NCBI GenBank assembly: GCA_044892525.1
Contig: CM097888.1
Location: 1,302,001 to 1,366,000, forward strand
DNA from: Schmidtea polychroa
Lineage: Eukaryota
Reading direction: 5' to 3'
DNA: 64,000 bases
Shown here: positions 1-64,000 of the stretch, one piece after another
How the letters are laid out: each line of letters starts with the position of its first letter
Position numbering within the stretch: the stretch's first letter is position 1
Made by a program: the position numbers and the translations under genes
The notes under the pieces: model-generated
What the model was told of the DNA's origin: nothing
What the model saw: the letters and a program-made list of their open reading frames with translations, nothing else
The model's database searches: none

Positions 1-447
1 GGGGTCAAAACATCCTGTCGGATAAACTCAGAGTATATATAATAAAACTGATCAACAATAAGTATTTATTGAATGTGATTTTTACATTGCAATAATAAGT
101 CAGAAGTTATCATTTAAAAGAAGAATGTTTTGTAAATTAGAATTCATTAGTCTTTCATTGTATTTTAAATTATTTTGAATTCTACGTGGTGATGAATTGA
201 CAATTATTCATTTTTGATGAAAATCAAAATTTTTGTTAAATTTAGACATTTTGAAAAGATTTTTTCTATTGATTGTAATTAAACATATTTTTGAAGACAG
301 ATAAAAAATTAATTTATAAATCATTTGATAAAATACAATAAAGAATACTTAGTTGGTTGTTAGTACATAGTTGTAGGTACTTAGTAGTTGGTTTTATGTA
401 CTTGGTATCTAGTTGTACCTGACAGTTGTTGGTATCCGATTGTTGAA

Positions 448-459
448 TTATTATTATTA

Positions 460-533
<74 letters not shown>

Positions 534-546
534 TTTATTAATATTA
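448..546 (+). repeat. (TTA)n microsatellite running into an assembly gap
   Basis: Near-pure TTA run from about 448 to the start of the N run at 547. Confidence 0.95.
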
Positions 547-1919
547 NNNNNNNNNNNNNNNNNNNNNNNNNNNNNNNNNNNNNNNNNNNNNNNNNNNNNN
601 NNNNNNNNNNNNNNNNNNNNNNNNNNNNNNNNNNNNNNNNNNNNNNNNNNNNNNNNNNNNNNNNNNNNNNNNNNNNNNNNNNNNNNNNNNNNNNNNNNNN
701 NNNNNNNNNNNNNNNNNNNNNNNNNNNNNNNNNNNNNNNNNNNNNNNNNNNNNNNNNNNNNNNNNNNNNNNNNNNNNNNNNNNNNNNNNNNNNNNNNNNN
801 NNNNNNNNNNNNNNNNNNNNNNNNNNNNNNNNNNNNNNNNNNNNNNNNNNNNNNNNNNNNNNNNNNNNNNNNNNNNNNNNNNNNNNNNNNNNNNNNNNNN
901 NNNNNNNNNNNNNNNNNNNNNTGAAATTTGCATCTAAATTTGTCTTTGACAATTATTAATTCATTAAAATTTCTATTTAAAATTAGCTTAAAAAATTATA
1001 CCATAAAAATTTCTATTCAAATATAACTTAAAAAAAATATTTCATAAAAATTTTCAATAAAAATTAAATTAAAAAAATTATTCCATAAAAGTTTCTATTA
1101 AAATTTGACTTTAAAAATTATTTCTTAAAAATTTTATTTTAAATTTTTATTTCTCAGAAGATGTTGGTTATTCCAAATTTTTGTTAATAAATTTTAATTT
1201 TAAAGTTACCAAACTTTTTTAGTGTAAACCGTCTTTTTGTATTGAAAATCCCAGGACTATGGAAACCCCCTCACTATAGTCTGAATAATCCATGCTTTTT
1301 TAGTGTAGACTACCTTTTCTATTGAAATTCTCAGGACCAAGGAGACCCACCCAAATAATACTTATCCTTGGCTTGTTTATTGAAAAAAAATTTTTTGTAT
1401 TTAAAATCCCAGAAAAAAAATCATTGGAGCATGCGGCAACAATTATGTAATCAAAAAAATGTCTGCGGCAAAAATTATGCAATCAAAAGTTGCAACATTT
1501 TTACCCCTCCCCCCCCCCCCCCTATTGTTGCGGGGAGCCCCTAACTACCTACTTTCATTCGAATAAACTTTAAATTTTTTGAATATTCTTTGCTACATAG
1601 AACGCATTTTCATATTTTACATTGATTCATTTGGAAAAATTATTTCTCATTACCTTGTTAAAAAATGTTTAACTGTACTTATATCATTAATTTAATATTG
1701 TTATGTAATGTAATAATTATAATTATTACAGTAGTTATTGTATGAAACCTACAAAAGAATTACGTAATTTAGTTTTTACTTTTTGTTAAATACGATAAGT
1801 TTGTTACTTGTTTAAATAAATTAGTTAATTATTTGCTTTTACAAATTTAAATGTAAGTAATGTTTATTGTTTAGTTAACTTAGATTTGAAATCATTTGAA
1901 ATAGATTCGGTCAAGACTA

Positions 1920-2485
1920 ATGTCACAAATTCGTCAAAATTTTCATGCAGACTGTGAAGCCGGTATCAATAGGCAAATAAATCTCGAACTATATGCTCAC
2001 TATACGTATTTAAGCATGGCTTATTACTTTGATAGAGATGATGTTGCTCTTAAAGGATTTTCGAATTTTTTTCGTAAATCGTCTAATGAAGAAAGAGAAC
2101 ATGCTCAAAAGCTTATGAATTATCAAAATAAGCGAGGTGGTACTATAATTCTCCACAGTGGAGAACCCGGCGAAAACTGATTGGGAAATGGATTGCAATC
2201 AATGGAAGCTGCTTTGGAATTAGAAAAGCAAGTTCAAAACTCGTTATTAGAATTGCATAAAATTGCTTCAAATCATTCCGGTCCCCATTTAACGGATTTC
2301 CTTGAAGGTTGCTAAATGATGTTTAAAATTTATTCTAACTTGTTTCTTTTTTAGAAAATTATTTAGAAGAACAAGTCGAAGCCATTAAAGAATTAGGAGA
2401 TTTCGTTACCATTCTTAAACGAGTTGGTCCAGGATTAGGAGAATTCATTTTTGATAAAGAAACTCTTGGGAAATCTAATAGTTAA
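1920..2485 (+). pseudogene. FTH1: Ferritin heavy-chain-like gene with a compensated frameshift and in-frame TGA (pseudogene or assembly indels)
   Basis: [26 protein letters not shown]...[18 protein letters not shown], then [17 protein letters not shown]...HLTDFLE. A GT-AG intron at 2308-2354 is followed by [38 protein letters not shown] and TAA at 2483-2485. TGA lies at 2178-2180; the expected VENPAKTDW is in another frame (2158-2184). Confidence 0.9.
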
Positions 2486-4482
2486 AATTTTCTTAGTGTT
2501 TTCTATTTATTTGGATTTAAAAATGATTTTTTTTGCATTTGAATATTTGTTAGAATCATTTTTCTAGCTGTCGTGATGTAAATAGATATGGCTAATTTTG
2601 CCTACTTAGTAATTTGTCAGTAGATTGAATCTCTTTTATTTTTATGTGAAATTTATTCAAATCTTTCTGATCAAAATTAAATTTGTAGTTTAAATATTGA
2701 TAATTGTTTTGGCTAATTTGAATTGTAATTGGGAACTTTTTACTTGTTATCCTCCGTTTGCACATCTGAGGAGATCTAGAGGATTTATGACGGAGCTCTG
2801 GATCTGGGTGGAAGCACTCTTTTACTGCTGAGAATTGGAACCATACAAGTTAGAGGCTTGATCAATATTAATTAATTTGATTCTGGTCATTCAATAAGAT
2901 CAATAGTGATCAAATATACCATCAAACGAAATATGGAGGCTTATGACAAAGAAAATGTGAATAAAATACTTGCTCCCGGGGTGGAAGGTTATGCTAGCTT
3001 CCTCACTGAACTGCAAAAGATATTATTTAGTACCTAAATTTCTCATTAAATGATTCATTCCCCAACTATTCTCAGTTATTGCACACTTTTGTGCTTATCG
3101 TGCTCAGCTAGCACTATGTTGTCACTCATCATCTATTCTATCTTTGACATATTTTCAAAATCTTACTCCAATTATTTATTAATTATCAATTTCCTGTTTC
3201 TATGCCCCTTGTTCATAAATCCATTCCCAGTATTTTGTTCCTTGCCCTGACTGGAGCGTTTTTGAGAAAATAGAAAAATTGTACTGTTTGAATACATTCT
3301 GTTATACATATTTATTTGAGCATTTATAATGACAGTTAAGTGGTTGGAGACTTATATTTGCGTTTCTTGCTCTGTTTTGCCTTTTCTGCAAAAGTCTTTT
3401 TCCATATTTTTAAATTTTACGATATTGTTTTTTGTTTTATTGAAAAAGACAATCATCGGATGATTAGAAACATCGTTCAAAATATCTTTCAATGTAGTTT
3501 TCTTTAGGATTGAATCAACTATAAGGAATATCTGCAAATTCAAATATGGCAAATAACACAAATATCTACCCAAATTTATATGTGCCACAGAGTTCCAGTA
3601 CGCTTATAAATAATTTCCAAACCCTTCAGAATCCCGAAAACAGCTCAATGCGAACAAATATTTATCAAATAAATAATGTAAAAAGCAAATACAAAAAGAA
3701 TAGTATGATTTAATTATTGCAAAACATGTTAATGCTGTTCAAATAACCCTAACCAGGAGTTGACAGCCCTCAAATTATTAGAATTCAACCCAATATGCAC
3801 AACAATGGGATGTCAAATAATTTTATTATGGTAACCGTATTCTATAATCAATCCAATAACGAACAAAACAATAAGTGCAAAACACCACAATGTTGTTTAA
3901 AATAGCCAATCAGAGGTTGTCAGAACGCAAATTATTAGAATTGATCCAAATATGCGAGCCAATGGGATGCTGAAAAATCCTATTACGGTATATTTTATCA
4001 TTTTTAAATCGAAATAATTTAATTTTCTTTTGTTGACTTTGTTTATTCTTTTTAAAATTTGAACATTTTTAAAGTGACCTTTATTCATATTTTTTTCCAC
4101 ACAATCAATCAAAATTTTGGTTTAGATGCCACACGAAATTTTAGTGCTGCCATTTCAAATTTTTGAAAAAATAAGCTAAATTTTGATTCATTGATTGTCT
4201 AAAAATAAATTTAGGAAATAAAAAAAAACAGTCCAACGGTGACAAATATAAAATATTTTACTGAAAATAGATATTTTTCACAATAATTAATAATTTTTAC
4301 CCATCATATAGAATATAATTGGAAATCATCCTACCCAACAAATGCCTCATTCAGTAAATATGGGAAATAGTAACTCTATCGTGATTGAAAGGTAAATTAA
4401 TATAAAACTATAATAATATTAACTGAAATGTCGGAACCGATAAGAATTACTGCTCCAAATGAAGCACCAACAATCCTGTGCA

Positions 4483-5758
4483 CAGGCCCGGTTTTAGGCA
4501 TAGGCGACGTCGGCAGCAGCCTAGGGCGCCGATTTACAAGCGGGCGCCAAATAGTTCTGCTTTTTTTATCAAGTAAATTAAATATTTTATAAACTTTCTA
4601 TCTTTATATTGATNNNNNNNNNNNNNNNNNNNNNNNNNNNNNNNNNNNNNNNNNNNNNNNNNNNNNNNNNNNNNNNNNNNNNNNNNNNNNNNNNNNNNNN
4701 NNNNNNNNNNNNNNNNNNNNNNNNNNNNNNNNNNNNNNNNNNTTCCATCGTTGTTTTAGTCCGATACCGATTACTTATTTCTTTTAAAATTTAAAAAAAT
4801 ACAACGGAAAATCGATTTAAAAAAATATTTTGCAAGTTCAAAAAAGTTAACTGAAAAGCGGTTTTAAAAAAAATTTAGCATATAGCATGCTCTGAAATTT
4901 TTTTAAATTACGCAATAATTTTTAGTTTTATTTTAAAAGAATAAAGTCACATGCAGTAAAGTTTTAAAAGACTAAAGTAAATGTTAAAAAAGTTAAAAAA
5001 TAAATAAACAGAAAGTGAAAAAAAAATAAAATTTAATTAGTGCAGGGCTCAAATTTTTTTTATTTAAAGTATATATAATTTCGGTCGTACTTCCAGTATA
5101 ATTTTTACATATATACAACACAGTAATTTAATTTATATTGGATTTTTCTACACCTATTATTAAATCTATTATATTCTATTAATTTTTACTTGAGGTAGCA
5201 TAATGGCAGATAGAAAAAAATTTTTTACGGCACGATGATTCTAAAGATATTGATGGTACAGATTTATTGAACGAATTGATATTTATAGCTAGACATATTC
5301 CAAAAAACTTATTGCCGGAAGATGTACTTAATTATATTTGTAAAAATAATATAGTGGACAGCGTTCCAAATATATTTGTTGCTTTGCGAATTTTATTAAC
5401 CCTACCAGTTTCTGTGGCAAGCGGTGAACGAAGCTTTTCGAAGCTTAAACAGATCAAAACATATATAAGATCTACAATGTCACAAGAACGGCTTGTGGGA
5501 TTAGCAATATTGTCGATTGAACACGAAATGGCGCGTGATATAGATACGAAGTTGCTGCTTGAAGATTTCGCTAAACTAAAAGCACGAAAAATTAAATTTT
5601 AAATGGTTTTTGTTTTTATATATATTTTTGTGTAATAAATAAATGAAGTATAGTTATTTTATTTTCATTTACTTCTTTAATTATTGGGTTTGTTTCTAGA
5701 CTAGAGGCGCCATTTTTTTAGTTTGCCTAGGGCGCCAAATACTCTAGCGTCGGGCCTG
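4483..5758 (+). mobile_element. Non-autonomous or internally deleted hAT DNA transposon
   Basis: Termini CAGGCCCG (4483-4490) and CGGGCCTG (5751-5758), with a perfect 8-bp TSD CCTGTGCA (4475-4482 and 5759-5766). Contains a hAT C-terminal ORF and an internal N gap. Confidence 0.92.
5267..5602 (+). pseudogene. hAT transposase C-terminal dimerisation domain fragment (ZMYM1-like)
   Basis: PNIFVALRILLTLPVSVASGERSFSKLKQIKTYIRSTMSQERLVGLAILSIE matches the hATC motif (P.S.A..ERSFS.LK.IK..LRS.M.QERL..LA.LSIE). Confidence 0.9.
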
Positions 5759-6639
5759 CCTGTGCAGCAGGAAGTTCCGATAAACCAATCACTCATAACC
5801 ATAAAAGAATTTGAAATGGAAATAAATGTCTTGAAAACAAAATATTTCAGATTGTTTCAATGGGCCGTTGATAATCCATCACTTTTAAGTGATTTGTAGA
5901 GAAGCCAAAGGTCTATTATCATTAAAATGTTCAATGATCCAAAAAGGTGGAGAGGAATATTTCGTTCCATTAAATTGATAAAATTAAAAAAGGTTTGTCC
6001 CTAAATTATACTGGAATTCTAATGAACTCTTAAAACCTTGCCATTAGTTATGCGTTCTTGCCGGAAAACAATATATCTTTTGGTAAAAGAAAAATAGTAG
6101 ACCGAAATAAAACTGTCTTTGACTCAAACTTTGATCCAAACATTGCACACTTCAATTCACAGAAAGAAGAAACATTTGAAGAGATGTTTGATAAAGCTAT
6201 CATTGAAACTAGTAACATCAGATTAAAGAATTTGCAATCCATGAAAAATATGCTGATCCAAGCTGTACGTTTTCATTCCAGTATTTATATAAAAATATAT
6301 TTCTTTTAGACATCAAATGAGCTATCGAGACCTTTTTCACGAACTTATTTCACGGTTAGATTTTATTTGTTCTATTTCATATTCTACAAATATCTTTGTA
6401 CAAATAGTTTGATATTTAATGGATAAAATATGTTGAATCTCTTTTGGATATATTCATGATTTTATCATGAAGGGGACAGAAAATAATTATTTAAATGATA
6501 CTTTTGTTTCTTTATCTTCCCTAAACTGAACCTCTAATAAAAAGTAAGAGAATTAAGAAATGATTTAATTATGAGCCGAATAGGGTCAGGGAATTTAGCC
6601 CTTAACGCCTAGGACTGTAATTGGGAATATTTAGGGATT

Positions 6640-7291
6640 ACTTACATGACGACAAATGCCTTATTCAATAACTCAGGGGTCCGTGGATCTTCTTTGGGGA
6701 ATTCATCGGAACCAATGGGAGTTTGCCGCTTAACAATTGATTGACTGATAATGTTATCAGGAACTGAGCGCGTACCTTCAATGTAGAATTCATAAAATAA
6801 AACATTTTATAATTATTATTATTGACTTACGTCTTCAATTTTCGCTATATGTTTCATTGTTATTGCTAGCGTACATGGTTTAGAAGTGTCTTAGACGTCG
6901 AGTAGAAATCTTTGGGATTTGCAATTGCCAATTTGATATATATTTGAAATATTTTGCACTCAATTCAGATACTCTTTGTTTTAATTTCATTTGTTCTTCT
7001 ATCGATATATTGGGTTTGACATTTGTTGATTGTGATGCTGCATTTCCAGTGGTGATAGTGCTATTAGTCATGGGCTGTGACTTAGTTGGATTGTCAGACC
7101 TCACTGTTGCAGACGTCGTTGATGCAAGGTTTCGGGTAGAAATTGGTTTCGCTTCTTGAACAAAAGACTGTTGAGGTATTTGGTTGTTTATATGAATGGG
7201 TACATACTGCGGCTCTAACAACTTTATGATTTATCGTAATTGGATATGATTGAACATTTGCTGATCCTAGGACAATATCAAAAAAGATCAT
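6640..7291 (-). pseudogene. Degraded multi-exon gene fragment, S/T/Q/N-rich, unidentified
   Basis: A 113-aa open stretch (6880-7221) is followed on the minus strand by GTAAGT donor-like sites. The frames are disrupted and no family was recognised. Confidence 0.3.
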
Positions 7292-7631
7292 TTTAAGTTA
7301 CCTAAAATGATTTTAAGACACTTTTGAGATTAATATTTAGTGAAAATAGCACTCATGAATTACTTTAGTACATTACCTTAGTATAAAACTAAATCCCATT
7401 TCCAATTTATAGTAAAAAAAATAATAAAACACTATTAGAATAATACCTCCAGTTTCCAATCTTTCAACTGTTTAGTTTTAAATCCATTAGAAATATTAGT
7501 TCAGAAGAATAAAAAAAAAAAAAAAAAAAAACAAAAATCCAATTGAGTAGTTATCAAAATGATAAACGGATTGTTATTAATATTATGAGTTAATTGGTAA
7601 AGAAAGCGATACAGGTGTCATCAAAAGTAAG

Positions 7632-7700
7632 AGTTTCATCGATTTACCCGACCAAATCAAAGCTTATAAATGTTAAGTAATAACGAAAACTTGCAGTAGA
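7632..7700 (+). pseudogene. Possible tiny relic of a Polinton pPolB N-terminal region
   Basis: Reads SFIDLPDQIKA-INVK-NNEN with two frameshifts, resembling SYIPTPSALNSKKAIVNVKNTDD of the intact pPolB in this window. Confidence 0.3.
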
Positions 7701-7809
7701 AATTATTTTAGGATCAACGGTTATAAACACATTTATAATATATATATATATAATATATATACGATGTTACTAATAAGAAAAAACGAACCTAATGTCACTT
7801 CAGCAGCAG

Positions 7810-7970
7810 AAAAACATATGTTACAAGAGGTAGGAACTAACAACAGAAGATGTTCATCTTATTATAAAATGTTACCCGAACAACATAACAGGAAATATGC
7901 AATGTCCAAGGCTCTTCAAACTCGATGGCAATATGTGCAGTGCGATAAATTTTGTATTCAATGCTTTAGA
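7810..7970 (+). pseudogene. piggyBac-like transposase C-terminal cysteine-rich domain remnant
   Basis: KHMLQE...RRCSSYYKML...KYAMSKA..TRWQYVQCDKFCIQCF resembles the piggyBac CRD layout. Both missing Cys positions are TAT, one transition from TGT. Confidence 0.55.
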
Positions 7971-8027
7971 TTGTACATACTTATACTTTGTAAATATTTT
8001 TCATCTATTTAGTTTAGGCTAGTATTT

Positions 8028-9775
8028 AATTGAGCATTAATAATATATTGAATGAGCATTAATAATATATTGAATGAGCATTAATAATATATTGAATGAA
8101 CATTAATAACATATTGATTGAGCATTAATAATATATTGAATGAGCATTAATAATATATTGAATGAACATTAATAATATTTTGATTGAGCATTAATAACAT
8201 ATTGATTGAGCATTAATAATATATTGATTGAGCATTAATAATATATTTAATGAACATTAATAATATATTGATTAAGCATTAATAATATATTGATTGATCA
8301 TTAATAATATGTTGAATGAGCATTAATAATATATTGAATGAGCATTAATAACATATTGATTGAGCATTAATAATATATTGATTGAGCATTAATAATATAT
8401 TGATTGAGCATTAATAATATATTGATTGAGCATTAATAACATATTGATTGAGCATTAATAACATATTGATTGAGCATTAATAATATGTTGAATGAGCATT
8501 AATAATATGTTGAATGAGCATTAATAATATATTGAATGAGCATTAATAATATTTTGATTGAGCATTAATAACATATTGATTGAGCATTAATAATATATTG
8601 ATTGAGCATTAATAATATATTGAATGAACATTATTAATATATTGATTGAGCATTAATAATATATTGAATGAGCATTAATAACATATTGAATGAGCATTAA
8701 TAATATATTGAATGAGCATTAATAACATATTGATTGAGCATTAATAACATATTGATTGAGCATTGATAATATATTGATTGAGCATTAATAATATATTTAA
8801 TGAACATTAATAATATATTGATTGAGCATTAATAATATATTGATTGAGCATTAATAATATGTTGAATGAGCATTAATAATATATTGATTGAGCATTAATA
8901 ATATATTGATTGAGCATTAATAATATATTGATTGAGCATTAATAATATATTGATTGAGCATTAATAACATATTGATTGAGCATTAATAACATATTGATTG
9001 AGCATTAATAATATGTTGAATGAGCATTAATAATATGTTGAATGAGCATTAATAATATATTGAATGAGCATTAATAATATTTTGATTGAGCATTAATAAC
9101 ATATTGATTGAGCATTAATAATATATTGATTGAGCATTAATAATATATTGAATGAACATTATTAATATATTGATTGAGCATTAATAATATATTGAATGAG
9201 CATTAATAACATATTGAATGAGCATTAATAATATATTGAATGAGCATTAATAACATATTGATTGAGCATTAATAACATATTGATTGAGCATTAATAATAT
9301 GTTGAATGAGCATTAATAATATGTTGAATGAGCATTAATAATATATTGAATGAGCATTAATAATATTTTGATTGAGCATTAATAACATATTGATTGAGCA
9401 TTAATAATATATTGATTGAGCATTAATAATATATTGAATGAACATTATTAATATATTGATTGAGCATTAATAATATATTGAATGAGCATTAATAACATAT
9501 TGAATGAGCATTAATAATATATTGAATGAGCATTAATAACATATTGATTGAGCATTAATAACATATTGATTGAGCATTGATAATATATTGATTGAGCATT
9601 AATAATATGTTGAATGAGCATTAATAATATATTGAATGAGCATTAATAATATATTGAATGAGCATTAATAACATATTGATTGAGCATTAATAACATATTG
9701 ATTGAGCATTAATAACATATTGATTGAGCATTAATAATATATTGAATGAGCATTAATAATATATTGAATGAGCAT
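8028..9775 (+). repeat. 22-bp minisatellite, about 79 copies
   Basis: Head-to-tail unit TGAGCATTAATAATATATTGA(A/T) with a few recurring variants (AAC for AAT, GTTG for ATTG). Confidence 0.97.
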
Positions 9776-12700
9776 AATTAAATTATAATTTACTTTAAAA
9801 TCTAAGTAAAAATTTCAACTGTCGCACTTCGTAACAAACATTCAATGAACAATTTTTTTTTACTGTTTTGTCTTACTGTTTTTGGCATATGTATTATATA
9901 TCTACGGAATATATATCTACGAATCCGTCCAAACAAAACAAATAACCAAGAATATAAAAACGAGAATATATAAACAACTAATTTCTAAATGGAAGCGGCT
10001 TCCATATTTAATTTATTTTGTTCTCAGTAAAAGTTGACACCGTTCCCACACGAAGTTTGATAATCTGTTGTGCTTGTCTCGCATCGTGAATTTTGATATC
10101 GAGAATGATCCCTTAATCTTTGACCCGAGACTTCTCGATTAATTCGAATCTTTGGTTCTCGTTGCGGATTCGGATGCTGTCAATGTTGAGCAGGTTGCTG
10201 AAATATGATGACGGCAGGCCTGACATTTGGGCATGCGCTGACACGTGGCTATTGATTGAGCTGGGCGGCGAGGGTAGCTGGGGCAGCTCCACCGCCTCTT
10301 CGTCCCCATCCTCATCGCCACAGTAAACCTTTGGTGAAACAAATGAATTCACTGGCTGATAATCCAATGGCAGGCTTGACAGCTTCATGTCAAGGAAATG
10401 CAACTTAAAAGACCACAGATAACGCCCAAGGTCATCCTAATGTGTCGATACGAGGAAGGAGTCATTCGGTGCCATTTCCAGCTGGGTGACAACCCGACGG
10501 GTCCTGAAGCAGTCGACCAATCTATTGTTGATATAATCGAATGTCTTAACAAGATTGCCATCAGCAATCATAATGAGATCAAATTCATAGCTAAATGCGA
10601 TAGCATTGACCGGATTGGCATTGAATGAAGCCCGGATCTGCTGGAATAGAATGAATCGAGTGATTGGCCATGATATTCTGGAAATGTGCAACATCTTCAC
10701 CACGAAGCACTTTAGTATGGCTTCCTGGATACATTGCATTCTGTGTTAGGGAATCAGAGGTAATGCCATGAGTACATGCCAAATACATCTGGCACACCTC
10801 GATATTATTGGTCCGTTTCATCTGATTGTCCAGCAGCTTCTGGGAGGCCCGCAACGGTTGATATCGGGTCTCATGGTATATCGGGTCAAGCATTTGGATC
10901 TCATAATCGATAGCGCTCGGTGAGATGGTCTTAATGAGTTGCAGGCATGACATTTGGGCATGCGCTGACACGTGGCTATTGATTGAGCTGGGCAGCGAGG
11001 GTAGCTGGGGCAGCTCCACCGCCTCTTCGTCCCCATCCTCATCGCCACAGTAAACCTTTGGTGAAACCAATGAATTCACTGGCTGATAATCCAATGGCAG
11101 GCTTGACAGCTTCATGTCAAGGAAATGCAACTTAAAAGACCACAGATAACGCCCAAGGTCATTCTGATGTGTCGATACGAGGAAGGAGTCATTCGGTGCC
11201 ATTTCCAGCTGGGTGACAACCCGACGGGTCCTGAAGCAGTCGACCAATCTATTGTTGATATAATCGAATGTCTTAACAAGATTGCCATCAGCAATCATAA
11301 TGAGATCAAATTCATAGCTAAATGCGATAGCATTGACCGGATTGGCATTGAATGAAGCCCGGATCTGCTGGAATAGAATGAATCGAGTGATTGGCCATGA
11401 TATTCTGGAAATGTGCAACATCTTCACCACGAAGCACTTTAGTATGGCTTCCTGGATACATTGCATTCTGTGTTAGGGAATCAGAGGTAATGCCATGAGT
11501 ACATGCCAAATACATCTGGCACACCTCGATATTATTGGTCCGTTTCATCTGATTGTCCAGCAGCTTCTGGGAGGCCCGCAACGGTTGATATCGGGTCTCA
11601 TGGTATATCGGGTCAAGCATTTGGATCTCATAATCGATAGCGCTCGGTGAGATGGTCTTAATGAGTTGCAGGCATGACATTTGGGCATGCGCTGACACGT
11701 GGCTATTGATTGAGCTGGGCAGCGAGGTTAGCTCCACCGCCTCTTCGTCCCCATCCTCATCGCCACAGTAAACCTGTGGTGAATCCAATGAATTCACTGG
11801 CTGATAATCCTATGGCAGGCCTGACAGCTTCATGTCAAGGAAATGCAGCATTAAGGACCACAGATAAAGCCCAAGGTCATTCTGATGTGTCGATACGAGG
11901 AAGGAGTCATTCGGTGCCATTTCCAGCTGGGTGACAACCCGACGGGTCCTGAAGCAGTCGACCAATCTATTGTTGATATAATCGAATGTCTTAACAAGAT
12001 TGCCATCAGCAATCATAATGAGATCAAATTCATAGCTAAATGCGATAGCATTGACCGGATTGGCATTGAATGAAGCCCGGATCTGCTGGAATAGAATGAA
12101 TCGAGTGATTGGCCATGATATTCTGGAAATGTGCAACATCTTCACCACGAAGCACTTTAGTATGGCTTCCTGGATACATTGCATTCTGTGTTAGGGAATC
12201 AGAGGTAATGCCATGAGTACATGCCAAATACATCTGGCACACCTCGATATTATTGGTCCGTTTCATCTGATTGTCCAGCAGCTTCTGGGAGGCCCGCAAC
12301 GGTTGATATCGGGTCTCATGGTATATCGGGTCAAGCATTTGGATCTCATAATCGATAGCGCTCGGTGAGATGGTCTTAATGAGTTGCAGGCATGACATTT
12401 GGGCATGCGCTGACACGTGGCTATTGATTGAGCTGGGCAGCGAGGTTAGCTCCACCGCCTCTTCGTCCCCATCCTCATCGCCACAGTAAACCTGTGGTGA
12501 ATCCAATGAATTCACTGGCTGATAATCCTATGGCAGGCCTGACAGCTTCATGTCAAGGAAATGCAGCATTAAGGACCACAGATAAAGCCCAAGGTCATTC
12601 TGATGTGTCGATACGAGGAAGGAGTCATTCGGTGCCATTTCCAGCTGGGTGACAACCCGACGGGTCCTGAAGCAGTCGACCAATCTATTGTTGATATAAT

Positions 12701-13982
12701 CGAATGTCTTAACAAGATTGCCATCAGCAATCATAATGAGATCAAATTCATAGCTAAATGCGATAGCATTGACCGGATTGGCATTGAATGAAGCCCGGAT
12801 CTGCTGGAATAGAATGAATCGAGTGATTGGCCATGATATTCTGGAAATGTGCAACATCTTCACCACGAAGCACTTTAGTATGGCTTCCTGGATACATTGC
12901 ATTCTGTGTTAGGGAATCAGAGGTAATGCCATGAGTACATGCCAAATACATCTGGCACACCTCGATATTATTGGTCCGTTTCATCTGATTGTCCAGCAGC
13001 TTCTGGGAGGCCCGCAACGGTTGATATCGGGTCTCATGGTATATCGGGTCAAGCATTTGGATCTCATAATCGATAGCGCTCGGTGAGATGGTCTTAATGA
13101 GTTGCATGCATTTGTCATAATCACTATCCGAGCTCGCGTTGACCAACATCTCACACAAATTGTTTGCGGCAATAACCTGGCTGCTTGCAAGTTCCGCGCG
13201 CTTCCTATTGGTCTTTGTTGCTTTCATGCATTCCAATTGCTGCTTGGTGTCCTCTGAAGCATCTGCTGATTCAGATGCTGTCAATGTTGAGCAGGTTGCT
13301 GAAATATGATGACGGCAGGCCTGACATTTGGGCATGCGCTGACACGTGGCTATTGATTGAGCTGGGCGGCGAGGGTAGCTCCACCGCCTCTTCGTCCCCA
13401 TCCTCATCGCCACAGTAAACCTTTGGTGAATCCAATGAATTCACTGGCTGATAATCCTATGGCAGGCCTGACAGCTTCATGTCAAGAAAATGCAGCTTTA
13501 AGGACCACAGATAAAGCCCAAGGTCACCTTTGCATACAGGGAATCAGAGGTAATGCCATGAGTATTGATATTCTGAAAATGTATAACATCTTCACCACCA
13601 AGCACCTTTGCATTGCTTCCTGGATACATTGCATTATCTGCTGAGGAATCAGAGGTATTTAAACAAATTACTTCGAATTTGTTTTTTTTTTAATTTTTTT
13701 GTTTTTTATTTCTAGATTTTTTGTTTTTAGATTTATTTATTAAATCATTAAATAACCAATTAACATGCTTTTTTCAAAAATTGTTAAATTTTTCACGTTT
13801 TTATTTTTTTATTTAAAATCGTATTTTTTAATAAAAATTTCATTACTTTTAAATAATTCTATCAAGGGTGTTTTTTAAAATTAAAAGGTTTTCTTTAGAA
13901 TTAAAATTAGAATAACGATAACATTAAAAACAAATTTATAAATTTTTGCAAGCAACAAAATAAAGCACAGTAAAAAAAATGT

Positions 13983-14276
13983 TTACGCTTTTTTCTGTTC
14001 AGCGTTTCCATTCATTTCAATTTCATAGAATCTATTTTTTTCAAACTTTCCTGACGTTGTTTTGAAAGACTCTTTATCATTTGAAGGTACAGCTAGAATT
14101 TTTGAAATTCTAACTCCAATCGCCAAAAAAATTTTGTTCTCAGTAAAAGTTGACACCGTTCCCACACGAAGTTTGATAATCTGTTGTGGTTGTCTCGCAT
14201 CGTGAATTTTGATATCGAGAATGATCCCTTAATCTTTGACCCGAGACTTCTCGATTAATTCGAATCTTTGGTTCTC
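13983..14276 (-). pseudogene. 3' end of an unidentified gene ('Y') fused to the WDR36 fragment
   Basis: Reads RFELIEKSRVKD*GIILDIKIHDARQPQQIIKLRVGTVSTFTENKIFLAIG...NAEQKKA*. A truncated second copy lies at 10015-10160. Confidence 0.4.
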
Positions 14277-17200
14277 GATGCGGATTCGGATGCTGTCAAT
14301 GTTGAGCAGGTTGCTGATATATGATGAGGGCAGGCATGACATTTGGGCATGCGCTGACACGTGGCTATTGATTGAGCTGGGCGGCGAGGGTAGCTGGGGC
14401 AGCTCCACCGCCTCTTCGTCCCCATCCTCATCGCCACAGTAAACCTTTGGTGAATCCAATGAATTCACTGGCTGATAATCCAATGGCAGGCTTGACAGCT
14501 TCATGTCAAGGAAATGCAACTTTAAAGACCACAGATAACGCCCAAGGTCATCCTAATGTGTCGATACGAGGAAGGAGTCATTCGGTGCCATTTCCAGCTG
14601 GGTGACAACCCGACGGGTCCTGAAGCAGTCGACCAATCTATTGTTGATATAATCGAATGTCTTAACAAGATTGCCATCAGCAATCATAATGAGATCAAAT
14701 TCATAGCTAAATGCGATAGCATTGACCGGATTGGCATTGAATGAAGCCCGGATCTGCTGGAATAGAATGAATCGAGTGATTGGCCATGATATTCTGGAAA
14801 TGTGCAACATCTTCACCACGAAGCACTTTAGTATGGCTTCCTGGATACATTGCATTCTGTGTTAGGGAATCAGAGGTAATGCCATGAGTACATGCCAAAT
14901 ACATCTGGCACACCTCGATATTATTGGTCCGTTTCATCTGATTGTCCAGCAGCTTCTGGGAGGCCCGCAACGGTTGATATCGGGTCTCATGGTATATCGG
15001 GTCATGCATTTGGATCTCATAATCGATAGCGCTCGGTGAGATGGTCTTAATGAGTTGCATGCATTTGTCATAATCACTATCCGAGCTCGCGTTGACCAAC
15101 ATCTCACACAAATTGTTTGCAGCAATAACCTGGCTGCTTGCAAGTTCCGCGCGCTTCCTATTGGTCTTTGTTGCTTTCATGCATTCCAATTGCTGCTTGG
15201 TGTCCTGGGAAGCATCTGCTGATTCAGATGCTGTCAATGTTGAGCAGGTTGCTGATATATGATGAGGGCAGGCATGACATTTGGGCATGCGCTGACACGT
15301 GGCTATTGATTGAGCTGGGCGGCGAGGGTAGCTGGGGCAGCTCCACCGCCTCTTCGTCCCCATCCTCATCGCCACAGTAAACCTTTGGTGAATCCAATGA
15401 ATTCACTGGCTGATAATCCTATGGCAGGCTTGACAGCTTCATGTCAAGGAAATGCAACTTTAAGGACCACAGATAACGCCCAAGGTCATCCTAATGTGTC
15501 GATACGAGGAAGGAGTCATTCGGTGCCATTTCCAGCTGGGTGACAACCCGACGGGTCCTGAAGCAGTCGACCAATCTATTGTTGATATAATCGAATGTCT
15601 TAACAAGATTGCCATCAGCAATCATAATGAGATCAAATTCATAGCTAAATGCGATAGCATTGACCGGATTGGCATTGAATGAAGCCCGGATCTGCTGGAA
15701 TAGAATGAATCGAGTGATTGGCCATGATATTCTGGAAATGTGCAACATCTTCACCACGAAGCACTTAAGTATGGCTTCCTGGATACATTGCATTCTGTGC
15801 TAGGGAATCAGAGGTAACCTGGCTGCTTGCAAGTTCCGCGCGCTTCCTATTGGTCTTTGTTGCTTTCATGCGTTCCAATTGCTGCTTGGTGTCCTGGGAA
15901 GCATCTGCTGATTCAGATGCTGTCAATGTTGAGCAGGTTGCTGAAATATGATGACGGCAGGCCTGACATTTGGGCATGCGCTGACACGTGGCTATTGATT
16001 GAGCTGGGCGGCGAGGGTAGCTGGGGCAGCTCCACCGCCTCTTCGTCCCCATCCTCATCGCCACAGTAAACCTTTGGTGAAACCAATGAATTCACTGGCT
16101 GATAATCCAATGGCAGGCTTGACAGCTTCATGTCAAGGAAATGCAACTTAAAAGACCACAGATAACGCCCAAGGTCATCCTAATGTGTCGACACGAGGAA
16201 GGAGTCATTCGGTGCCATTTCCAGCTGGGTGACAACCCGACGGGTCCTGAAGCAGTCGACCAATCTATTGTTGATATAATCGAATGTCTTAACAAGATTG
16301 CCATCAGCAATCATAATGAGATCAAATTCATAGCTAAATGCGATAGCATTGACCGGATTGGCATTGAATGAAGCCCGGATCTGCTGGAATAGAATGAATC
16401 GAGTGATTGGCCATGATATTCTGGAAATGTGCAACATCTTCACCACGAAGCACTTTAGTATGGCTTCCTGGATACATTGCATTCTGTGTTAGGGAATCAG
16501 AGGTAATGCCATGAGTACATGCCAAATACATCTGGCACACCTCGATATTATTGGTCCGTTTCATCTGATTGTCCAGCAGCTTCTGGGAGGCCCGCAACGG
16601 TTGATATCGGGTCTCATGGTATATCGGGTCAAGCATTTGGATCTCATAATCGATAGCGCTCGGTGAGATGGTCTTAATGAGTTGCAGGCATGACATTTGG
16701 GCATGCGCTGACACGTGGCTATTGATTGAGCTGGGCAGCGAGGGTAGCTCCACCGCCTCTTCGTCCCCATCCTCATCGCCACAGTAAACCTGTGGTGAAT
16801 CCAATGAATTCACTGGCTGATAATCCTATGGCAGGCCTGACAGCTTCATGTCAAGGAAATGCAGCATTAAGGACCACAGATAAAGCCCAAGGTCATTCTG
16901 ATGTGTCGATACGAGGAAGGAGTCATTCGGTGCCATTTCCAGCTGGGTGACAACCCGACGGGTCCTGAAGCAGTCGACCAATCTATTGTTGATATAATCG
17001 AATGTCTTAACAAGATTGCCATCAGCAATCATAATGAGATCAAATTCATAGCTAAATGCGATAGCATTGACCGGATTGGCATTGAATGAAGCCCGGATCT
17101 GCTGGAATAGAATGAATCGAGTGATTGGCCATGATATTCTGGAAATGTGCAACATCTTCACCACGAAGCACTTTAGTATGGCTTCCTGGATACATTGCAT

Positions 17201-20200
17201 TCTGTGTTAGGGAATCAGAGGTAATGCCATGAGTACATGCCAAATACATCTGGCACACCTCGATATTATTGGTCCGTTTCATCTGATTGTCCAGCAGCTT
17301 CTGGGAGGCCCGCAACGGTTGATATCGGGTCTCATGGTATATCGGGTCAAGCATTTGGATCTCATAATCGATAGCGCTCGGTGAGATGGTCTTAATGAGT
17401 TGCAGGCATGACATTTGGGCATGCGCTGACAGGTGGCTATTGATTGAGCTGGGCAGCGAGGGTAGCTCCACCGCCTCTTCGTCCCCATCCTCATCGCCAC
17501 AGTAAACCTTTGGTGAATCCAATGAATTCACTGGCTGATAATCCTATGGCAGGCCTGACAGCTTCATGTCAAGGAAATGCAGCATTAAGGACCACAGATA
17601 AAGCCCAAGGTCATTCTGATGTGTCGATACGAGGAAGGAGTCATTCGGTGCCATTTCCAGCTGGGTGACAACCCGACGGGTCCTGAAGCAGTCGACCAAT
17701 CTATTGTTGATATAATCGAATGTCTTAACAAGATTGCCATCAGCAATCATAATGAGATCAAATTCATAGCTAAATGCGATAGCATTGACCGGATTGGCAT
17801 TGAATGAAGCCCGGATCTGCTGGAATAGAATGAATCGAGTGATTGGCCATGATATTCTGGAAATGTGCAACATCTTCACCACGAAGCACTTTAGTATGGC
17901 TTCCTGGATACATTGCATTCTGTGTTAGGGAATCAGAGGTAATGCCATGAGTACATGCCAAATACATCTGGCACACCTCGATATTATTGGTCCGTTTCAT
18001 CTGATTGTCCAGCAGCTTCTGGGAGGCCCGCAACGGTTGATATCGGGTCTCATGGTATATCGGGTCAAGCATTTGGATCTCATAATCGATAGCGCTCGGT
18101 GAGATGGTCTTAATGAGTTGCAGGCATGACATTTGGGCATGCGCTGACACGTGGCTATTGATTGAGCTGGGCAGCGAGGGTAGCTCCACCGCCTCTTCGT
18201 CCCCATCCTCATCGCCACAGTAAACCTGTGGTGAATCCAATGAATTCACTGGCTGATAATCCTATGGCAGGCCTGACAGCTTCATGTCAAGGAAATGCAG
18301 CATTAAGGACCACAGATAAAGCCCAAGGTCATTCTGATGTGTCGATACGAGGAAGGAGTCATTCGGTGCCATTTCCAGCTGGGTGACAACCCGACGGGTC
18401 CTGAAGCAGTCGACCAATCTATTGTTGATATAATCGAATGTCTTAACAAGATTGCCATCAGCAATCATAATGAGATCAAATTCATAGCTAAATGCGATAG
18501 CATTGACCGGATTGGCATTGAATGAAGCCCGGATCTGCTGGAATAGAATGAATCGAGTGATTGGCCATGATATTCTGGAAATGTGCAACATCTTCACCAC
18601 GAAGCACTTTAGTATGGCTTCCTGGATACATTGCATTCTGTGTTAGGGAATCAGAGGTAATGCCATGAGTACATGCCAAATACATCTGGCACACCTCGAT
18701 ATTATTGGTCCGTTTCATCTGATTGTCCAGCAGCTTCTGGGAGGCCCGCAACGGTTGATATCGGGTCTCATGGTATATCGGGTCAAGCATTTGGATCTCA
18801 TAATCGATAGCGCTCGGTGAGATGGTCTTAATGAGTTGCAGGCATGACATTTGGGCATGCGCTGACAGGTGGCTATTGATTGAGCTGGGCAGCGAGGGTA
18901 GCTCCACCGCCTCTTCGTCCCCATCCTCATCGCCACAGTAAACCTTTGGTGAATCCAATGAATTCACTGGCTGATAATCCTATGGCAGGCCTGACAGCTT
19001 CATGTCAAGGAAATGCAGCATTAAGGACCACAGATAAAGCCCAAGGTCATTCTGATGTGTCGATACGAGGAAGGAGTCATTCGGTGCCATTTCCAGCTGG
19101 GTGACAACCCGACGGGTCCTGAAGCAGTCGACCAATCTATTGTTGATATAATCGAATGTCTTAACAAGATTGCCATCAGCAATCATAATGAGATCAAATT
19201 CATAGCTAAATGCGATAGCATTGACCGGATTGGCATTGAATGAAGCCCGGATCTGCTGGAATAGAATGAATCGAGTGATTGGCCATGATATTCTGGAAAT
19301 GTGCAACATCTTCACCACGAAGCACTTTAGTATGGCTTCCTGGATACATTGCATTCTGTGTTAGGGAATCAGAGGTAATGCCATGAGTACATGCCAAATA
19401 CATCTGGCACACCTCGATATTATTGGTCCGTTTCATCTGATTGTCCAGCAGCTTCTGGGAGGCCCGCAACGGTTGATATCGGGTCTCATGGTATATCGGG
19501 TCAAGCATTTGGATCTCATAATCGATAGCGCTCGGTGAGATGGTCTTAATGAGTTGCAGGCATGACATTTGGGCATGCGCTGACAGGTGGCTATTGATTG
19601 AGCTGGGCAGCGAGGGTAGCTCCACCGCCTCTTCGTCCCCATCCTCATCGCCACAGTAAACCTTTGGTGAATCCAATGAATTCACTGGCTGATAATCCTA
19701 TGGCAGGCCTGACAGCTTCATGTCAAGGAAATGCAGCATTAAGGACCACAGATAAAGCCCAAGGTCATTCTGATGTGTCGATACGAGGAAGGAGTCATTC
19801 GGTGCCATTTCCAGCTGGGTGACAACCCGACGGGTCCTGAAGCAGTCGACCAATCTATTGTTGATATAATCGAATGTCTTAACAAGATTGCCATCAGCAA
19901 TCATAATGAGATCAAATTCATAGCTAAATGCGATAGCATTGACCGGATTGGCATTGAATGAAGCCCGGATCTGCTGGAATAGAATGAATCGAGTGATTGG
20001 CCATGATATTCTGGAAATGTGCAACATCTTCACCACGAAGCACTTTAGTATGGCTTCCTGGATACATTGCATTCTGTGTTAGGGAATCAGAGGTAATGCC
20101 ATGAGTACATGCCAAATACATCTGGCACACCTCGATATTATTGGTCCGTTTCATCTGATTGTCCAGCAGCTTCTGGGAGGCCCGCAACGGTTGATATCGG

Positions 20201-23200
20201 GTCTCATGGTATATCGGGTCAAGCATTTGGATCTCATAATCGATAGCGCTCGGTGAGATGGTCTTAATGAGTTGCAGGCATGACATTTGGGCATGCGCTG
20301 ACACGTGGCTATTGATTGAGCTGGGCAGCGAGGGTAGCTCCACCGCCTCTTCGTCCCCATCCTCATCGCCACAGTAAACCTGTGGTGAATCCAATGAATT
20401 CACTGGCTGATAATCCTATGGCAGGCCTGACAGCTTCATGTCAAGGAAATGCAGCATTAAGGACCACAGATAAAGCCCAAGGTCATTCTGATGTGTCGAT
20501 ACGAGGAAGGAGTCATTCGGTGCCATTTCCAGCTGGGTGACAACCCGACGGGTCCTGAAGCAGTCGACCAATCTATTGTTGATATAATCGAATGTCTTAA
20601 CAAGATTGCCATCAGCAATCATAATGAGATCAAATTCATAGCTAAATGCGATAGCATTGACCGGATTGGCATTGAATGAAGCCCGGATCTGCTGGAATAG
20701 AATGAATCGAGTGATTGGCCATGATATTCTGGAAATGTGCAACATCTTCACCACGAAGCACTTTAGTATGGCTTCCTGGATACATTGCATTCTGTGTTAG
20801 GGAATCAGAGGTAATGCCATGAGTACATGCCAAATACATCTGGCACACCTCGATATTATTGGTCCGTTTCATCTGATTGTCCAGCAGCTTCTGGGAGGCC
20901 CGCAACGGTTGATATCGGGTCTCATGGTATATCGGGTCAAGCATTTGGATCTCATAATCGATAGCGCTCGGTGAGATGGTCTTAATGAGTTGCAGGCATG
21001 ACATTTGGGCATGCGCTGACAGGTGGCTATTGATTGAGCTGGGCAGCGAGGGTAGCTCCACCGCCTCTTCGTCCCCATCCTCATCGCCACAGTAAACCTT
21101 TGGTGAATCCAATGAATTCACTGGCTGATAATCCTATGGCAGGCCTGACAGCTTCATGTCAAGGAAATGCAGCATTAAGGACCACAGATAAAGCCCAAGG
21201 TCATTCTGATGTGTCGATACGAGGAAGGAGTCATTCGGTGCCATTTCCAGCTGGGTGACAACCCGACGGGTCCTGAAGCAGTCGACCAATCTATTGTTGA
21301 TATAATCGAATGTCTTAACAAGATTGCCATCAGCAATCATAATGAGATCAAATTCATAGCTAAATGCGATAGCATTGACCGGATTGGCATTGAATGAAGC
21401 CCGGATCTGCTGGAATAGAATGAATCGAGTGATTGGCCATGATATTCTGGAAATGTGCAACATCTTCACCACGAAGCACTTTAGTATGGCTTCCTGGATA
21501 CATTGCATTCTGTGTTAGGGAATCAGAGGTAATGCCATGAGTACATGCCAAATACATCTGGCACACCTCGATATTATTGGTCCGTTTCATCTGATTGTCC
21601 AGCAGCTTCTGGGAGGCCCGCAACGGTTGATATCGGGTCTCATGGTATATCGGGTCAAGCATTTGGATCTCATAATCGATAGCGCTCGGTGAGATGGTCT
21701 TAATGAGTTGCAGGCATGACATTTGGGCATGCGCTGACACGTGGCTATTGATTGAGCTGGGCAGCGAGGGTAGCTCCACCGCCTCTTCGTCCCCATCCTC
21801 ATCGCCACAGTAAACCTGTGGTGAATCCAATGAATTCACTGGCTGATAATCCTATGGCAGGCCTGACAGCTTCATGTCAAGGAAATGCAGCATTAAGGAC
21901 CACAGATAAAGCCCAAGGTCATTCTGATGTGTCGATACGAGGAAGGAGTCATTCGGTGCCATTTCCAGCTGGGTGACAACCCGACGGGTCCTGAAGCAGT
22001 CGACCAATCTATTGTTGATATAATCGAATGTCTTAACAAGATTGCCATCAGCAATCATAATGAGATCAAATTCATAGCTAAATGCGATAGCATTGACCGG
22101 ATTGGCATTGAATGAAGCCCGGATCTGCTGGAATAGAATGAATCGAGTGATTGGCCATGATATTCTGGAAATGTGCAACATCTTCACCACGAAGCACTTT
22201 AGTATGGCTTCCTGGATACATTGCATTCTGTGTTAGGGAATCAGAGGTAATGCCATGAGTACATGCCAAATACATCTGGCACACCTCGATATTATTGGTC
22301 CGTTTCATCTGATTGTCCAGCAGCTTCTGGGAGGCCCGCAACGGTTGATATCGGGTCTCATGGTATATCGGGTCAAGCATTTGGATCTCATAATCGATAG
22401 CGCTCGGTGAGATGGTCTTAATGAGTTGCAGGCATGACATTTGGGCATGCGCTGACACGTGGCTATTGATTGAGCTGGGCAGCGAGGGTAGCTCCACCGC
22501 CTCTTCGTCCCCATCCTCATCGCCACAGTAAACCTGTGGTGAATCCAATGAATTCACTGGCTGATAATCCTATGGCAGGCCTGACAGCTTCATGTCAAGG
22601 AAATGCAGCATTAAGGACCACAGATAAAGCCCAAGGTCATTCTGATGTGTCGATACGAGGAAGGAGTCATTCGGTGCCATTTCCAGCTGGGTGACAACCC
22701 GACGGGTCCTGAAGCAGTCGACCAATCTATTGTTGATATAATCGAATGTCTTAACAAGATTGCCATCAGCAATCATAATGAGATCAAATTCATAGCTAAA
22801 TGCGATAGCATTGACCGGATTGGCATTGAATGAAGCCCGGATCTGCTGGAATAGAATGAATCGAGTGATTGGCGATGATATTCTGGAAATGTGCAACATC
22901 TTCACCACGAAGCACTTTAGTATGGCTTCCTGGATACATTGCATTCTGTGTTAGGGAATCAGAGGTAATGCCATGAGTACATGCCAAATACATCTGGCAC
23001 ACCTCGATATTTATGGTCCGTTTCATCTGATTGTCCAGCAGCTTCTGGGAGGCCCGCAACGGTTGATATCGGGTCTCATGGTATATCGGGTCAAGCATTT
23101 GGATCTCATAATCGATAGCGCTCGGTGAGATGGTCTTAATGAGTTGCAGGCATGACATTTGGGCATGCGCTGACACGTGGCTATTGATTGAGCTGGGCAG

Positions 23201-26200
23201 CGAGGGTAGCTCCACCGCCTCTTCGTCCCCATCCTCATCGCCACAGTAAACCTGTGGTGAATCCAATGAATTCACTGGCTGATAATCCTATGGCAGGCCT
23301 GACAGCTTCATGTCAAGGAAATGCAGCATTAAGGACCACAGATAAAGCCCAAGGTCATTCTGATGTGTCGATACGAGGAAGGAGTCATTCGGTGCCATTT
23401 CCAGCTGGGTGACAACCCGACGGGTCCTGAAGCAGTCGACCAATCTATTGTTGATATAATCGAATGTCTTAACAAGATTGCCATCAGCAATCATAATGAG
23501 ATCAAATTCATAGCTAAATGCGATAGCATTGACCGGATTGGCATTGAATGAAGCCCGGATCTGCTGGAATAGAATGAATCGAGTGATTGGCCATGATATT
23601 CTGGAAATGTGCAACATCTTCACCACGAAGCACTTTAGTATGGCTTCCTGGATACATTGCATTCTGTGTTAGGGAATCAGAGGTAATGCCATGAGTACAT
23701 GCCAAATACATCTGGCACACCTCGATATTATTGGTCCGTTTCATCTGATTGTCCAGCAGCTTCTGGGAGGCCCGCAACGGTTGATATCGGGTCTCATGGT
23801 ATATCGGGTCAAGCATTTGGATCTCATAATCGATAGCGCTCGGTGAGATGGTCTTAATGAGTTGCAGGCATGACATTTGGGCATGCGCTGACACGTGGCT
23901 ATTGATTGAGCTGGGCAGCGAGGGTAGCTCCACCGCCTCTTCGTCCCCATCCTCATCGCCACAGTAAACCTTTGGTGAATCCAATGAATTCACTGGCTGA
24001 TAATCCTATGGCAGGCCTGACAGCTTCATGTCAAGGAAATGCAGCATTAAGGACCACAGATAAAGCCCAAGGTCATTCTGATGTGTCGATACGAGGAAGG
24101 AGTCATTCGGTGCCATTTCCAGCTGGGTGACAACCCGACGGGTCCTGAAGCAGTCGACCAATCTATTGTTGATATAATCGAATGTCTTAACAAGATTGCC
24201 ATCAGCAATCATAATGAGATCAAATTCATAGCTAAATGCGATAGCATTGACCGGATTGGCATTGAATGAAGCCCGGATCTGCTGGAATAGAATGAATCGA
24301 GTGATTGGCCATGATATTCTGGAAATGTGCAACATCTTCACCACGAAGCACTTTAGTATGGCTTCCTGGATACATTGCATTCTGTGTTAGGGAATCAGAG
24401 GTAATGCCATGAGTACATGCCAAATACATCTGGCACACCTCGATATTATTGGTCCGTTTCATCTGATTGTCCAGCAGCTTCTGGGAGGCCCGCAACGGTT
24501 GATATCGGGTCTCATGGTATATCGGGTCAAGCATTTGGATCTCATAATCGATAGCGCTCGGTGAGATGGTCTTAATGAGTTGCAGGCATGACATTTGGGC
24601 ATGCGCTGACACGTGGCTATTGATTGAGCTGGGCAGCGAGGGTAGCTCCACCGCCTCTTCGTCCCCATCCTCATCGCCACAGTAAACCTTTGGTGAATCC
24701 AATGAATTCACTGGCTGATAATCCTATGGCAGGCCTGACAGCTTCATGTCAAGGAAATGCAGCATTAAGGACCACAGATAAAGCCCAAGGTCATTCTGAT
24801 GTGTCGATACGAGGAAGGAGTCATTCGGTGCCATTTCCAGCTGGGTGACAACCCGACGGGTCCTGAAGCAGTCGACCAATCTATTGTTGATATAATCGAA
24901 TGTCTTAACAAGATTGCCATCAGCAATCATAATGAGATCAAATTCATAGCTAAATGCGATAGCATTGACCGGATTGGCATTGAATGAAGCCCGGATCTGC
25001 TGGAATAGAATGAATCGAGTGATTGGCCATGATATTCTGGAAATGTGCAACATCTTCACCACGAAGCACTTTAGTATGGCTTCCTGGATACATTGCATTC
25101 TGTGTTAGGGAATCAGAGGTAATGCCATGAGTACATGCCAAATACATCTGGCACACCTCGATATTTATGGTCCGTTTCATCTGATTGTCCAGCAGCTTCT
25201 GGGAGGCCCGCAACGGTTGATATCGGGTCTCATGGTATATCGGGTCAAGCATTTGGATCTCATAATCGATAGCGCTCGGTGAGATGGTCTTAATGAGTTG
25301 CAGGCATGACATTTGGGCATGCGCTGACACGTGGCTATTGATTGAGCTGGGCAGCGAGGGTAGCTCCACCGCCTCTTCGTCCCCATCCTCATCGCCACAG
25401 TAAACCTGTGGTGAATCCAATGAATTCACTGGCTGATAATCCTATGGCAGGCCTGACAGCTTCATGTCAAGGAAATGCAGCATTAAGGACCACAGATAAA
25501 GCCCAAGGTCATTCTGATGTGTCGATACGAGGAAGGAGTCATTCGGTGCCATTTCCAGCTGGGTGACAACCCGACGGGTCCTGAAGCAGTCGACCAATCT
25601 ATTGTTGATATAATCGAATGTCTTAACAAGATTGCCATCAGCAATCATAATGAGATCAAATTCATAGCTAAATGCGATAGCATTGACCGGATTGGCATTG
25701 AATGAAGCCCGGATCTGCTGGAATAGAATGAATCGAGTGATTGGCCATGATATTCTGGAAATGTGCAACATCTTCACCACGAAGCACTTTAGTATGGCTT
25801 CCTGGATACATTGCATTCTGTGTTAGGGAATCAGAGGTAATGCCATGAGTACATGCCAAATACATCTGGCACACCTCGATATTATTGGTCCGTTTCATCT
25901 GATTGTCCAGCAGCTTCTGGGAGGCCCGCAACGGTTGATATCGGGTCTCATGGTATATCGGGTCAAGCATTTGGATCTCATAATCGATAGCGCTCGGTGA
26001 GATGGTCTTAATGAGTTGCATGCATTTGTCATAATCACTATCCGAGCTCGCGTTGACCAACATCTCACACAAATTGTTTGCGGCAATAACCTGGCTGCTT
26101 GCAAGTTCCGCGCGCTTCCTATTGGTCTCTGTTGCTTTCATGCATTCCAATTGCTGCTTGGTGTCTTGGGAAGCATCTGCTGACTCATCCTGGCCTTCAT

Positions 26201-29200
26201 CCAGCCAGCGCAGCCCATCCAATGCCTCCGTGACCTGCGGCAAGAAGAATGCAGTCGATGCCAATCGTTTGGTTGCGTTCTCGTTGCGGATTCGGATGCT
26301 GTCAATGTTGAGCAGGTTGCTGAAATATGATGACGGCAGGCCTGACATTTAGGCATGCGCTGACACGTGGCTATTGATTGAGCTGGGCGGCGAGGGTAGC
26401 TGGGGCAGCTCCACCGCCTCTTCGTCCCCATCCTCATCGCCACAGTAAACCTTTGGTGAATCCAATGAATTCACTGGCTGATAATCCAATGGCAGGCTTG
26501 ACAGCTTCATGTCAAGGAAATGCAGCTTTAAGGACCACAGATAAAGCCCAAGGTCATTCTGATGTGTCGATACGAGGAAGGAGTCATTCGGTGCCATTTC
26601 CAGCTGGGTGACAACCCGACGGGTCCTGAAGCAGTCGACCAATCTATTGTTGATATAATCGAATGTCTTAACAAGATTGCCATCAGCAATCATAATGAGA
26701 TCAAATTCATAGCTAAATGCGTTAGCATTGACCGGATTGGCATTGAATGAAGCCCGGATCTGCTGGAATAGAATGAATCGAGTGATTGGCCATGATATTC
26801 TGGAAATGTGCAACATCTTCACCACGAAGCACTTTAGTATGGCTTCCTGGATACATTGCATTCTGTGTTAGGGAATCAGAGGTAATGCCATGAGTACATG
26901 CCAAATACATCTGGCACACCTCGATATTATTGGTCCGTTTCATCTGATTGTCCAGCAGCTTCTGGGAGGCCCGCAACGGTTGATATCGGGTCTCATGGTA
27001 TATCGGGTCAAGCATTTGGATCTCATAATCGATAGCGCTCGGTGAGATGGTCTTAATGAGTTGCATGCATTTGTCATAATCACTATCCGAGCTCGCGTTG
27101 ACCAACATCTCACACAAATTGTTTGCGGCAATAACCTGGCTGCTTGCAAGTTCCGCGTGCTTCCTATTGGTCTTTGTTGCTTTCATGCGTTCCAATTGCT
27201 GCTTGGTGTCCTGGGAAGCATCTGCTGATTCAGATGCTGTCAATGTTGAGCAGGTTGCTGAAATATGATGACGGCAGGCCTGACATTTGGGTATGCGCTG
27301 ACACGTGGCTATTGATTGAGCTGGGCGGCGAGGGTAGCTGGGGCAGCTCCACCGCCTCTTCGTCCCCATCCTCATCGCCACAGTAAACCTTTGGTGAATC
27401 CAATGAATTCACTGGCTGATAATCCAATGGCAGGCTTGACAGCTTCATGTCAAGGAAATGCAGCTTTAAGGACCACAGATAAAGCCCAAGGTCATTCTGA
27501 TGTGTCGATACGAGGAAGGAGTCATTCGGTGCCATTTCCAGCTGGGTGACAACCCGACGGGTCCTGAAGCAGTCGACCAATCTATTGTTGATATAATCGA
27601 ATGTCTTAACAAGATTGCCATCAGCAATCATAATGAGATCAAATTCATAGCTAAATGCGATAGCATTGACCGGATTGGCATTGAATGAAGCCCGGATCTG
27701 CTGGAATAGAATGAATCGAGTGATTGGCCATGATATTCTGGAAATGTGCAACATCTTCACCACGAAGCACTTTAGTATGGCTTCCTGGATACATTGCATT
27801 CTGTGTTAGGGAATCAGAGGTAATGCCATGAGTACATGCCAAATACATCTGGCACACCTCGATATTATTGGTCCGTTTCATCTGATTGTCCAGCAGCTTC
27901 TGGGAGGCCCGCAACGGTTGATATCGGGTCTCATGGTATATCGGGTCAAGCATTTGGATCTCATAATCGATAGCGCTCGGTGAGATGGTCTTAATGAGTT
28001 GCATGCATTTGTCATAATCACTATCCGAGCTCGCGTTGACCAACATCTCACACAAATTGTTTGCGGCAATAACCTGGCTGCTTGCAAGTTCCGCGCGCTT
28101 CCTATTGGTCTCTGTTGCTTTCATGCATTCCAATTGCTGCTTGGTGTCTTGGGAAGCATCTGCTGACTCATCCTGGCCTTCATCCAGCCAGCGCAGCCCA
28201 TCCAATGCCTCCGTGACCTGCGGCAAGAAGAATGCAGTCGATGCCAATCGTTTGGTTGCGTTCTCGTTGCGGATTCGGATGCTGTCAATGTTGAGCAGGT
28301 TGCTGAAATATGATGACGGCAGGCCTGACATTTAGGCATGCGCTGACACGTGGCTATTGATTGAGCTGGGCGGCGAGGGTAGCTGGGGCAGCTCCACCGC
28401 CTCTTCGTCCCCATCCTCATCGCCACAGTAAACCTTTGGTGAATCCAATGAATTCACTGGCTGATAATCCAATGGCAGGCTTGACAGCTTCATGTCAAGG
28501 AAATGCAGCTTTAAGGACCACAGATAAAGCCCAAGGTCATTCTGATGTGTCGATACGAGGAAGGAGTCATTCGGTGCCATTTCCAGCTGGGTGACAACCC
28601 GACGGGTCCTGAAGCAGTCGACCAATCTATTGTTGATATAATCGAATGTCTTAACAAGATTGCCATCAGCAATCATAATGAGATCAAATTCATAGCTAAA
28701 TGCGTTAGCATTGACCGGATTGGCATTGAATGAAGCCCGGATCTGCTGGAATAGAATGAATCGAGTGATTGGCCATGATATTCTGGAAATGTGCAACATC
28801 TTCACCACGAAGCACTTTAGTATGGCTTCCTGGATACATTGCATTCTGTGTCAGGGAATCAGAGGTAATGCCATGAGTACATGCCAAATACATCTGGCAC
28901 ACCTCGATATTATTGGTCCGTTTCATCTGATTGTCCAGCAGCTTCTGGGAGGCCCGCAACGGTTGATATCGGGTCTCATGGTATATCGGGTCAAGCATTT
29001 GGATCTCATAATCGATAGCGCTCGGTGAGATGGTCTTAATGAGTTGCAGGCATGACATTTGGGCATGCGCTGACACGTGGCTATTGATTGAGCTGGGCAG
29101 CGAGGGTAGCTCCACCGCCTCTTCGTCCCCATCCTCATCGCCACAGTAAACCTTTGGTGAATCCAATGAATTCACTGGCTGATAATCCTATGGCAGGCCT

Positions 29201-30849
29201 GACAGCTTCATGTCAAGGAAATGCAGCATTAAGGACCACAGATAAAGCCCAAGGTCATTCTGATGTGTCGATACGAGGAAGGAGTCATTCGGTGCCATTT
29301 CCAGCTGGGTGACAACCCGACGGGTCCTGAAGCAGTCGACCAATCTATTGTTGATATAATCGAATGTCTTAACAAGATTGCCATCAGCAATCATAATGAG
29401 ATCAAATTCATAGCTAAATGCGATAGCATTGACCGGATTGGCATTGAATGAAGCCCGGATCTGCTGGAATAGAATGAATCGAGTGATTGGCCATGATATT
29501 CTGGAAATGTGCAACATCTTCACCACGAAGCACTTTAGTATGGCTTCCTGGATACATTGCATTCTGTGTTAGGGAATCAGAGGTAATGCCATGAGTACAT
29601 GCCAAATACATCTGGCACACCTCGATATTATTGGTCCGTTTCATCTGATTGTCCAGCAGCTTCTGGGAGGCCCGCAACGGTTGATATCGGGTCTCATGGT
29701 ATATCGGGTCAAGCATTTGGATCTCATAATCGATAGCGCTCGGTGAGATGGTCTTAATGAGTTGCAGGCATGACATTTGGGCATGCGCTGACACGTGGCT
29801 ATTGATTGAGCTGGGCAGCGAGGGTAGCTCCACCGCCTCTTCGTCCCCATCCTCATCGCCACAGTAAACCTTTGGTGAATCCAATGAATTCACTGGCTGA
29901 TAATCCTATGGCAGGCCTGACAGCTTCATGTCAAGGAAATGCAGCATTAAGGACCACAGATAAAGCCCAAGGTCATTCTGATGTGTCGATACGAGGAAGG
30001 AGTCATTCGGTGCCATTTCCAGCTGGGTGACAACCCGACGGGTCCTGAAGCAGTCGACCAATCTATTGTTGATATAATCGAATGTCTTAACAAGATTGCC
30101 ATCAGCAATCATAATGAGATCAAATTCATAGCTAAATGCGATAGCATTGACCGGATTGGCATTGAATGAAGCCCGGATCTGCTGGAATAGAATGAATCGA
30201 GTGATTGGCCATGATATTCTGGAAATGTGCAACATCTTCACCACGAAGCACTTTAGTATGGCTTCCTGGATACATTGCATTCTGTGTTAGGGAATCAGAG
30301 GTAATGCCATGAGTACATGCCAAATACATCTGGCACACCTCGATATTATTGGTCCGTTTCATCTGATTGTCCAGCAGCTTCTGGGAGGCCCGCAACGGTT
30401 GATATCGGGTCTTATGGTATATCGGGTCAAGCATTTGGATCTCATAATCGATAGCGCTCGGTGAGATGGTCTTAATGAGTTGCAGGCATGACATTTGGGC
30501 ATGCGCTGACACGTGGCTATTGATTGAGCTGAGCAGCGAGGGTAGCTCCACCGCCTCTTCGTCCCCATCCTCATCGCCACAGTAAACCTGTGGTGAATCC
30601 AATGAATTCACTGGCTGATAATCCTATGGCAGGCCTGACAGCTTCATGTCAAGGAAATGCAGCATTAAGGACCACAGATAAAGCCCAAGGTCATTCTGAT
30701 GTGTCGATACGAGGAAGGAGTCATTCGGTGCCATTTCCAGCTGGGTGACAACCCGACGGGTCCTGAAGCAGTCGACCAATCTATTGTTGATATAATCGAA
30801 TGTCTTAACAAGATTGCCATCAGCAATCATAATGAGATCAAATTCATAG

Positions 30850-32043
30850 CTAAATGCGATAGCATTGACCGGATTGGCATTGAATGAAGCCCGGATCTGC
30901 TGGAATAGAATGAATCGAGTGATTGGCCATGATATTCTGGAAATGTGCAACATCTTCACCACGAAGCACTTTAGTATGGCTTCCTGGATACATTGCATTC
31001 TGTGTTAGGGAATCAGAGGTAATGCCATGAGTACATGCCAAATACATCTGGCACACCTCGATATTATTGGTCCGTTTCATCTGATTGTCCAGCAGCTTCT
31101 GGGAGGCCCGCAACGGTTGATATCGGGTCTCATGGTATATCGGGTCAAGCATTTGGATCTCATAATCGATAGCGCTCGGTGAGATGGTCTTAATGAGTTG
31201 CATGCATTTGTCATAATCACTATCCGAGCTCGCGTTGACCAACATCTCACACAAATTGTTTGCGGCAATAACCTGGCTGCTTCTAAGTTCCGCGCGCTTC
31301 CTATTGGTCTCTGTTGCTTTCATGCATTCCAATTGCTGCTTGATGTCTTGGGAAGCATCTGCTGACTCATCCTGGCCTTCATCCAGCCAGCGCAGCCCAT
31401 CCAATGCCTCCGTGACCTGCGGCAAGAAGAATGCAGTCGATGCCAATCGTTTGGTTGCGTTCTCGTTGCGGATTCGGATGCTGTCAATGTTGAGCAGGTT
31501 GCTGAAATATGATGACGGCAGGCCTGACATTTGGGTATGCGCTGACACGTGGCTATTGATTGAGCTGGGCGGCGAGGGTAGCTGGGGCAGCTCCACCGCC
31601 TCTTCGTCCCCATCCTCATCGCCACAGTAAACCTTTGGTGAATCCAATGAATTCACTGGCTGATAATCCAATGGCAGGCTTGACAGCTTCATGTCAAGGA
31701 AATGCAGCTTTAAGGACCACAGATAAAGCCCAAGGTCATTCTGATGTGTCGATACGAGGAAGGAGTCATTCGGTGCCATTTCCAGCTGGGTGACAACCCG
31801 ACGGGTCCTGAAGCAGTCGACCAATCTATTGTTGATATAATCGAATGTCTTAACAAGATTGCCATCAGCAATCATAATGAGATCAAATTCATAGCTAAAT
31901 GCGATAGCATTGACCAGATTGGCATTGAATGAAGCCCGGATCTGCTGGAATAGAATGAATCGAGTGATTGGCCATGATATTCTGGAAATGTGCAACATCT
32001 TCACCACGAAGCACTTTAGTATGGCTTCCTGGATACATTGCAT
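30850..32043 (-). pseudogene. WDR36: Longest uninterrupted unit: intronless WDR36/UTP21 C-terminal fragment (last WD repeats plus Utp21 domain) flanked by gene-X sequence
   Basis: AIAFS...VKTFD...RLVDCF...MAPNDSFLVSTHQNDLGLYLWS...LSSLPLDYQP, MSGLPSSYFSNLLNIDSIRIRN...AFFLP and YDKCMQLIKTISPSAIDYEIQML...NIEVCQMYLA align by eye, in order, with recalled WDR36 motifs (LIDCF, SPTGDFLATSH..LGIYLWSN, LPADYVP, LLNLDVIKKKN, APFFIP, LKESGPSGIETELRSL, FELAQAYL). Confidence 0.85.
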
Positions 32044-34419
32044 TCTGTGTTAGGGAATCAGAGGTAATGCCATGAGTACATGCCAAATACATCTGGCACA
32101 CCTCGATATTATTGGTCCGTTTCATCTGATTGTCCAGCAGCTTCTGGGAGGCCCGCAACGGTTGATATCGGGTCTCATGGTATATCGGGTCAAGCATTTG
32201 GATCTCATAATCGATAGCGCTCGGTGAGATGGTCATAATGAGTTGCATGTATTTGTCATAATCACTATCCGAGTTCGCGTTGACCAACATCTCACACAAA
32301 TTGTTTGGGCCAATAACCTGGCTGCTTGCAAGTTCCGCGCGCTTCCTATTGGTCTTTGTTGCTTTCATGCGTTCCAATTGCTGCTTGGTGTCCTGGGAAG
32401 CATCTGCTGATTCAGATGCTGTCAATGTTGAGCAGGTTGCTGAAATATGATGAGGGCAGGCCTGACATTTGGGTATGCGCTGACACGTGGCTATTGATTG
32501 AGCTGGGCAGCGAGGGTAGCTGGGGCAGCTCCACCGCCTCTTCGTCCCCATCCTCATCGCCACAGTAAACCTTTGGTGAATCCAATGAATTCACTGGCTG
32601 ATAATCCAATGGCAGGCTTGACAGCTTCATGTAAAGGAAATGCAGCTTTAAGGACCACAGATAAAGCCCAAGGTCATTCTGATGTGTCGATACGAGGAAG
32701 GAGTCATTCGGTGCCATTTCCAGCTGGGTGACAACCCGACGGGTCCTGAAGCAGTCGACCAATCTATTGTTGATATAATCGAATGTCTTAACAAGATTGC
32801 CATCAGCAATCATAATGAGATCAAATTCATAGCTAAATGCGATAGCATTGACCAGATTGGCATTGAATGAAGCCCGGATCTGCTGGAATAGAATGAATCG
32901 AGTGATTGGCCATGATATTCTGGAAATGTGCAACATCTTCACCACGAAGCACTTTAGTATGGCTTCCTGGATACATTGCATTCTGTGCTAGGGAATCAGA
33001 GGTAATGCCATGAGTACATGCCAAATACATCTGGCACACCTCGATATTATTGGTCCGTTTCATCTGATTGTCCAGCAGCTTCTGGGAGGCCCGCAACGGT
33101 TGATATCGGGTCTCATGGTATATCGGGTCAAGCATTTGGATCTCATAATCGATAGCGCTCGGTGAGATGGTCATAATGAGTTGCATGTATTTGTCATAAT
33201 CACTATCCGAGTTCGCGTTGACCAACATCTCACACAAATTGTTTGGGCCAATAACCTGGCTGCTTGCAAGTTCCGCGCGCTTCCTATTGGTCTTTGTTGC
33301 TTTCATGCGTTCCAATTGCTGCTTGGTGTCCTGGGAAGCATCTGCTGATTCAGATGCTGTCAATGTTGAGCAGGTTGCTGAAATATGATGACGGCAGGCC
33401 TGACATTTGGGCATGCGCTGACACGTGGCTATTGATTGAGCTGGGCGGCGAGGGTAGCTGGGGCAGCTCCACCGCCTCTTCGTCCCCATCCTCATCGCCA
33501 CAGTAAACCTTTGGTGAATCCAATGAATTCACTGGCTGATAATCCTATGGCAGGCCTGACAGCTTCATGTCAAGAAAATGCAGCTTTAAGGACCACAGAT
33601 AAAGCCCAAAGTCACCTTTGCATACAGGGAATCAGAGGTATGGCCATGAGTATTGATATTCTAGAAATGTGCAACATCTTCACCACGAAGCACTTTAGTA
33701 TGGCTTCCTGGATACATTGCATTTTCTGTGCTAGGGAATCAGAGTTAATGCCATGAGTACATGCCAAATACATCTGGCACACCTCGATATTATTGGTCCG
33801 TCTCATCTGATTGTCCAGCAGCATCAGGAAGGCCTGCAATGGTTGATATCGGGTCTCATGGTATATCAGGTCAAGCATTTGGATCTCATAATCGACACGT
33901 GGCTATTGATTGAGCTGGGCGGCGAGGGTAGCTGGGGCAGCTCCACCGCCTCTTCGTCCCCATTCTTCATGTCAAGGAAATGCAGCTTTAAAGACCACAG
34001 ATAACGCCCAAGGTCATCCTAATGTGTCGATACGAGGAAGGCGTCATTCGGTGCCATTTCCAGCTGGGTGACAACCCGACGGGTCCTGAAGCAGTCGACC
34101 AATCTATTTTTGATATAATCGAATGTCTTAACAAGATTGCCATCAGCAATCATAATGAGATCAAATTCATAGCTAAATGCGATAGAATTGACCGGATTGG
34201 CATTGAATGAAGCCCGGATCTGCTGGAATAGAATGAATCGAGTGATTGGCCATGATATTCTGGAAATGTGCAACATCTTCACCACGAAGCACTTTAGTAT
34301 GGCTTCCTGGATACATTGCATTCTGTGTTAGGGAATCAGAGGTAATGCCATGAGTACATGCCAAATACATCTGGCACACCTCGATATTATTGGTCCGTTT
34401 CATCTGATTGTCCAGCAGC

Positions 34420-34543
34420 TTTGGGGTCCATGTGTATGTTACTTGGGATTACAATTACAATTGTTGTCATAGGATCGCATTTTGGGATAAGAAATTTCTC
34501 AAAAGTTAAACCTTCAAAGCGTTGGACAAGTTCCAGTACCTAA
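34420..34543 (+). pseudogene. 3' fragment of an MFS transporter paralogue fused to the array end
   Basis: TTGGGGTCCATGTGTATGTTACTTGGGATTAC is identical to about 48637-48668. It reads LGSMCMLLGITITIVVIGSH versus LGSMCMLLGITILIIIVGSH in the downstream MFS gene. Confidence 0.8.
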
Positions 34544-35135
34544 GCAGTGGATTTGATGGTTAATAGTTGCAATATTTACTTTTGTTATTAGTTAAAGTAT
34601 TTTTTGTATTAATTACATTCATCAGTCAAAGAATTATCTTATTTCTAATATTATTCAAACAAATCTTAACGAGGAATTTCTATCAAAGTAGAATAAAGTA
34701 TAAAGAAAGAATTAAGCATAAAACGTTAATCAACAAAATGCATTCATACAGACATTTATTAAATCTAAATGAAATAAGACAGTCAATGTTATTTTAATGG
34801 CAAACATATTTCAAGTTTATTTGGATTTTGTCATTAGAATTTAAAAAACTCGTTGCCATAAGGATTGAACTATGTGACCTTGCAATCAAGCATCAGATAA
34901 ACAAGAAACCAATTTGCCATTAGAAATCGCATTAAAGCATTCTGCCATCCGAAAGAAAATGACTTTTCATTGTTTTTAAAATTTTGATTTTAAGAAAAAA
35001 TATTTATTCTTTTTATTTATTTTTATATTGAAGTTGCTACATTTTAAAATTGTGAAATTCAGGAGAAATATGACCCTAAGCAAATTATTTGGAAAAGATT
35101 ATTGGAAAAATTATAAAAAATATTCAAAAAAAGAA

Positions 35136-36385
35136 TTTGCCAATGAATTTCGTTTTTTCATAAATATAAATAAAAGTATTTCTTTTAAATAAATAATAAA
35201 AATTAAACAATTATATTTTGTTTTTAATATAATATTAAATTAATTATGATGTTGCATTTTTTATTTTGAATTTCAGTATATCTTAATCATCGTTAAATAA
35301 CCCATATGTCTGAAAATAGAAGAAATATTGGAAAAACAAATCTGTTACTTATGATAAAATTGCTAATGCTTCTAGACAGAATTTAATTCGTTTAGTCTTC
35401 GAACAAGGATGCAGCTGCTATTGTTCAAATTAAACATTCAACTGCTTTGTCAATTGTTAAAAATTATAAAGAAAATAATAGCTATGCAACAACTAGTTAA
35501 AAATTATAAAGAAAATAATAGCTATGCAACAACGAAAAAAGGCGGAAGCGTTAATTCAGTTATTATTTATAGAAAATGAAGTCTCATTAAATCCAGCAAT
35601 TAGTTTGAAAGAGCTTAAATTAAAGATTTCAATTTCTAGCATTAACAGATGAAAATGGCTCATCGGGGGCTTGATATCGTTAATCATCCTGATAAGTTTA
35701 TATTACGAAAAATTTATGCATCGTGGATCAATAACCATTTTAATAACGATTATTCTCGTGTAATTTTTATAGATGAATCTTCGTTTAATCTTCATCTCAA
35801 ACGATCTATTGCAAGATCACAGAGAGGTACTAGAGCAATTTTAAGATTGCCAAATATTAGAGGCAGATCAATTTCTTTGATTGCTAGCATGTCAATCAAT
35901 GACATGTCATATTGCAAAACCATTTCAAATTCAACAGTGAATAGTGATATATTTTGTGAATATTTAACAGAGTTATGTATTTATTTGAGAGATGTTGCTC
36001 ATATATCAAATGCATGCCTTATTCTAGATAATGCTAGAGTTCACAAGAGAGTTGATTTGGAAAGAATTACTTCTGAGCTTAATTTTGAATTTAATTTTCT
36101 TTCACCTTATTCTTACATGCTAAATCCAATTGAAAACGCATTTTCAAAAATTAAAAATTGGGTTAGATCACGCTTGCGCAGCGGGGTTACAGAATATTAT
36201 GCTTGAAAAAACTAATAAAGTTACATCGAATGATTGTATGATACAAACGCAGCTGCCGGATTAGAATATATACATTATTAAATATATTTTTTAATTTTTT
36301 TTAGTTATTGATATTAATTATTTTTTAAGCTTATTATTTCAATTAAATTTCCTTTTTTTTTGAGAAAACGAGATTCATTGGCAAA
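35136..36385 (+). mobile_element. Tc1/IS630-like DNA transposon, degenerate
   Basis: Inverted repeats at 35136-35160 and 36361-36385 match at 23/25 positions. The 5' part of the transposase is broken and includes a 38-bp tandem duplication near 35447-35523. No TA TSD was seen. Confidence 0.75.
35649..36206 (+). pseudogene. DD34E transposase catalytic domain (DDE_3 type)
   Basis: VIFIDESSFN...LILDNARVH...FLSPYSYMLNPIENAFSKIK, with 34 residues between the second D and the E. Confidence 0.9.
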
Positions 36386-37342
36386 AACACGAAATAGACA
36401 ACAATATTGAAGTTGTTTAAATATACTGAAATTTGGAGATTTTTTATCTATATTCAAAAAAGAAATTATAATAAAAAAATTTGATAAAATATTGATAGTG
36501 AAAATGATAAAAGAAATTAAAAAAACTATATAATCAATATCATATTTATCTTCTTTTAATCGAAAGTTGAACGAAATATCGTGTACATTATATGTAGTTT
36601 TGATCTAGTCTTCCAAATATTTATATGAAAATTATTGAATATAAGAAGTTTTTTGTATTAGTACTATCCATAATCAAATGTTGTAATTATTCTAAATTTT
36701 ATTAATTTAATATTATTTAAATATAAATGAGGAATTCAATAAACAGAATCAATCAACAATATATATTAAACAAGTTTAACCACCTCAACCCCGTGACTAA
36801 GCGCCCAGTGCCAAAATGGTACATAAGTAGGTAGATATTTGCTTTCTGAAATGGTAACCCACTGGAGCAACCATCTCCCCTTGATGCAGAAGGTCACAGG
36901 AGTTTTCCATTACTCCAGGAGTCAACATGGTTTCCAGTGCTGCATATTTGTAATGGGTTTATAGATAACATTTTTCAGGTCAAAATGAATTAGATTTATT
37001 CTCTCGCTAAAAAATATACCTTTCCTGCAGTGGCCCACAGGGTATTTTTTCAAATCAGAAAATAATTAGAAGGTATTTTTGATCTCATGGATTTTTTACT
37101 CAAAATCTGGCTCTAGCTAAAATAGATTAAAAGCTTTTCAGAGCAAAATAATTTTCATTTTAAAAAAGCCTAAGTATTTTTCGGTCTCGGGATTTTTGTG
37201 CCGGTAAAATAATTAAAGTAAATTAAAGTAATAATTAAAAAATTATGCTAAGATATTTTAAAGAATCAACGTCCACTGAGAATATAAAAAAGTAAAGAAA
37301 TTTTTAATGCAAATTCCTATGAAATAAATTTTTGTGAATAAT

Positions 37343-37990
37343 AATGATAACTATAAAAAAGCGCCAATCAAACATTCGTTTTAAGATATATTTCGACAGC
37401 TTTCCTGTCATTATGAGGTAGGATATATTAACTATAAAAATTATAGATTTTTTAACAAATTTATTAATTATATTAATTATATCAAAAATTTTAAATAAAA
37501 ATATTTTATTCTTTAAAAATTATAAAAATTATAATTCAAATAATAAAAAATTTTTTTAATTTAGCAATCAAACATAAAATTTTAAAATATTGAAATTTAA
37601 TTTAATAATTTAATAATTATTTAATTTAACAACAATCAATATATATAATATACAAAAAATTATTTAAAAACATTCAAAATACAAGTATTCACTGCATTCT
37701 GCACATTAATTTTCGAATTCAATGACTTTATCAATAACGCCTCACAAATTACACGTTCCCAATATTTTTTGGAATTTTTTAATGAAATGTTAAAATCAGA
37801 CATACCTATTTTACTCTTACAGCCCTTATTGTGCTCACTAATATGGGTCAAAGCCTTCGGTCTACAATGTTCTCGAGCTCTAATACAGAAATGACGGCAA
37901 GCCTCTCCAATGTATGTGGCATTACAACCATTACATGTAAACTGAAGATGATTCGGAAATGATTTGGTCGTTGTGGGCTTCAGTTTATAA
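37343..37990 (-). mobile_element. 5'-truncated Penelope-like retroelement (GIY-YIG endonuclease remnant and 3' end)
   Basis: QFTCNGCNATYIGEACRHFCIRAREHCRPK...WERVICEALLIKSLN. The 3' region carries a degenerate hammerhead motif (37385-37417). Confidence 0.85.
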
Positions 37991-38498
37991 TTATCCTTCG
38001 GACAGCACTTAAAATAAAACGACTCGATATTCGCTCTTTTTGAATAAAACTTTTAACTGGTTTGAAACTGAGATATTTGACGATGTCTTCAATATAATCT
38101 CTGCTCTTCTGTGTCAGTTCTTGCACATTGTTGTGTGATTGATAAATTGCTACTTCCTTATACAAAACGGACATCGTTTGCAGAAGATTCCCGTTCATTC
38201 AGAACATTTGTATACTCTGACTCCATCACCTGTATGAAGTATACATCAATATCTTCTGATTCATTTTTGTGTTTACATCCTAGTTTTACATAAAAAAAGA
38301 TTGACAATTTTATCAAAATCATTGCAACATGGCGATGATATTGGCTCGCTCAAACGGCTGCCATATATTTCATTCAACTGTGGAATTGCTGATGAATCTT
38401 CTAGATTGTTTCCATTGATTATTATCATTGAATAGAATATTTCTTCGTAATTAATCAGCGTAATTCCACTAATCTACAAAAAATAGTTTAAGTATCGA

Positions 38499-38913
38499 TG
38501 GGGCCGTAACAAGACATTATTGCGCCCTGTGCGGTTCATATATATGGCGCCCCTAAAAACCCGAATTCAAATCAGCCTACTATAATAATTATAATATTCA
38601 TGTTGAGATTGTTAACTATGTATTCATCTCCAGCTATTATAATAGGTAGTAATGCTCTTAAAATTCTGTTGCTAATTGAAAAAATGACAGGAACCCATTT
38701 GGTGGACTAACATTTTTCAAAATACACACCTACGATGGCACGCTAATGGACCAGTCCAATCAGCAATGTTAAAGATAGGCTAGTTAGTGTGTCGTTTTTT
38801 TCGTGCAGGCCATTTAATAATTTCTTTTATTTATATTTTGTTATTTTTTGATAACATTAAAAAAATGTTACATTCCAATTTTGAACCCCTGCTCCACCCT
38901 TGGTACGGCTTTG
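38499..38913. mobile_element. hAT-type MITE, about 415 bp
   Basis: 8-bp TSD AGTATCGA (38491-38498 and 38914-38921). Degenerate TIRs: TGGGGCCGTAACAAG versus right-end reverse complement CAAAGCCGTACCAAG. Confidence 0.7.
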
Positions 38914-41377
38914 AGTATCGATATCAAATTAACAACGAAATTACAGAAATATTTTATTATAACATTTAAACAAACTCCCTAATTCTAAGTTATGATAATT
39001 TAACTTTTTAATTTTATCATTTTTTTTTAAATTTAGTTATTCTATGAGATTTTTTTATTATTATTTTTAAATCTTCTTTTAAAAGATTCATATAATTATT
39101 GCTGCTTCTTGGAAAATTGAGCCAAAATATGAATCAACTCTCCAAGCCACTAAATTACATGAGAGTCACGCACGTGAAAACATTCAATTAATTTATAATT
39201 AATTTAATTACATTCTTACGGGATAAATGCATGGAGGGGGCCTTTCGAATGGCCCATGTATTATTTCTATGAGAACGTCTTCTATATCCGGTAATAATGA
39301 CTTTCTTGATCAATTATATTATTGTTACAATTAAAGGTTTTGTAAATGCGTTTAGAAGGCGCATTTATTAGGGACCCCTAACCCTTACTAAGAGTCTTGG
39401 TGTTGACGTATACCGTTATATTTCTCCTACAATCATCAACAAGATCTAGATACATTTGGAATGGCTTGATATTGAATAGCTAGATACTTGGTCATCGTAT
39501 TAAGTTTCAAAAATATATGAATATTTGTTCACCCCGTAATTGAGATAGATATATATTTGTTCTCTTGCCGATATATATATCTGACGTTCTTACTGTAAAC
39601 TTTTATCTGATCTCTGTCAACAATCGAGATTGATGTACTTTATGCACGTTGACGAATCTAGCGAGATTCAGAATTTCAATTAGATCTTATTGTTTATGAC
39701 TTTATTGACTAGGACTATTGCAAGATATTAGGTCAAATGTCAATTAGGATTCTTTTGTTGAAGAACTGGTATCAAAATGGTCTACTCTTGGTACTGATCT
39801 TCATTGGAATTGCGCCGGTCTTTTGGTTGTCTTTGGGTTAAGGTTATTTAAATTATGTAGGGGTTATGGCAGGAAATATTCACTCCAACTTTGCCGAATT
39901 TGAAAGAGAAATTGAATGTGTCGTACGAAGTGATGGGAAGAATGATGTCCATGAGAAGCATGGGAAATATTGTTGCGTTAATAGTGACAGGATATGTTTA
40001 TGATTCTTTTCCTGATTATGTCGGATCCATGATATCGGTCGCATGCTTCATTGGTGGCTTGTGTACCTTAATAATTCCTTGGTGCAAACAATTTTGGTTA
40101 GTTGTTATACTTCTCTTCATTCAATCTGGATTCCAAAATTCTATGAATAACGGTAAGTCACTTTTTTGGATTATGTTTTGTTTATATATATATTTTAATG
40201 GTTATGATAGGAGCTCAACTAATCATATTAAAGACATTCAAGGATAAGGCCGTGGGAAAAATGCAAATATATCATTTGGGATATGGAATAGGAGGGTTAT
40301 TATCAGGATTAATCTCTCAACCGTTTCTTTCAAAAGGTGTTTCTCGTAACGCCAAGATTACTAAGTATTGTCGAAAGGTTCTCAATGCAACTGACTTAGG
40401 GAAAATCGTTTCCTCAATTCTTGGAAGCAACAATAGCTCTAGTGGAATTGAAAAGAAAAGGTTATCGTTCGAATATATTTATGTTATAGCAGGAGTTGTT
40501 GGTATCCTCATAGCAATAACAAACTTTTACTACAGTTTACTGCCGATTCCGAATAAGGATAAATGTCAAATCAAGAAAAGAGAGCCTTGGATTAAAAGCA
40601 TTCATCCGAAGTATACGGCAAATGGTAAAATATGCTTAGGAACAACCATGACAATCTTGTTGTTTCTATACTACTTTTTCTACATTTTCGGTCTATTGAA
40701 CTTCCTACCTTACATCGTAGTATACGCCATTGACCCGTGCAAGAAATATTACATGAGCCAAAAGACCTCGGCAGTAGATAGATAGGGCACCGCTAGACCA
40801 GGACTCCGCTGGACCACATACCCCCCACCCCCCCACCCCCCACTCTAGGGGAAATTTTTAAAATTCTTTTCAAGGTCAAATTTTTTAATGTAAAGTTCAT
40901 TTTTTTTTTAAATTTGAAATTTGAGAGTTCCCGACAAGAGATATTATTATTTGAAAATAAAGGTCTTTGAAACACAGGGATTATTATTATATATACTCTG
41001 AGTTTATCCGACAAGATATTCTGTCCCCCTATGGGTATTGCTCACAAGGGTACTGGTCATATTCAACATGTCGCAAGGGTATTATTAANNNNNNNNNNNN
41101 NNNNNNNNNNNNNNNNNNNNNNNNNNNNNNNNNNNNNNNNNNNNNNNNNNNNNNNNNNNNNNNNNNNNNNNNNNNNNNNNNNNNNNNNNNNNNNNNNNNN
41201 NNNNNNNNNNNNNNNNNNNNNNNNNNNNNNNNNNNNNNNNNNNNNNNNNNNNNNNNNNNNNNNNNNNNNNNNNNNNNNNNNNNNNNNNNNNNNNNNNNNN
41301 NNNNNNNNNNNNNNNTCATTAGTTTTCATAAAAATGATAATAAATTAAGACATTAAAAAATTAAAAGATATATTAAA

Positions 41378-44300
41378 TCACAGATCAATTCGATAATAAT
41401 ACGTCATATCAATATCATTTTCATCATTGGCATCATTGAAATTTGGACTTCGACCTCCGAATAGTGGACGAATTTCTGAAATTACTTGATCAACATCTAA
41501 GGCATCTATTCCTAAAAAATGTCCAAACGCGAGACTTGAATTTTTCCCCACCCATAATCGTTTGTCATCGTTGTTTGACAATGCGATCTTGGTATTTTTA
41601 AACGTAAGAAGCTGGTGGTTGCGCGTCCCTATTCTAGTTTGTGGCACTGTATATACTACGCTGTTGTTGTAGCAGTCTAAATAAGACTGGTGCCCAATTT
41701 GAGTCCCTATCAATTTGACTCCCTTTGCTTTTAAATGATCTTTAGCCCCTAACAAACTATAGCACTTGGGTCTTAAGAAAACCCACTCCTTATACCCAAG
41801 ACCTTTACTTTCATCTTTAAACTTCCCTATCACAGAATCAAGGTTTCTCGAGTATAAGGGATGTGCTGGGTCATAGTTGCTAGTATCTAAAAGATTGTCA
41901 CGAATCATTGCCGGCAAAAGAGTGTCAAGCTTACAATGCTTTATCTCTAAGAAAAAGGAGTCAGTGTCACCGGCAACGATATTTATATCACAATTAAATT
42001 CATACCTGTACTTTGCCAATTCCACATATTGTAGTTGATACATTCTTAGTTTAGACAAATCTAACACTGTTTGACCAATGTAACTAGGTCTGTCTAAACA
42101 TATAGAATCTTTATCCAGATGAGCCGCAATCAGATCATCGGCAATTTTGATAGATTTTCTGAAAGTAGGTTTTGAAGCATATACAATCATCTTTTCAGCT
42201 GAATTGCATAGCCTCAAATTCATCCGTTTTTTAAGGTTTTCCACGGATTTCCCATACAGACTATTATTAAATAGCTTATATAAATCTCTGTGCAGCTCGC
42301 ATGTAGAATTGGCTCGTAAATTAGTGTTTTTGTCTATGTACGATTTAAAAATGGGTGCATGCTTAAATTTAATTGCCCTATGTACTTTTTTAATAATAGC
42401 CCCCAATTCTATATACAACTTCAGAAGTCGCCAATGAAGAACATGGTTCTTCTTCGGCCAATGCGTGAGCATCAGCTTCTCAACTTTAGAATTTGGCGGG
42501 TACATCTTTTCCGGAGCAATCGGAAAATCATTCAGAAACTCATGCAAACAATCAGGTATATCAATATCAACCTCTATAGTATAGCCATATGGAAGGATTT
42601 CAATATCATCATTCATACATTCATTCAAGACAGAATCAAGATCATCATACACCCATTCAAAGTCAGTATAAGGCAGATTTTGGCTCAAGGCCCAACCATA
42701 CAAGTTATTAATATCAATATACAAGAGTTCTGTGTCTTCAGAACTTACAACAAAATGTTTGTTAACAAATGTTAACCCACCCCGTATCCCTCCCTCATAG
42801 AAATTAAACATTTCCATGTCCTGCAAAAGTTCTATAGGTTCCGTTAATGTCATAAGCGCAGAGGCCCATGACATACCGGGAATGCCATAGAAATTAAGAG
42901 GCTCAAGACCATTATATGCAATGGCCTTTTCACGGAATTGTTGAAAATAGTCTGCGAGGAGAAACACGTCTAATTTAAGGTAGATTAACATGTAATCTAA
43001 CATGTTGTTGCAGTTTTGCTGAGTCCAAATAACTTGGGCTAATGCATACTCATCATTAGACACTGAATCCCAGATCGGTGGTAGTTCAAGAGTCGATTCC
43101 AGAACCTCAAGAGATGTGGCAAAGTCATAAGGAAAGATACCTTTGGCTCGAACAATTGCGCCATCAAAAACAGAAGAAGTTAAAGGCAGATCGGAAAGAG
43201 TCTTAACCGCTTTTGCTAAAGATGAATTAACAAACTGCATGCTGTCAATAAAACGAACAGGCAATTTGTTAATATACGCAATGAGGGAGATGAATTTTTC
43301 AGTAGTAGTCGGAATAATATTTAATTCCCAAGAAGGAAAATTATTCAAGCCATACTTCAAAATATGATGGAGATCATACCCCCTCAAATTATGAAACACA
43401 ACCGGTAACTGTCTCTGAATTCGCCGAGAAACATTACATTTCCTACAAGCAGCACCAAGATACTTGCCTGAGAAGTGGCAATGGTCCCTAACTCTATCTC
43501 TAATGAATTTTTTACACAGATAACAGGTTCTCGAATCTCTATATGCCCGTTCTTCAATGAAAGACAAAGTTTGCATGGGCTTTTTCCCATTAATTTCGTA
43601 ATATGGCAGGACAATTGTGACAGCAATTTCCTCCACCTTACGAAGGAAAGACAACGCACAATCATCACCAACAAACTCATAATAAAATCTAGTGTTATTA
43701 TAATTATTAATTAATAACATGCCTGCTGTTATTGGCAAGTGCTTTTGATGGTTTATTATATCCTCGGGTAAAATTGCCTCAAAATCGGCATATATCACGA
43801 ATGGCGGGGTGATTGTCTTCGCATAATTTTGAAAAATTAAATTTTTCTCTTTAGGTAGGGTGAATAAAGTAGTACCTATCTGGTTTTTTATGCATAAGGC
43901 GACATGAATATCAAATGCATTTTTATGTCTAAAACCATTGAGACAATGGGGACACCAGTTCACTCTAATCCAAAGGTTGCAGGAGCTACTGGGATGTGAG
44001 TTCATTAATTTTTGTAAGTTAAAAACTGCGGTATAATGGAAATTATCACCGTCTTCCAATAAAAGTAAGTATATGGGTTCACCACCTATAACTTTAGAGC
44101 GGTGAATAATATCTAAATGAGGATGATGGGGAATATAGTTACTATCATCGTTTTCTATAGGCTTAGCTGGGTTTTTCCTATAGGTTAATACATTAATTGA
44201 TAAATTTAATTCCTTATTTTTCCTTTCAAATTTAGGGATATCACATAATTTCATGGGGCAATCATCTATGGGGTCAAAATTTAACTCGTCACGATAATTT

Positions 44301-45091
44301 TCATAGGAACTAACACGATTTCTATGATGACGTATAACATTGCATTTTAACAGTGCTAAAATACTATATATAAAGCACATATCGTCGGTGTTTTTGACGT
44401 TTACTATTGCTTTTTTAGAATTTAAAGCTGATGGGGTGGGTATATAACTATGTCCAGCTAGCCTATTCATATGTGTATATTTAGTTAAGATAAAATCTAT
44501 CTCTTTGATTTTAACCACCCGCCATCCGCTACCCAAATATGTGAATTTTTCAATTTTATTATTTAATCTGGTGATTCCATTCATTAAAAAATTATCTGAA
44601 AAAACCTCTGCATTATTAGAGAAAAAATTATCTCTAATTTCCCCATCTTTTTCGAATTGGATTAAAACGGTGAATTGTATTTTAACTGTGCCCATACCTA
44701 CGATTTCGGTAATTAATTTATTTGTCATCTTATTTGTAATGAAAACTTGTACCAAGTTATCCTTTTCCATATTAAATCGTAAATTCTTTCTAGCCCCCTT
44801 AAAATCTATCTCAATTTCAGGTTCATCGTCAATATCGATCGAACCACCTATTTGATTATATATTGAATCACCAGTTGTATTAATTTTAACAATTTTAGAG
44901 GGAACACCAGACCCAAAACTAACAGCAGGCCGTTTATTATTATTTAGAATATTATTTATTTTAGTATTTAGATTCGTATTTAGATTAGTATTATTTACAT
45001 TATTATTTACATGTTTTGTATTATAATTTATAGGTTTTGTATTTAGGTGTTTTGTTGTATTATGTGTTGATTGTTGTATTTTAATAAACAA
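41378..45091 (-). CDS. polB: Protein-primed family B DNA polymerase (Polinton type) with an N-terminal OTU-like region and an endonuclease VII-like Zn insert
   Basis: ExoI YADFE, ExoII HNLRGYD, ExoIII YLKLDV, motif A DINNLYG, motif B KLFNNSLYGK, motif C GDTDS and KCY. Also GSGW...SYIPTP...NVKNTDDMCF...HY, CPHC..H..C and CYLC...RDHCHFSGKYLGAACRKCN. No stops over 1237 codons; the true start is uncertain (track start is TTG). Confidence 0.95.
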   Translation of the reverse strand: MFIKIQQSTHNTTKHLNTKPINYNTKHVNNNVNNTNLNTNLNTKINNILNNNKRPAVSFGSGVPSKIVKINTTGDSIYNQIGGSIDIDDEPEIEIDFKGARKNLRFNMEKDNLVQVFITNKMTNKLITEIVGMGTVKIQFTVLIQFEKDGEIRDNFFSNNAEVFSDNFLMNGITRLNNKIEKFTYLGSGWRVVKIKEIDFILTKYTHMNRLAGHSYIPTPSALNSKKAIVNVKNTDDMCFIYSILALLKCNVIRHHRNRVSSYENYRDELNFDPIDDCPMKLCDIPKFERKNKELNLSINVLTYRKNPAKPIENDDSNYIPHHPHLDIIHRSKVIGGEPIYLLLLEDGDNFHYTAVFNLQKLMNSHPSSSCNLWIRVNWCPHCLNGFRHKNAFDIHVALCIKNQIGTTLFTLPKEKNLIFQNYAKTITPPFVIYADFEAILPEDIINHQKHLPITAGMLLINNYNNTRFYYEFVGDDCALSFLRKVEEIAVTIVLPYYEINGKKPMQTLSFIEERAYRDSRTCYLCKKFIRDRVRDHCHFSGKYLGAACRKCNVSRRIQRQLPVVFHNLRGYDLHHILKYGLNNFPSWELNIIPTTTEKFISLIAYINKLPVRFIDSMQFVNSSLAKAVKTLSDLPLTSSVFDGAIVRAKGIFPYDFATSLEVLESTLELPPIWDSVSNDEYALAQVIWTQQNCNNMLDYMLIYLKLDVFLLADYFQQFREKAIAYNGLEPLNFYGIPGMSWASALMTLTEPIELLQDMEMFNFYEGGIRGGLTFVNKHFVVSSEDTELLYIDINNLYGWALSQNLPYTDFEWVYDDLDSVLNECMNDDIEILPYGYTIEVDIDIPDCLHEFLNDFPIAPEKMYPPNSKVEKLMLTHWPKKNHVLHWRLLKLYIELGAIIKKVHRAIKFKHAPIFKSYIDKNTNLRANSTCELHRDLYKLFNNSLYGKSVENLKKRMNLRLCNSAEKMIVYASKPTFRKSIKIADDLIAAHLDKDSICLDRPSYIGQTVLDLSKLRMYQLQYVELAKYRYEFNCDINIVAGDTDSFFLEIKHCKLDTLLPAMIRDNLLDTSNYDPAHPLYSRNLDSVIGKFKDESKGLGYKEWVFLRPKCYSLLGAKDHLKAKGVKLIGTQIGHQSYLDCYNNSVVYTVPQTRIGTRNHQLLTFKNTKIALSNNDDKRLWVGKNSSLAFGHFLGIDALDVDQVISEIRPLFGGRSPNFNDANDENDIDMTYYYRIDL

Positions 45092-45118
45092 TTTCTTTTT
45101 ATTTAAAGAGAACCGAAT

Positions 45119-45298
45119 TTAATGCGATTTGTGAATATTATAAAACTCTATATATTTAATGCGTTGGGAAGTCTCGCATATTGGACATATAAAGTAGTTG
45201 ATGCCATAGAATCTATGACCGTAGTATTTTTTCATATTTTTATGGCATATATTTGTATGATCATTTGATGACATGCAGTAGCGTGGGTATAATTTACC
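45119..45298 (-). CDS. Small Cys-containing ORF or exon upstream of polB
   Basis: A 51-aa ORF from ATG at 45274 (MSSNDHTNICHKNMKKYYGHRFYGINYFICPICETSQRIKYIEFYNIHKSH*), preceded in frame by an acceptor-like TTTATCAG. Confidence 0.3.
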   Translation of the reverse strand, partial: GKLYPRYCMSSNDHTNICHKNMKKYYGHRFYGINYFICPICETSQRIKYIEFYNIHKSH

Positions 45299-45639
45299 TG
45301 ATAAATATATATCAAATATATTAATAGATTTAAAAATTAATAGTTAATTGCATTTATATTTAATGTCTTTATTAACAATTCTTAAGCAGTTTTTATCGCA
45401 TAATAATTATAAAACGGAATAATAATCGGAATACATATATAATTTATTGTAATATTTTTATTATCAGAGGTATAAAATATGGGAGATATCATAAATATTA
45501 TTATCATTGTTATTATTATTATTATATCTAATATTACTATTTTTTTTTATTTTTTAATATTATTATTAGAGAGTAGTTGAGTGCTCAATGCAAACTATGC
45601 TTGACAATTAATATTTTCAAAGTATTATTTCTATTCAAT

Positions 45640-46541
45640 TATTAATTTCAACATCATTTTCAGGAACATATTCATATTTGTCCTAATTTTCAGATTTTTC
45701 ATAATTATCTTCAGAAAGATTTTCATAATTTTCAGGAACATTTCATAATTTTCAACATTTTCATTATAATTTCAGGAACGTCTTCATAATTTTCAGATTT
45801 TTCATAATTATTTTCATAAACATTTTCATAAGTTTCTGGAACGTTTCATTATTTTCAACATTTTCATAATAATTTCAGGAATATTTTCATCATTTTCAAC
45901 ATTTTCATAATTTTCAGCATTTTCATCATTTTCAGCATTTTCATAATTATTTCCGGACACATCTTCATAATTTATATGTGGTTATTAAACAAATTAATTA
46001 TCAAACACAATTTTAAATTAATTTTAAAAATAATAATAAAATATAACTAACATTTTGATTCTATATCGGAATCATCCTCAGATTCATCCCCATAATAAAC
46101 GGAGGCATGATTAATTTTCTCCTCAATAGACGTGAGGGCATATTCATCAGAAACATTATTAATATTTGGGGCATATTCAACATTCGAGGTATCATCACCT
46201 AAAGTTTTTGTAATTCATTAATTAAATGAAATAAATTTACCCGTTGATTCCATGATAATATTTCGGGTATTGTCCTCAATAACATTTTCACCGTCATTAA
46301 TAGGCTGATCAACTAAATAATTTTATTTTCAATTAAATTTTAAAAATAAATTTACTTAATAAAAGATCTTCTTTTTTGTCACTAATAATAATTGGCAGAT
46401 CTTGATTATAGTTGTCGGCCTCGGTGACTTCATACCATAAATTCTCTAAAATAATAAATAATAATAATAATAAAAATAAAATAATTTACCGTTTTCTCCA
46501 GCCAACATGGCGCGTAAAATATTATCTAATTCATCGTCCAT
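45640..46541 (-). CDS. Spliced acidic low-complexity gene inside the Polinton; 3' E/N-repeat part decaying
   Basis: Exons 46541-46490, 46445-46356, 46312-46241 and 46198-46052 are joined by phase-1 GTAAAT...AG introns of 44, 43 and 42 nt. They give a stop-free MDDELDNILRAMLAGENENLWYEVTEADNY...DESEDDSDIESK. The downstream NYENAENDEN repeats contain frameshifts and a TAG. Confidence 0.65.
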
Positions 46542-46896
46542 TTTTAATCGAAAATTTTTTAGTCGAAAATTTGTAAAATTTAAAAATAATTGTGACGAAT
46601 TTGAAAATTGTAACTGCTTATAAAGAAAATAAATATTTTCCGGTCCAATCAGAATCAAGGAAGGGATAGGACAAAATACATTACGTTGCGGTATTTTAAA
46701 ACTTAAATATATTTTAAAAACACATTTTGACACTAAAGTTGATTTATTTAATATTTTCATAATTTGCATCAATTTCATGATTATTTTCAATATTTTCACG
46801 ATTTTCAATATTTTCATGATTGTTTTCTTCAAAAATCGTAATATATTTACAAATTATTATTATTATTTTTTATATTATTATTATTATTATTATTAA

Positions 46897-46938
<42 letters not shown>

Positions 46939-46996
46939 TATTAATATTTAAAAAAAAATTAAAAATAATATCAATAATAAAAAAAATCAAGAAATC

Positions 46997-47360
46997 ATGT
47001 GTGTGTATTATACACAAAACAATATACATAGTTTTTAACCAATCCAATTTATAGAAAATTAAATTTTATCTATATATTATATTAATAAAATCCCAAGAAA
47101 ATTACGTTAAATGTATGAAAAATACAAATTTATTGTAAAAACATGTGTGTATTACACACAAAACAAGATACATAAATTTTAATCAAGCTATTTTATAGAA
47201 AATTAAATTTTATCTATATAATATATGAATAAAAATCCAAGAAAATTACGTTAACCACGCGGAAAAATACAAATTTATTGAAAAAGCATGTGTGTATTAC
47301 AGACAAAGAAACAAACTGAAATTGTAATTGTGCCATTTTGTAGAAAATTAAATTCTGCCT
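46997..47360. repeat. Three imperfect tandem copies of an approximately 145-bp unit within the element
   Basis: CATGTGTGT...TATTA recurs near 46997, 47142 and 47288, each followed by TAGAAAATTAAATT. Confidence 0.7.
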
Positions 47361-47649
47361 ATACATGGTTAGACTTAAATCTCGATCAGACCCATGAAAA
47401 GAGACATAAAAGAGAAAAAACAGTAGAGTAGATGGTATGGGGCCATCCATACCAGGGGCCCGCAAGAAAAAAAAAATAATAATAATAATATTTATATTTA
47501 TATTGCATTAGACTTTAAAATAAGCTATCGATCAATAAATTCGGATAATGGGAACGATAACTTTTGGGCAAACAAAAACCAGAGGTCCTCTGGACCACTA
47601 ATAATATTTTGAATAACAATAATAAAATAATAATATTTTTTAAAAATAA

Positions 47650-48160
47650 TAATATGACCTTGATGAGTCATCACGATGAGTCATATGACCTTGGGAATGA
47701 CCTTGGATGAGTCATGCAACCTTGAAATGGCCTTGATGAGTCATGGTCTTTGTTTAAATGACCTTGATGAGTCATATGTCTTTGTTTGAAATGGCCTTGA
47801 TGAGTCATGGTCTTTGTTTAAATGACCTTGATGAGTCATATGTCTTTGTTTAAAATTTGACCTTGAAAAAATAATATTTTGAAAAATAATAATATGACCT
47901 TGAAAATAATAATATTTTGAAAAATAATAATATGACCTTGAAAATAATAATATTTTGAAAAATAATAATATGACCTTGAAAATAATAATATTTTGAAAAA
48001 TAATAATATGACCTTGATGAGTCATCACGATGAGTCATATGACCTTGGGAATGACCTTGGGTGAGTCATGTGACCTTGAAATGACCTTGATGAGTCATGG
48101 TCTTTGTTTAAATGACCTTGATGAGTAATATGTCTTTGTTTAAAATTTGACCTTGAAAAA
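47650..48160. promoter_or_regulatory. Subterminal motif array: about 16 TGACCTTG and 11 TGAGTCA sites
   Basis: Counted by eye. It includes a direct duplication with 354-bp spacing (47652 and 48006). One inverted copy, TCAAGGTCA, lies near the left end (40870-40878). Confidence 0.6.
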
Positions 48161-50270
48161 AAATGTACTTTTAGACTTAGAATATTTTTTTAAAATTTTC
48201 CGGCCGGGGGGGAGGGGGTATGTGGTCCAGCGGAGTCCTGGTCTAGCGGTGCCCTATCTATCTACTCTCGGCGTATCTTCATTCGGCTGTCAACGCTTGT
48301 TTCCTAATTGGGAGAATCTTTGGGAGTATTTTTTCACAGTTCAATCCTACTGCAATGATTTTAACATTTAACTCTTTCAATGTTTTATTTGTGTTGGTTT
48401 TGTTATTTTTCAGTAACGATTACGCAATCGCCTTGTGGATCGGAGCATGTGGAATGAGATTCTGCAATTCTGTTGTGTATCCGACTGGAACCAGCTATAT
48501 AAATCGGTTTATAATCGTGTCCAGCACTTTGATATCTATAGCATTTCTTGGAGGGACAATGGGAGTGATATTCGGGCAATATACTGGGGGCTTTGTAATT
48601 GATAATTATCCTTCCTATTGTATTTTATACATTTGTTTGGGGTCCATGTGTATGTTACTTGGGATTACCATTTTGATTATTATCGTGGGATCGCATGCTG
48701 GGGTAAGGGTTTTCTCGGAAGATAAAACCGTCGAAAAGCGAGAAGAGTTCAATTTATCTTCAAAATGAATTTGATTATCATTAGTTATAAATTTATTTTG
48801 TATTTTAATTATTAATTAGCTATATTTTTTACTTTTTATCTCAATTTTACAGCTGAAAATCAGATTCTTTCAGTAGAATCTCGTCAAAGTGTTTTATTTT
48901 GAACATCGCAATTACGAGACTTGCATATTTATTATCATAAACGAGAAAATCGCTTATTTATTTCACAATGTTAAAACAAATTAGTTTCAGTAAATTTTTA
49001 AGAACTCTGATTATAATTATAAAATTTTAAATATTCAATGGGAAACTTTTTAAAAATTAAATAAAATATTAAAAATATTTACATAATTTTTAAAATATAA
49101 ATAAAAAATATTCTAAAATAAAATACCCTAAAATTTAAAAAAATCTTTTTTGTAAAACTATAATTTTTATTGCCATTTAATAAAAAAAAAATTAATTATA
49201 AACAATTTATTGCGACTTATTAAAATTTATTTTTGAATGGAAGTAATTAACATTAAAAATAGTGAAAAGAATAATAATTCTAACAAANNNNNNNNNNNNN
49301 NNNNNNNNNNNNNNNNNNNNNNNNNNNNNNNNNNNNNNNNNNNNNNNNNNNNNNNNNNNNNNNNNNNNNNNNNNNNNNNNNNNNNNNNNNNNNNNNNNNN
49401 NNNNNNNNNNNNNNNNNNNNNNNNNNNNNNNNNNNNNNNNNNNNNNNNNNNNNNNNNNNNNNNNNNNNNNNNNNNNTTAAAATATATAAAAATCTTAAAA
49501 TTAATAATAATAATATTAATAATAATATTAAAATATATAAAAATCTTGGAAATACTAAAATATTTTCCTATATTATTTGCTATTCCTTGATGTCAGAGAA
49601 AAATTGTTACTGAAATATTTCCCAACTATCGCAAGCGACATTAAAATTTTTTCAATCTTTCAAGTAAAATTTGGCTTCAATATTTTGAAAAAATAAAATT
49701 ATTACCAAACGATTAAATTTATTTTGTGTTTATACTAATTTTGGATTATTTTTAGTTAGAATGAGAAATTGTAAAAATCAAATGGAAGGAGGGATGACAT
49801 GTAAAATTGGGAAACGAGAATCAACATATTAAACAATGAAAATAAGTGCAAATTGAAAATGGCAATTGGATAAAAAATTATTAAAATAAAAAAATTATGA
49901 ATTTTTATCTCGACAGCTTGTCTAGGATAACTGTTGCACTAAATAAATGCAACAAACACTCAAAATAATTTTTTTAGGAAATATTGTATTTTACAACTTA
50001 TCGAGTGTTACATCTCAATGATTTGTAATGCAAATGGTCACACATATTGATTGAGCCACAGATGGATAACATTCAATCAATTGACTCGAACGCTGCTGCA
50101 AATATTTTCAGACATAATTTCATATTAAAAAATAAGGGCATTCCATGAAACCCAAATTTAGCTGGCGATCAAATTTAATGGAAATACAAAATAGGGATAA
50201 ATGTTGTAGGGATCAATGTTACGGTTTTAAAATTGAAATTATTTCCTTTGAGCGTATAATTATTTTAAAG

Positions 50271-50330
50271 GTTTTTTCGTTATTTAACACAAACATTCGG
50301 CCCAATCATTGTGTTAAATAGCGGGAAAAT
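50271..50330 (+). ncRNA. Candidate pre-miRNA-sized hairpin
   Basis: 50271-50292 pairs fully with 50309-50330 (22 bp, four G-U pairs) around a 16-nt loop. Confidence 0.35.
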
Positions 50331-52599
50331 ATCAATCTGTAATCTAAATGAAGATAAATGAAATTTTAAAAGAAAATCGCAGATCTAGGTGTACAGAAAA
50401 TTAAATGATTTTATTGATGAAATTATTTTGAAAATAAAAGTTGAATGAAAACCAAATAAAAAGGGAAATTTAAAAATGATTCGGAGTTAAATTAAACACC
50501 AAAGAAAATTATATAGGGCAGCAAAGCTAAGAAAAAGGGCATAATAACATGCAAATAGTATAGAATTGGCAACACGAAATGATAATTGAATCTGGAAAAC
50601 AAAATAGGAATAGAAAAGATATCTTAAAAACATATTTAGCAAACAACTTTCAAATAAAAAATTCAAAAAGAGAAATAATGCATAAAATAGAAAATTCTTT
50701 AGTAATTTCTAAGAATCAGCCGAGCTGAATAATCAACGTGAAAAGTCAGTAAAATAAATTTCTGAGAGCCATTATCAAGAAGGAAATACAGATTGCACTT
50801 AATAGTCGTTTTCTTTCCAAGTGACTCTCAGGGAATTTGTTAGAAGGAGATTGTCATAAATAGATATTTCTGAAGAAGTTTGAGCTTAATGTCATTAATT
50901 ACAAAGATGTTTATAGAAATAATATATTTCATGTTTGATTTTTATCAAATAATTCTATTTCATTTCTATATATTAGTAATCAATGTGTTGGGCTGGAACT
51001 GATTTCTAGACCCAAACTACTAATTGTGACTGAAACGTGCAGGTACACAACATGTAAAAAGCAAAAAGTATAGTTAAATTTGGAAAACCACACCAAATAA
51101 ACAATAGTAATTAAAGGAAAAAACAACAAAATCCTAAACCCTGAAATTAAATAAAATTATACAAAAGCAAGAAGTGATGCAAAAACTAACTCAAAAATAA
51201 CCAAATAAACATAGAATTACCAAAAGCAAACTCGAATAACTTAAAAGACGATAAAAACAGTAAAACATTCCAGAAAAACCCAGAACATTCTATAAAAATG
51301 GCGATGACCAACACAAAAGTCATCTAGAACAACAAAAGTTAAGGAAAATAAATAAATTAGTATTAAAAACAAAAATCTCAAAAAGAAATTCATAAAAACA
51401 TCAGTTAAAATAAAAATTAAATTAAAAGTAAAATAGAATGTTCTGGAACCGTTCCAAATCCATCATGGACGTAAATTTAATGAAAAATAATTAAAAAATA
51501 AAAATATAAGAATAAAAACAAAAATTATGGCACAAAAATTGCCATTAAAAATAGCAAAATCGTAAAATAGAAAATTCTGGAATAAAAAGAATTCGAGTTT
51601 GTTTTAATGCATCAATACATACACGTGTACAAAATAGGTATATATACTGACACGTTTCAGTCACAATCATCACTTTTTTATGCCAATATTTTTGTGAACA
51701 AAATTTTTGTCAAGAAAACTAACAGTAAGTAGTTTTCCTTTTGATATTGACATCAATGATTTTAATTGGTCTTAACCCTCTCAAGACCTAACTTGTTTTT
51801 ATTTTTTGACTAATCAGCGGCGTCTTAGTGCGTCTCTATTTAGTCCTGCATTTAATATTTAGTTTAAAATAACGATTCTACATGCAGACAGGCAATATAT
51901 CTTATATATTTTTTTTTGTTTGGTCATCGGAGGTCGGCCACTTCATGGTTCTACCATGGAGTTGTGTCGATAAAACCCCTCCGCTATGGCTCCATATATT
52001 TTATTTATCGGTCGACAGTGATGTTTCGACACAACACTACAATAAGGCTTGTCGTAGCGGTCACAGTGGGGCCGTGTAAGCAAGCATTCTTCCCGAGTCA
52101 ATGCAAACATATTTAAACTCAACATTAAAAATCGTATACAATAGTTTTACACTAAGGTCATAATTGAGTAGAACTCAGACCTAAACTAAACATCATTTTA
52201 CTATCTAGTATTGTAGCCAGTTGAATATCATTAAAAAGGGTTCAGTCATACTTATGTGTCGGCCGAATTTAGACTTCTATAACAGTGTGAAAAAAAAAAT
52301 TTTCTTCGTGATTAAAGTAATTGAACTGATATTCATAAAGATAATCGGCAAGCACATAGGTGGGACTGGATTATGTAACTAATAAATCTAACCTGTAAAT
52401 GGGTAGCCTGAAGTTAACCTCCCCCGATTATAAAACCTAAATTATACATGTATTTCGTCTTTAGGAATATAAAGGATAAATAATTATATCTAAGTCTTGA
52501 TTTTGAAAATATAAATTACCGACATCATATAAATGTATTGTGATTCCAGGAGTATCGAGTATAAATAGTTCCAGCAAAAATTAGACTATGCAAATCTAA

Positions 52600-53950
52600 A
52601 TTTTAAATGTGAAATATGAATTATAAGTGTATTTTGACATAAAGTATAAATGGTTACATCTAAAATTTGATTACAACATATAACCTGTAAATATAAAATA
52701 TAAATTATAAATGTACTTTCGAATTTGTAGATATAAAGTATAATCATAAATATAAAGTATAAATGGTCATATCAAAAATTTGATTATGAATTATAACCTA
52801 TAAATATAAAATATAAATCCTAAATGTATTTTCGACTTTGTAGATATAAAATATAATTATAAATATAAATTATAAATAGGTATATCAAAAGATTTTTGAT
52901 TATAAATTATAACCTATAAATATAAAATATAAATTCTAAATGTATTTTCGACTTTGTAGATATAAAGTATAAATATAACTATAAAGTATAAGTAGTAAAT
53001 CAAAAATATGATCATAAAACATAACTTATAAATATAAAATATATATTATGAATATCTTATCGACCCTAAAAATATAAAGTATAAATAGCTATACCTAAAA
53101 TTTGATTGTAAAAATATAAATTATAAATATAAAATGTAAATTGCAAATGTATTTTGACTTCAAAATGTAACGTAAAAATAGTTATGTCTCAAATTGGATC
53201 ATAAAAACATAAATTATAACTACAATATATAAATTATAACTGCATCCTGACTTTACAAAATAAATAGTTATATCCAAAATTGGATCATAGAAATATAAAT
53301 TATAAATACAAATTATAAATTATAAATGCATTTTGACGTAAAAATTTGGAAGTATAAATATATATTTAAAATTTGACTATAAAAATATAAATCTTAAACA
53401 TAAAAAATAAATCATGAATCTGTTATGACTTTAGAAATATCAAGTACAAATAGTTACACATATAAACCCTAATTACAAAATATAAATTATAAACATAATA
53501 TATAACTTATAATTGGATGATGACTATAAAGATATGACGTATAAATAGGGATGTATGATTCCTAGTTATAAAAATCTAATTTATAAATACAGGATGTAAA
53601 ATTATAAGCATGTTACGACTTTGAAATTTTAAAGTATCAACGGTTATATCTAAAATCTGAATGTAAAAGTATAAATTCAATATATAAATTATATTTTATA
53701 ATATAAAGTCTAAAAGGGGATATATAATTCCTAGTTATAAAAACATCAATTATAAAAACAGGATATAAATTATAAATATATTATGACCTTAAAATTAGAA
53801 ACTAGAAATGATTATACCTATAAGTGGATTATAAAATATAAATTATAATATAAATTATAAATTATAAACGTATTTTGAGTTTAAAAATATAAAGTATCAA
53901 TAATTATATATAAACTATAAATGGGATATATAAATCAGATGTGTACTTTG
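52600..53950. repeat. Degenerate AT-rich minisatellite, about 95-115-bp period
   Basis: An AAAGTATAAAT-like anchor occurs at 52641, 52754, 52867, 52983 and 53076, with shared downstream AAAATTTGATT and TATAAATATAAAAT blocks. Confidence 0.7.
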
Positions 53951-55242
53951 GTCATAACGAGACGAATTATAAGTGAGGGTAAGCTAATTCTAACTACAAA
54001 ACTATAAACTATAATGATTATATATCAAATTGGGATGATGAAAATATAATTTATAAACAGTAGGCATAAGATATGTATATATGTATGTGTGTGTGTGTAT
54101 ATTTATCCATAGATTAATTCTAAATTATAAACTGAGGATGAGGGCATACGAATTGCAACCACAAAAGTATAGATTATAATTAGCTAGACATCCATTTTTT
54201 ATGATCGCTAGGATATGTAAATGATGTAAAATATAAACGTTATATGGATATATACCCTAAAGATGGATTGAAATCGTTGAGAGGTAAAGTACAAATAGCC
54301 CTATAGAATTATAAGGTATAGGAAGGGGGATCAGCAATTTGTACTTGATTCAAACCTATTTAAATTATGAACGGAGACTTAGCCCCTGAATCACCGTCAT
54401 CATCAGGATTACATTAATTCGTTGAATCCATAAATTAGTCACATAGACAATTTTTTTTAAATAAAATAGTTTCACTTACCTCATAAAATCAGAATTATAT
54501 ACCCAATCATGCAAGGTATAAGCATTTAAAAGATCATAATATTGGCATCATTAAATTATCCGAAAAGAAAGGGCCAAACAATCTGAAAATGTACCTAAAT
54601 AAGGTGATTCCACTGAATATGACAACCCAGTCTAAGTGAGGATGAGGTGGGAAACCAAGGTTCCAACAGCTCACCCAGCACTGACGGGGCTGGTTGATTC
54701 AGTATTTAATCAATACATTAAAAATTTAACAGAAAATTTAATTTAAAAAATTGAAAAACCAAATCGTAATGTTGACAACAATTATTACGGATGAACAAAT
54801 TATTTTGATTAAATTTAAATTATAGAAAATAAAACAGGATTATATTAAAATATTATAAAATAGAAATTAGAGGCTGAATTTTTCGATGATTAATACCAAC
54901 GGATAAAGTTACGTTTCTTGAGATTATAATTTTGGGTAGAATATTTGTGATAACGATTTAGTAGTAATGGAGATTTTTTAGGACAAAAATTTATAGACTA
55001 CCCACCAGATTAATATCCAAAATTTCCTTTTGCTGAGGTAGTTGTCTAATTAAATTTCTGGTATGCCTAATTATGAAAAGATTTCGAAATCGTATTCCCC
55101 TGCAATTACATTAGGACGATCCACGAGTGACCCACTCACCACCTGGCCACTTAGTTGAAAAGAGGGGCCGTAACGGATGAGGTTTTGAATCTACCAGAGA
55201 ATTGAGAACCTTACTGCCTTTAATTTGGGTTTATTTGATAGA

Positions 55243-55605
55243 ATGTCTCAATCAAGTGGATCCGACGAAGCAGAATACCGGCAGATGATAACACGGCTCC
55301 GGACCCGGTATATATGGTGCTACATTCACAGGTGGAGCCAGGGGCGGGACTTGGACTGCTCCAATCGGGTTATCCGGAATGGCCCAGAGCCCGATGCCCC
55401 GGCATGGGTGAAGGTGGAACCGGAGAATCACCGGTTGCAGGAGGCCCGAGATCAGGCGGCCTGGGATGTGGAAGCCGCTCAGACCCGGCTCAAGAAGATC
55501 GATCTACAAATCAGAGCCGAAAGAGAAGGGGTGTCCCTGGAAGAATTAGAAGAGGCCGAGGCACCTCCGAGGAAACGAGGGAGGCCCCGGAAGAACCCTG
55601 CTTAA
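55243..55605 (+). CDS. Hypothetical 120-aa protein with a C-terminal AT-hook
   Basis: GC-rich open frame from ATG at 55243, with a coiled-coil-like middle and a terminal PPRKRGRPRKNPA. Confidence 0.5.
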   Translation: MSQSSGSDEAEYRQMITRLRTRYIWCYIHRWSQGRDLDCSNRVIRNGPEPDAPAWVKVEPENHRLQEARDQAAWDVEAAQTRLKKIDLQIRAEREGVSLEELEEAEAPPRKRGRPRKNPA

Positions 55606-55901
55606 TCCGACGGCAGTGGTGGATTGAACAAACTAATTGATCAATCGGACATAATGTTATGGTGATTGTGTTGACTTCTTTCGTAGCTGACGTGACAATT
55701 TTGTAGAATTTGTATTTTATTAAAAATTATTAATATTATATTTAATCATGTGTATTCTTCATATAATAAATTACTTTTCTCTGTGTTTGTATTTGGGCCT
55801 TATAGTTTATGAGGTGTCGTCAGGATCGGGGAGTCCTTCCTCATCCTTCAGCTATAAATTTTACACCACCAAGCGAATCACCTTTACGCACATGACAGCG
55901 A

Positions 55902-56366
55902 GTGATGGAACTTTATTATTGTTTCTATTCAGTGTACCAGTTACTCGAAAACCTACGTAAGGACCGCGAACAGGCCCAGCAGCAAGCCGAAGACCTTCGA
56001 AGTCGGGTTGAGAAGCTCAAGATCAAGTGCCGAGAACTCGAAGGTACTTGGTTCAGTCCGGCTGAGATGAAGAAGCGGACAACCCACATCTCACAACTCC
56101 AGACCCAGGCGGAGCAAGATCAACTCGAGATCCGAGCGCTGAAGCTACAAGTACGCTCGCTCGAGAGTAAATTGAACGAGAGGTTCATCCGGGACACTCT
56201 TTGCGAGCAGATTCGCCCACTTCCCGTGGAGCTGACTCAGATATACCCACCAGCCCAGGCAAGCAAGCCGAAACGTAAACGGCTAGGGCGGAACACCCGA
56301 GAGAAATTGAAAAGGGCCTGGCTGGCCGAGCAGGAGAAATTGAAGGAGACTGAAGCCAATCCATGA
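55902..56366 (+). CDS. Hypothetical coiled-coil protein with a basic NLS-like C-terminus, probably spliced at the 5' end
   Basis: Heptad-like LLENLRKDREQAQQQAEDLRSRVEKLK and a basic KPKRKRLGR. A candidate 31-nt GT-AG intron at 55902-55932 joins it to the 55748-55960 frame. Confidence 0.45.
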   Translation: MMELYYCFYSVYQLLENLRKDREQAQQQAEDLRSRVEKLKIKCRELEGTWFSPAEMKKRTTHISQLQTQAEQDQLEIRALKLQVRSLESKLNERFIRDTLCEQIRPLPVELTQIYPPAQASKPKRKRLGRNTREKLKRAWLAEQEKLKETEANP

Positions 56367-57764
56367 TCCTGAGAGACGTTCGAGAGTGCGACCCTCCTGG
56401 GTAAACAAACCTTGTAATATAGTAGTGATTAAATAAATGATTCTTGTTGTCTAATGAGTATGAGATTGAACTTTGCTGTTGTCTAAAACAAGATGATTGG
56501 TAGAAAGGCGTTTGGGGAAACAATCTCGATGAGGGACCGAAACAAATCGGACACGTGCCTTCTATCGGCGTCCGTGAACCCATAGAGTGCTCGACAATTA
56601 CAGTGCTTGACGCGCTCACTTTTTGCGAGTACTCAACCCCTTGGTACAGTACCAATGTTGATTGCTCAACGGGTACCAAGAGGAAAATAAGGTTGTATCC
56701 TGGGTTACGCTGGTAACAGCATAAGAGCGTAATTAATTAACTATCAGTAACCCACCAAATGTAAAGAATTCCCAGTAATATAATATATAGCAGTACCTAG
56801 CAACTAATGCCATGCGTGTTTAGGTTCCCAAGTAGTTGCGACCATGAAACAAAATAATGACACATAACCCAATATTGCCATTAATCAAAGAAATAACCCA
56901 ATTTAAGTATTTCCAATAAATCTGTAACCGAAAGTTATAACTATTTGCTATAAATTGTTAAACATCAAACCTCCCGTCAGCGAAGTTAGCAAGTGTCATT
57001 TATGTCTGAATCTATTCCGCCCAGAGATCCAGTCATTCAACACTCAGCTCCGGTTATCCCACTTCCTTTTCTCTTTTCGCCACCTCTTCCGATCTTTTTC
57101 ATGTCCCAGCGCCATTTATCAATCTCAAAGCAGTGTCCACCTCTTTTACAGCACTAGCCAAAGTGTCGAAGAAGATATAGCTCGGTCGGTCACTTCTGTT
57201 TTCTTCCTAGACGTTGATTTGATCTTGTCCTCAGCACGACCCAGCTTAGGAATCACATTTGCTGACCAACGTAATTAGCGACAGTAATCAAAGGCCAATA
57301 AAGAACATAATAAGGCATTATAGTGAAAAATAGAAAGATGAGGGGTTATTTTCGATTTCTATTTAATTTCCTATCGGAAATTTTACTTCACAGTGAAGTC
57401 TTCACTGAACTTTAGAGTTTCATGAAACCTAATAAGTCAAACGCTGCTCTAGTATATTTTAAGTTTTTCCATTAAAACTTTCTTTAATTTTTTATTAAAT
57501 AAATTTTCTTCATCCTCTTTTCCATAGATGAATGTTTAATATTAAACAATTACCAAAATCATCTCATCAAGATATTTGAAATATATTTTCATTTTACTGA
57601 CATATTTTCTTGACTCTTGCTTTTCTTATATAACAATATCAGTAAAATGGTTTTCTCAATTAATATAATATTAATAAATTTTAACTATAAATAATAAATT
57701 TAGTAAAAGATTTGTTTAAATATAGATGATTTGTTGTGAACCATTTAAAATTAAATTTTAGTAA

Positions 57765-58201
<437 letters not shown>

Positions 58202-58610
58202 GTAAGTCGAAATTTGTAATTTAATTAATAATTAATAAATTTGCATTAACAATTTTTATTTGATTGAATAATTTGTAATTATATCATATTACAATATGAC
58301 GTAATGGAAGCTTTGAAGGGTTTCCAAGCTGTCAGCTGATGATGCTATAATAATGCGCATAAATTCCATTTGTGCAATGAAATCTCCAGCAAATCCCTTG
58401 ATAATTCATGTAGAGCAATCATTCATATCGTCACCACCATCATCACCATCATCCATATGCATAATTATGATATTTATATCGACATTTCCATTCAAATCAA
58501 TCAATGATTCATTCATGGAAATTATTATCATATTCATTCTGCCATTTCTATTTATTGGCAATCATTTTATCTTTGGGAATTCATTGATTGACATTTGGGC
58601 AAATATGCGC

Positions 58611-59865
58611 AATATTCCATGATGCTAGCAACCAAATACTTCAATAAATCCCCATAGCAACGGCACATTTACACCAAATATTGCATGATGCTAGCAACCA
58701 AATCCTTCAATAAATCTCCATAGCAACGGAACATTTACACCAAATATTGCATGATGCTAGCAACCAAATCATTCAATAAATCCCCATAGCAACGGGACAT
58801 TTACACCAAATATTGCATGATGCTAGCAACCAAATCCTTCAATAAATCCCCATAGCAACGGCACATTTACACCAAATATTGCATGATGCTAGCAACCAAA
58901 TACTTCAATAAATCCCCATAGCAACGGCACATTTACACCAAATATTGCATGATGCTAGCAACCAAATCCTTCAATAAATCTCCATAGCAACGGAACATTT
59001 ACACCAAATATTGCATGATGCTAGCAACCAAATCCTTCAATAAATCCCCATAGCAACGGCACATTTACACCAAATATTGCATGATGCTAGCAACCAAATA
59101 CTTCAATAAATCCCCATAGCAACGGCACATTTACACCAAATATTGCATGATGCTAGCAACCAAATCCTTCAATAAATCTCCATAGCAACGGCACATTTAC
59201 ACCAAATATTGCATGATGCTAGCAACCAAATCATTCAATAAATCCCCATAGCAACGGCACATTTACACCAAATATTGCATGATGCTAGCAACCAAATCCT
59301 TCAATAAATCCCCATAGCAACGGCACATTTACACCAAATATTGCATGATGCTAGCAACCAAATCATTCAATAAATCTCCATAGCAACGGCACATTTACAC
59401 CAAATATTGCATGATGCTAGCAACCAAATCATTCAATAAATCCCCATAACAACGGCACATTTACACCAAATATTGCATGATGCTAGCAACCAAATCCTTC
59501 AATAAATCTCCATAGCAACGGCACATTTACACCAAATATTGCATGATGCTAGCAACCAAATACTTCAATAAATCCCCATAGCAACGGCACATTTAGACCA
59601 AATATTGCATGATGCTAGCAACCAAATCCTTCAATAAATCTCCATAGCAACGGCACATTTACACCAAATATTGCATGATGCTAGCAACCAAATCATTCAA
59701 TAAATCTCCATAGCAACGGCACATTTACACCAAATACTGCATGATGCTAGCAACCAAATCCTTCAATAAATCTCCATAGCAACGGCACATTTACACCAAT
59801 ATTGCATGATGCTAGCAACCAAATCCTTCAATAAATCCCCATAGCAACGGCACATTTACACCAAT
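58611..59865 (+). repeat. 66-bp satellite, about 19 copies
   Basis: Unit CATGATGCTAGCAACCAAATCCTTCAATAAATCCCCATAGCAACGGCACATTTACACCAAATATTG, with stops in all six frames. Confidence 0.97.
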
Positions 59866-59866
59866 A

Positions 59867-60151
59867 GTAGTTATGAATCTGGGGACTGTGTCCCATTCAC
59901 CCGGCGTTGGCCTTAACTATCGTGTGACTGGCACAAACCCTCTTTCAAAACTAAACAATTTTAACCTTTTTACCCTATAAAAAATAAACTTTTTCAATCT
60001 TTTCAATTGTTGGAAATAAATGATAAAATAAATCCCCTCCAAACTTCAATTTTGTCATCATTTCATGAACTTCATCGGGTTAAAATGCTCAAAACAAACT
60101 GATTGATAATTAAGCCAGGGAAAGCTGGCTCAGTCCCAGATTCATAACTAC
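59867..60151. mobile_element. MITE-like element, about 285 bp
   Basis: The left end GTAGTTATGAATCTGGGGACTG matches the reverse complement of CAGTCCCAGATTCATAACTAC (60131-60151) apart from one indel. No TSD was seen. Confidence 0.65.
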
Positions 60152-60254
60152 CTTTTTTTTAAAAATTTTAAAATGTAAAAAGGCTTTTAACTAAACCTAT
60201 AAGCATTTGACCCAAACCCGTTTGACCGTATTTTGCAATTAATGGTTAAGCATG

Positions 60255-61060
60255 CGTGGCAATGATTTAATTATGAGATAGCGCCAATCAAATCGCACGT
60301 TCCCAATAATTATCGAAATTTTTTAATAACATTTTAAAACCAGGCCTATTTTAATCTTGTTGAGGTGTGGGCGAGTCTGATGAGTCAAATGGATTGAATA
60401 GCGTGAGCAAGGACGATGAGCCTAAATTTGTGTTAGTATTGCCGCACTCAGAAGGGTTTAGGGATTATAAAGTGAAGATAAGAAAGCAGTTAGGGAATGC
60501 AAACTATAGGATAGTGTCAACTTCATGGAAAGTACGCAATATGTTTATTAATCAGTCAAAAACTCGGGTTGAATTGTGTTCCGATCTCGTTTATCAGTTT
60601 ACATGTAATGGGTGTAATGCCACATACATTGGAGAGACTTCCCGTCACCTCTGTATGGGAGCTCGAGAACATTGTAGACCGAAGGCTTTGACCCATATTG
60701 GTGAGCACAATAAGGGCTGTAAGATTAAAATAGGAATGTCTGATTTTAAAATTTTATTAAAAAACTTCGATAATTATTGGGAACGCGTGATTTGTGAGGC
60801 GTTGTTGATAAAATCATTGAATCCGATAATTAATGTGCAGAATGCAGTGAATGCTTGTGTGTTGAGTGTTTTTAAATAAGCTTTTGTGTATTGTATGTAT
60901 TGATTGTTGTATTGAATTAAATAATTGATAAAAATTTCTTAAATTATTAAATTATTAAATTATTAAATTATTAATATCCCAGCTGACGATGACAGGAAAA
61001 CTGTCGTAATTAATCGTGAAAAGAATGTTTGATTGGCGTTGTCTTATATTTTGCAGTGTT
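60255..61060 (+). mobile_element. Penelope-like element fragment with an inverted 5' segment and a 3' hammerhead motif
   Basis: ORF 60367-60879 reads LVLPHSEG...VYQFTCNGCNATYIGETSRHL...EH...ERVICEALLI (GIY-YIG). 60288-60358 is an inverted copy of 60721-60794. Confidence 0.88.
60983..61015 (+). ncRNA. Minimal hammerhead ribozyme motif, mutated core
   Basis: CTGACGA-T-GACAG gaaaa CTGTC-GTAA-TTAA-TC, where GAAA has changed to GTAA. Confidence 0.55.
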
Positions 61061-61255
61061 TGTAATAAAACTTTTCAAAAACTTTCAGCATATAAATCTC
61101 ATTTAAAACCAAGACTTCATCTATGAACGCAGAAGGACTAAATGATTCAAATTCTAAACTTTGTCAAAAATGTGGAAACAGAAAAGGGATTATGTTATTA
61201 ATACTTGTGAGATTTGTGGAAAAAAAGTATAAAACTAAATTAATAATCAAAAAAA

Positions 61256-62265
61256 CGTGGCAATGATTTAATAATAGAGAAACGCCAACTCAATAAATTC
61301 AACATAAACGCGATATATTTCAATTGTACAACAATCTTCGTCAGGCCGCAATCTGGATAATCAGTAATAAGACATAAAATATGCAATATCTAAACAAATT
61401 AACTAATAATAATCATCTCCAAAATGTATCAAAAATTTTTAAAAAAAATTTCAAAACAAAAAAAAAATATTTTTAAAAAACCAAACCATATTTTACATAA
61501 CCCACATACATATTATTTTAAAATTAAATTTTAATTTAATAACATTTGACATTCAACATAAAATTAACAAATTTAAACAAATTACAAAGTTTACAAAACA
61601 CAAACATAATTATACCACAAACACGACTCCCAACCTTCATCCTTCAATTACTTAAACACATTCAAAATCTCCGTGGAACGGGCAACTTGATCATTTATTT
61701 TTGGATTTAAATATCTAATCAACAATGCCCCACAAGTTACTCGTTCCCAATAATTACTTAAACCTTTTGAAATAATTTTAAAATCAGAGATACCTATTTC
61801 TTTACTGACACATTTCCTACCATGATTACTAATATTAGTCAATCCTTTTGGTCGACAGTGTTCAAGAACTCGGGTGCAGAGATGACGGGCAGTCTCTCCA
61901 ATGTATGTGGCATTACACCCATTACATGAAAATTGATACACAAACCAATTGGCGTTGGACATTTACTAGTTAACATACTGCTAAGAAGTGGAAACAATCC
62001 TGAATTGATCCTTGTCTACATATTTGAGAATTTTATGTTTAAATTCTCTGAAACCCTCCGAATAAGGCAATACTAACACATATTTCGGCTCCATGCGATT
62101 GGATCGATTCTTGTCACTTTCCGAATTTAACATAGTACTTTCCTCAGGTTCAGACGTACGCATACCCACGTTATCAGATTTAAACATTAACTTATCCACA
62201 GTCACTTTTGTCAAGAAAAGATTTAGAGTAGCCATTTTTAAGTAACAACTCAACCAATACATCAA
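61256..62265 (-). mobile_element. 5'-truncated Penelope-like element (linker, GIY-YIG and 3' end)
   Basis: ORF pieces 61981-62265 (VLVLPYSEG) and 61648-61962 (VYQFSCNGCNATYIGETARHL...LEH). It shares the terminal motif CGTGGCAATGATTTAA with 60255. Confidence 0.88.
61312..61344 (-). ncRNA. Minimal hammerhead ribozyme motif with an intact core
   Basis: The minus strand reads CTGACGA-A-GATTG ttgta CAATT-GAAA-TATA-TC: conserved CUGANGA and GAAA boxes, stem II and an AUC cleavage triplet. Stem I is weak. Confidence 0.6.
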
Positions 62266-62289
62266 TACTTTTTAGGATATGAATTACAT

Positions 62290-63010
62290 TTACAAAATGA
62301 ACATTTAACAGAAAACATTGAAGAAGAGAATCAAGAAGATCATCAAACTCAACAAAATGTACAAGATGAAGAAAATCAACAAGAACAAATATTAATAATA
62401 ATAATATATATATTGATGGTAAAGAAGTTGAAGAAGTTCATAATGAACGAGAAAAAAATGATGGATAGAAAAAATTCGAAACATTAAATTTGTTTTTAAT
62501 GATTTTGTTAAGGCGCCAATTTCTGTAGGTAAATATATAAACAATTTTAAAAATCAAATAAAATCAGCAATGGATATTGTTGTTATATCAAGAATTATAA
62601 AAGGATTTAATCTTATAACATATAAAGTTTGTATCAATGTGGAATATTATCGAGGTAATGAACTAACTGATAATTAATTTTTTAAATCAAAATATGAAAC
62701 TGATTATTCTTATTTACATAGTACTAAATCTGTTGAAACGCGATTAGGTGAATCAAATTTAATGCTTCACAGTTTCTATAATATAGAAATAAATTATTGG
62801 AATACTCATGCTCCAAATCCTCAATCTTATATTCCAACACGCTTTATTTCTAAACAAATATTAAATATGAAGAATAATGATAATAAATGTTTCATATGGT
62901 CAATATTAGCAGCTTTCAGGAGAATCAACAGTAGCAGAATTTTTGAGAATTATCGATTGGTTTTACCTTTTCATTATTCCCGGGAGAAATATCCATACTC
63001 GACTCAATAA
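62290..63010 (+). pseudogene. Degraded Polinton pPolB N-terminal region
   Basis: QSYIPTRFISKQILNMKNNDNKCFIWSILAAF matches HSYIPTPSALNSKKAIVNVKNTDDMCFIYSILALL of the intact polB. An acidic Q/E-rich leader lies upstream and the frame is broken afterwards. Confidence 0.7.
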
Positions 63011-63318
63011 ATACATCAAAAACCAAAAATCAAAAAAACTGCTTCTGAAAAATTAATTTTCACATTAGAAATATTGATAAACCCATCGAAAAGGTTTTCT
63101 TCGAAATTAATTTGTGCACTTGTAAACTATTAGCTGTTTCTGGAAATTCTTTGAATTTAGTAGATGCAACACCTTGATTTTAACCTTGACACGCTTTGCA
63201 TATCAATAGATGATATTGGATAGAGCACACACGACTATGTTCTCACATACACATGCACAGTGGCGGAACTTCAAAATTTGGGCCCCCCGCGCAATGTAAA
63301 ATATATCAAATCAAGTAA

Positions 63319-63847
63319 TTTACACCAATATTGCATGATGCTAGCAACCAAATCATTCAATAAATCCCCATAGCAACGGCACATTTACACCAAATATTGC
63401 ATGATGCTAGCAACCAAATACTTCAATAAATCCCCATAGCAACGGCACATTTACACCAAATATTGCATGATGCTAGCAACCAAATACTTCAATAAATCCC
63501 CATAGCAACGGCACATTTACACCAAATATTGCATGATGCTAGCAACCAAATACTTCAATAAATCCCCATAGCAACGGCACATTTACACCAATATTGCATG
63601 ATGCTAGCGACCAAATCATTCAATAAATCCCCATAGCAACGGCACATTTACACCAAATATTGCATGATGCTAGCAACCAAATCATTCAATAAATCCCCAT
63701 AGCAACGGCACATTTACACCAATATTGCATGATGCTAGCAACCAAATACTTCAATAAATCACCATAGCAACGGCACATTTACACCAAATATTGCATGATG
63801 CTAGCAACCAAATCCTTCAATAAATCACCATAGCAACGGTACATTTA
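63319..63847 (+). repeat. Second array of the same 66-bp satellite, about 8 copies
   Basis: Same unit and orientation as 58611-59865. Confidence 0.95.
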
Positions 63848-63890
63848 ATAATTATATTTATAAGTATAAATGAAATAAAAAACATAAATT

Positions 63891-63904
63891 GTTGCCATGG
63901 TAAC
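63891..63904. promoter_or_regulatory. Near-palindromic RFX X-box
   Basis: GTTGCCATGGTAAC fits the established X-box consensus GTYNCY-AT-RGNAAC. Confidence 0.45.
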
Positions 63905-64000
63905 TGTAGAATTGTCACACAAATTTGTGAGGATGCCAAATGTTTATAAGATTCAAATTCAACATATTTAAAAATTAATCAATTATTGATCGATAACAAT

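What the first reader, a model, noticed from the sequence alone, without database searches (positions are those of the whole stretch)
10015..34421. A 24-kb satellite built from a fragment of the essential ribosome-biogenesis gene WDR36/UTP21 fused to pieces of two other genes
Seen: 29 near-identical core copies whose minus strand encodes the last WD repeats and Utp21-like domain, joined to unrelated segments X and Y. No unit length is a multiple of 3, and stop codons (CCA TAG, GCC TAA) are shared between copies, so it is not a polyprotein. Established: WDR36/Utp21 is a small-subunit processome component and normally single-copy. Inference: a young gene-derived satellite caught during its birth. 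If transcribed, it could produce small RNAs against WDR36, by analogy with Su(Ste)-type arrays.
Basis: partly seen in the sequence, partly recalled or inferred. Interest (0 to 1): 0.8.

Follow-up and report, generated by a model that had tools for sequence, protein, structure and literature searches.

The report
Amplified chimeric WDR36 retro-pseudogene array
A 24-kb block in a planarian (Schmidtea polychroa) chromosome is about 30 head-to-tail copies of a dead, intron-less fragment of the ribosome-assembly gene WDR36 fused to a piece of the microtubule gene GCP6, a clear but not unprecedented case of a repeat array born from a reverse-transcribed gene copy.

Summary
Window 10,008-34,425 is a tandem array: 29 full cores and about 31 partial units, with periods of 718, 938 and 1045 bp. 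Its GC content is 47% against 20-30% in the flanks. The minus strand matches the end of the second WDR36 propeller and the Utp21 domain.

New here:
- The WDR36 part lacks two canonical GT-AG introns of the parental gene on contig C2, so it came from spliced mRNA.
- The 111-bp linker in every unit is a piece of the 35-aa coding repeat of the GCP6 orthologue (C4:7.61 Mb), in the same orientation.
- The extra segments of the longer units are WDR36 itself. The 938- and 718-bp units are microhomology-flanked deletion derivatives of the 1045-bp unit.
- A third fragment, X, from a dispersed ORF family, sits only at the two block ends.
- Copies evolve neutrally (pN/pS about 0.76, shared stop codons).
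- Short-read contigs confirm the chimeric junctions at high depth.
- An RNA run shows only parental mRNA.
- A DNA run from another lineage of the same species label lacks the array.

The genome matches the S. polychroa assembly schPol2.

Verdict: a young, lineage-restricted, tandemly amplified chimeric processed pseudogene. The small-RNA idea is untested. Other first readers of this scan noted further gene-derived arrays and mosaic intron-less pseudogenes in this genome.

The parts
14124..34425 (-). Main array block (block 2): X fragment at the low-coordinate end, then about 26 units of 718, 938 or 1045 bp, with degenerate rearranged units at the high-coordinate end (33,343-34,425).
   Evidence: Segment map; repeat families.
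10008..13657 (-). Array block 1: X fragment plus about 5 units. It is 99.1% identical over 2.9 kb to 15,906-18,845 of block 2, a multi-unit duplication.
13658..14123 (.). Unique AT-rich spacer between the two blocks.
   Evidence: no other copy in the window.
25741..26785 (-). Reference full-length 1045-bp unit. On the + strand it reads L 25741-25851 (GCP6 piece), C 25852-26032, B2 26033-26393, B1 26394-26643, A 26644-26785. The coding order is A-B1-B2-C-L.
16407..25740 (-). Homogenised core: 13 consecutive 718-bp units that differ from their consensus by 0-3 nt. The 718-bp form is the 1045-bp unit minus 327 bp (in frame), with 8 bp of microhomology at the junction.
25599..25740 (-). Segment A (example copy): 142 bp, 100% identical to the end of a parental WDR36 exon (L024 2270-2411). 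The A|B1 boundary is an exact exon-exon junction: the intron at L024 2412-2536, GT..AG, is absent.
   Evidence: The RNA contig has the same junction.
26032..26033 (-). Second exact exon-exon junction (B2|C): the parental intron at L024 3157-3235, GTAAGT..CAG, is absent.
25741..25851 (-). Linker L (example copy): 104 of 111 bp align at 93% to one 105-bp (35-aa) repeat of the GCP6 orthologue at G000:C4:7.61 Mb. It has the same orientation as the WDR36 fragment and is in frame with it at the C|L junction.
10015..10162 (-). Segment X (second copy at 14,128-14,278): the 3' part of a dispersed, uncharacterised ORF family of about 120 aa, with at least 24 loci at 75-82% nucleotide identity. It is joined to WDR36 segment B2a and is found only at block ends.
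33615..33765 (-). Relic unit with about 1.25 GCP6 repeats in their native 105-bp register (counterpart at 13,527-13,665). The captured GCP6 piece was therefore once longer than L.
30850..32043 (-). Longest ORF (397 aa) in one 1045-bp unit. It runs from out-of-frame L through the WDR36 fragment into L read in the GCP6 frame. It is not conserved in other units.
34426..40776 (+). Right flank: a 99.6% segmental duplicate of C4:1,269,689-1,276,077, which has no WDR36 units beside it. It starts inside a truncated MFS-transporter exon paralogue (homologous to window 48,642-48,740 within ORF 48,355-48,768).

Best explanation
The block is a tandemly amplified, non-coding, chimeric processed pseudogene.

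Proposed origin (the first step is shown, the later ones are inferred as marked):
1. A spliced WDR36 mRNA was reverse-transcribed. A 943-nt internal piece, covering the last propeller blades and most of the Utp21 domain with two introns gone, became joined in the same orientation to a little over one 105-bp coding repeat of the GCP6 gene. At one end it was joined to a piece of a dispersed ORF family. The join is inferred to come from reverse-transcriptase template switching or capture of cDNA pieces at a break.
2. The chimera sits at a segmental-duplication breakpoint in a transposon- and satellite-rich region of chromosome 4.
3. The 1045-bp WDR36+GCP6 unit was then multiplied head to tail. 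Unequal crossing-over is inferred, possibly started by GCP6 repeats flanking the WDR36 piece.
4. Microhomology-mediated deletions produced the 938- and 718-bp forms. The 718-bp form was recently homogenised and expanded in the centre of the array.

The copies drift neutrally and most likely have no function. The array is restricted to some lineages of Schmidtea polychroa.
For: RNA origin:
- The unit is collinear with parental L024 2270-2411, 2537-3156 and 3236-3416. Two GT..AG introns (125 and 79 bp, 18-20% GC) are removed exactly.
- An RNA-run contig of 1571 nt has the same two junctions and continues into parental exons.

Second donor:
- L matches the 105-bp repeat inside a 922-aa ORF that has a GCP C-terminal domain (E 2e-35). 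PDB best hits are GCP6 at E 1e-23, against GCP5 at 1e-7.
- Relic units keep 1.25 repeats in native register.

Single locus: genome-wide, WDR36-propeller matches lie only at the two C2 parental loci and at 30 places in this window.

Neutrality:
- 26 majority differences from the parent: 7 synonymous and 19 nonsynonymous.
- Codon positions are 8:9:9 and pN/pS is 0.76.
- A premature TAG is present in 19 of 26 units.
- Unit lengths are not multiples of 3.

Amplification pattern:
- The centre is homogeneous (0-3 differences) and the edges diverge to 94-97% identity.
- Deletion junctions carry 8-10 bp of microhomology.
- There is a multi-unit duplication between the blocks.

Not an assembly artefact:
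- Illumina contigs with 0 mismatches cross A|L, L|C and A|B1.
- The array-type linker has depth 738 in run X3. GCP6-type linker contigs, which represent at most 10 gene repeats, reach 185. That implies tens of copies.

Lineage restriction: run X9 (same species label, slightly different WDR36 allele) shows the parental gene with introns and the GCP6 repeats but no array-type linker or junction.
Against: - No poly(A) tract or target-site duplication was found. The fragment lacks the mRNA 3' end, so the classical hallmarks of LINE-mediated retroposition are missing.
- How the three pieces were joined is inferred only. Nothing shows that the GCP6 or X pieces came from RNA, since both lie within single exons or ORFs.
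- The first 203 bp of the WDR36 fragment, which cross an exon junction, have no fixed difference from the parent. The rest differs by 2.6-4% (P about 0.002). A single old retrocopy does not explain this.
- Absence of function rests on neutral substitution patterns and on contigs of one RNA run. Small RNAs and stranded RNA-seq were not examined.
- The depth figures come from ATAC-type libraries and contig k-mer depths, so the copy number is only approximate.
- The short-read runs that carry the array come from the study that produced the assembly, so they are independent in technology but not in sample.
Confidence: 0.8

Rival explanations
1. The array is a small-RNA (piRNA or siRNA) source locus that regulates WDR36 and/or GCP6 in trans, in the manner of Su(Ste)/Stellate.
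For: Each unit holds a 203-bp stretch 100% identical to WDR36 mRNA and about 100 bp at 93% identity to GCP6 repeats, enough for perfect-match small RNAs. The unexpected perfect conservation of those 203 bp (P about 0.002) could reflect selection for targeting. The flanking MFS exon fragment and transposon fragments lie on the + strand, so read-through from them would give antisense WDR36 RNA.
Against: No array-specific junction appears in the contigs of RNA run X5, which holds the parental WDR36 and GCP6 mRNAs well. The chimeric ORF is absent from a protein collection built partly from assembled RNA runs. All units share one orientation, so there is no hairpin or inverted structure. Another lineage of the same species label lacks the array, so any such function is dispensable. 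Outside the 203 bp the sequence drifts neutrally.
Confidence: 0.08
2. The array arose from an extrachromosomal circle. A chimeric cDNA circle (WDR36 fragment closed through the GCP6 piece) was copied by rolling-circle replication and the concatemer integrated at a break, rather than the array growing by stepwise unequal crossing-over.
For: The unit is a closed permutation (A-B-C-L-A). The array ends fall at arbitrary points of the unit: C position 112 at one end and B2a at the other. The array sits exactly at a segmental-duplication breakpoint, consistent with insertion at a break.
Against: The array shows the gradient expected of in-place unequal exchange: homogeneous centre, divergent edges, several length variants in runs, and multi-unit duplications. 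Relic units with more than one GCP6 repeat suggest a longer founding structure. The tools offer no direct test.
Confidence: 0.1
3. The array is an assembly artefact, either over-expansion of one or two copies or mis-joined reads.
For: Thirteen units are nearly identical, a situation in which assemblers can miscount. Copy number could not be anchored to a clean single-copy depth.
Against: Independent Illumina contigs reproduce the chimeric junctions and both deletion junctions with 0 mismatches. Depths are roughly 4 times those of the 10-copy GCP6 repeat contigs. The 1045-only segment has about one-eighth of the core depth, which matches the assembly's 3 units out of about 30.
Confidence: 0.02

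Closest known systems
D4Z4 macrosatellite (DUX4 retrogene array) of primates
   Same: It is a kilobase-scale unit derived from an intron-less, RNA-derived gene copy, repeated head to tail tens of times near a chromosome end, and copy number and composition vary between individuals. (Comparison from my own knowledge, not tested here.)
   Different: Each D4Z4 unit keeps a complete DUX4 ORF that can be expressed. Here each unit holds only a C-terminal fragment with stops and frameshifts, fused to a piece of a second gene.
Su(Ste)/Stellate arrays of Drosophila melanogaster
   Same: (From my own knowledge.)
   Different: Su(Ste) produces antisense transcripts and piRNAs. Here no array transcript was seen, all units share one orientation, and another lineage lacks the array.
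Chimeric retrocopies made by LINE reverse-transcriptase template switching
   Same: Intron-less fragments of different cellular RNAs are joined in the same orientation. (Mechanism recalled from my own knowledge.)
   Different: No poly(A) tract, target-site duplication or LINE-derived part was found, and the product here was afterwards amplified in tandem.
Secondary propagation of a processed pseudogene by segmental duplication (SEPTIN14P-CICP family, PMC13015009)
   Same: One RNA-derived insertion is multiplied afterwards by DNA-level duplication in a structurally unstable, duplication-rich region (abstract read).
   Different: There the copies are dispersed with segmental duplications. Here they form a strict head-to-tail array with satellite-like homogenisation.
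Mosaic intron-less host-gene pseudogenes noted elsewhere in this genome by this scan (s1-237125, s1-247005)
   Same: They are patchworks of intron-less host-gene fragments in one orientation in the same genome (unverified notes).
   Different: The flanks, spacer and X segment of this array share no sequence with the region of the reported leader module, and those loci are not tandemly amplified.

Membership tests
Processed pseudogene / retrocopy | Introns of the parental gene are precisely absent. | tested here: met
   Two GT..AG introns (L024 2412-2536 and 3157-3235) are removed exactly, with the same junctions as in an mRNA contig.
Processed pseudogene / retrocopy | Located away from the parental gene. 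| tested here: met
   The parent is on contig C2 at 13.40 and 13.64 Mb. The array is on C4 at 1.31 Mb.
Processed pseudogene / retrocopy | 3' poly(A) tract and target-site duplications. | tested here: not met
   The fragment stops inside the Utp21 domain, and no A-run or duplicated flank is seen at either array edge. These features could have been lost when the unit was defined.
Satellite / macrosatellite DNA | Head-to-tail tandem units in tens of copies. | tested here: met
   There are 29-31 units, all in one orientation. Read contigs link C to L to A.
Satellite / macrosatellite DNA | Concerted evolution: units are more alike than expected from their age. | tested here: met
   The 718-bp units differ by 0-0.4% from each other and by 2.4-3.1% from the parent, and the array edges are more divergent.
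Satellite / macrosatellite DNA | Present at several loci or as a sizeable share of the genome (classical satellite). | tested here: not met
   There is a single 24-kb locus in a 781-Mb assembly. 'Macrosatellite' or 'tandem pseudogene array' is the better term.
WDR36/Utp21 protein family (functional member) | Two complete beta-propellers plus the Utp21 domain in one open frame. | tested here: not met
   Only propeller-2 profile positions 240-330 of 335 and Utp21 positions 10-172 of 209 are present, with stops and frameshifts.
Su(Ste)-type small-RNA-producing array | High nucleotide identity to a target gene. | tested here: met
   Identity to WDR36 is 95-100%, including 203 bp at 100%.
Su(Ste)-type small-RNA-producing array | Transcription of the array (antisense or bidirectional) and derived small RNAs. 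| tested here: inconclusive
   No array junction appears in the contigs of one RNA run and no matching protein in the collection. Contigs drop rare variants, and small-RNA data could not be examined.
D4Z4-like retrogene macrosatellite | A complete retrogene ORF in each unit. | tested here: not met
   The units carry a gene fragment only, and the longest ORF (397 aa) occurs in a single unit.

The most novel reading that the evidence does not exclude
The array is a lineage-specific trans-silencing locus. Read-through or bidirectional transcription of about 30 copies yields piRNAs or siRNAs that perfectly match a 203-bp stretch of WDR36 mRNA and nearly match the GCP6 repeats. These would tune ribosome biogenesis or centrosome function in the strains that carry the array. 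The anomalous perfect conservation of those 203 bp across a splice junction would then be its footprint, maintained by selection or by RNA-templated conversion.
Probability: 0.07. Interest if true: 0.7.

Novelty: new member of a known kind. Interest (0 to 1): 0.38.

Why it matters
The locus gives an unusually clean, datable picture of how a tandem repeat array can arise. The source genes, the RNA intermediate, the founding 1045-bp unit, its deletion derivatives and the recent homogenised expansion are all still readable. At least one other lineage of the same species label lacks the array.

That makes it a usable natural system for studying how repeat arrays start in planarians, whose genomes are known for rapid structural change (PMC11410931).

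It also matters for annotation. About 30 WDR36-like and GCP6-like fragments in schPol2 are pseudogene pieces, not a gene family expansion.

By itself it does not reveal a new kind of element or a new function.

Tried and rejected
- Tandem Repeats Finder missed the array because its longest period is 500.
- Foreign or horizontally acquired DNA, suggested by 47% GC against about 25% in the flanks, was rejected. The sequence is 95-100% identical to this genome's own exons, and the parental introns are AT-rich.
- The '105-bp satellite' origin of the linker was rejected. That repeat lies within a continuous 922-aa ORF of the GCP6 orthologue.
- The X family could not be identified. Pfam gave nothing significant, the ESM Atlas gave only scores below 0.9, and copy comparison shows two short conserved blocks with no recognisable transposon features.
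- A link to the 'leader module' mosaic pseudogenes (s1-237125) was tested by blastn of the flanks, spacer, X and unit against C4:6,883,001-6,946,000. There were no hits.
- A search for the chimeric ORF in the 5.8-billion-cluster protein collection found nothing.
- I considered reading 'organism B' runs (X16-18) as presence in a second species and rejected it. All components are about one-seventh of those in X3, with identical letters. The species of that study differ by 0.3-0.6 substitutions per 4-fold site. The same strain under another label, or carry-over between libraries, is more likely.
- Literature searches for a WDR36-derived satellite found nothing relevant.
- No earlier notes exist for this window.
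Full report
**1. Observation**

The region stands out at once. GC is 0.41-0.48 from 10 to 34 kb and 0.19-0.31 on both sides. Tandem Repeats Finder missed it because its longest period is 500. The repeat finder reports 31 copies of a 300-nt core, with spacings of 718 (most), 938 and 1045, plus 727, 929, 1024 and 689.

I cut one 1045-bp unit into segments and mapped them back. The array runs from about 10,008 to 34,425, and every piece lies on the minus strand. It consists of two blocks, 10,008-13,657 and 14,124-34,425, separated by 466 bp of unique AT-rich DNA.

The minus-strand ORFs match two Pfam families:
- Utp21 (PF04192), E down to 3e-20.
- The C-terminal end of the second WDR36/Utp21 propeller (PF25168), profile positions 240-330 of 335.

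PDB phmmer gives human WDR36 residues 814-899 of 951. Unit lengths are not multiples of 3, and the shared stops 'CCA TAG' (19 units) and 'GCC TAA' (2 units) are there.

**2. The genome**

The window is G000:C4:1,302,001-1,366,000 of a 781,270,316-bp assembly in 1012 contigs, and C2 is 189,691,935 bp long. Table 1 of PMC11410931 lists schPol2 (Schmidtea polychroa) with 1013 contigs, 781,290,622 bp and N50 189,691,935 bp. The identity of the N50 with the length of C2 makes the assignment very likely.

**3. Where the unit comes from**

A search of the whole genome with one unit finds collinear pieces at two places on C2, 237,662 bp apart. These lie in a segmental duplication of at least 16 kb at 99.8-99.9% identity. 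Each copy has a 597-aa open exon covering propeller-2 positions 3-270, followed by further WDR36 exons. This is the parental gene.

In coding orientation the 1045-bp unit is made of these pieces:
- L024 2270-2411.
- L024 2537-3156.
- L024 3236-3416.
- 111 further bases (linker L).

The two skipped stretches begin with GT and end with AG (GTAATT...CAATAG and GTAAGT...TTCAG). They are 18-20% GC and are removed to the base. A 1571-nt contig from an RNA run has the same two junctions and continues into parental exons on both sides. A DNA run shows the same exon flanked by the intron.

The WDR36 part of the unit therefore descends from spliced mRNA. It is a retrocopy fragment, not a genomic duplicate.

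**4. The other pieces**

*Linker L.* L matches a '105-bp tandem repeat' at C4:7.61 Mb. That repeat lies inside a continuous 922-aa ORF as ten 35-aa repeats, upstream of a gamma-tubulin-complex C-terminal domain with Pfam E 2e-35. The best solved relatives of that domain are GCP6, at E about 1e-23, against about 1e-7 for GCP5.

L has the same orientation as the WDR36 fragment, and the WDR36 frame runs on into the GCP6 frame. Phase agreement has a one-in-three chance, so I give it no weight. Two atypical units (13,527-13,665 and 33,615-33,765) carry about 1.25 GCP6 repeats in their native register, so the captured piece was once longer.

*Long-unit segments.* The segments that make units 938 or 1045 bp long are WDR36 exon sequence. 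The 938-bp form lacks 107 bp and the 718-bp form lacks 327 bp of the 1045-bp unit. Their junctions carry 10 and 8 bp of microhomology respectively.

*Segment X.* A third fragment, X (148 bp), follows WDR36 segment B2a only at the low-coordinate end of each block. It is the 3' part of an ORF of about 120 aa found at 24 or more dispersed loci at 75-82% identity. It is again in the same orientation, and I could not identify it.

'Pieces of two other genes' is therefore half right.

**5. State of the copies**

The majority sequence of the units differs from the parent at 26 sites:
- 7 are synonymous and 19 nonsynonymous.
- Codon positions are 8:9:9.
- pN/pS is 0.76.

A premature TAG sits in 19 of 26 units. 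This is neutral drift. Units differ from the parent by 2.4-3.1%. The thirteen central 718-bp units differ from their consensus by only 0-3 bases, and edge units are 94-97% identical. The amplification is thus much younger than the retrocopy and shows the usual pattern of a homogenised centre with older edges.

One oddity remains. The first 203 bp of the fragment, which cross the first exon junction, have no fixed difference from the parent. Given the rate elsewhere, P is about 0.002. Conversion from the genomic parent could not cross the junction without bringing the intron in, so I leave this unexplained.

**6. Surroundings**

The array lies among other satellites: 22-bp units at 8,029-9,775 and 66-bp units at 58.6 and 63.3 kb. 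Transposase fragments are also nearby (hAT at 5,267-5,602 and DDE_3 at 35,649-36,206).

Its right edge abuts a 6.4-kb, 99.6% duplicate of C4:1,269,689-1,276,077. That duplicate begins inside a truncated MFS-transporter exon, and the other copy has no WDR36 units beside it. The array therefore sits exactly at a duplication breakpoint. No poly(A) tract or target-site duplication is visible.

**7. Read evidence (contigs only, so no true depth)**

*Runs X3 and X16* (the 2024 study; Nextera adapter ends, consistent with that paper's ATAC-seq):
- Contigs with 0 mismatches cross A|L, L|C and the A|B1 exon junction.
- Both deletion junctions are seen.
- In X3 the array-type linker has word depth about 738. 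GCP6-type linker contigs, representing at most ten repeats, reach 185.
- The 1045-only segment has about 78 against 570-770 for the core, which fits 3 of about 30 units.

This rules out a one- or two-copy artefact, although the sample is probably the assembled strain.

*X16-18 ('organism B').* Every component is about one-seventh of X3, with identical letters. The species of that study differ by 0.3-0.6 substitutions per 4-fold site. I therefore read this as the same strain under another label, or carry-over, and not as a second species.

*Run X5 (RNA).* It shows parental WDR36 mRNA and GCP6 repeats but no array junction.

*Run X9 (DNA?, 2023 study, same species label).*
- It shows the parental gene with introns (depth 50-69) and GCP6 repeats (274).
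- It shows no array-type linker at all.
- Its WDR36 allele differs slightly from the reference parent.

Another lineage therefore lacks the array. Two short contigs in X9 (54 and 60 nt, depth 16-17) cross the exon junctions with the parental letter. They may be cDNA carry-over or an unamplified retrocopy.

The junction-spanning ORF has no relative in the 5.8-billion-cluster protein collection.

**8. Mechanism**

Shown:
- RNA origin of the WDR36 fragment.
- Fusion to a GCP6 repeat piece.
- Tandem amplification at one locus.
- Deletion derivatives.
- Neutral drift.
- Presence/absence difference between samples.

Inferred:
- The pieces were joined by reverse-transcriptase template switching or by capture of cDNA at a break. 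The same orientation of all three pieces and the breakpoint location fit both routes.
- Amplification went by unequal exchange, possibly seeded by GCP6 repeats on both sides of the WDR36 piece. That would explain why each unit keeps about one repeat.
- A rolling-circle origin is not excluded.

Function: most likely none. The small-RNA idea stays open but has nothing positive behind it, and the array has no inverted units.

**9. Comparison and novelty**

The nearest known things are:
- Retrogene-derived macrosatellites such as D4Z4/DUX4.
- Gene-fragment arrays such as Su(Ste).
- Chimeric retrocopies.
- Secondary propagation of processed pseudogenes in duplication-rich regions (PMC13015009).

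This locus combines features of all four, but each feature is known. No report of a WDR36-derived array turned up.

Notes from other readers of this scan mention another gene-derived array and several mosaic intron-less pseudogenes in this genome. I tested one possible link, the leader module, and found none.

I class this as a new member of a known kind. It is of moderate interest as a well-resolved example and as an annotation warning.

Noticed in passing
L023:3525-6293 (G000:C4:7,608,524-7,611,292, minus strand): The GCP6 orthologue carries ten 35-aa (105-bp) tandem repeats that are 96% alike at the DNA level, just upstream of its C-terminal GCP domain. This resembles, from memory, the repeat insertion of human GCP6, and suggests a fast-evolving coding minisatellite in an essential centrosome gene.
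   Followed up: partly
G000:C2:13,396,348-13,412,279 and 13,634,000-13,650,000 (L021/L024, L022/L025): The parental WDR36 gene lies in a segmental duplication of at least 16 kb at 99.8-99.9% identity, with copies 237,662 bp apart. It is either a true recent duplication of an essential gene or an assembly duplication. Contig depths in run X9 (50-69 against about 27 per GCP6 repeat) hint at two real copies.
   Followed up: partly
window 41378-45091 (minus strand): A 1237-aa ORF with only a weak Endonuclease VII match (E 7e-4), possibly a large transposon protein. It lies about 7 kb right of the array.
   Followed up: no
window 8029-9775; 58611-59864 and 63318-63847: Further satellites are present: a 22-bp unit in 79 copies directly left of the array, and a 66-bp unit in 19 and 8 copies with 131/197-bp higher-order periods. 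The neighbourhood is generally prone to tandem repeats.
   Followed up: no
window 25575-25628 and 26003-26062 as laid in run X9: In a DNA run that lacks the array, two short contigs at about half single-copy depth cross the WDR36 exon-exon junctions and carry the parental letter. They could be cDNA carry-over or an unamplified retrocopy that might be the array's precursor.
   Followed up: no
window 25538-25740 and equivalent positions in all units (WDR36 cDNA-fragment positions 1-203): There is no fixed difference from the parent over 203 bp spanning an exon junction, while the rest of the fragment differs by 2.6-4% (P about 0.002). This is unexplained.
   Followed up: partly
window 34426-40776 vs G000:C4:1,269,689-1,276,077; window 40198-40785 and 48355-48768: There are local duplications of an MFS-transporter gene region. 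One 6.4-kb copy at 99.6% identity ends exactly at the array edge, inside an exon.
   Followed up: partly

What the first reader, a model, noticed from the sequence alone, without database searches (positions are those of the whole stretch)
40773..48266. A 7.5-kb minimal Polinton with an intact polymerase but no visible integrase, ATPase, protease or capsid genes
Seen: AG...CT termini, a 53-bp perfect TIR, a 6-bp TSD and one large ORF with all pPolB catalytic motifs. The remaining space (about 0.6 kb left and 3.2 kb right) holds only small ORFs and repeats. Established: canonical Polintons are about 15-20 kb and encode a retroviral-like integrase that makes the 6-bp TSD, plus packaging ATPase, protease and capsid proteins. 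Inference: a satellite-like element that can replicate itself as a linear protein-primed molecule but borrows integration, and perhaps packaging, from a helper. Caveat: the 227-N gap is of uncertain true size.
Basis: partly seen in the sequence, partly recalled or inferred. Interest (0 to 1): 0.88.

Follow-up and report, generated by a model that had tools for sequence, protein, structure and literature searches.

The report
Polymerase-only Polinton satellite lineage
This is a real, recently inserted 7.5-kb virus-like jumping element that carries only a DNA-copying enzyme gene; it belongs to a large family in this animal genome, mostly mirror-image doubles, that likely copies itself but would have to borrow its insertion enzyme from full-size relatives in the same genome.

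Summary
In detail: 53-bp perfect TIR, 6-bp TSD (single-copy at an empty paralogous site), a phi29-like polymerase, and no integrase, ATPase, protease or capsid gene. Two corrections: the small ORFs on the right are four predicted 5' exons of the polymerase gene, and this copy has a private stop in exon 5. It is not a one-off deletion. Five independent insertions are polymerase-only with left and right ends, and twelve more carry the left end at both termini, mostly as long palindromes; 18 of 20 two-ended copies have perfect TSDs. None of 27 loci of this sublineage carries structural genes, yet shared polymerase variants are under strong purifying selection (pN/pS 0.09). Full-length Polintons exist in the genome: about 220 young copies with other ends, and a few decayed ones with these ends and a 97-98% identical integrase gene. 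An embedded inverted TIR (47427) likely drives fold-back into palindromes. Helper dependence, expression and free linear DNA are untested. The scan earlier found gene-less palindromic Polinton families elsewhere in this genome. Verdict: new variant of a known kind.

The parts
40767..40772 (+). left copy of 6-bp target-site duplication CTCGGC
   Evidence: single copy at the empty paralogous site
40773..40825 (+). left TIR, 53 bp, starts AGTAGA
   Evidence: 12 exact hits of its first 27 nt in G000
40826..41088 (+). left subterminal region; includes a ~110-bp repeat (40980-41088) that recurs internally and, inverted, near the right end of full-length relatives
   Evidence: (189 exact hits of a 31-nt motif)
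41089..41315 (.). 227 N; an AT-rich simple repeat in sister copies
41378..45297 (-). predicted exon 5 of the protein-primed polymerase gene: zinc-finger-like start, low-complexity linker, then TP-like, vOTU-like, exonuclease with EndoVII-like insertion, and palm. The ATG ORF 44770-41378 (1130 aa) lies inside it
   Evidence: TP and vOTU labels rest on recalled motifs and the architecture in PMC11161782, not on a separate fold search
45119..45121 (-). in-frame stop at codon 59 of exon 5, private to this copy among those examined
   Evidence: 0 of 32 sister exon-5 starts share it
46052..46198 (-). predicted polymerase exon 4 (147 nt; 754-nt intron to exon 5)
46241..46312 (-). predicted polymerase exon 3 (72 nt)
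46356..46445 (-). predicted polymerase exon 2 (90 nt)
46490..46541 (-). predicted polymerase exon 1 (52 nt from ATG)
46988..47426 (+). segment X: ~125-bp tandem repeats ending at a conserved junction with the embedded TIR; present mirrored on both sides of the central module in palindromic sisters
47427..47466 (+). embedded TIR-like sequence (T'), inverted relative to the right TIR; 15 of 40 positions differ from the terminal TIRs
47427..48266 (+). module M (840 bp) between T' and the right TIR; homologous to the right end of full-length relatives; sits in either orientation at the centre of palindromic sisters
47655..48165 (.). right subterminal repeats: 12 TCAAGGTCA and 10 ATGA(C/G)TCAT
48214..48266 (-). 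right TIR, identical to the left over 53 bp
48267..48272 (+). right copy of the TSD
39933..40772 (+). host MFS transporter gene, part before the insertion
   Evidence: (MFS_1 E 1e-5, below Pfam cut-off)
48267..48768 (+). host MFS transporter gene, part after the insertion

Best explanation
The element is one insertion of a polymerase-only Polinton lineage that likely replicates as free linear DNA with its own protein-primed polymerase and would be inserted by an integrase borrowed from full-length Polintons of the same genome. SHOWN: the anatomy, many independent insertions with 6-bp TSDs, no structural genes in the sublineage, purifying selection on the polymerase, and full-length relatives with integrase, ATPase, protease and capsid genes. 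INFERRED: (1) the spliced gene makes a TP-vOTU-polymerase that primes at these ends; it is kept because the abundant full-length family has a different origin sequence and a polymerase only 71% identical in DNA. (2) On a displaced single strand the 3' right TIR can pair with the left TIR, giving the normal panhandle and a 7.5-8 kb monomer. It can instead pair with the embedded T', 0.4-1.2 kb away; extension then copies back to the left end and gives a palindrome of about 16 kb with left ends at both termini and module M in the middle. (3) Central deletions and template switches give the other palindromes and the mosaic alleles. (4) An integrase acting in trans makes the TSD. This copy carries a private stop and is probably a dead-end insertion.
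For: Independent insertions: 18 of 20 two-ended copies have perfect 6-bp TSDs; 17 of the 20 hold polymerase without structural genes, 5 as left-right monomers and 12 with two left ends. 31 inward-facing left-end pairs within 45 kb against 1 outward and 0 same-strand among the first 100 of 189 motif hits. 0 of 27 loci with this sublineage's exon-5 start and at least 2.6 kb of upstream sequence carry PRO, MCP, mCP, INT or ATPase at 80% identity or more (L092/L093 are one duplicated insertion). Selection: among 22 polymerase-only copies, shared variants 354 synonymous to 128 non-synonymous (pN/pS 0.09), singletons 164 to 251 with 15 stops (0.39), Fisher p 9e-25. Shared variants absent from L096, L100 and L018 still give 0.09. 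Eight exonuclease and palm residues are invariant in 21 of 21 copies. Helper pool: 115 of 121 integrase matches and 97 of 98 capsid matches have no stop; 439 exact hits of the other family's TIR; 15 of 16 integrase loci sampled have a polymerase about 71% identical to this one nearby. Two full-length elements carry this family's ends (L049+50, TSD CATGTT; L096+97). Fold-back: 63 hits of the X-T' junction, 12 as inward pairs 422-774 bp apart; M occurs in both orientations; the right TIR is closest to T' in L082, L088 and L015 and to the left TIR in the window and L078, while L051 is ambiguous. The two arms of six palindromes differ by 1-20 substitutions in 3.0-3.4 kb.
Against: No evidence here of expression, free linear DNA, terminal protein or particles. 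The window's own gene has a nonsense codon. Polymerase alleles are mosaic and share segments with full-length copies, so part of the selection signal may have arisen in autonomous genomes that are now rare; only two near-complete full-length polymerases of this family were available as a control. The abundant family's TIR shares only the first 5 bases with this family's, and no call shows that its integrase uses these ends. Both full-length copies with these ends are broken. Of 20 single X-T' junctions sampled (of 39), 16 had no far TIR within 1.5 kb, so the neat arm-M-arm layout is a minority. Breakpoints of palindromes were not seen to be shared between insertions, so deletion after insertion is not excluded. 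The small exons show weak amino-acid constraint (pN/pS 0.4-0.7).
Confidence: 0.62

Rival explanations
1. Dead-end defective products: each polymerase-only copy was spun off once from an autonomous parent with the same ends during a replication burst and inserted by that parent's integrase. The selection signal is the parents' history, and there is no self-propagating satellite lineage.
For: Full-length elements with these ends exist. Alleles recombine with them. Palindrome breakpoints vary from copy to copy. Most copies have private stops or frameshifts.
Against: 0 of 27 loci of the sublineage have structural genes, while all five capsid-linked polymerases of this family that were seen (L049, L096, L100, L105, L108) carry the other exon-5 type, 74-81% identical. 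The X-T'-M layout is shared by dozens of insertions whose polymerases differ by dS up to about 0.36-0.44, which points to a long history in the gene-poor form.
Confidence: 0.25
2. The palindromes arose in the chromosome, from two copies inserted head to head or from host recombination and gene conversion, and the embedded TIR is an inert scar.
For: Long inverted repeats are unstable and convert each other in chromosomes (recalled). In L014 the second arm is only 82% identical to this family's polymerase.
Against: One 6-bp direct TSD brackets each whole palindrome and the flanks are not mirrored. 31 inward pairs against 1 outward. The same junction flanks M on both sides at 12 loci. This rival does not explain the monomers.
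Confidence: 0.08
3. A single full-length Polinton deleted after insertion, or an assembly artefact (fold-back chimera, collapsed gap).
For: An N run lies inside the element. One right-end palindrome (L039) has mirrored flanks and may be an artefact or part of a larger palindrome.
Against: Four further polymerase-only left-right insertions with different TSDs. The empty site is seen. Arms differ by substitutions and by one-sided insertions.
Confidence: 0.03

Closest known systems
Polintons/Mavericks, autonomous (PMC8097293, PMC6431247, PMC11161782; passages read)
   Same: TIRs, 6-bp TSD, AGT-type end, protein-primed polymerase with N-terminal TP-vOTU-like region; direct homology to full-length Polintons in the same genome
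   Different: No integrase, ATPase, protease or capsid genes; 7.5 kb against about 15-17 kb; predicted introns in the polymerase gene (vertebrate elements are reported intronless in PMC8097293); embedded TIR
Non-autonomous or partial Polintons (Kapitonov and Jurka 2006, recalled, paper not held; polymerase plus TIR without integrase at 10 loci in C. elegans strains, 10.1101/2024.01.15.575659, passages read)
   Same: Polinton ends without integrase
   Different: Here the polymerase-only form is the majority form of a family, has many TSD-flanked insertions, shows selection on the polymerase and is mostly palindromic; the passages read treat the nematode loci as remnants
Snap-back or copy-back defective genomes (AAV snapback genomes, PMC8235507, search listing and start of abstract only; kalilo plasmid hairpin derivative, title seen in the reference list of PMC11161782; adenovirus embedded-ITR duplications, recalled)
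   Same: One end duplicated as a long inverted arm, variable breakpoints, dependence on a full genome
   Different: These are integrated and inherited, keep a whole replication gene under selection, and have an internal TIR as a candidate fold-back point
Bacteriophage satellites of the P4/PICI kind (recalled)
   Same: Own replication protein and origin, no capsid genes, co-resident helper
   Different: Eukaryotic, protein-primed, lacks its own integrase, derived from the helper's own family; helper dependence and interference untested
pPolB with an HNH/EndoVII insertion (nematode and oomycete pPolB2, 10.1101/2023.08.22.554363, passages read)
   Same: Nuclease-like domain inserted within the exonuclease region (PF02945, residues 412-447)
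   Different: Hit is below the Pfam cut-off; relationship to those clades was not tested by phylogeny

Membership tests
Polinton/Maverick (autonomous) | Terminal inverted repeats | tested here: met
   53/53 identical
Polinton/Maverick (autonomous) | 6-bp target-site duplication | tested here: met
   18 of 20 two-ended copies perfect
Polinton/Maverick (autonomous) | (AGT)2 or (AG)3 end motif (vertebrate elements, PMC8097293) | tested here: inconclusive
   ends read AGTAGA; the abundant family in the genome reads AGTAGT
Polinton/Maverick (autonomous) | Protein-primed family B polymerase | tested here: met
   private stop upstream of the catalytic ORF
Polinton/Maverick (autonomous) | Retroviral-like integrase | tested here: not met
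Polinton/Maverick (autonomous) | Packaging ATPase, protease, major and minor capsid proteins | tested here: not met
   present only in full-length relatives
Polinton/Maverick (autonomous) | Length about 15-20 kb | tested here: not met
   7494 bp
Non-autonomous Polinton derivative | Same ends as, and homology to, a full-length Polinton in the genome | tested here: met
   L049+50 and L096+97: TIR 94-98% identical, polymerase 87-91% in DNA
Non-autonomous Polinton derivative | Several independent insertions without the integrase gene | tested here: met
   17 of 20 two-ended copies
Satellite with its own replicon (P4/PICI-like way of life) | Own replication gene kept functional | tested here: met
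   pN/pS 0.09 on shared variants; confounded by recombination with full-length copies
Satellite with its own replicon (P4/PICI-like way of life) | Lineage persists without structural genes | tested here: inconclusive
   0 of 27 loci; a sample, not a census
Satellite with its own replicon (P4/PICI-like way of life) | Depends on a helper for integration or packaging | not testable with these tools
   inferred from TSDs and missing genes
Satellite with its own replicon (P4/PICI-like way of life) | Packaged in helper capsids or interferes with the helper | not testable with these tools
   only a size hint: three near-complete palindromes are 15.8-16.6 kb, and 16 of 44 helper-family pairs are 15.9-16.4 kb
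Snap-back/copy-back defective genome | Same terminus at both ends with long inverted arms | tested here: not met
   not met for the window copy, which has distinct left and right ends; met for most sister copies
pPolB2 (HNH-bearing clade of nematodes and oomycetes) | Phylogenetic placement in that clade | not tested
   only a sub-threshold PF02945 hit

The most novel reading that the evidence does not exclude
A self-replicating satellite of an animal polintovirus: a lineage that keeps only its own origin-specific protein-primed polymerase, switches between a 7.5-kb monomer and a helper-sized 16-kb palindrome through an embedded TIR, and uses the integrase and capsid of a co-resident Polinton family with different ends. 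It would be a eukaryotic counterpart of phage satellites, and the genome would hold a fossil record of Polinton strand-displacement intermediates.
Probability: 0.3. Interest if true: 0.85.

Novelty: new variant of a known kind. Interest (0 to 1): 0.6.

Why it matters
The searches run here turned up no direct demonstration of how animal Polintons replicate. Palindromes with matching arms, an invertible centre and TIRs that track either partner are what a single-strand panhandle intermediate predicts, and the right-end/T' junction gives a specific molecule to look for. The two genome screens whose methods I read (PMC8097293; 10.1101/2024.01.15.575659) call Polintons by integrase and polymerase lying together, so polymerase-only lineages would be under-counted. 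If helper dependence holds, Polintons have parasites with their own replicon. The insertion also interrupts one of two near-identical host transporter genes.

Tried and rejected
Gap hides genes: rejected. Single deleted copy: rejected. Small ORFs as separate genes: rejected in favour of 5' exons. A bipartite system of polymerase-only and capsid-only segments: not supported, since 15 of 16 integrase loci have their own polymerase; L090 is a lone capsid-module copy with this family's left end. Pox_A32 search mostly found another Polinton family. PDB sequence search, viral contigs, Rfam and earlier findings by sequence gave nothing. Among 80 metagenome loci with distant polymerases (29-53%), none showed a palindromic or TIR-bounded polymerase-only layout; most are short, so generality is open. 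Sequencing runs: no RNA holder listed; expression and splicing were not tested on reads. Literature searches for a polymerase-only or palindromic Polinton family showed no such title or abstract start; subscription papers and Repbase reports are not covered, Kapitonov and Jurka 2006 was not held, and no supplements were read. The search for adenovirus embedded-ITR work gave nothing usable. The host species was not established; 'planarian' and 'Schmidtea' in two searches were guesses.
Full report
1. THE OBSERVATION. The element spans 40773-48266. Its first and last 53 bases are perfect inverted repeats and CTCGGC flanks both ends. It interrupts an MFS transporter exon. A paralog 74 kb away has the hexamer once, an open 373-aa frame and flanks 399/400 and 396/400 identical, so the duplication is real and the insertion recent. 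The minus-strand ORF 44770-41378 has all exonuclease and polymerase motifs. Its model (pLDDT 88) matches phi29 polymerase best in PDB and adintovirus, MELD and bidnavirus-type polymerases among viral models. N-terminal motifs fit the TP-vOTU layout described in PMC11161782 (passages read); these two labels are by recalled motif. A weak EndoVII hit lies at residues 412-447. Twelve ORFs of a full-length relative find nothing in the element. The N run corresponds to 247-648 bases of AT-rich simple repeat in 12 of 14 sister readings.

2. TWO CORRECTIONS. The small ORFs to the right are four exons (46541-46490, 46445-46356, 46312-46241, 46198-46052) with GT-AG introns of 44, 43, 42 and 754 bases, all phase 1 and in frame with the long exon. 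A similar set of short AT-rich introns is visible by eye in a full-length relative and in the other family. 84 of 85 sister copies of these four exons keep the frame, but amino-acid constraint is weak, and no RNA was examined. The window copy has a stop at 45119-45121 in exon 5 that none of 32 sister copies shares. The catalytic ORF downstream is whole, but this insertion may be dead.

3. THE FAMILY. The window lies in G000:C4. The polymerase search scored 41 places, 40 of them at 91-93% identity and many as divergent pairs. A 31-nt left-end motif has 189 exact hits. Among the first 100 listed, 31 pairs face inward within 45 kb, one outward and none lie in tandem. A right-end motif has 7 hits. 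Of 20 copies read at both ends, 18 have a perfect 6-bp TSD, one has one mismatch and one lies in simple repeats. Five are left-polymerase-right monomers: the window, L082, L209+210, L046+17 and L018, the last with another exon-5 type and no T'. Twelve have left ends at both termini around polymerase DNA. One has no polymerase, one is full-length, and one encloses genes of a different Polinton family. Host flanks are not mirrored, which argues against fold-back artefacts; L039 is an exception and was set aside. None of 27 loci with the window's exon-5 type and enough upstream sequence has structural genes.

4. SELECTION. Pairwise dN/dS against the window is 0.12-0.20 for all but the closest copies, which give 0.26-0.34. 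Among 22 polymerase-only copies, one arm each, shared variants give pN/pS 0.09 and singletons 0.39 with 15 stops. Removing variants seen in L096, L100 and L018 leaves 0.09. Sliding identity shows mosaic alleles, with segments shared with full-length copies. The polymerase was therefore functional while these lineages diverged, but whether it worked inside polymerase-only genomes is inferred from linkage, not shown.

5. HELPERS. L049+50 (16.3 kb, TSD CATGTT) and L096+97 (14.9 kb, AT-repeat flanks) carry this family's ends together with protease, capsid, minor capsid, integrase, ATPase and TBP-like genes. The capsid resembles DJR-like clusters (a lead: score 0.97, recognition below the tool's mark). 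Integrase and ATPase have Pfam hits (rve below its cut-off); the protease and minor capsid labels are recalled motifs. Both copies are broken. A second family dominates: 439 exact TIR hits, median pair length 16.3 kb among 44 listed pairs, polymerases nearly identical to one another and about 71% identical to the window's, and mostly stop-free integrase and capsid matches. Integrase DNA next to its capsid type is 97-98% identical to that in L049+50 (L101), but its TIR shares only AGTAG with the window's. Arm divergence in the palindromes and branch lengths in this family overlap, so the two were inserting at about the same time.

6. MECHANISM. At 47427 a TIR-like sequence (T') points toward the right end. 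In L078, L088, L051+52 and L015+45 the module between T' and the right TIR is flanked on both sides by the same junction and lies in either orientation. Genome-wide, 24 of 63 junction hits form 12 such pairs; the window's own variant does not match that pattern. Of 20 unpaired hits sampled, one was a longer palindrome centre, two ended in non-element DNA (one TSD-verified), one folded back directly at T', and 16 (that one included) or so showed no far TIR: in total 17 had none within 1.5 kb. In strand-displacement replication (established for phi29 and adenovirus, recalled) the displaced strand's 3' TIR pairs with its partner. Pairing with T' would prime copying back to the left end and give the palindrome. 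The right TIR resembles T' in L082, L088 and L015 and the left TIR in the window and L078, as expected if both pairings occur and leave conversion tracks; six cases are few. Origin and primer specificity is documented for phi29 versus GA-1 (PMC2175359, abstract read), which gives a reason for a dependent element to keep its own polymerase. Integration in trans follows from TSDs on copies without integrase; a PLV integrated without a detectable integrase is noted in PMC11296320 (passage read).

7. COMPARISON AND NOVELTY. It is not an autonomous Polinton, since the integrase, ATPase, protease and capsid tests failed. It is a non-autonomous derivative that works like a snap-back defective genome and perhaps like a phage satellite. 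Defective Mavericks are common (96% in vertebrates, PMC8097293) and polymerase-plus-TIR loci are noted in C. elegans. The searches listed under Tried and rejected showed no report of a selected, mostly palindromic polymerase-only lineage; they do not cover Repbase or subscription papers. Earlier notes of this scan describe gene-less palindromic Polinton families and the mini-TBP in this genome and similar offshoots in two other genomes. I reached the palindrome reading before that look-up and do not count those notes as support.

8. VERDICT. Real feature, new variant of a known kind. Self-propagating helper-dependent lineage 0.62; dead-end spin-offs 0.25. Interest 0.6.

Noticed in passing
window 10272-34400: Tandem array of about 31 copies of a 718-bp unit (some 938-1045), GC 46-48% in an AT-rich background, many copies 100% identical; no Rfam hit.
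   Followed up: no
L050:4895-5332 and L040:5288-5749: Full-length relatives encode a short TBP-like protein (PF00352, E 2e-14) head to head with the ATPase; already noted by the scan.
   Followed up: partly
L090+L098 (G000:C1:147986800-148003319): This family's left end and segment X followed by a capsid-integrase-ATPase module with no polymerase: the reciprocal of the window element.
   Followed up: partly
L053+54, L076, L086, L087, L089, L032, L022: Ends or arms of this family lie next to genes of other Polinton types (polymerases 66-69% identical, a different ATPase and protease); either nested insertion or recombination between co-replicating genomes.
   Followed up: no
window 47655-48165 and 40870: Right-end repeats hold 12 TCAAGGTCA and 10 ATGA(C/G)TCAT, which resemble nuclear-receptor (Ftz-F1/NR5A) and AP-1 sites (recalled); possible host-factor sites at the origin.
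   Followed up: no
window 40980-41088; L049+50, L096+97, L040, L102: A ~110-bp repeat recurs at the left end, internally, and inverted near the right end of full-length copies; exchange there would explain why L049+50 has a left-type end on both sides.
   Followed up: partly
TIRs of L028+29, L030+31, L081, L063, L066, L069, L074: A 15-16-nt unit inside the TIR occurs in one, two or three copies in both families, sometimes differing between the two ends of one element; suggests slippage near the origin.
   Followed up: no
L039:1174-4098: A 2.9-kb palindrome of two right ends whose flanks are mirrored too; artefact or centre of a larger palindrome.
   Followed up: no
G000:C4:1244642-1276567 and window 39933-48768: A cluster of four MFS genes; the interrupted one has a 99% identical intact twin 74 kb away, a very recent duplication or two haplotypes side by side.
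   Followed up: partly
window 58000-62000, 37629-37945, 54500-57000: GIY-YIG (Penelope-like, recalled) fragments on both strands, a 317-bp inverted repeat with 37629-37945, and ORFs at 54.5-57 kb that look by eye like ORFs flanking L021 and L039.
   Followed up: no
L055-L058, L053+54, L013, L103, L106, L107, L109: Further Polinton types with distinct polymerases or ATPase/capsid modules coexist in this genome.
   Followed up: no
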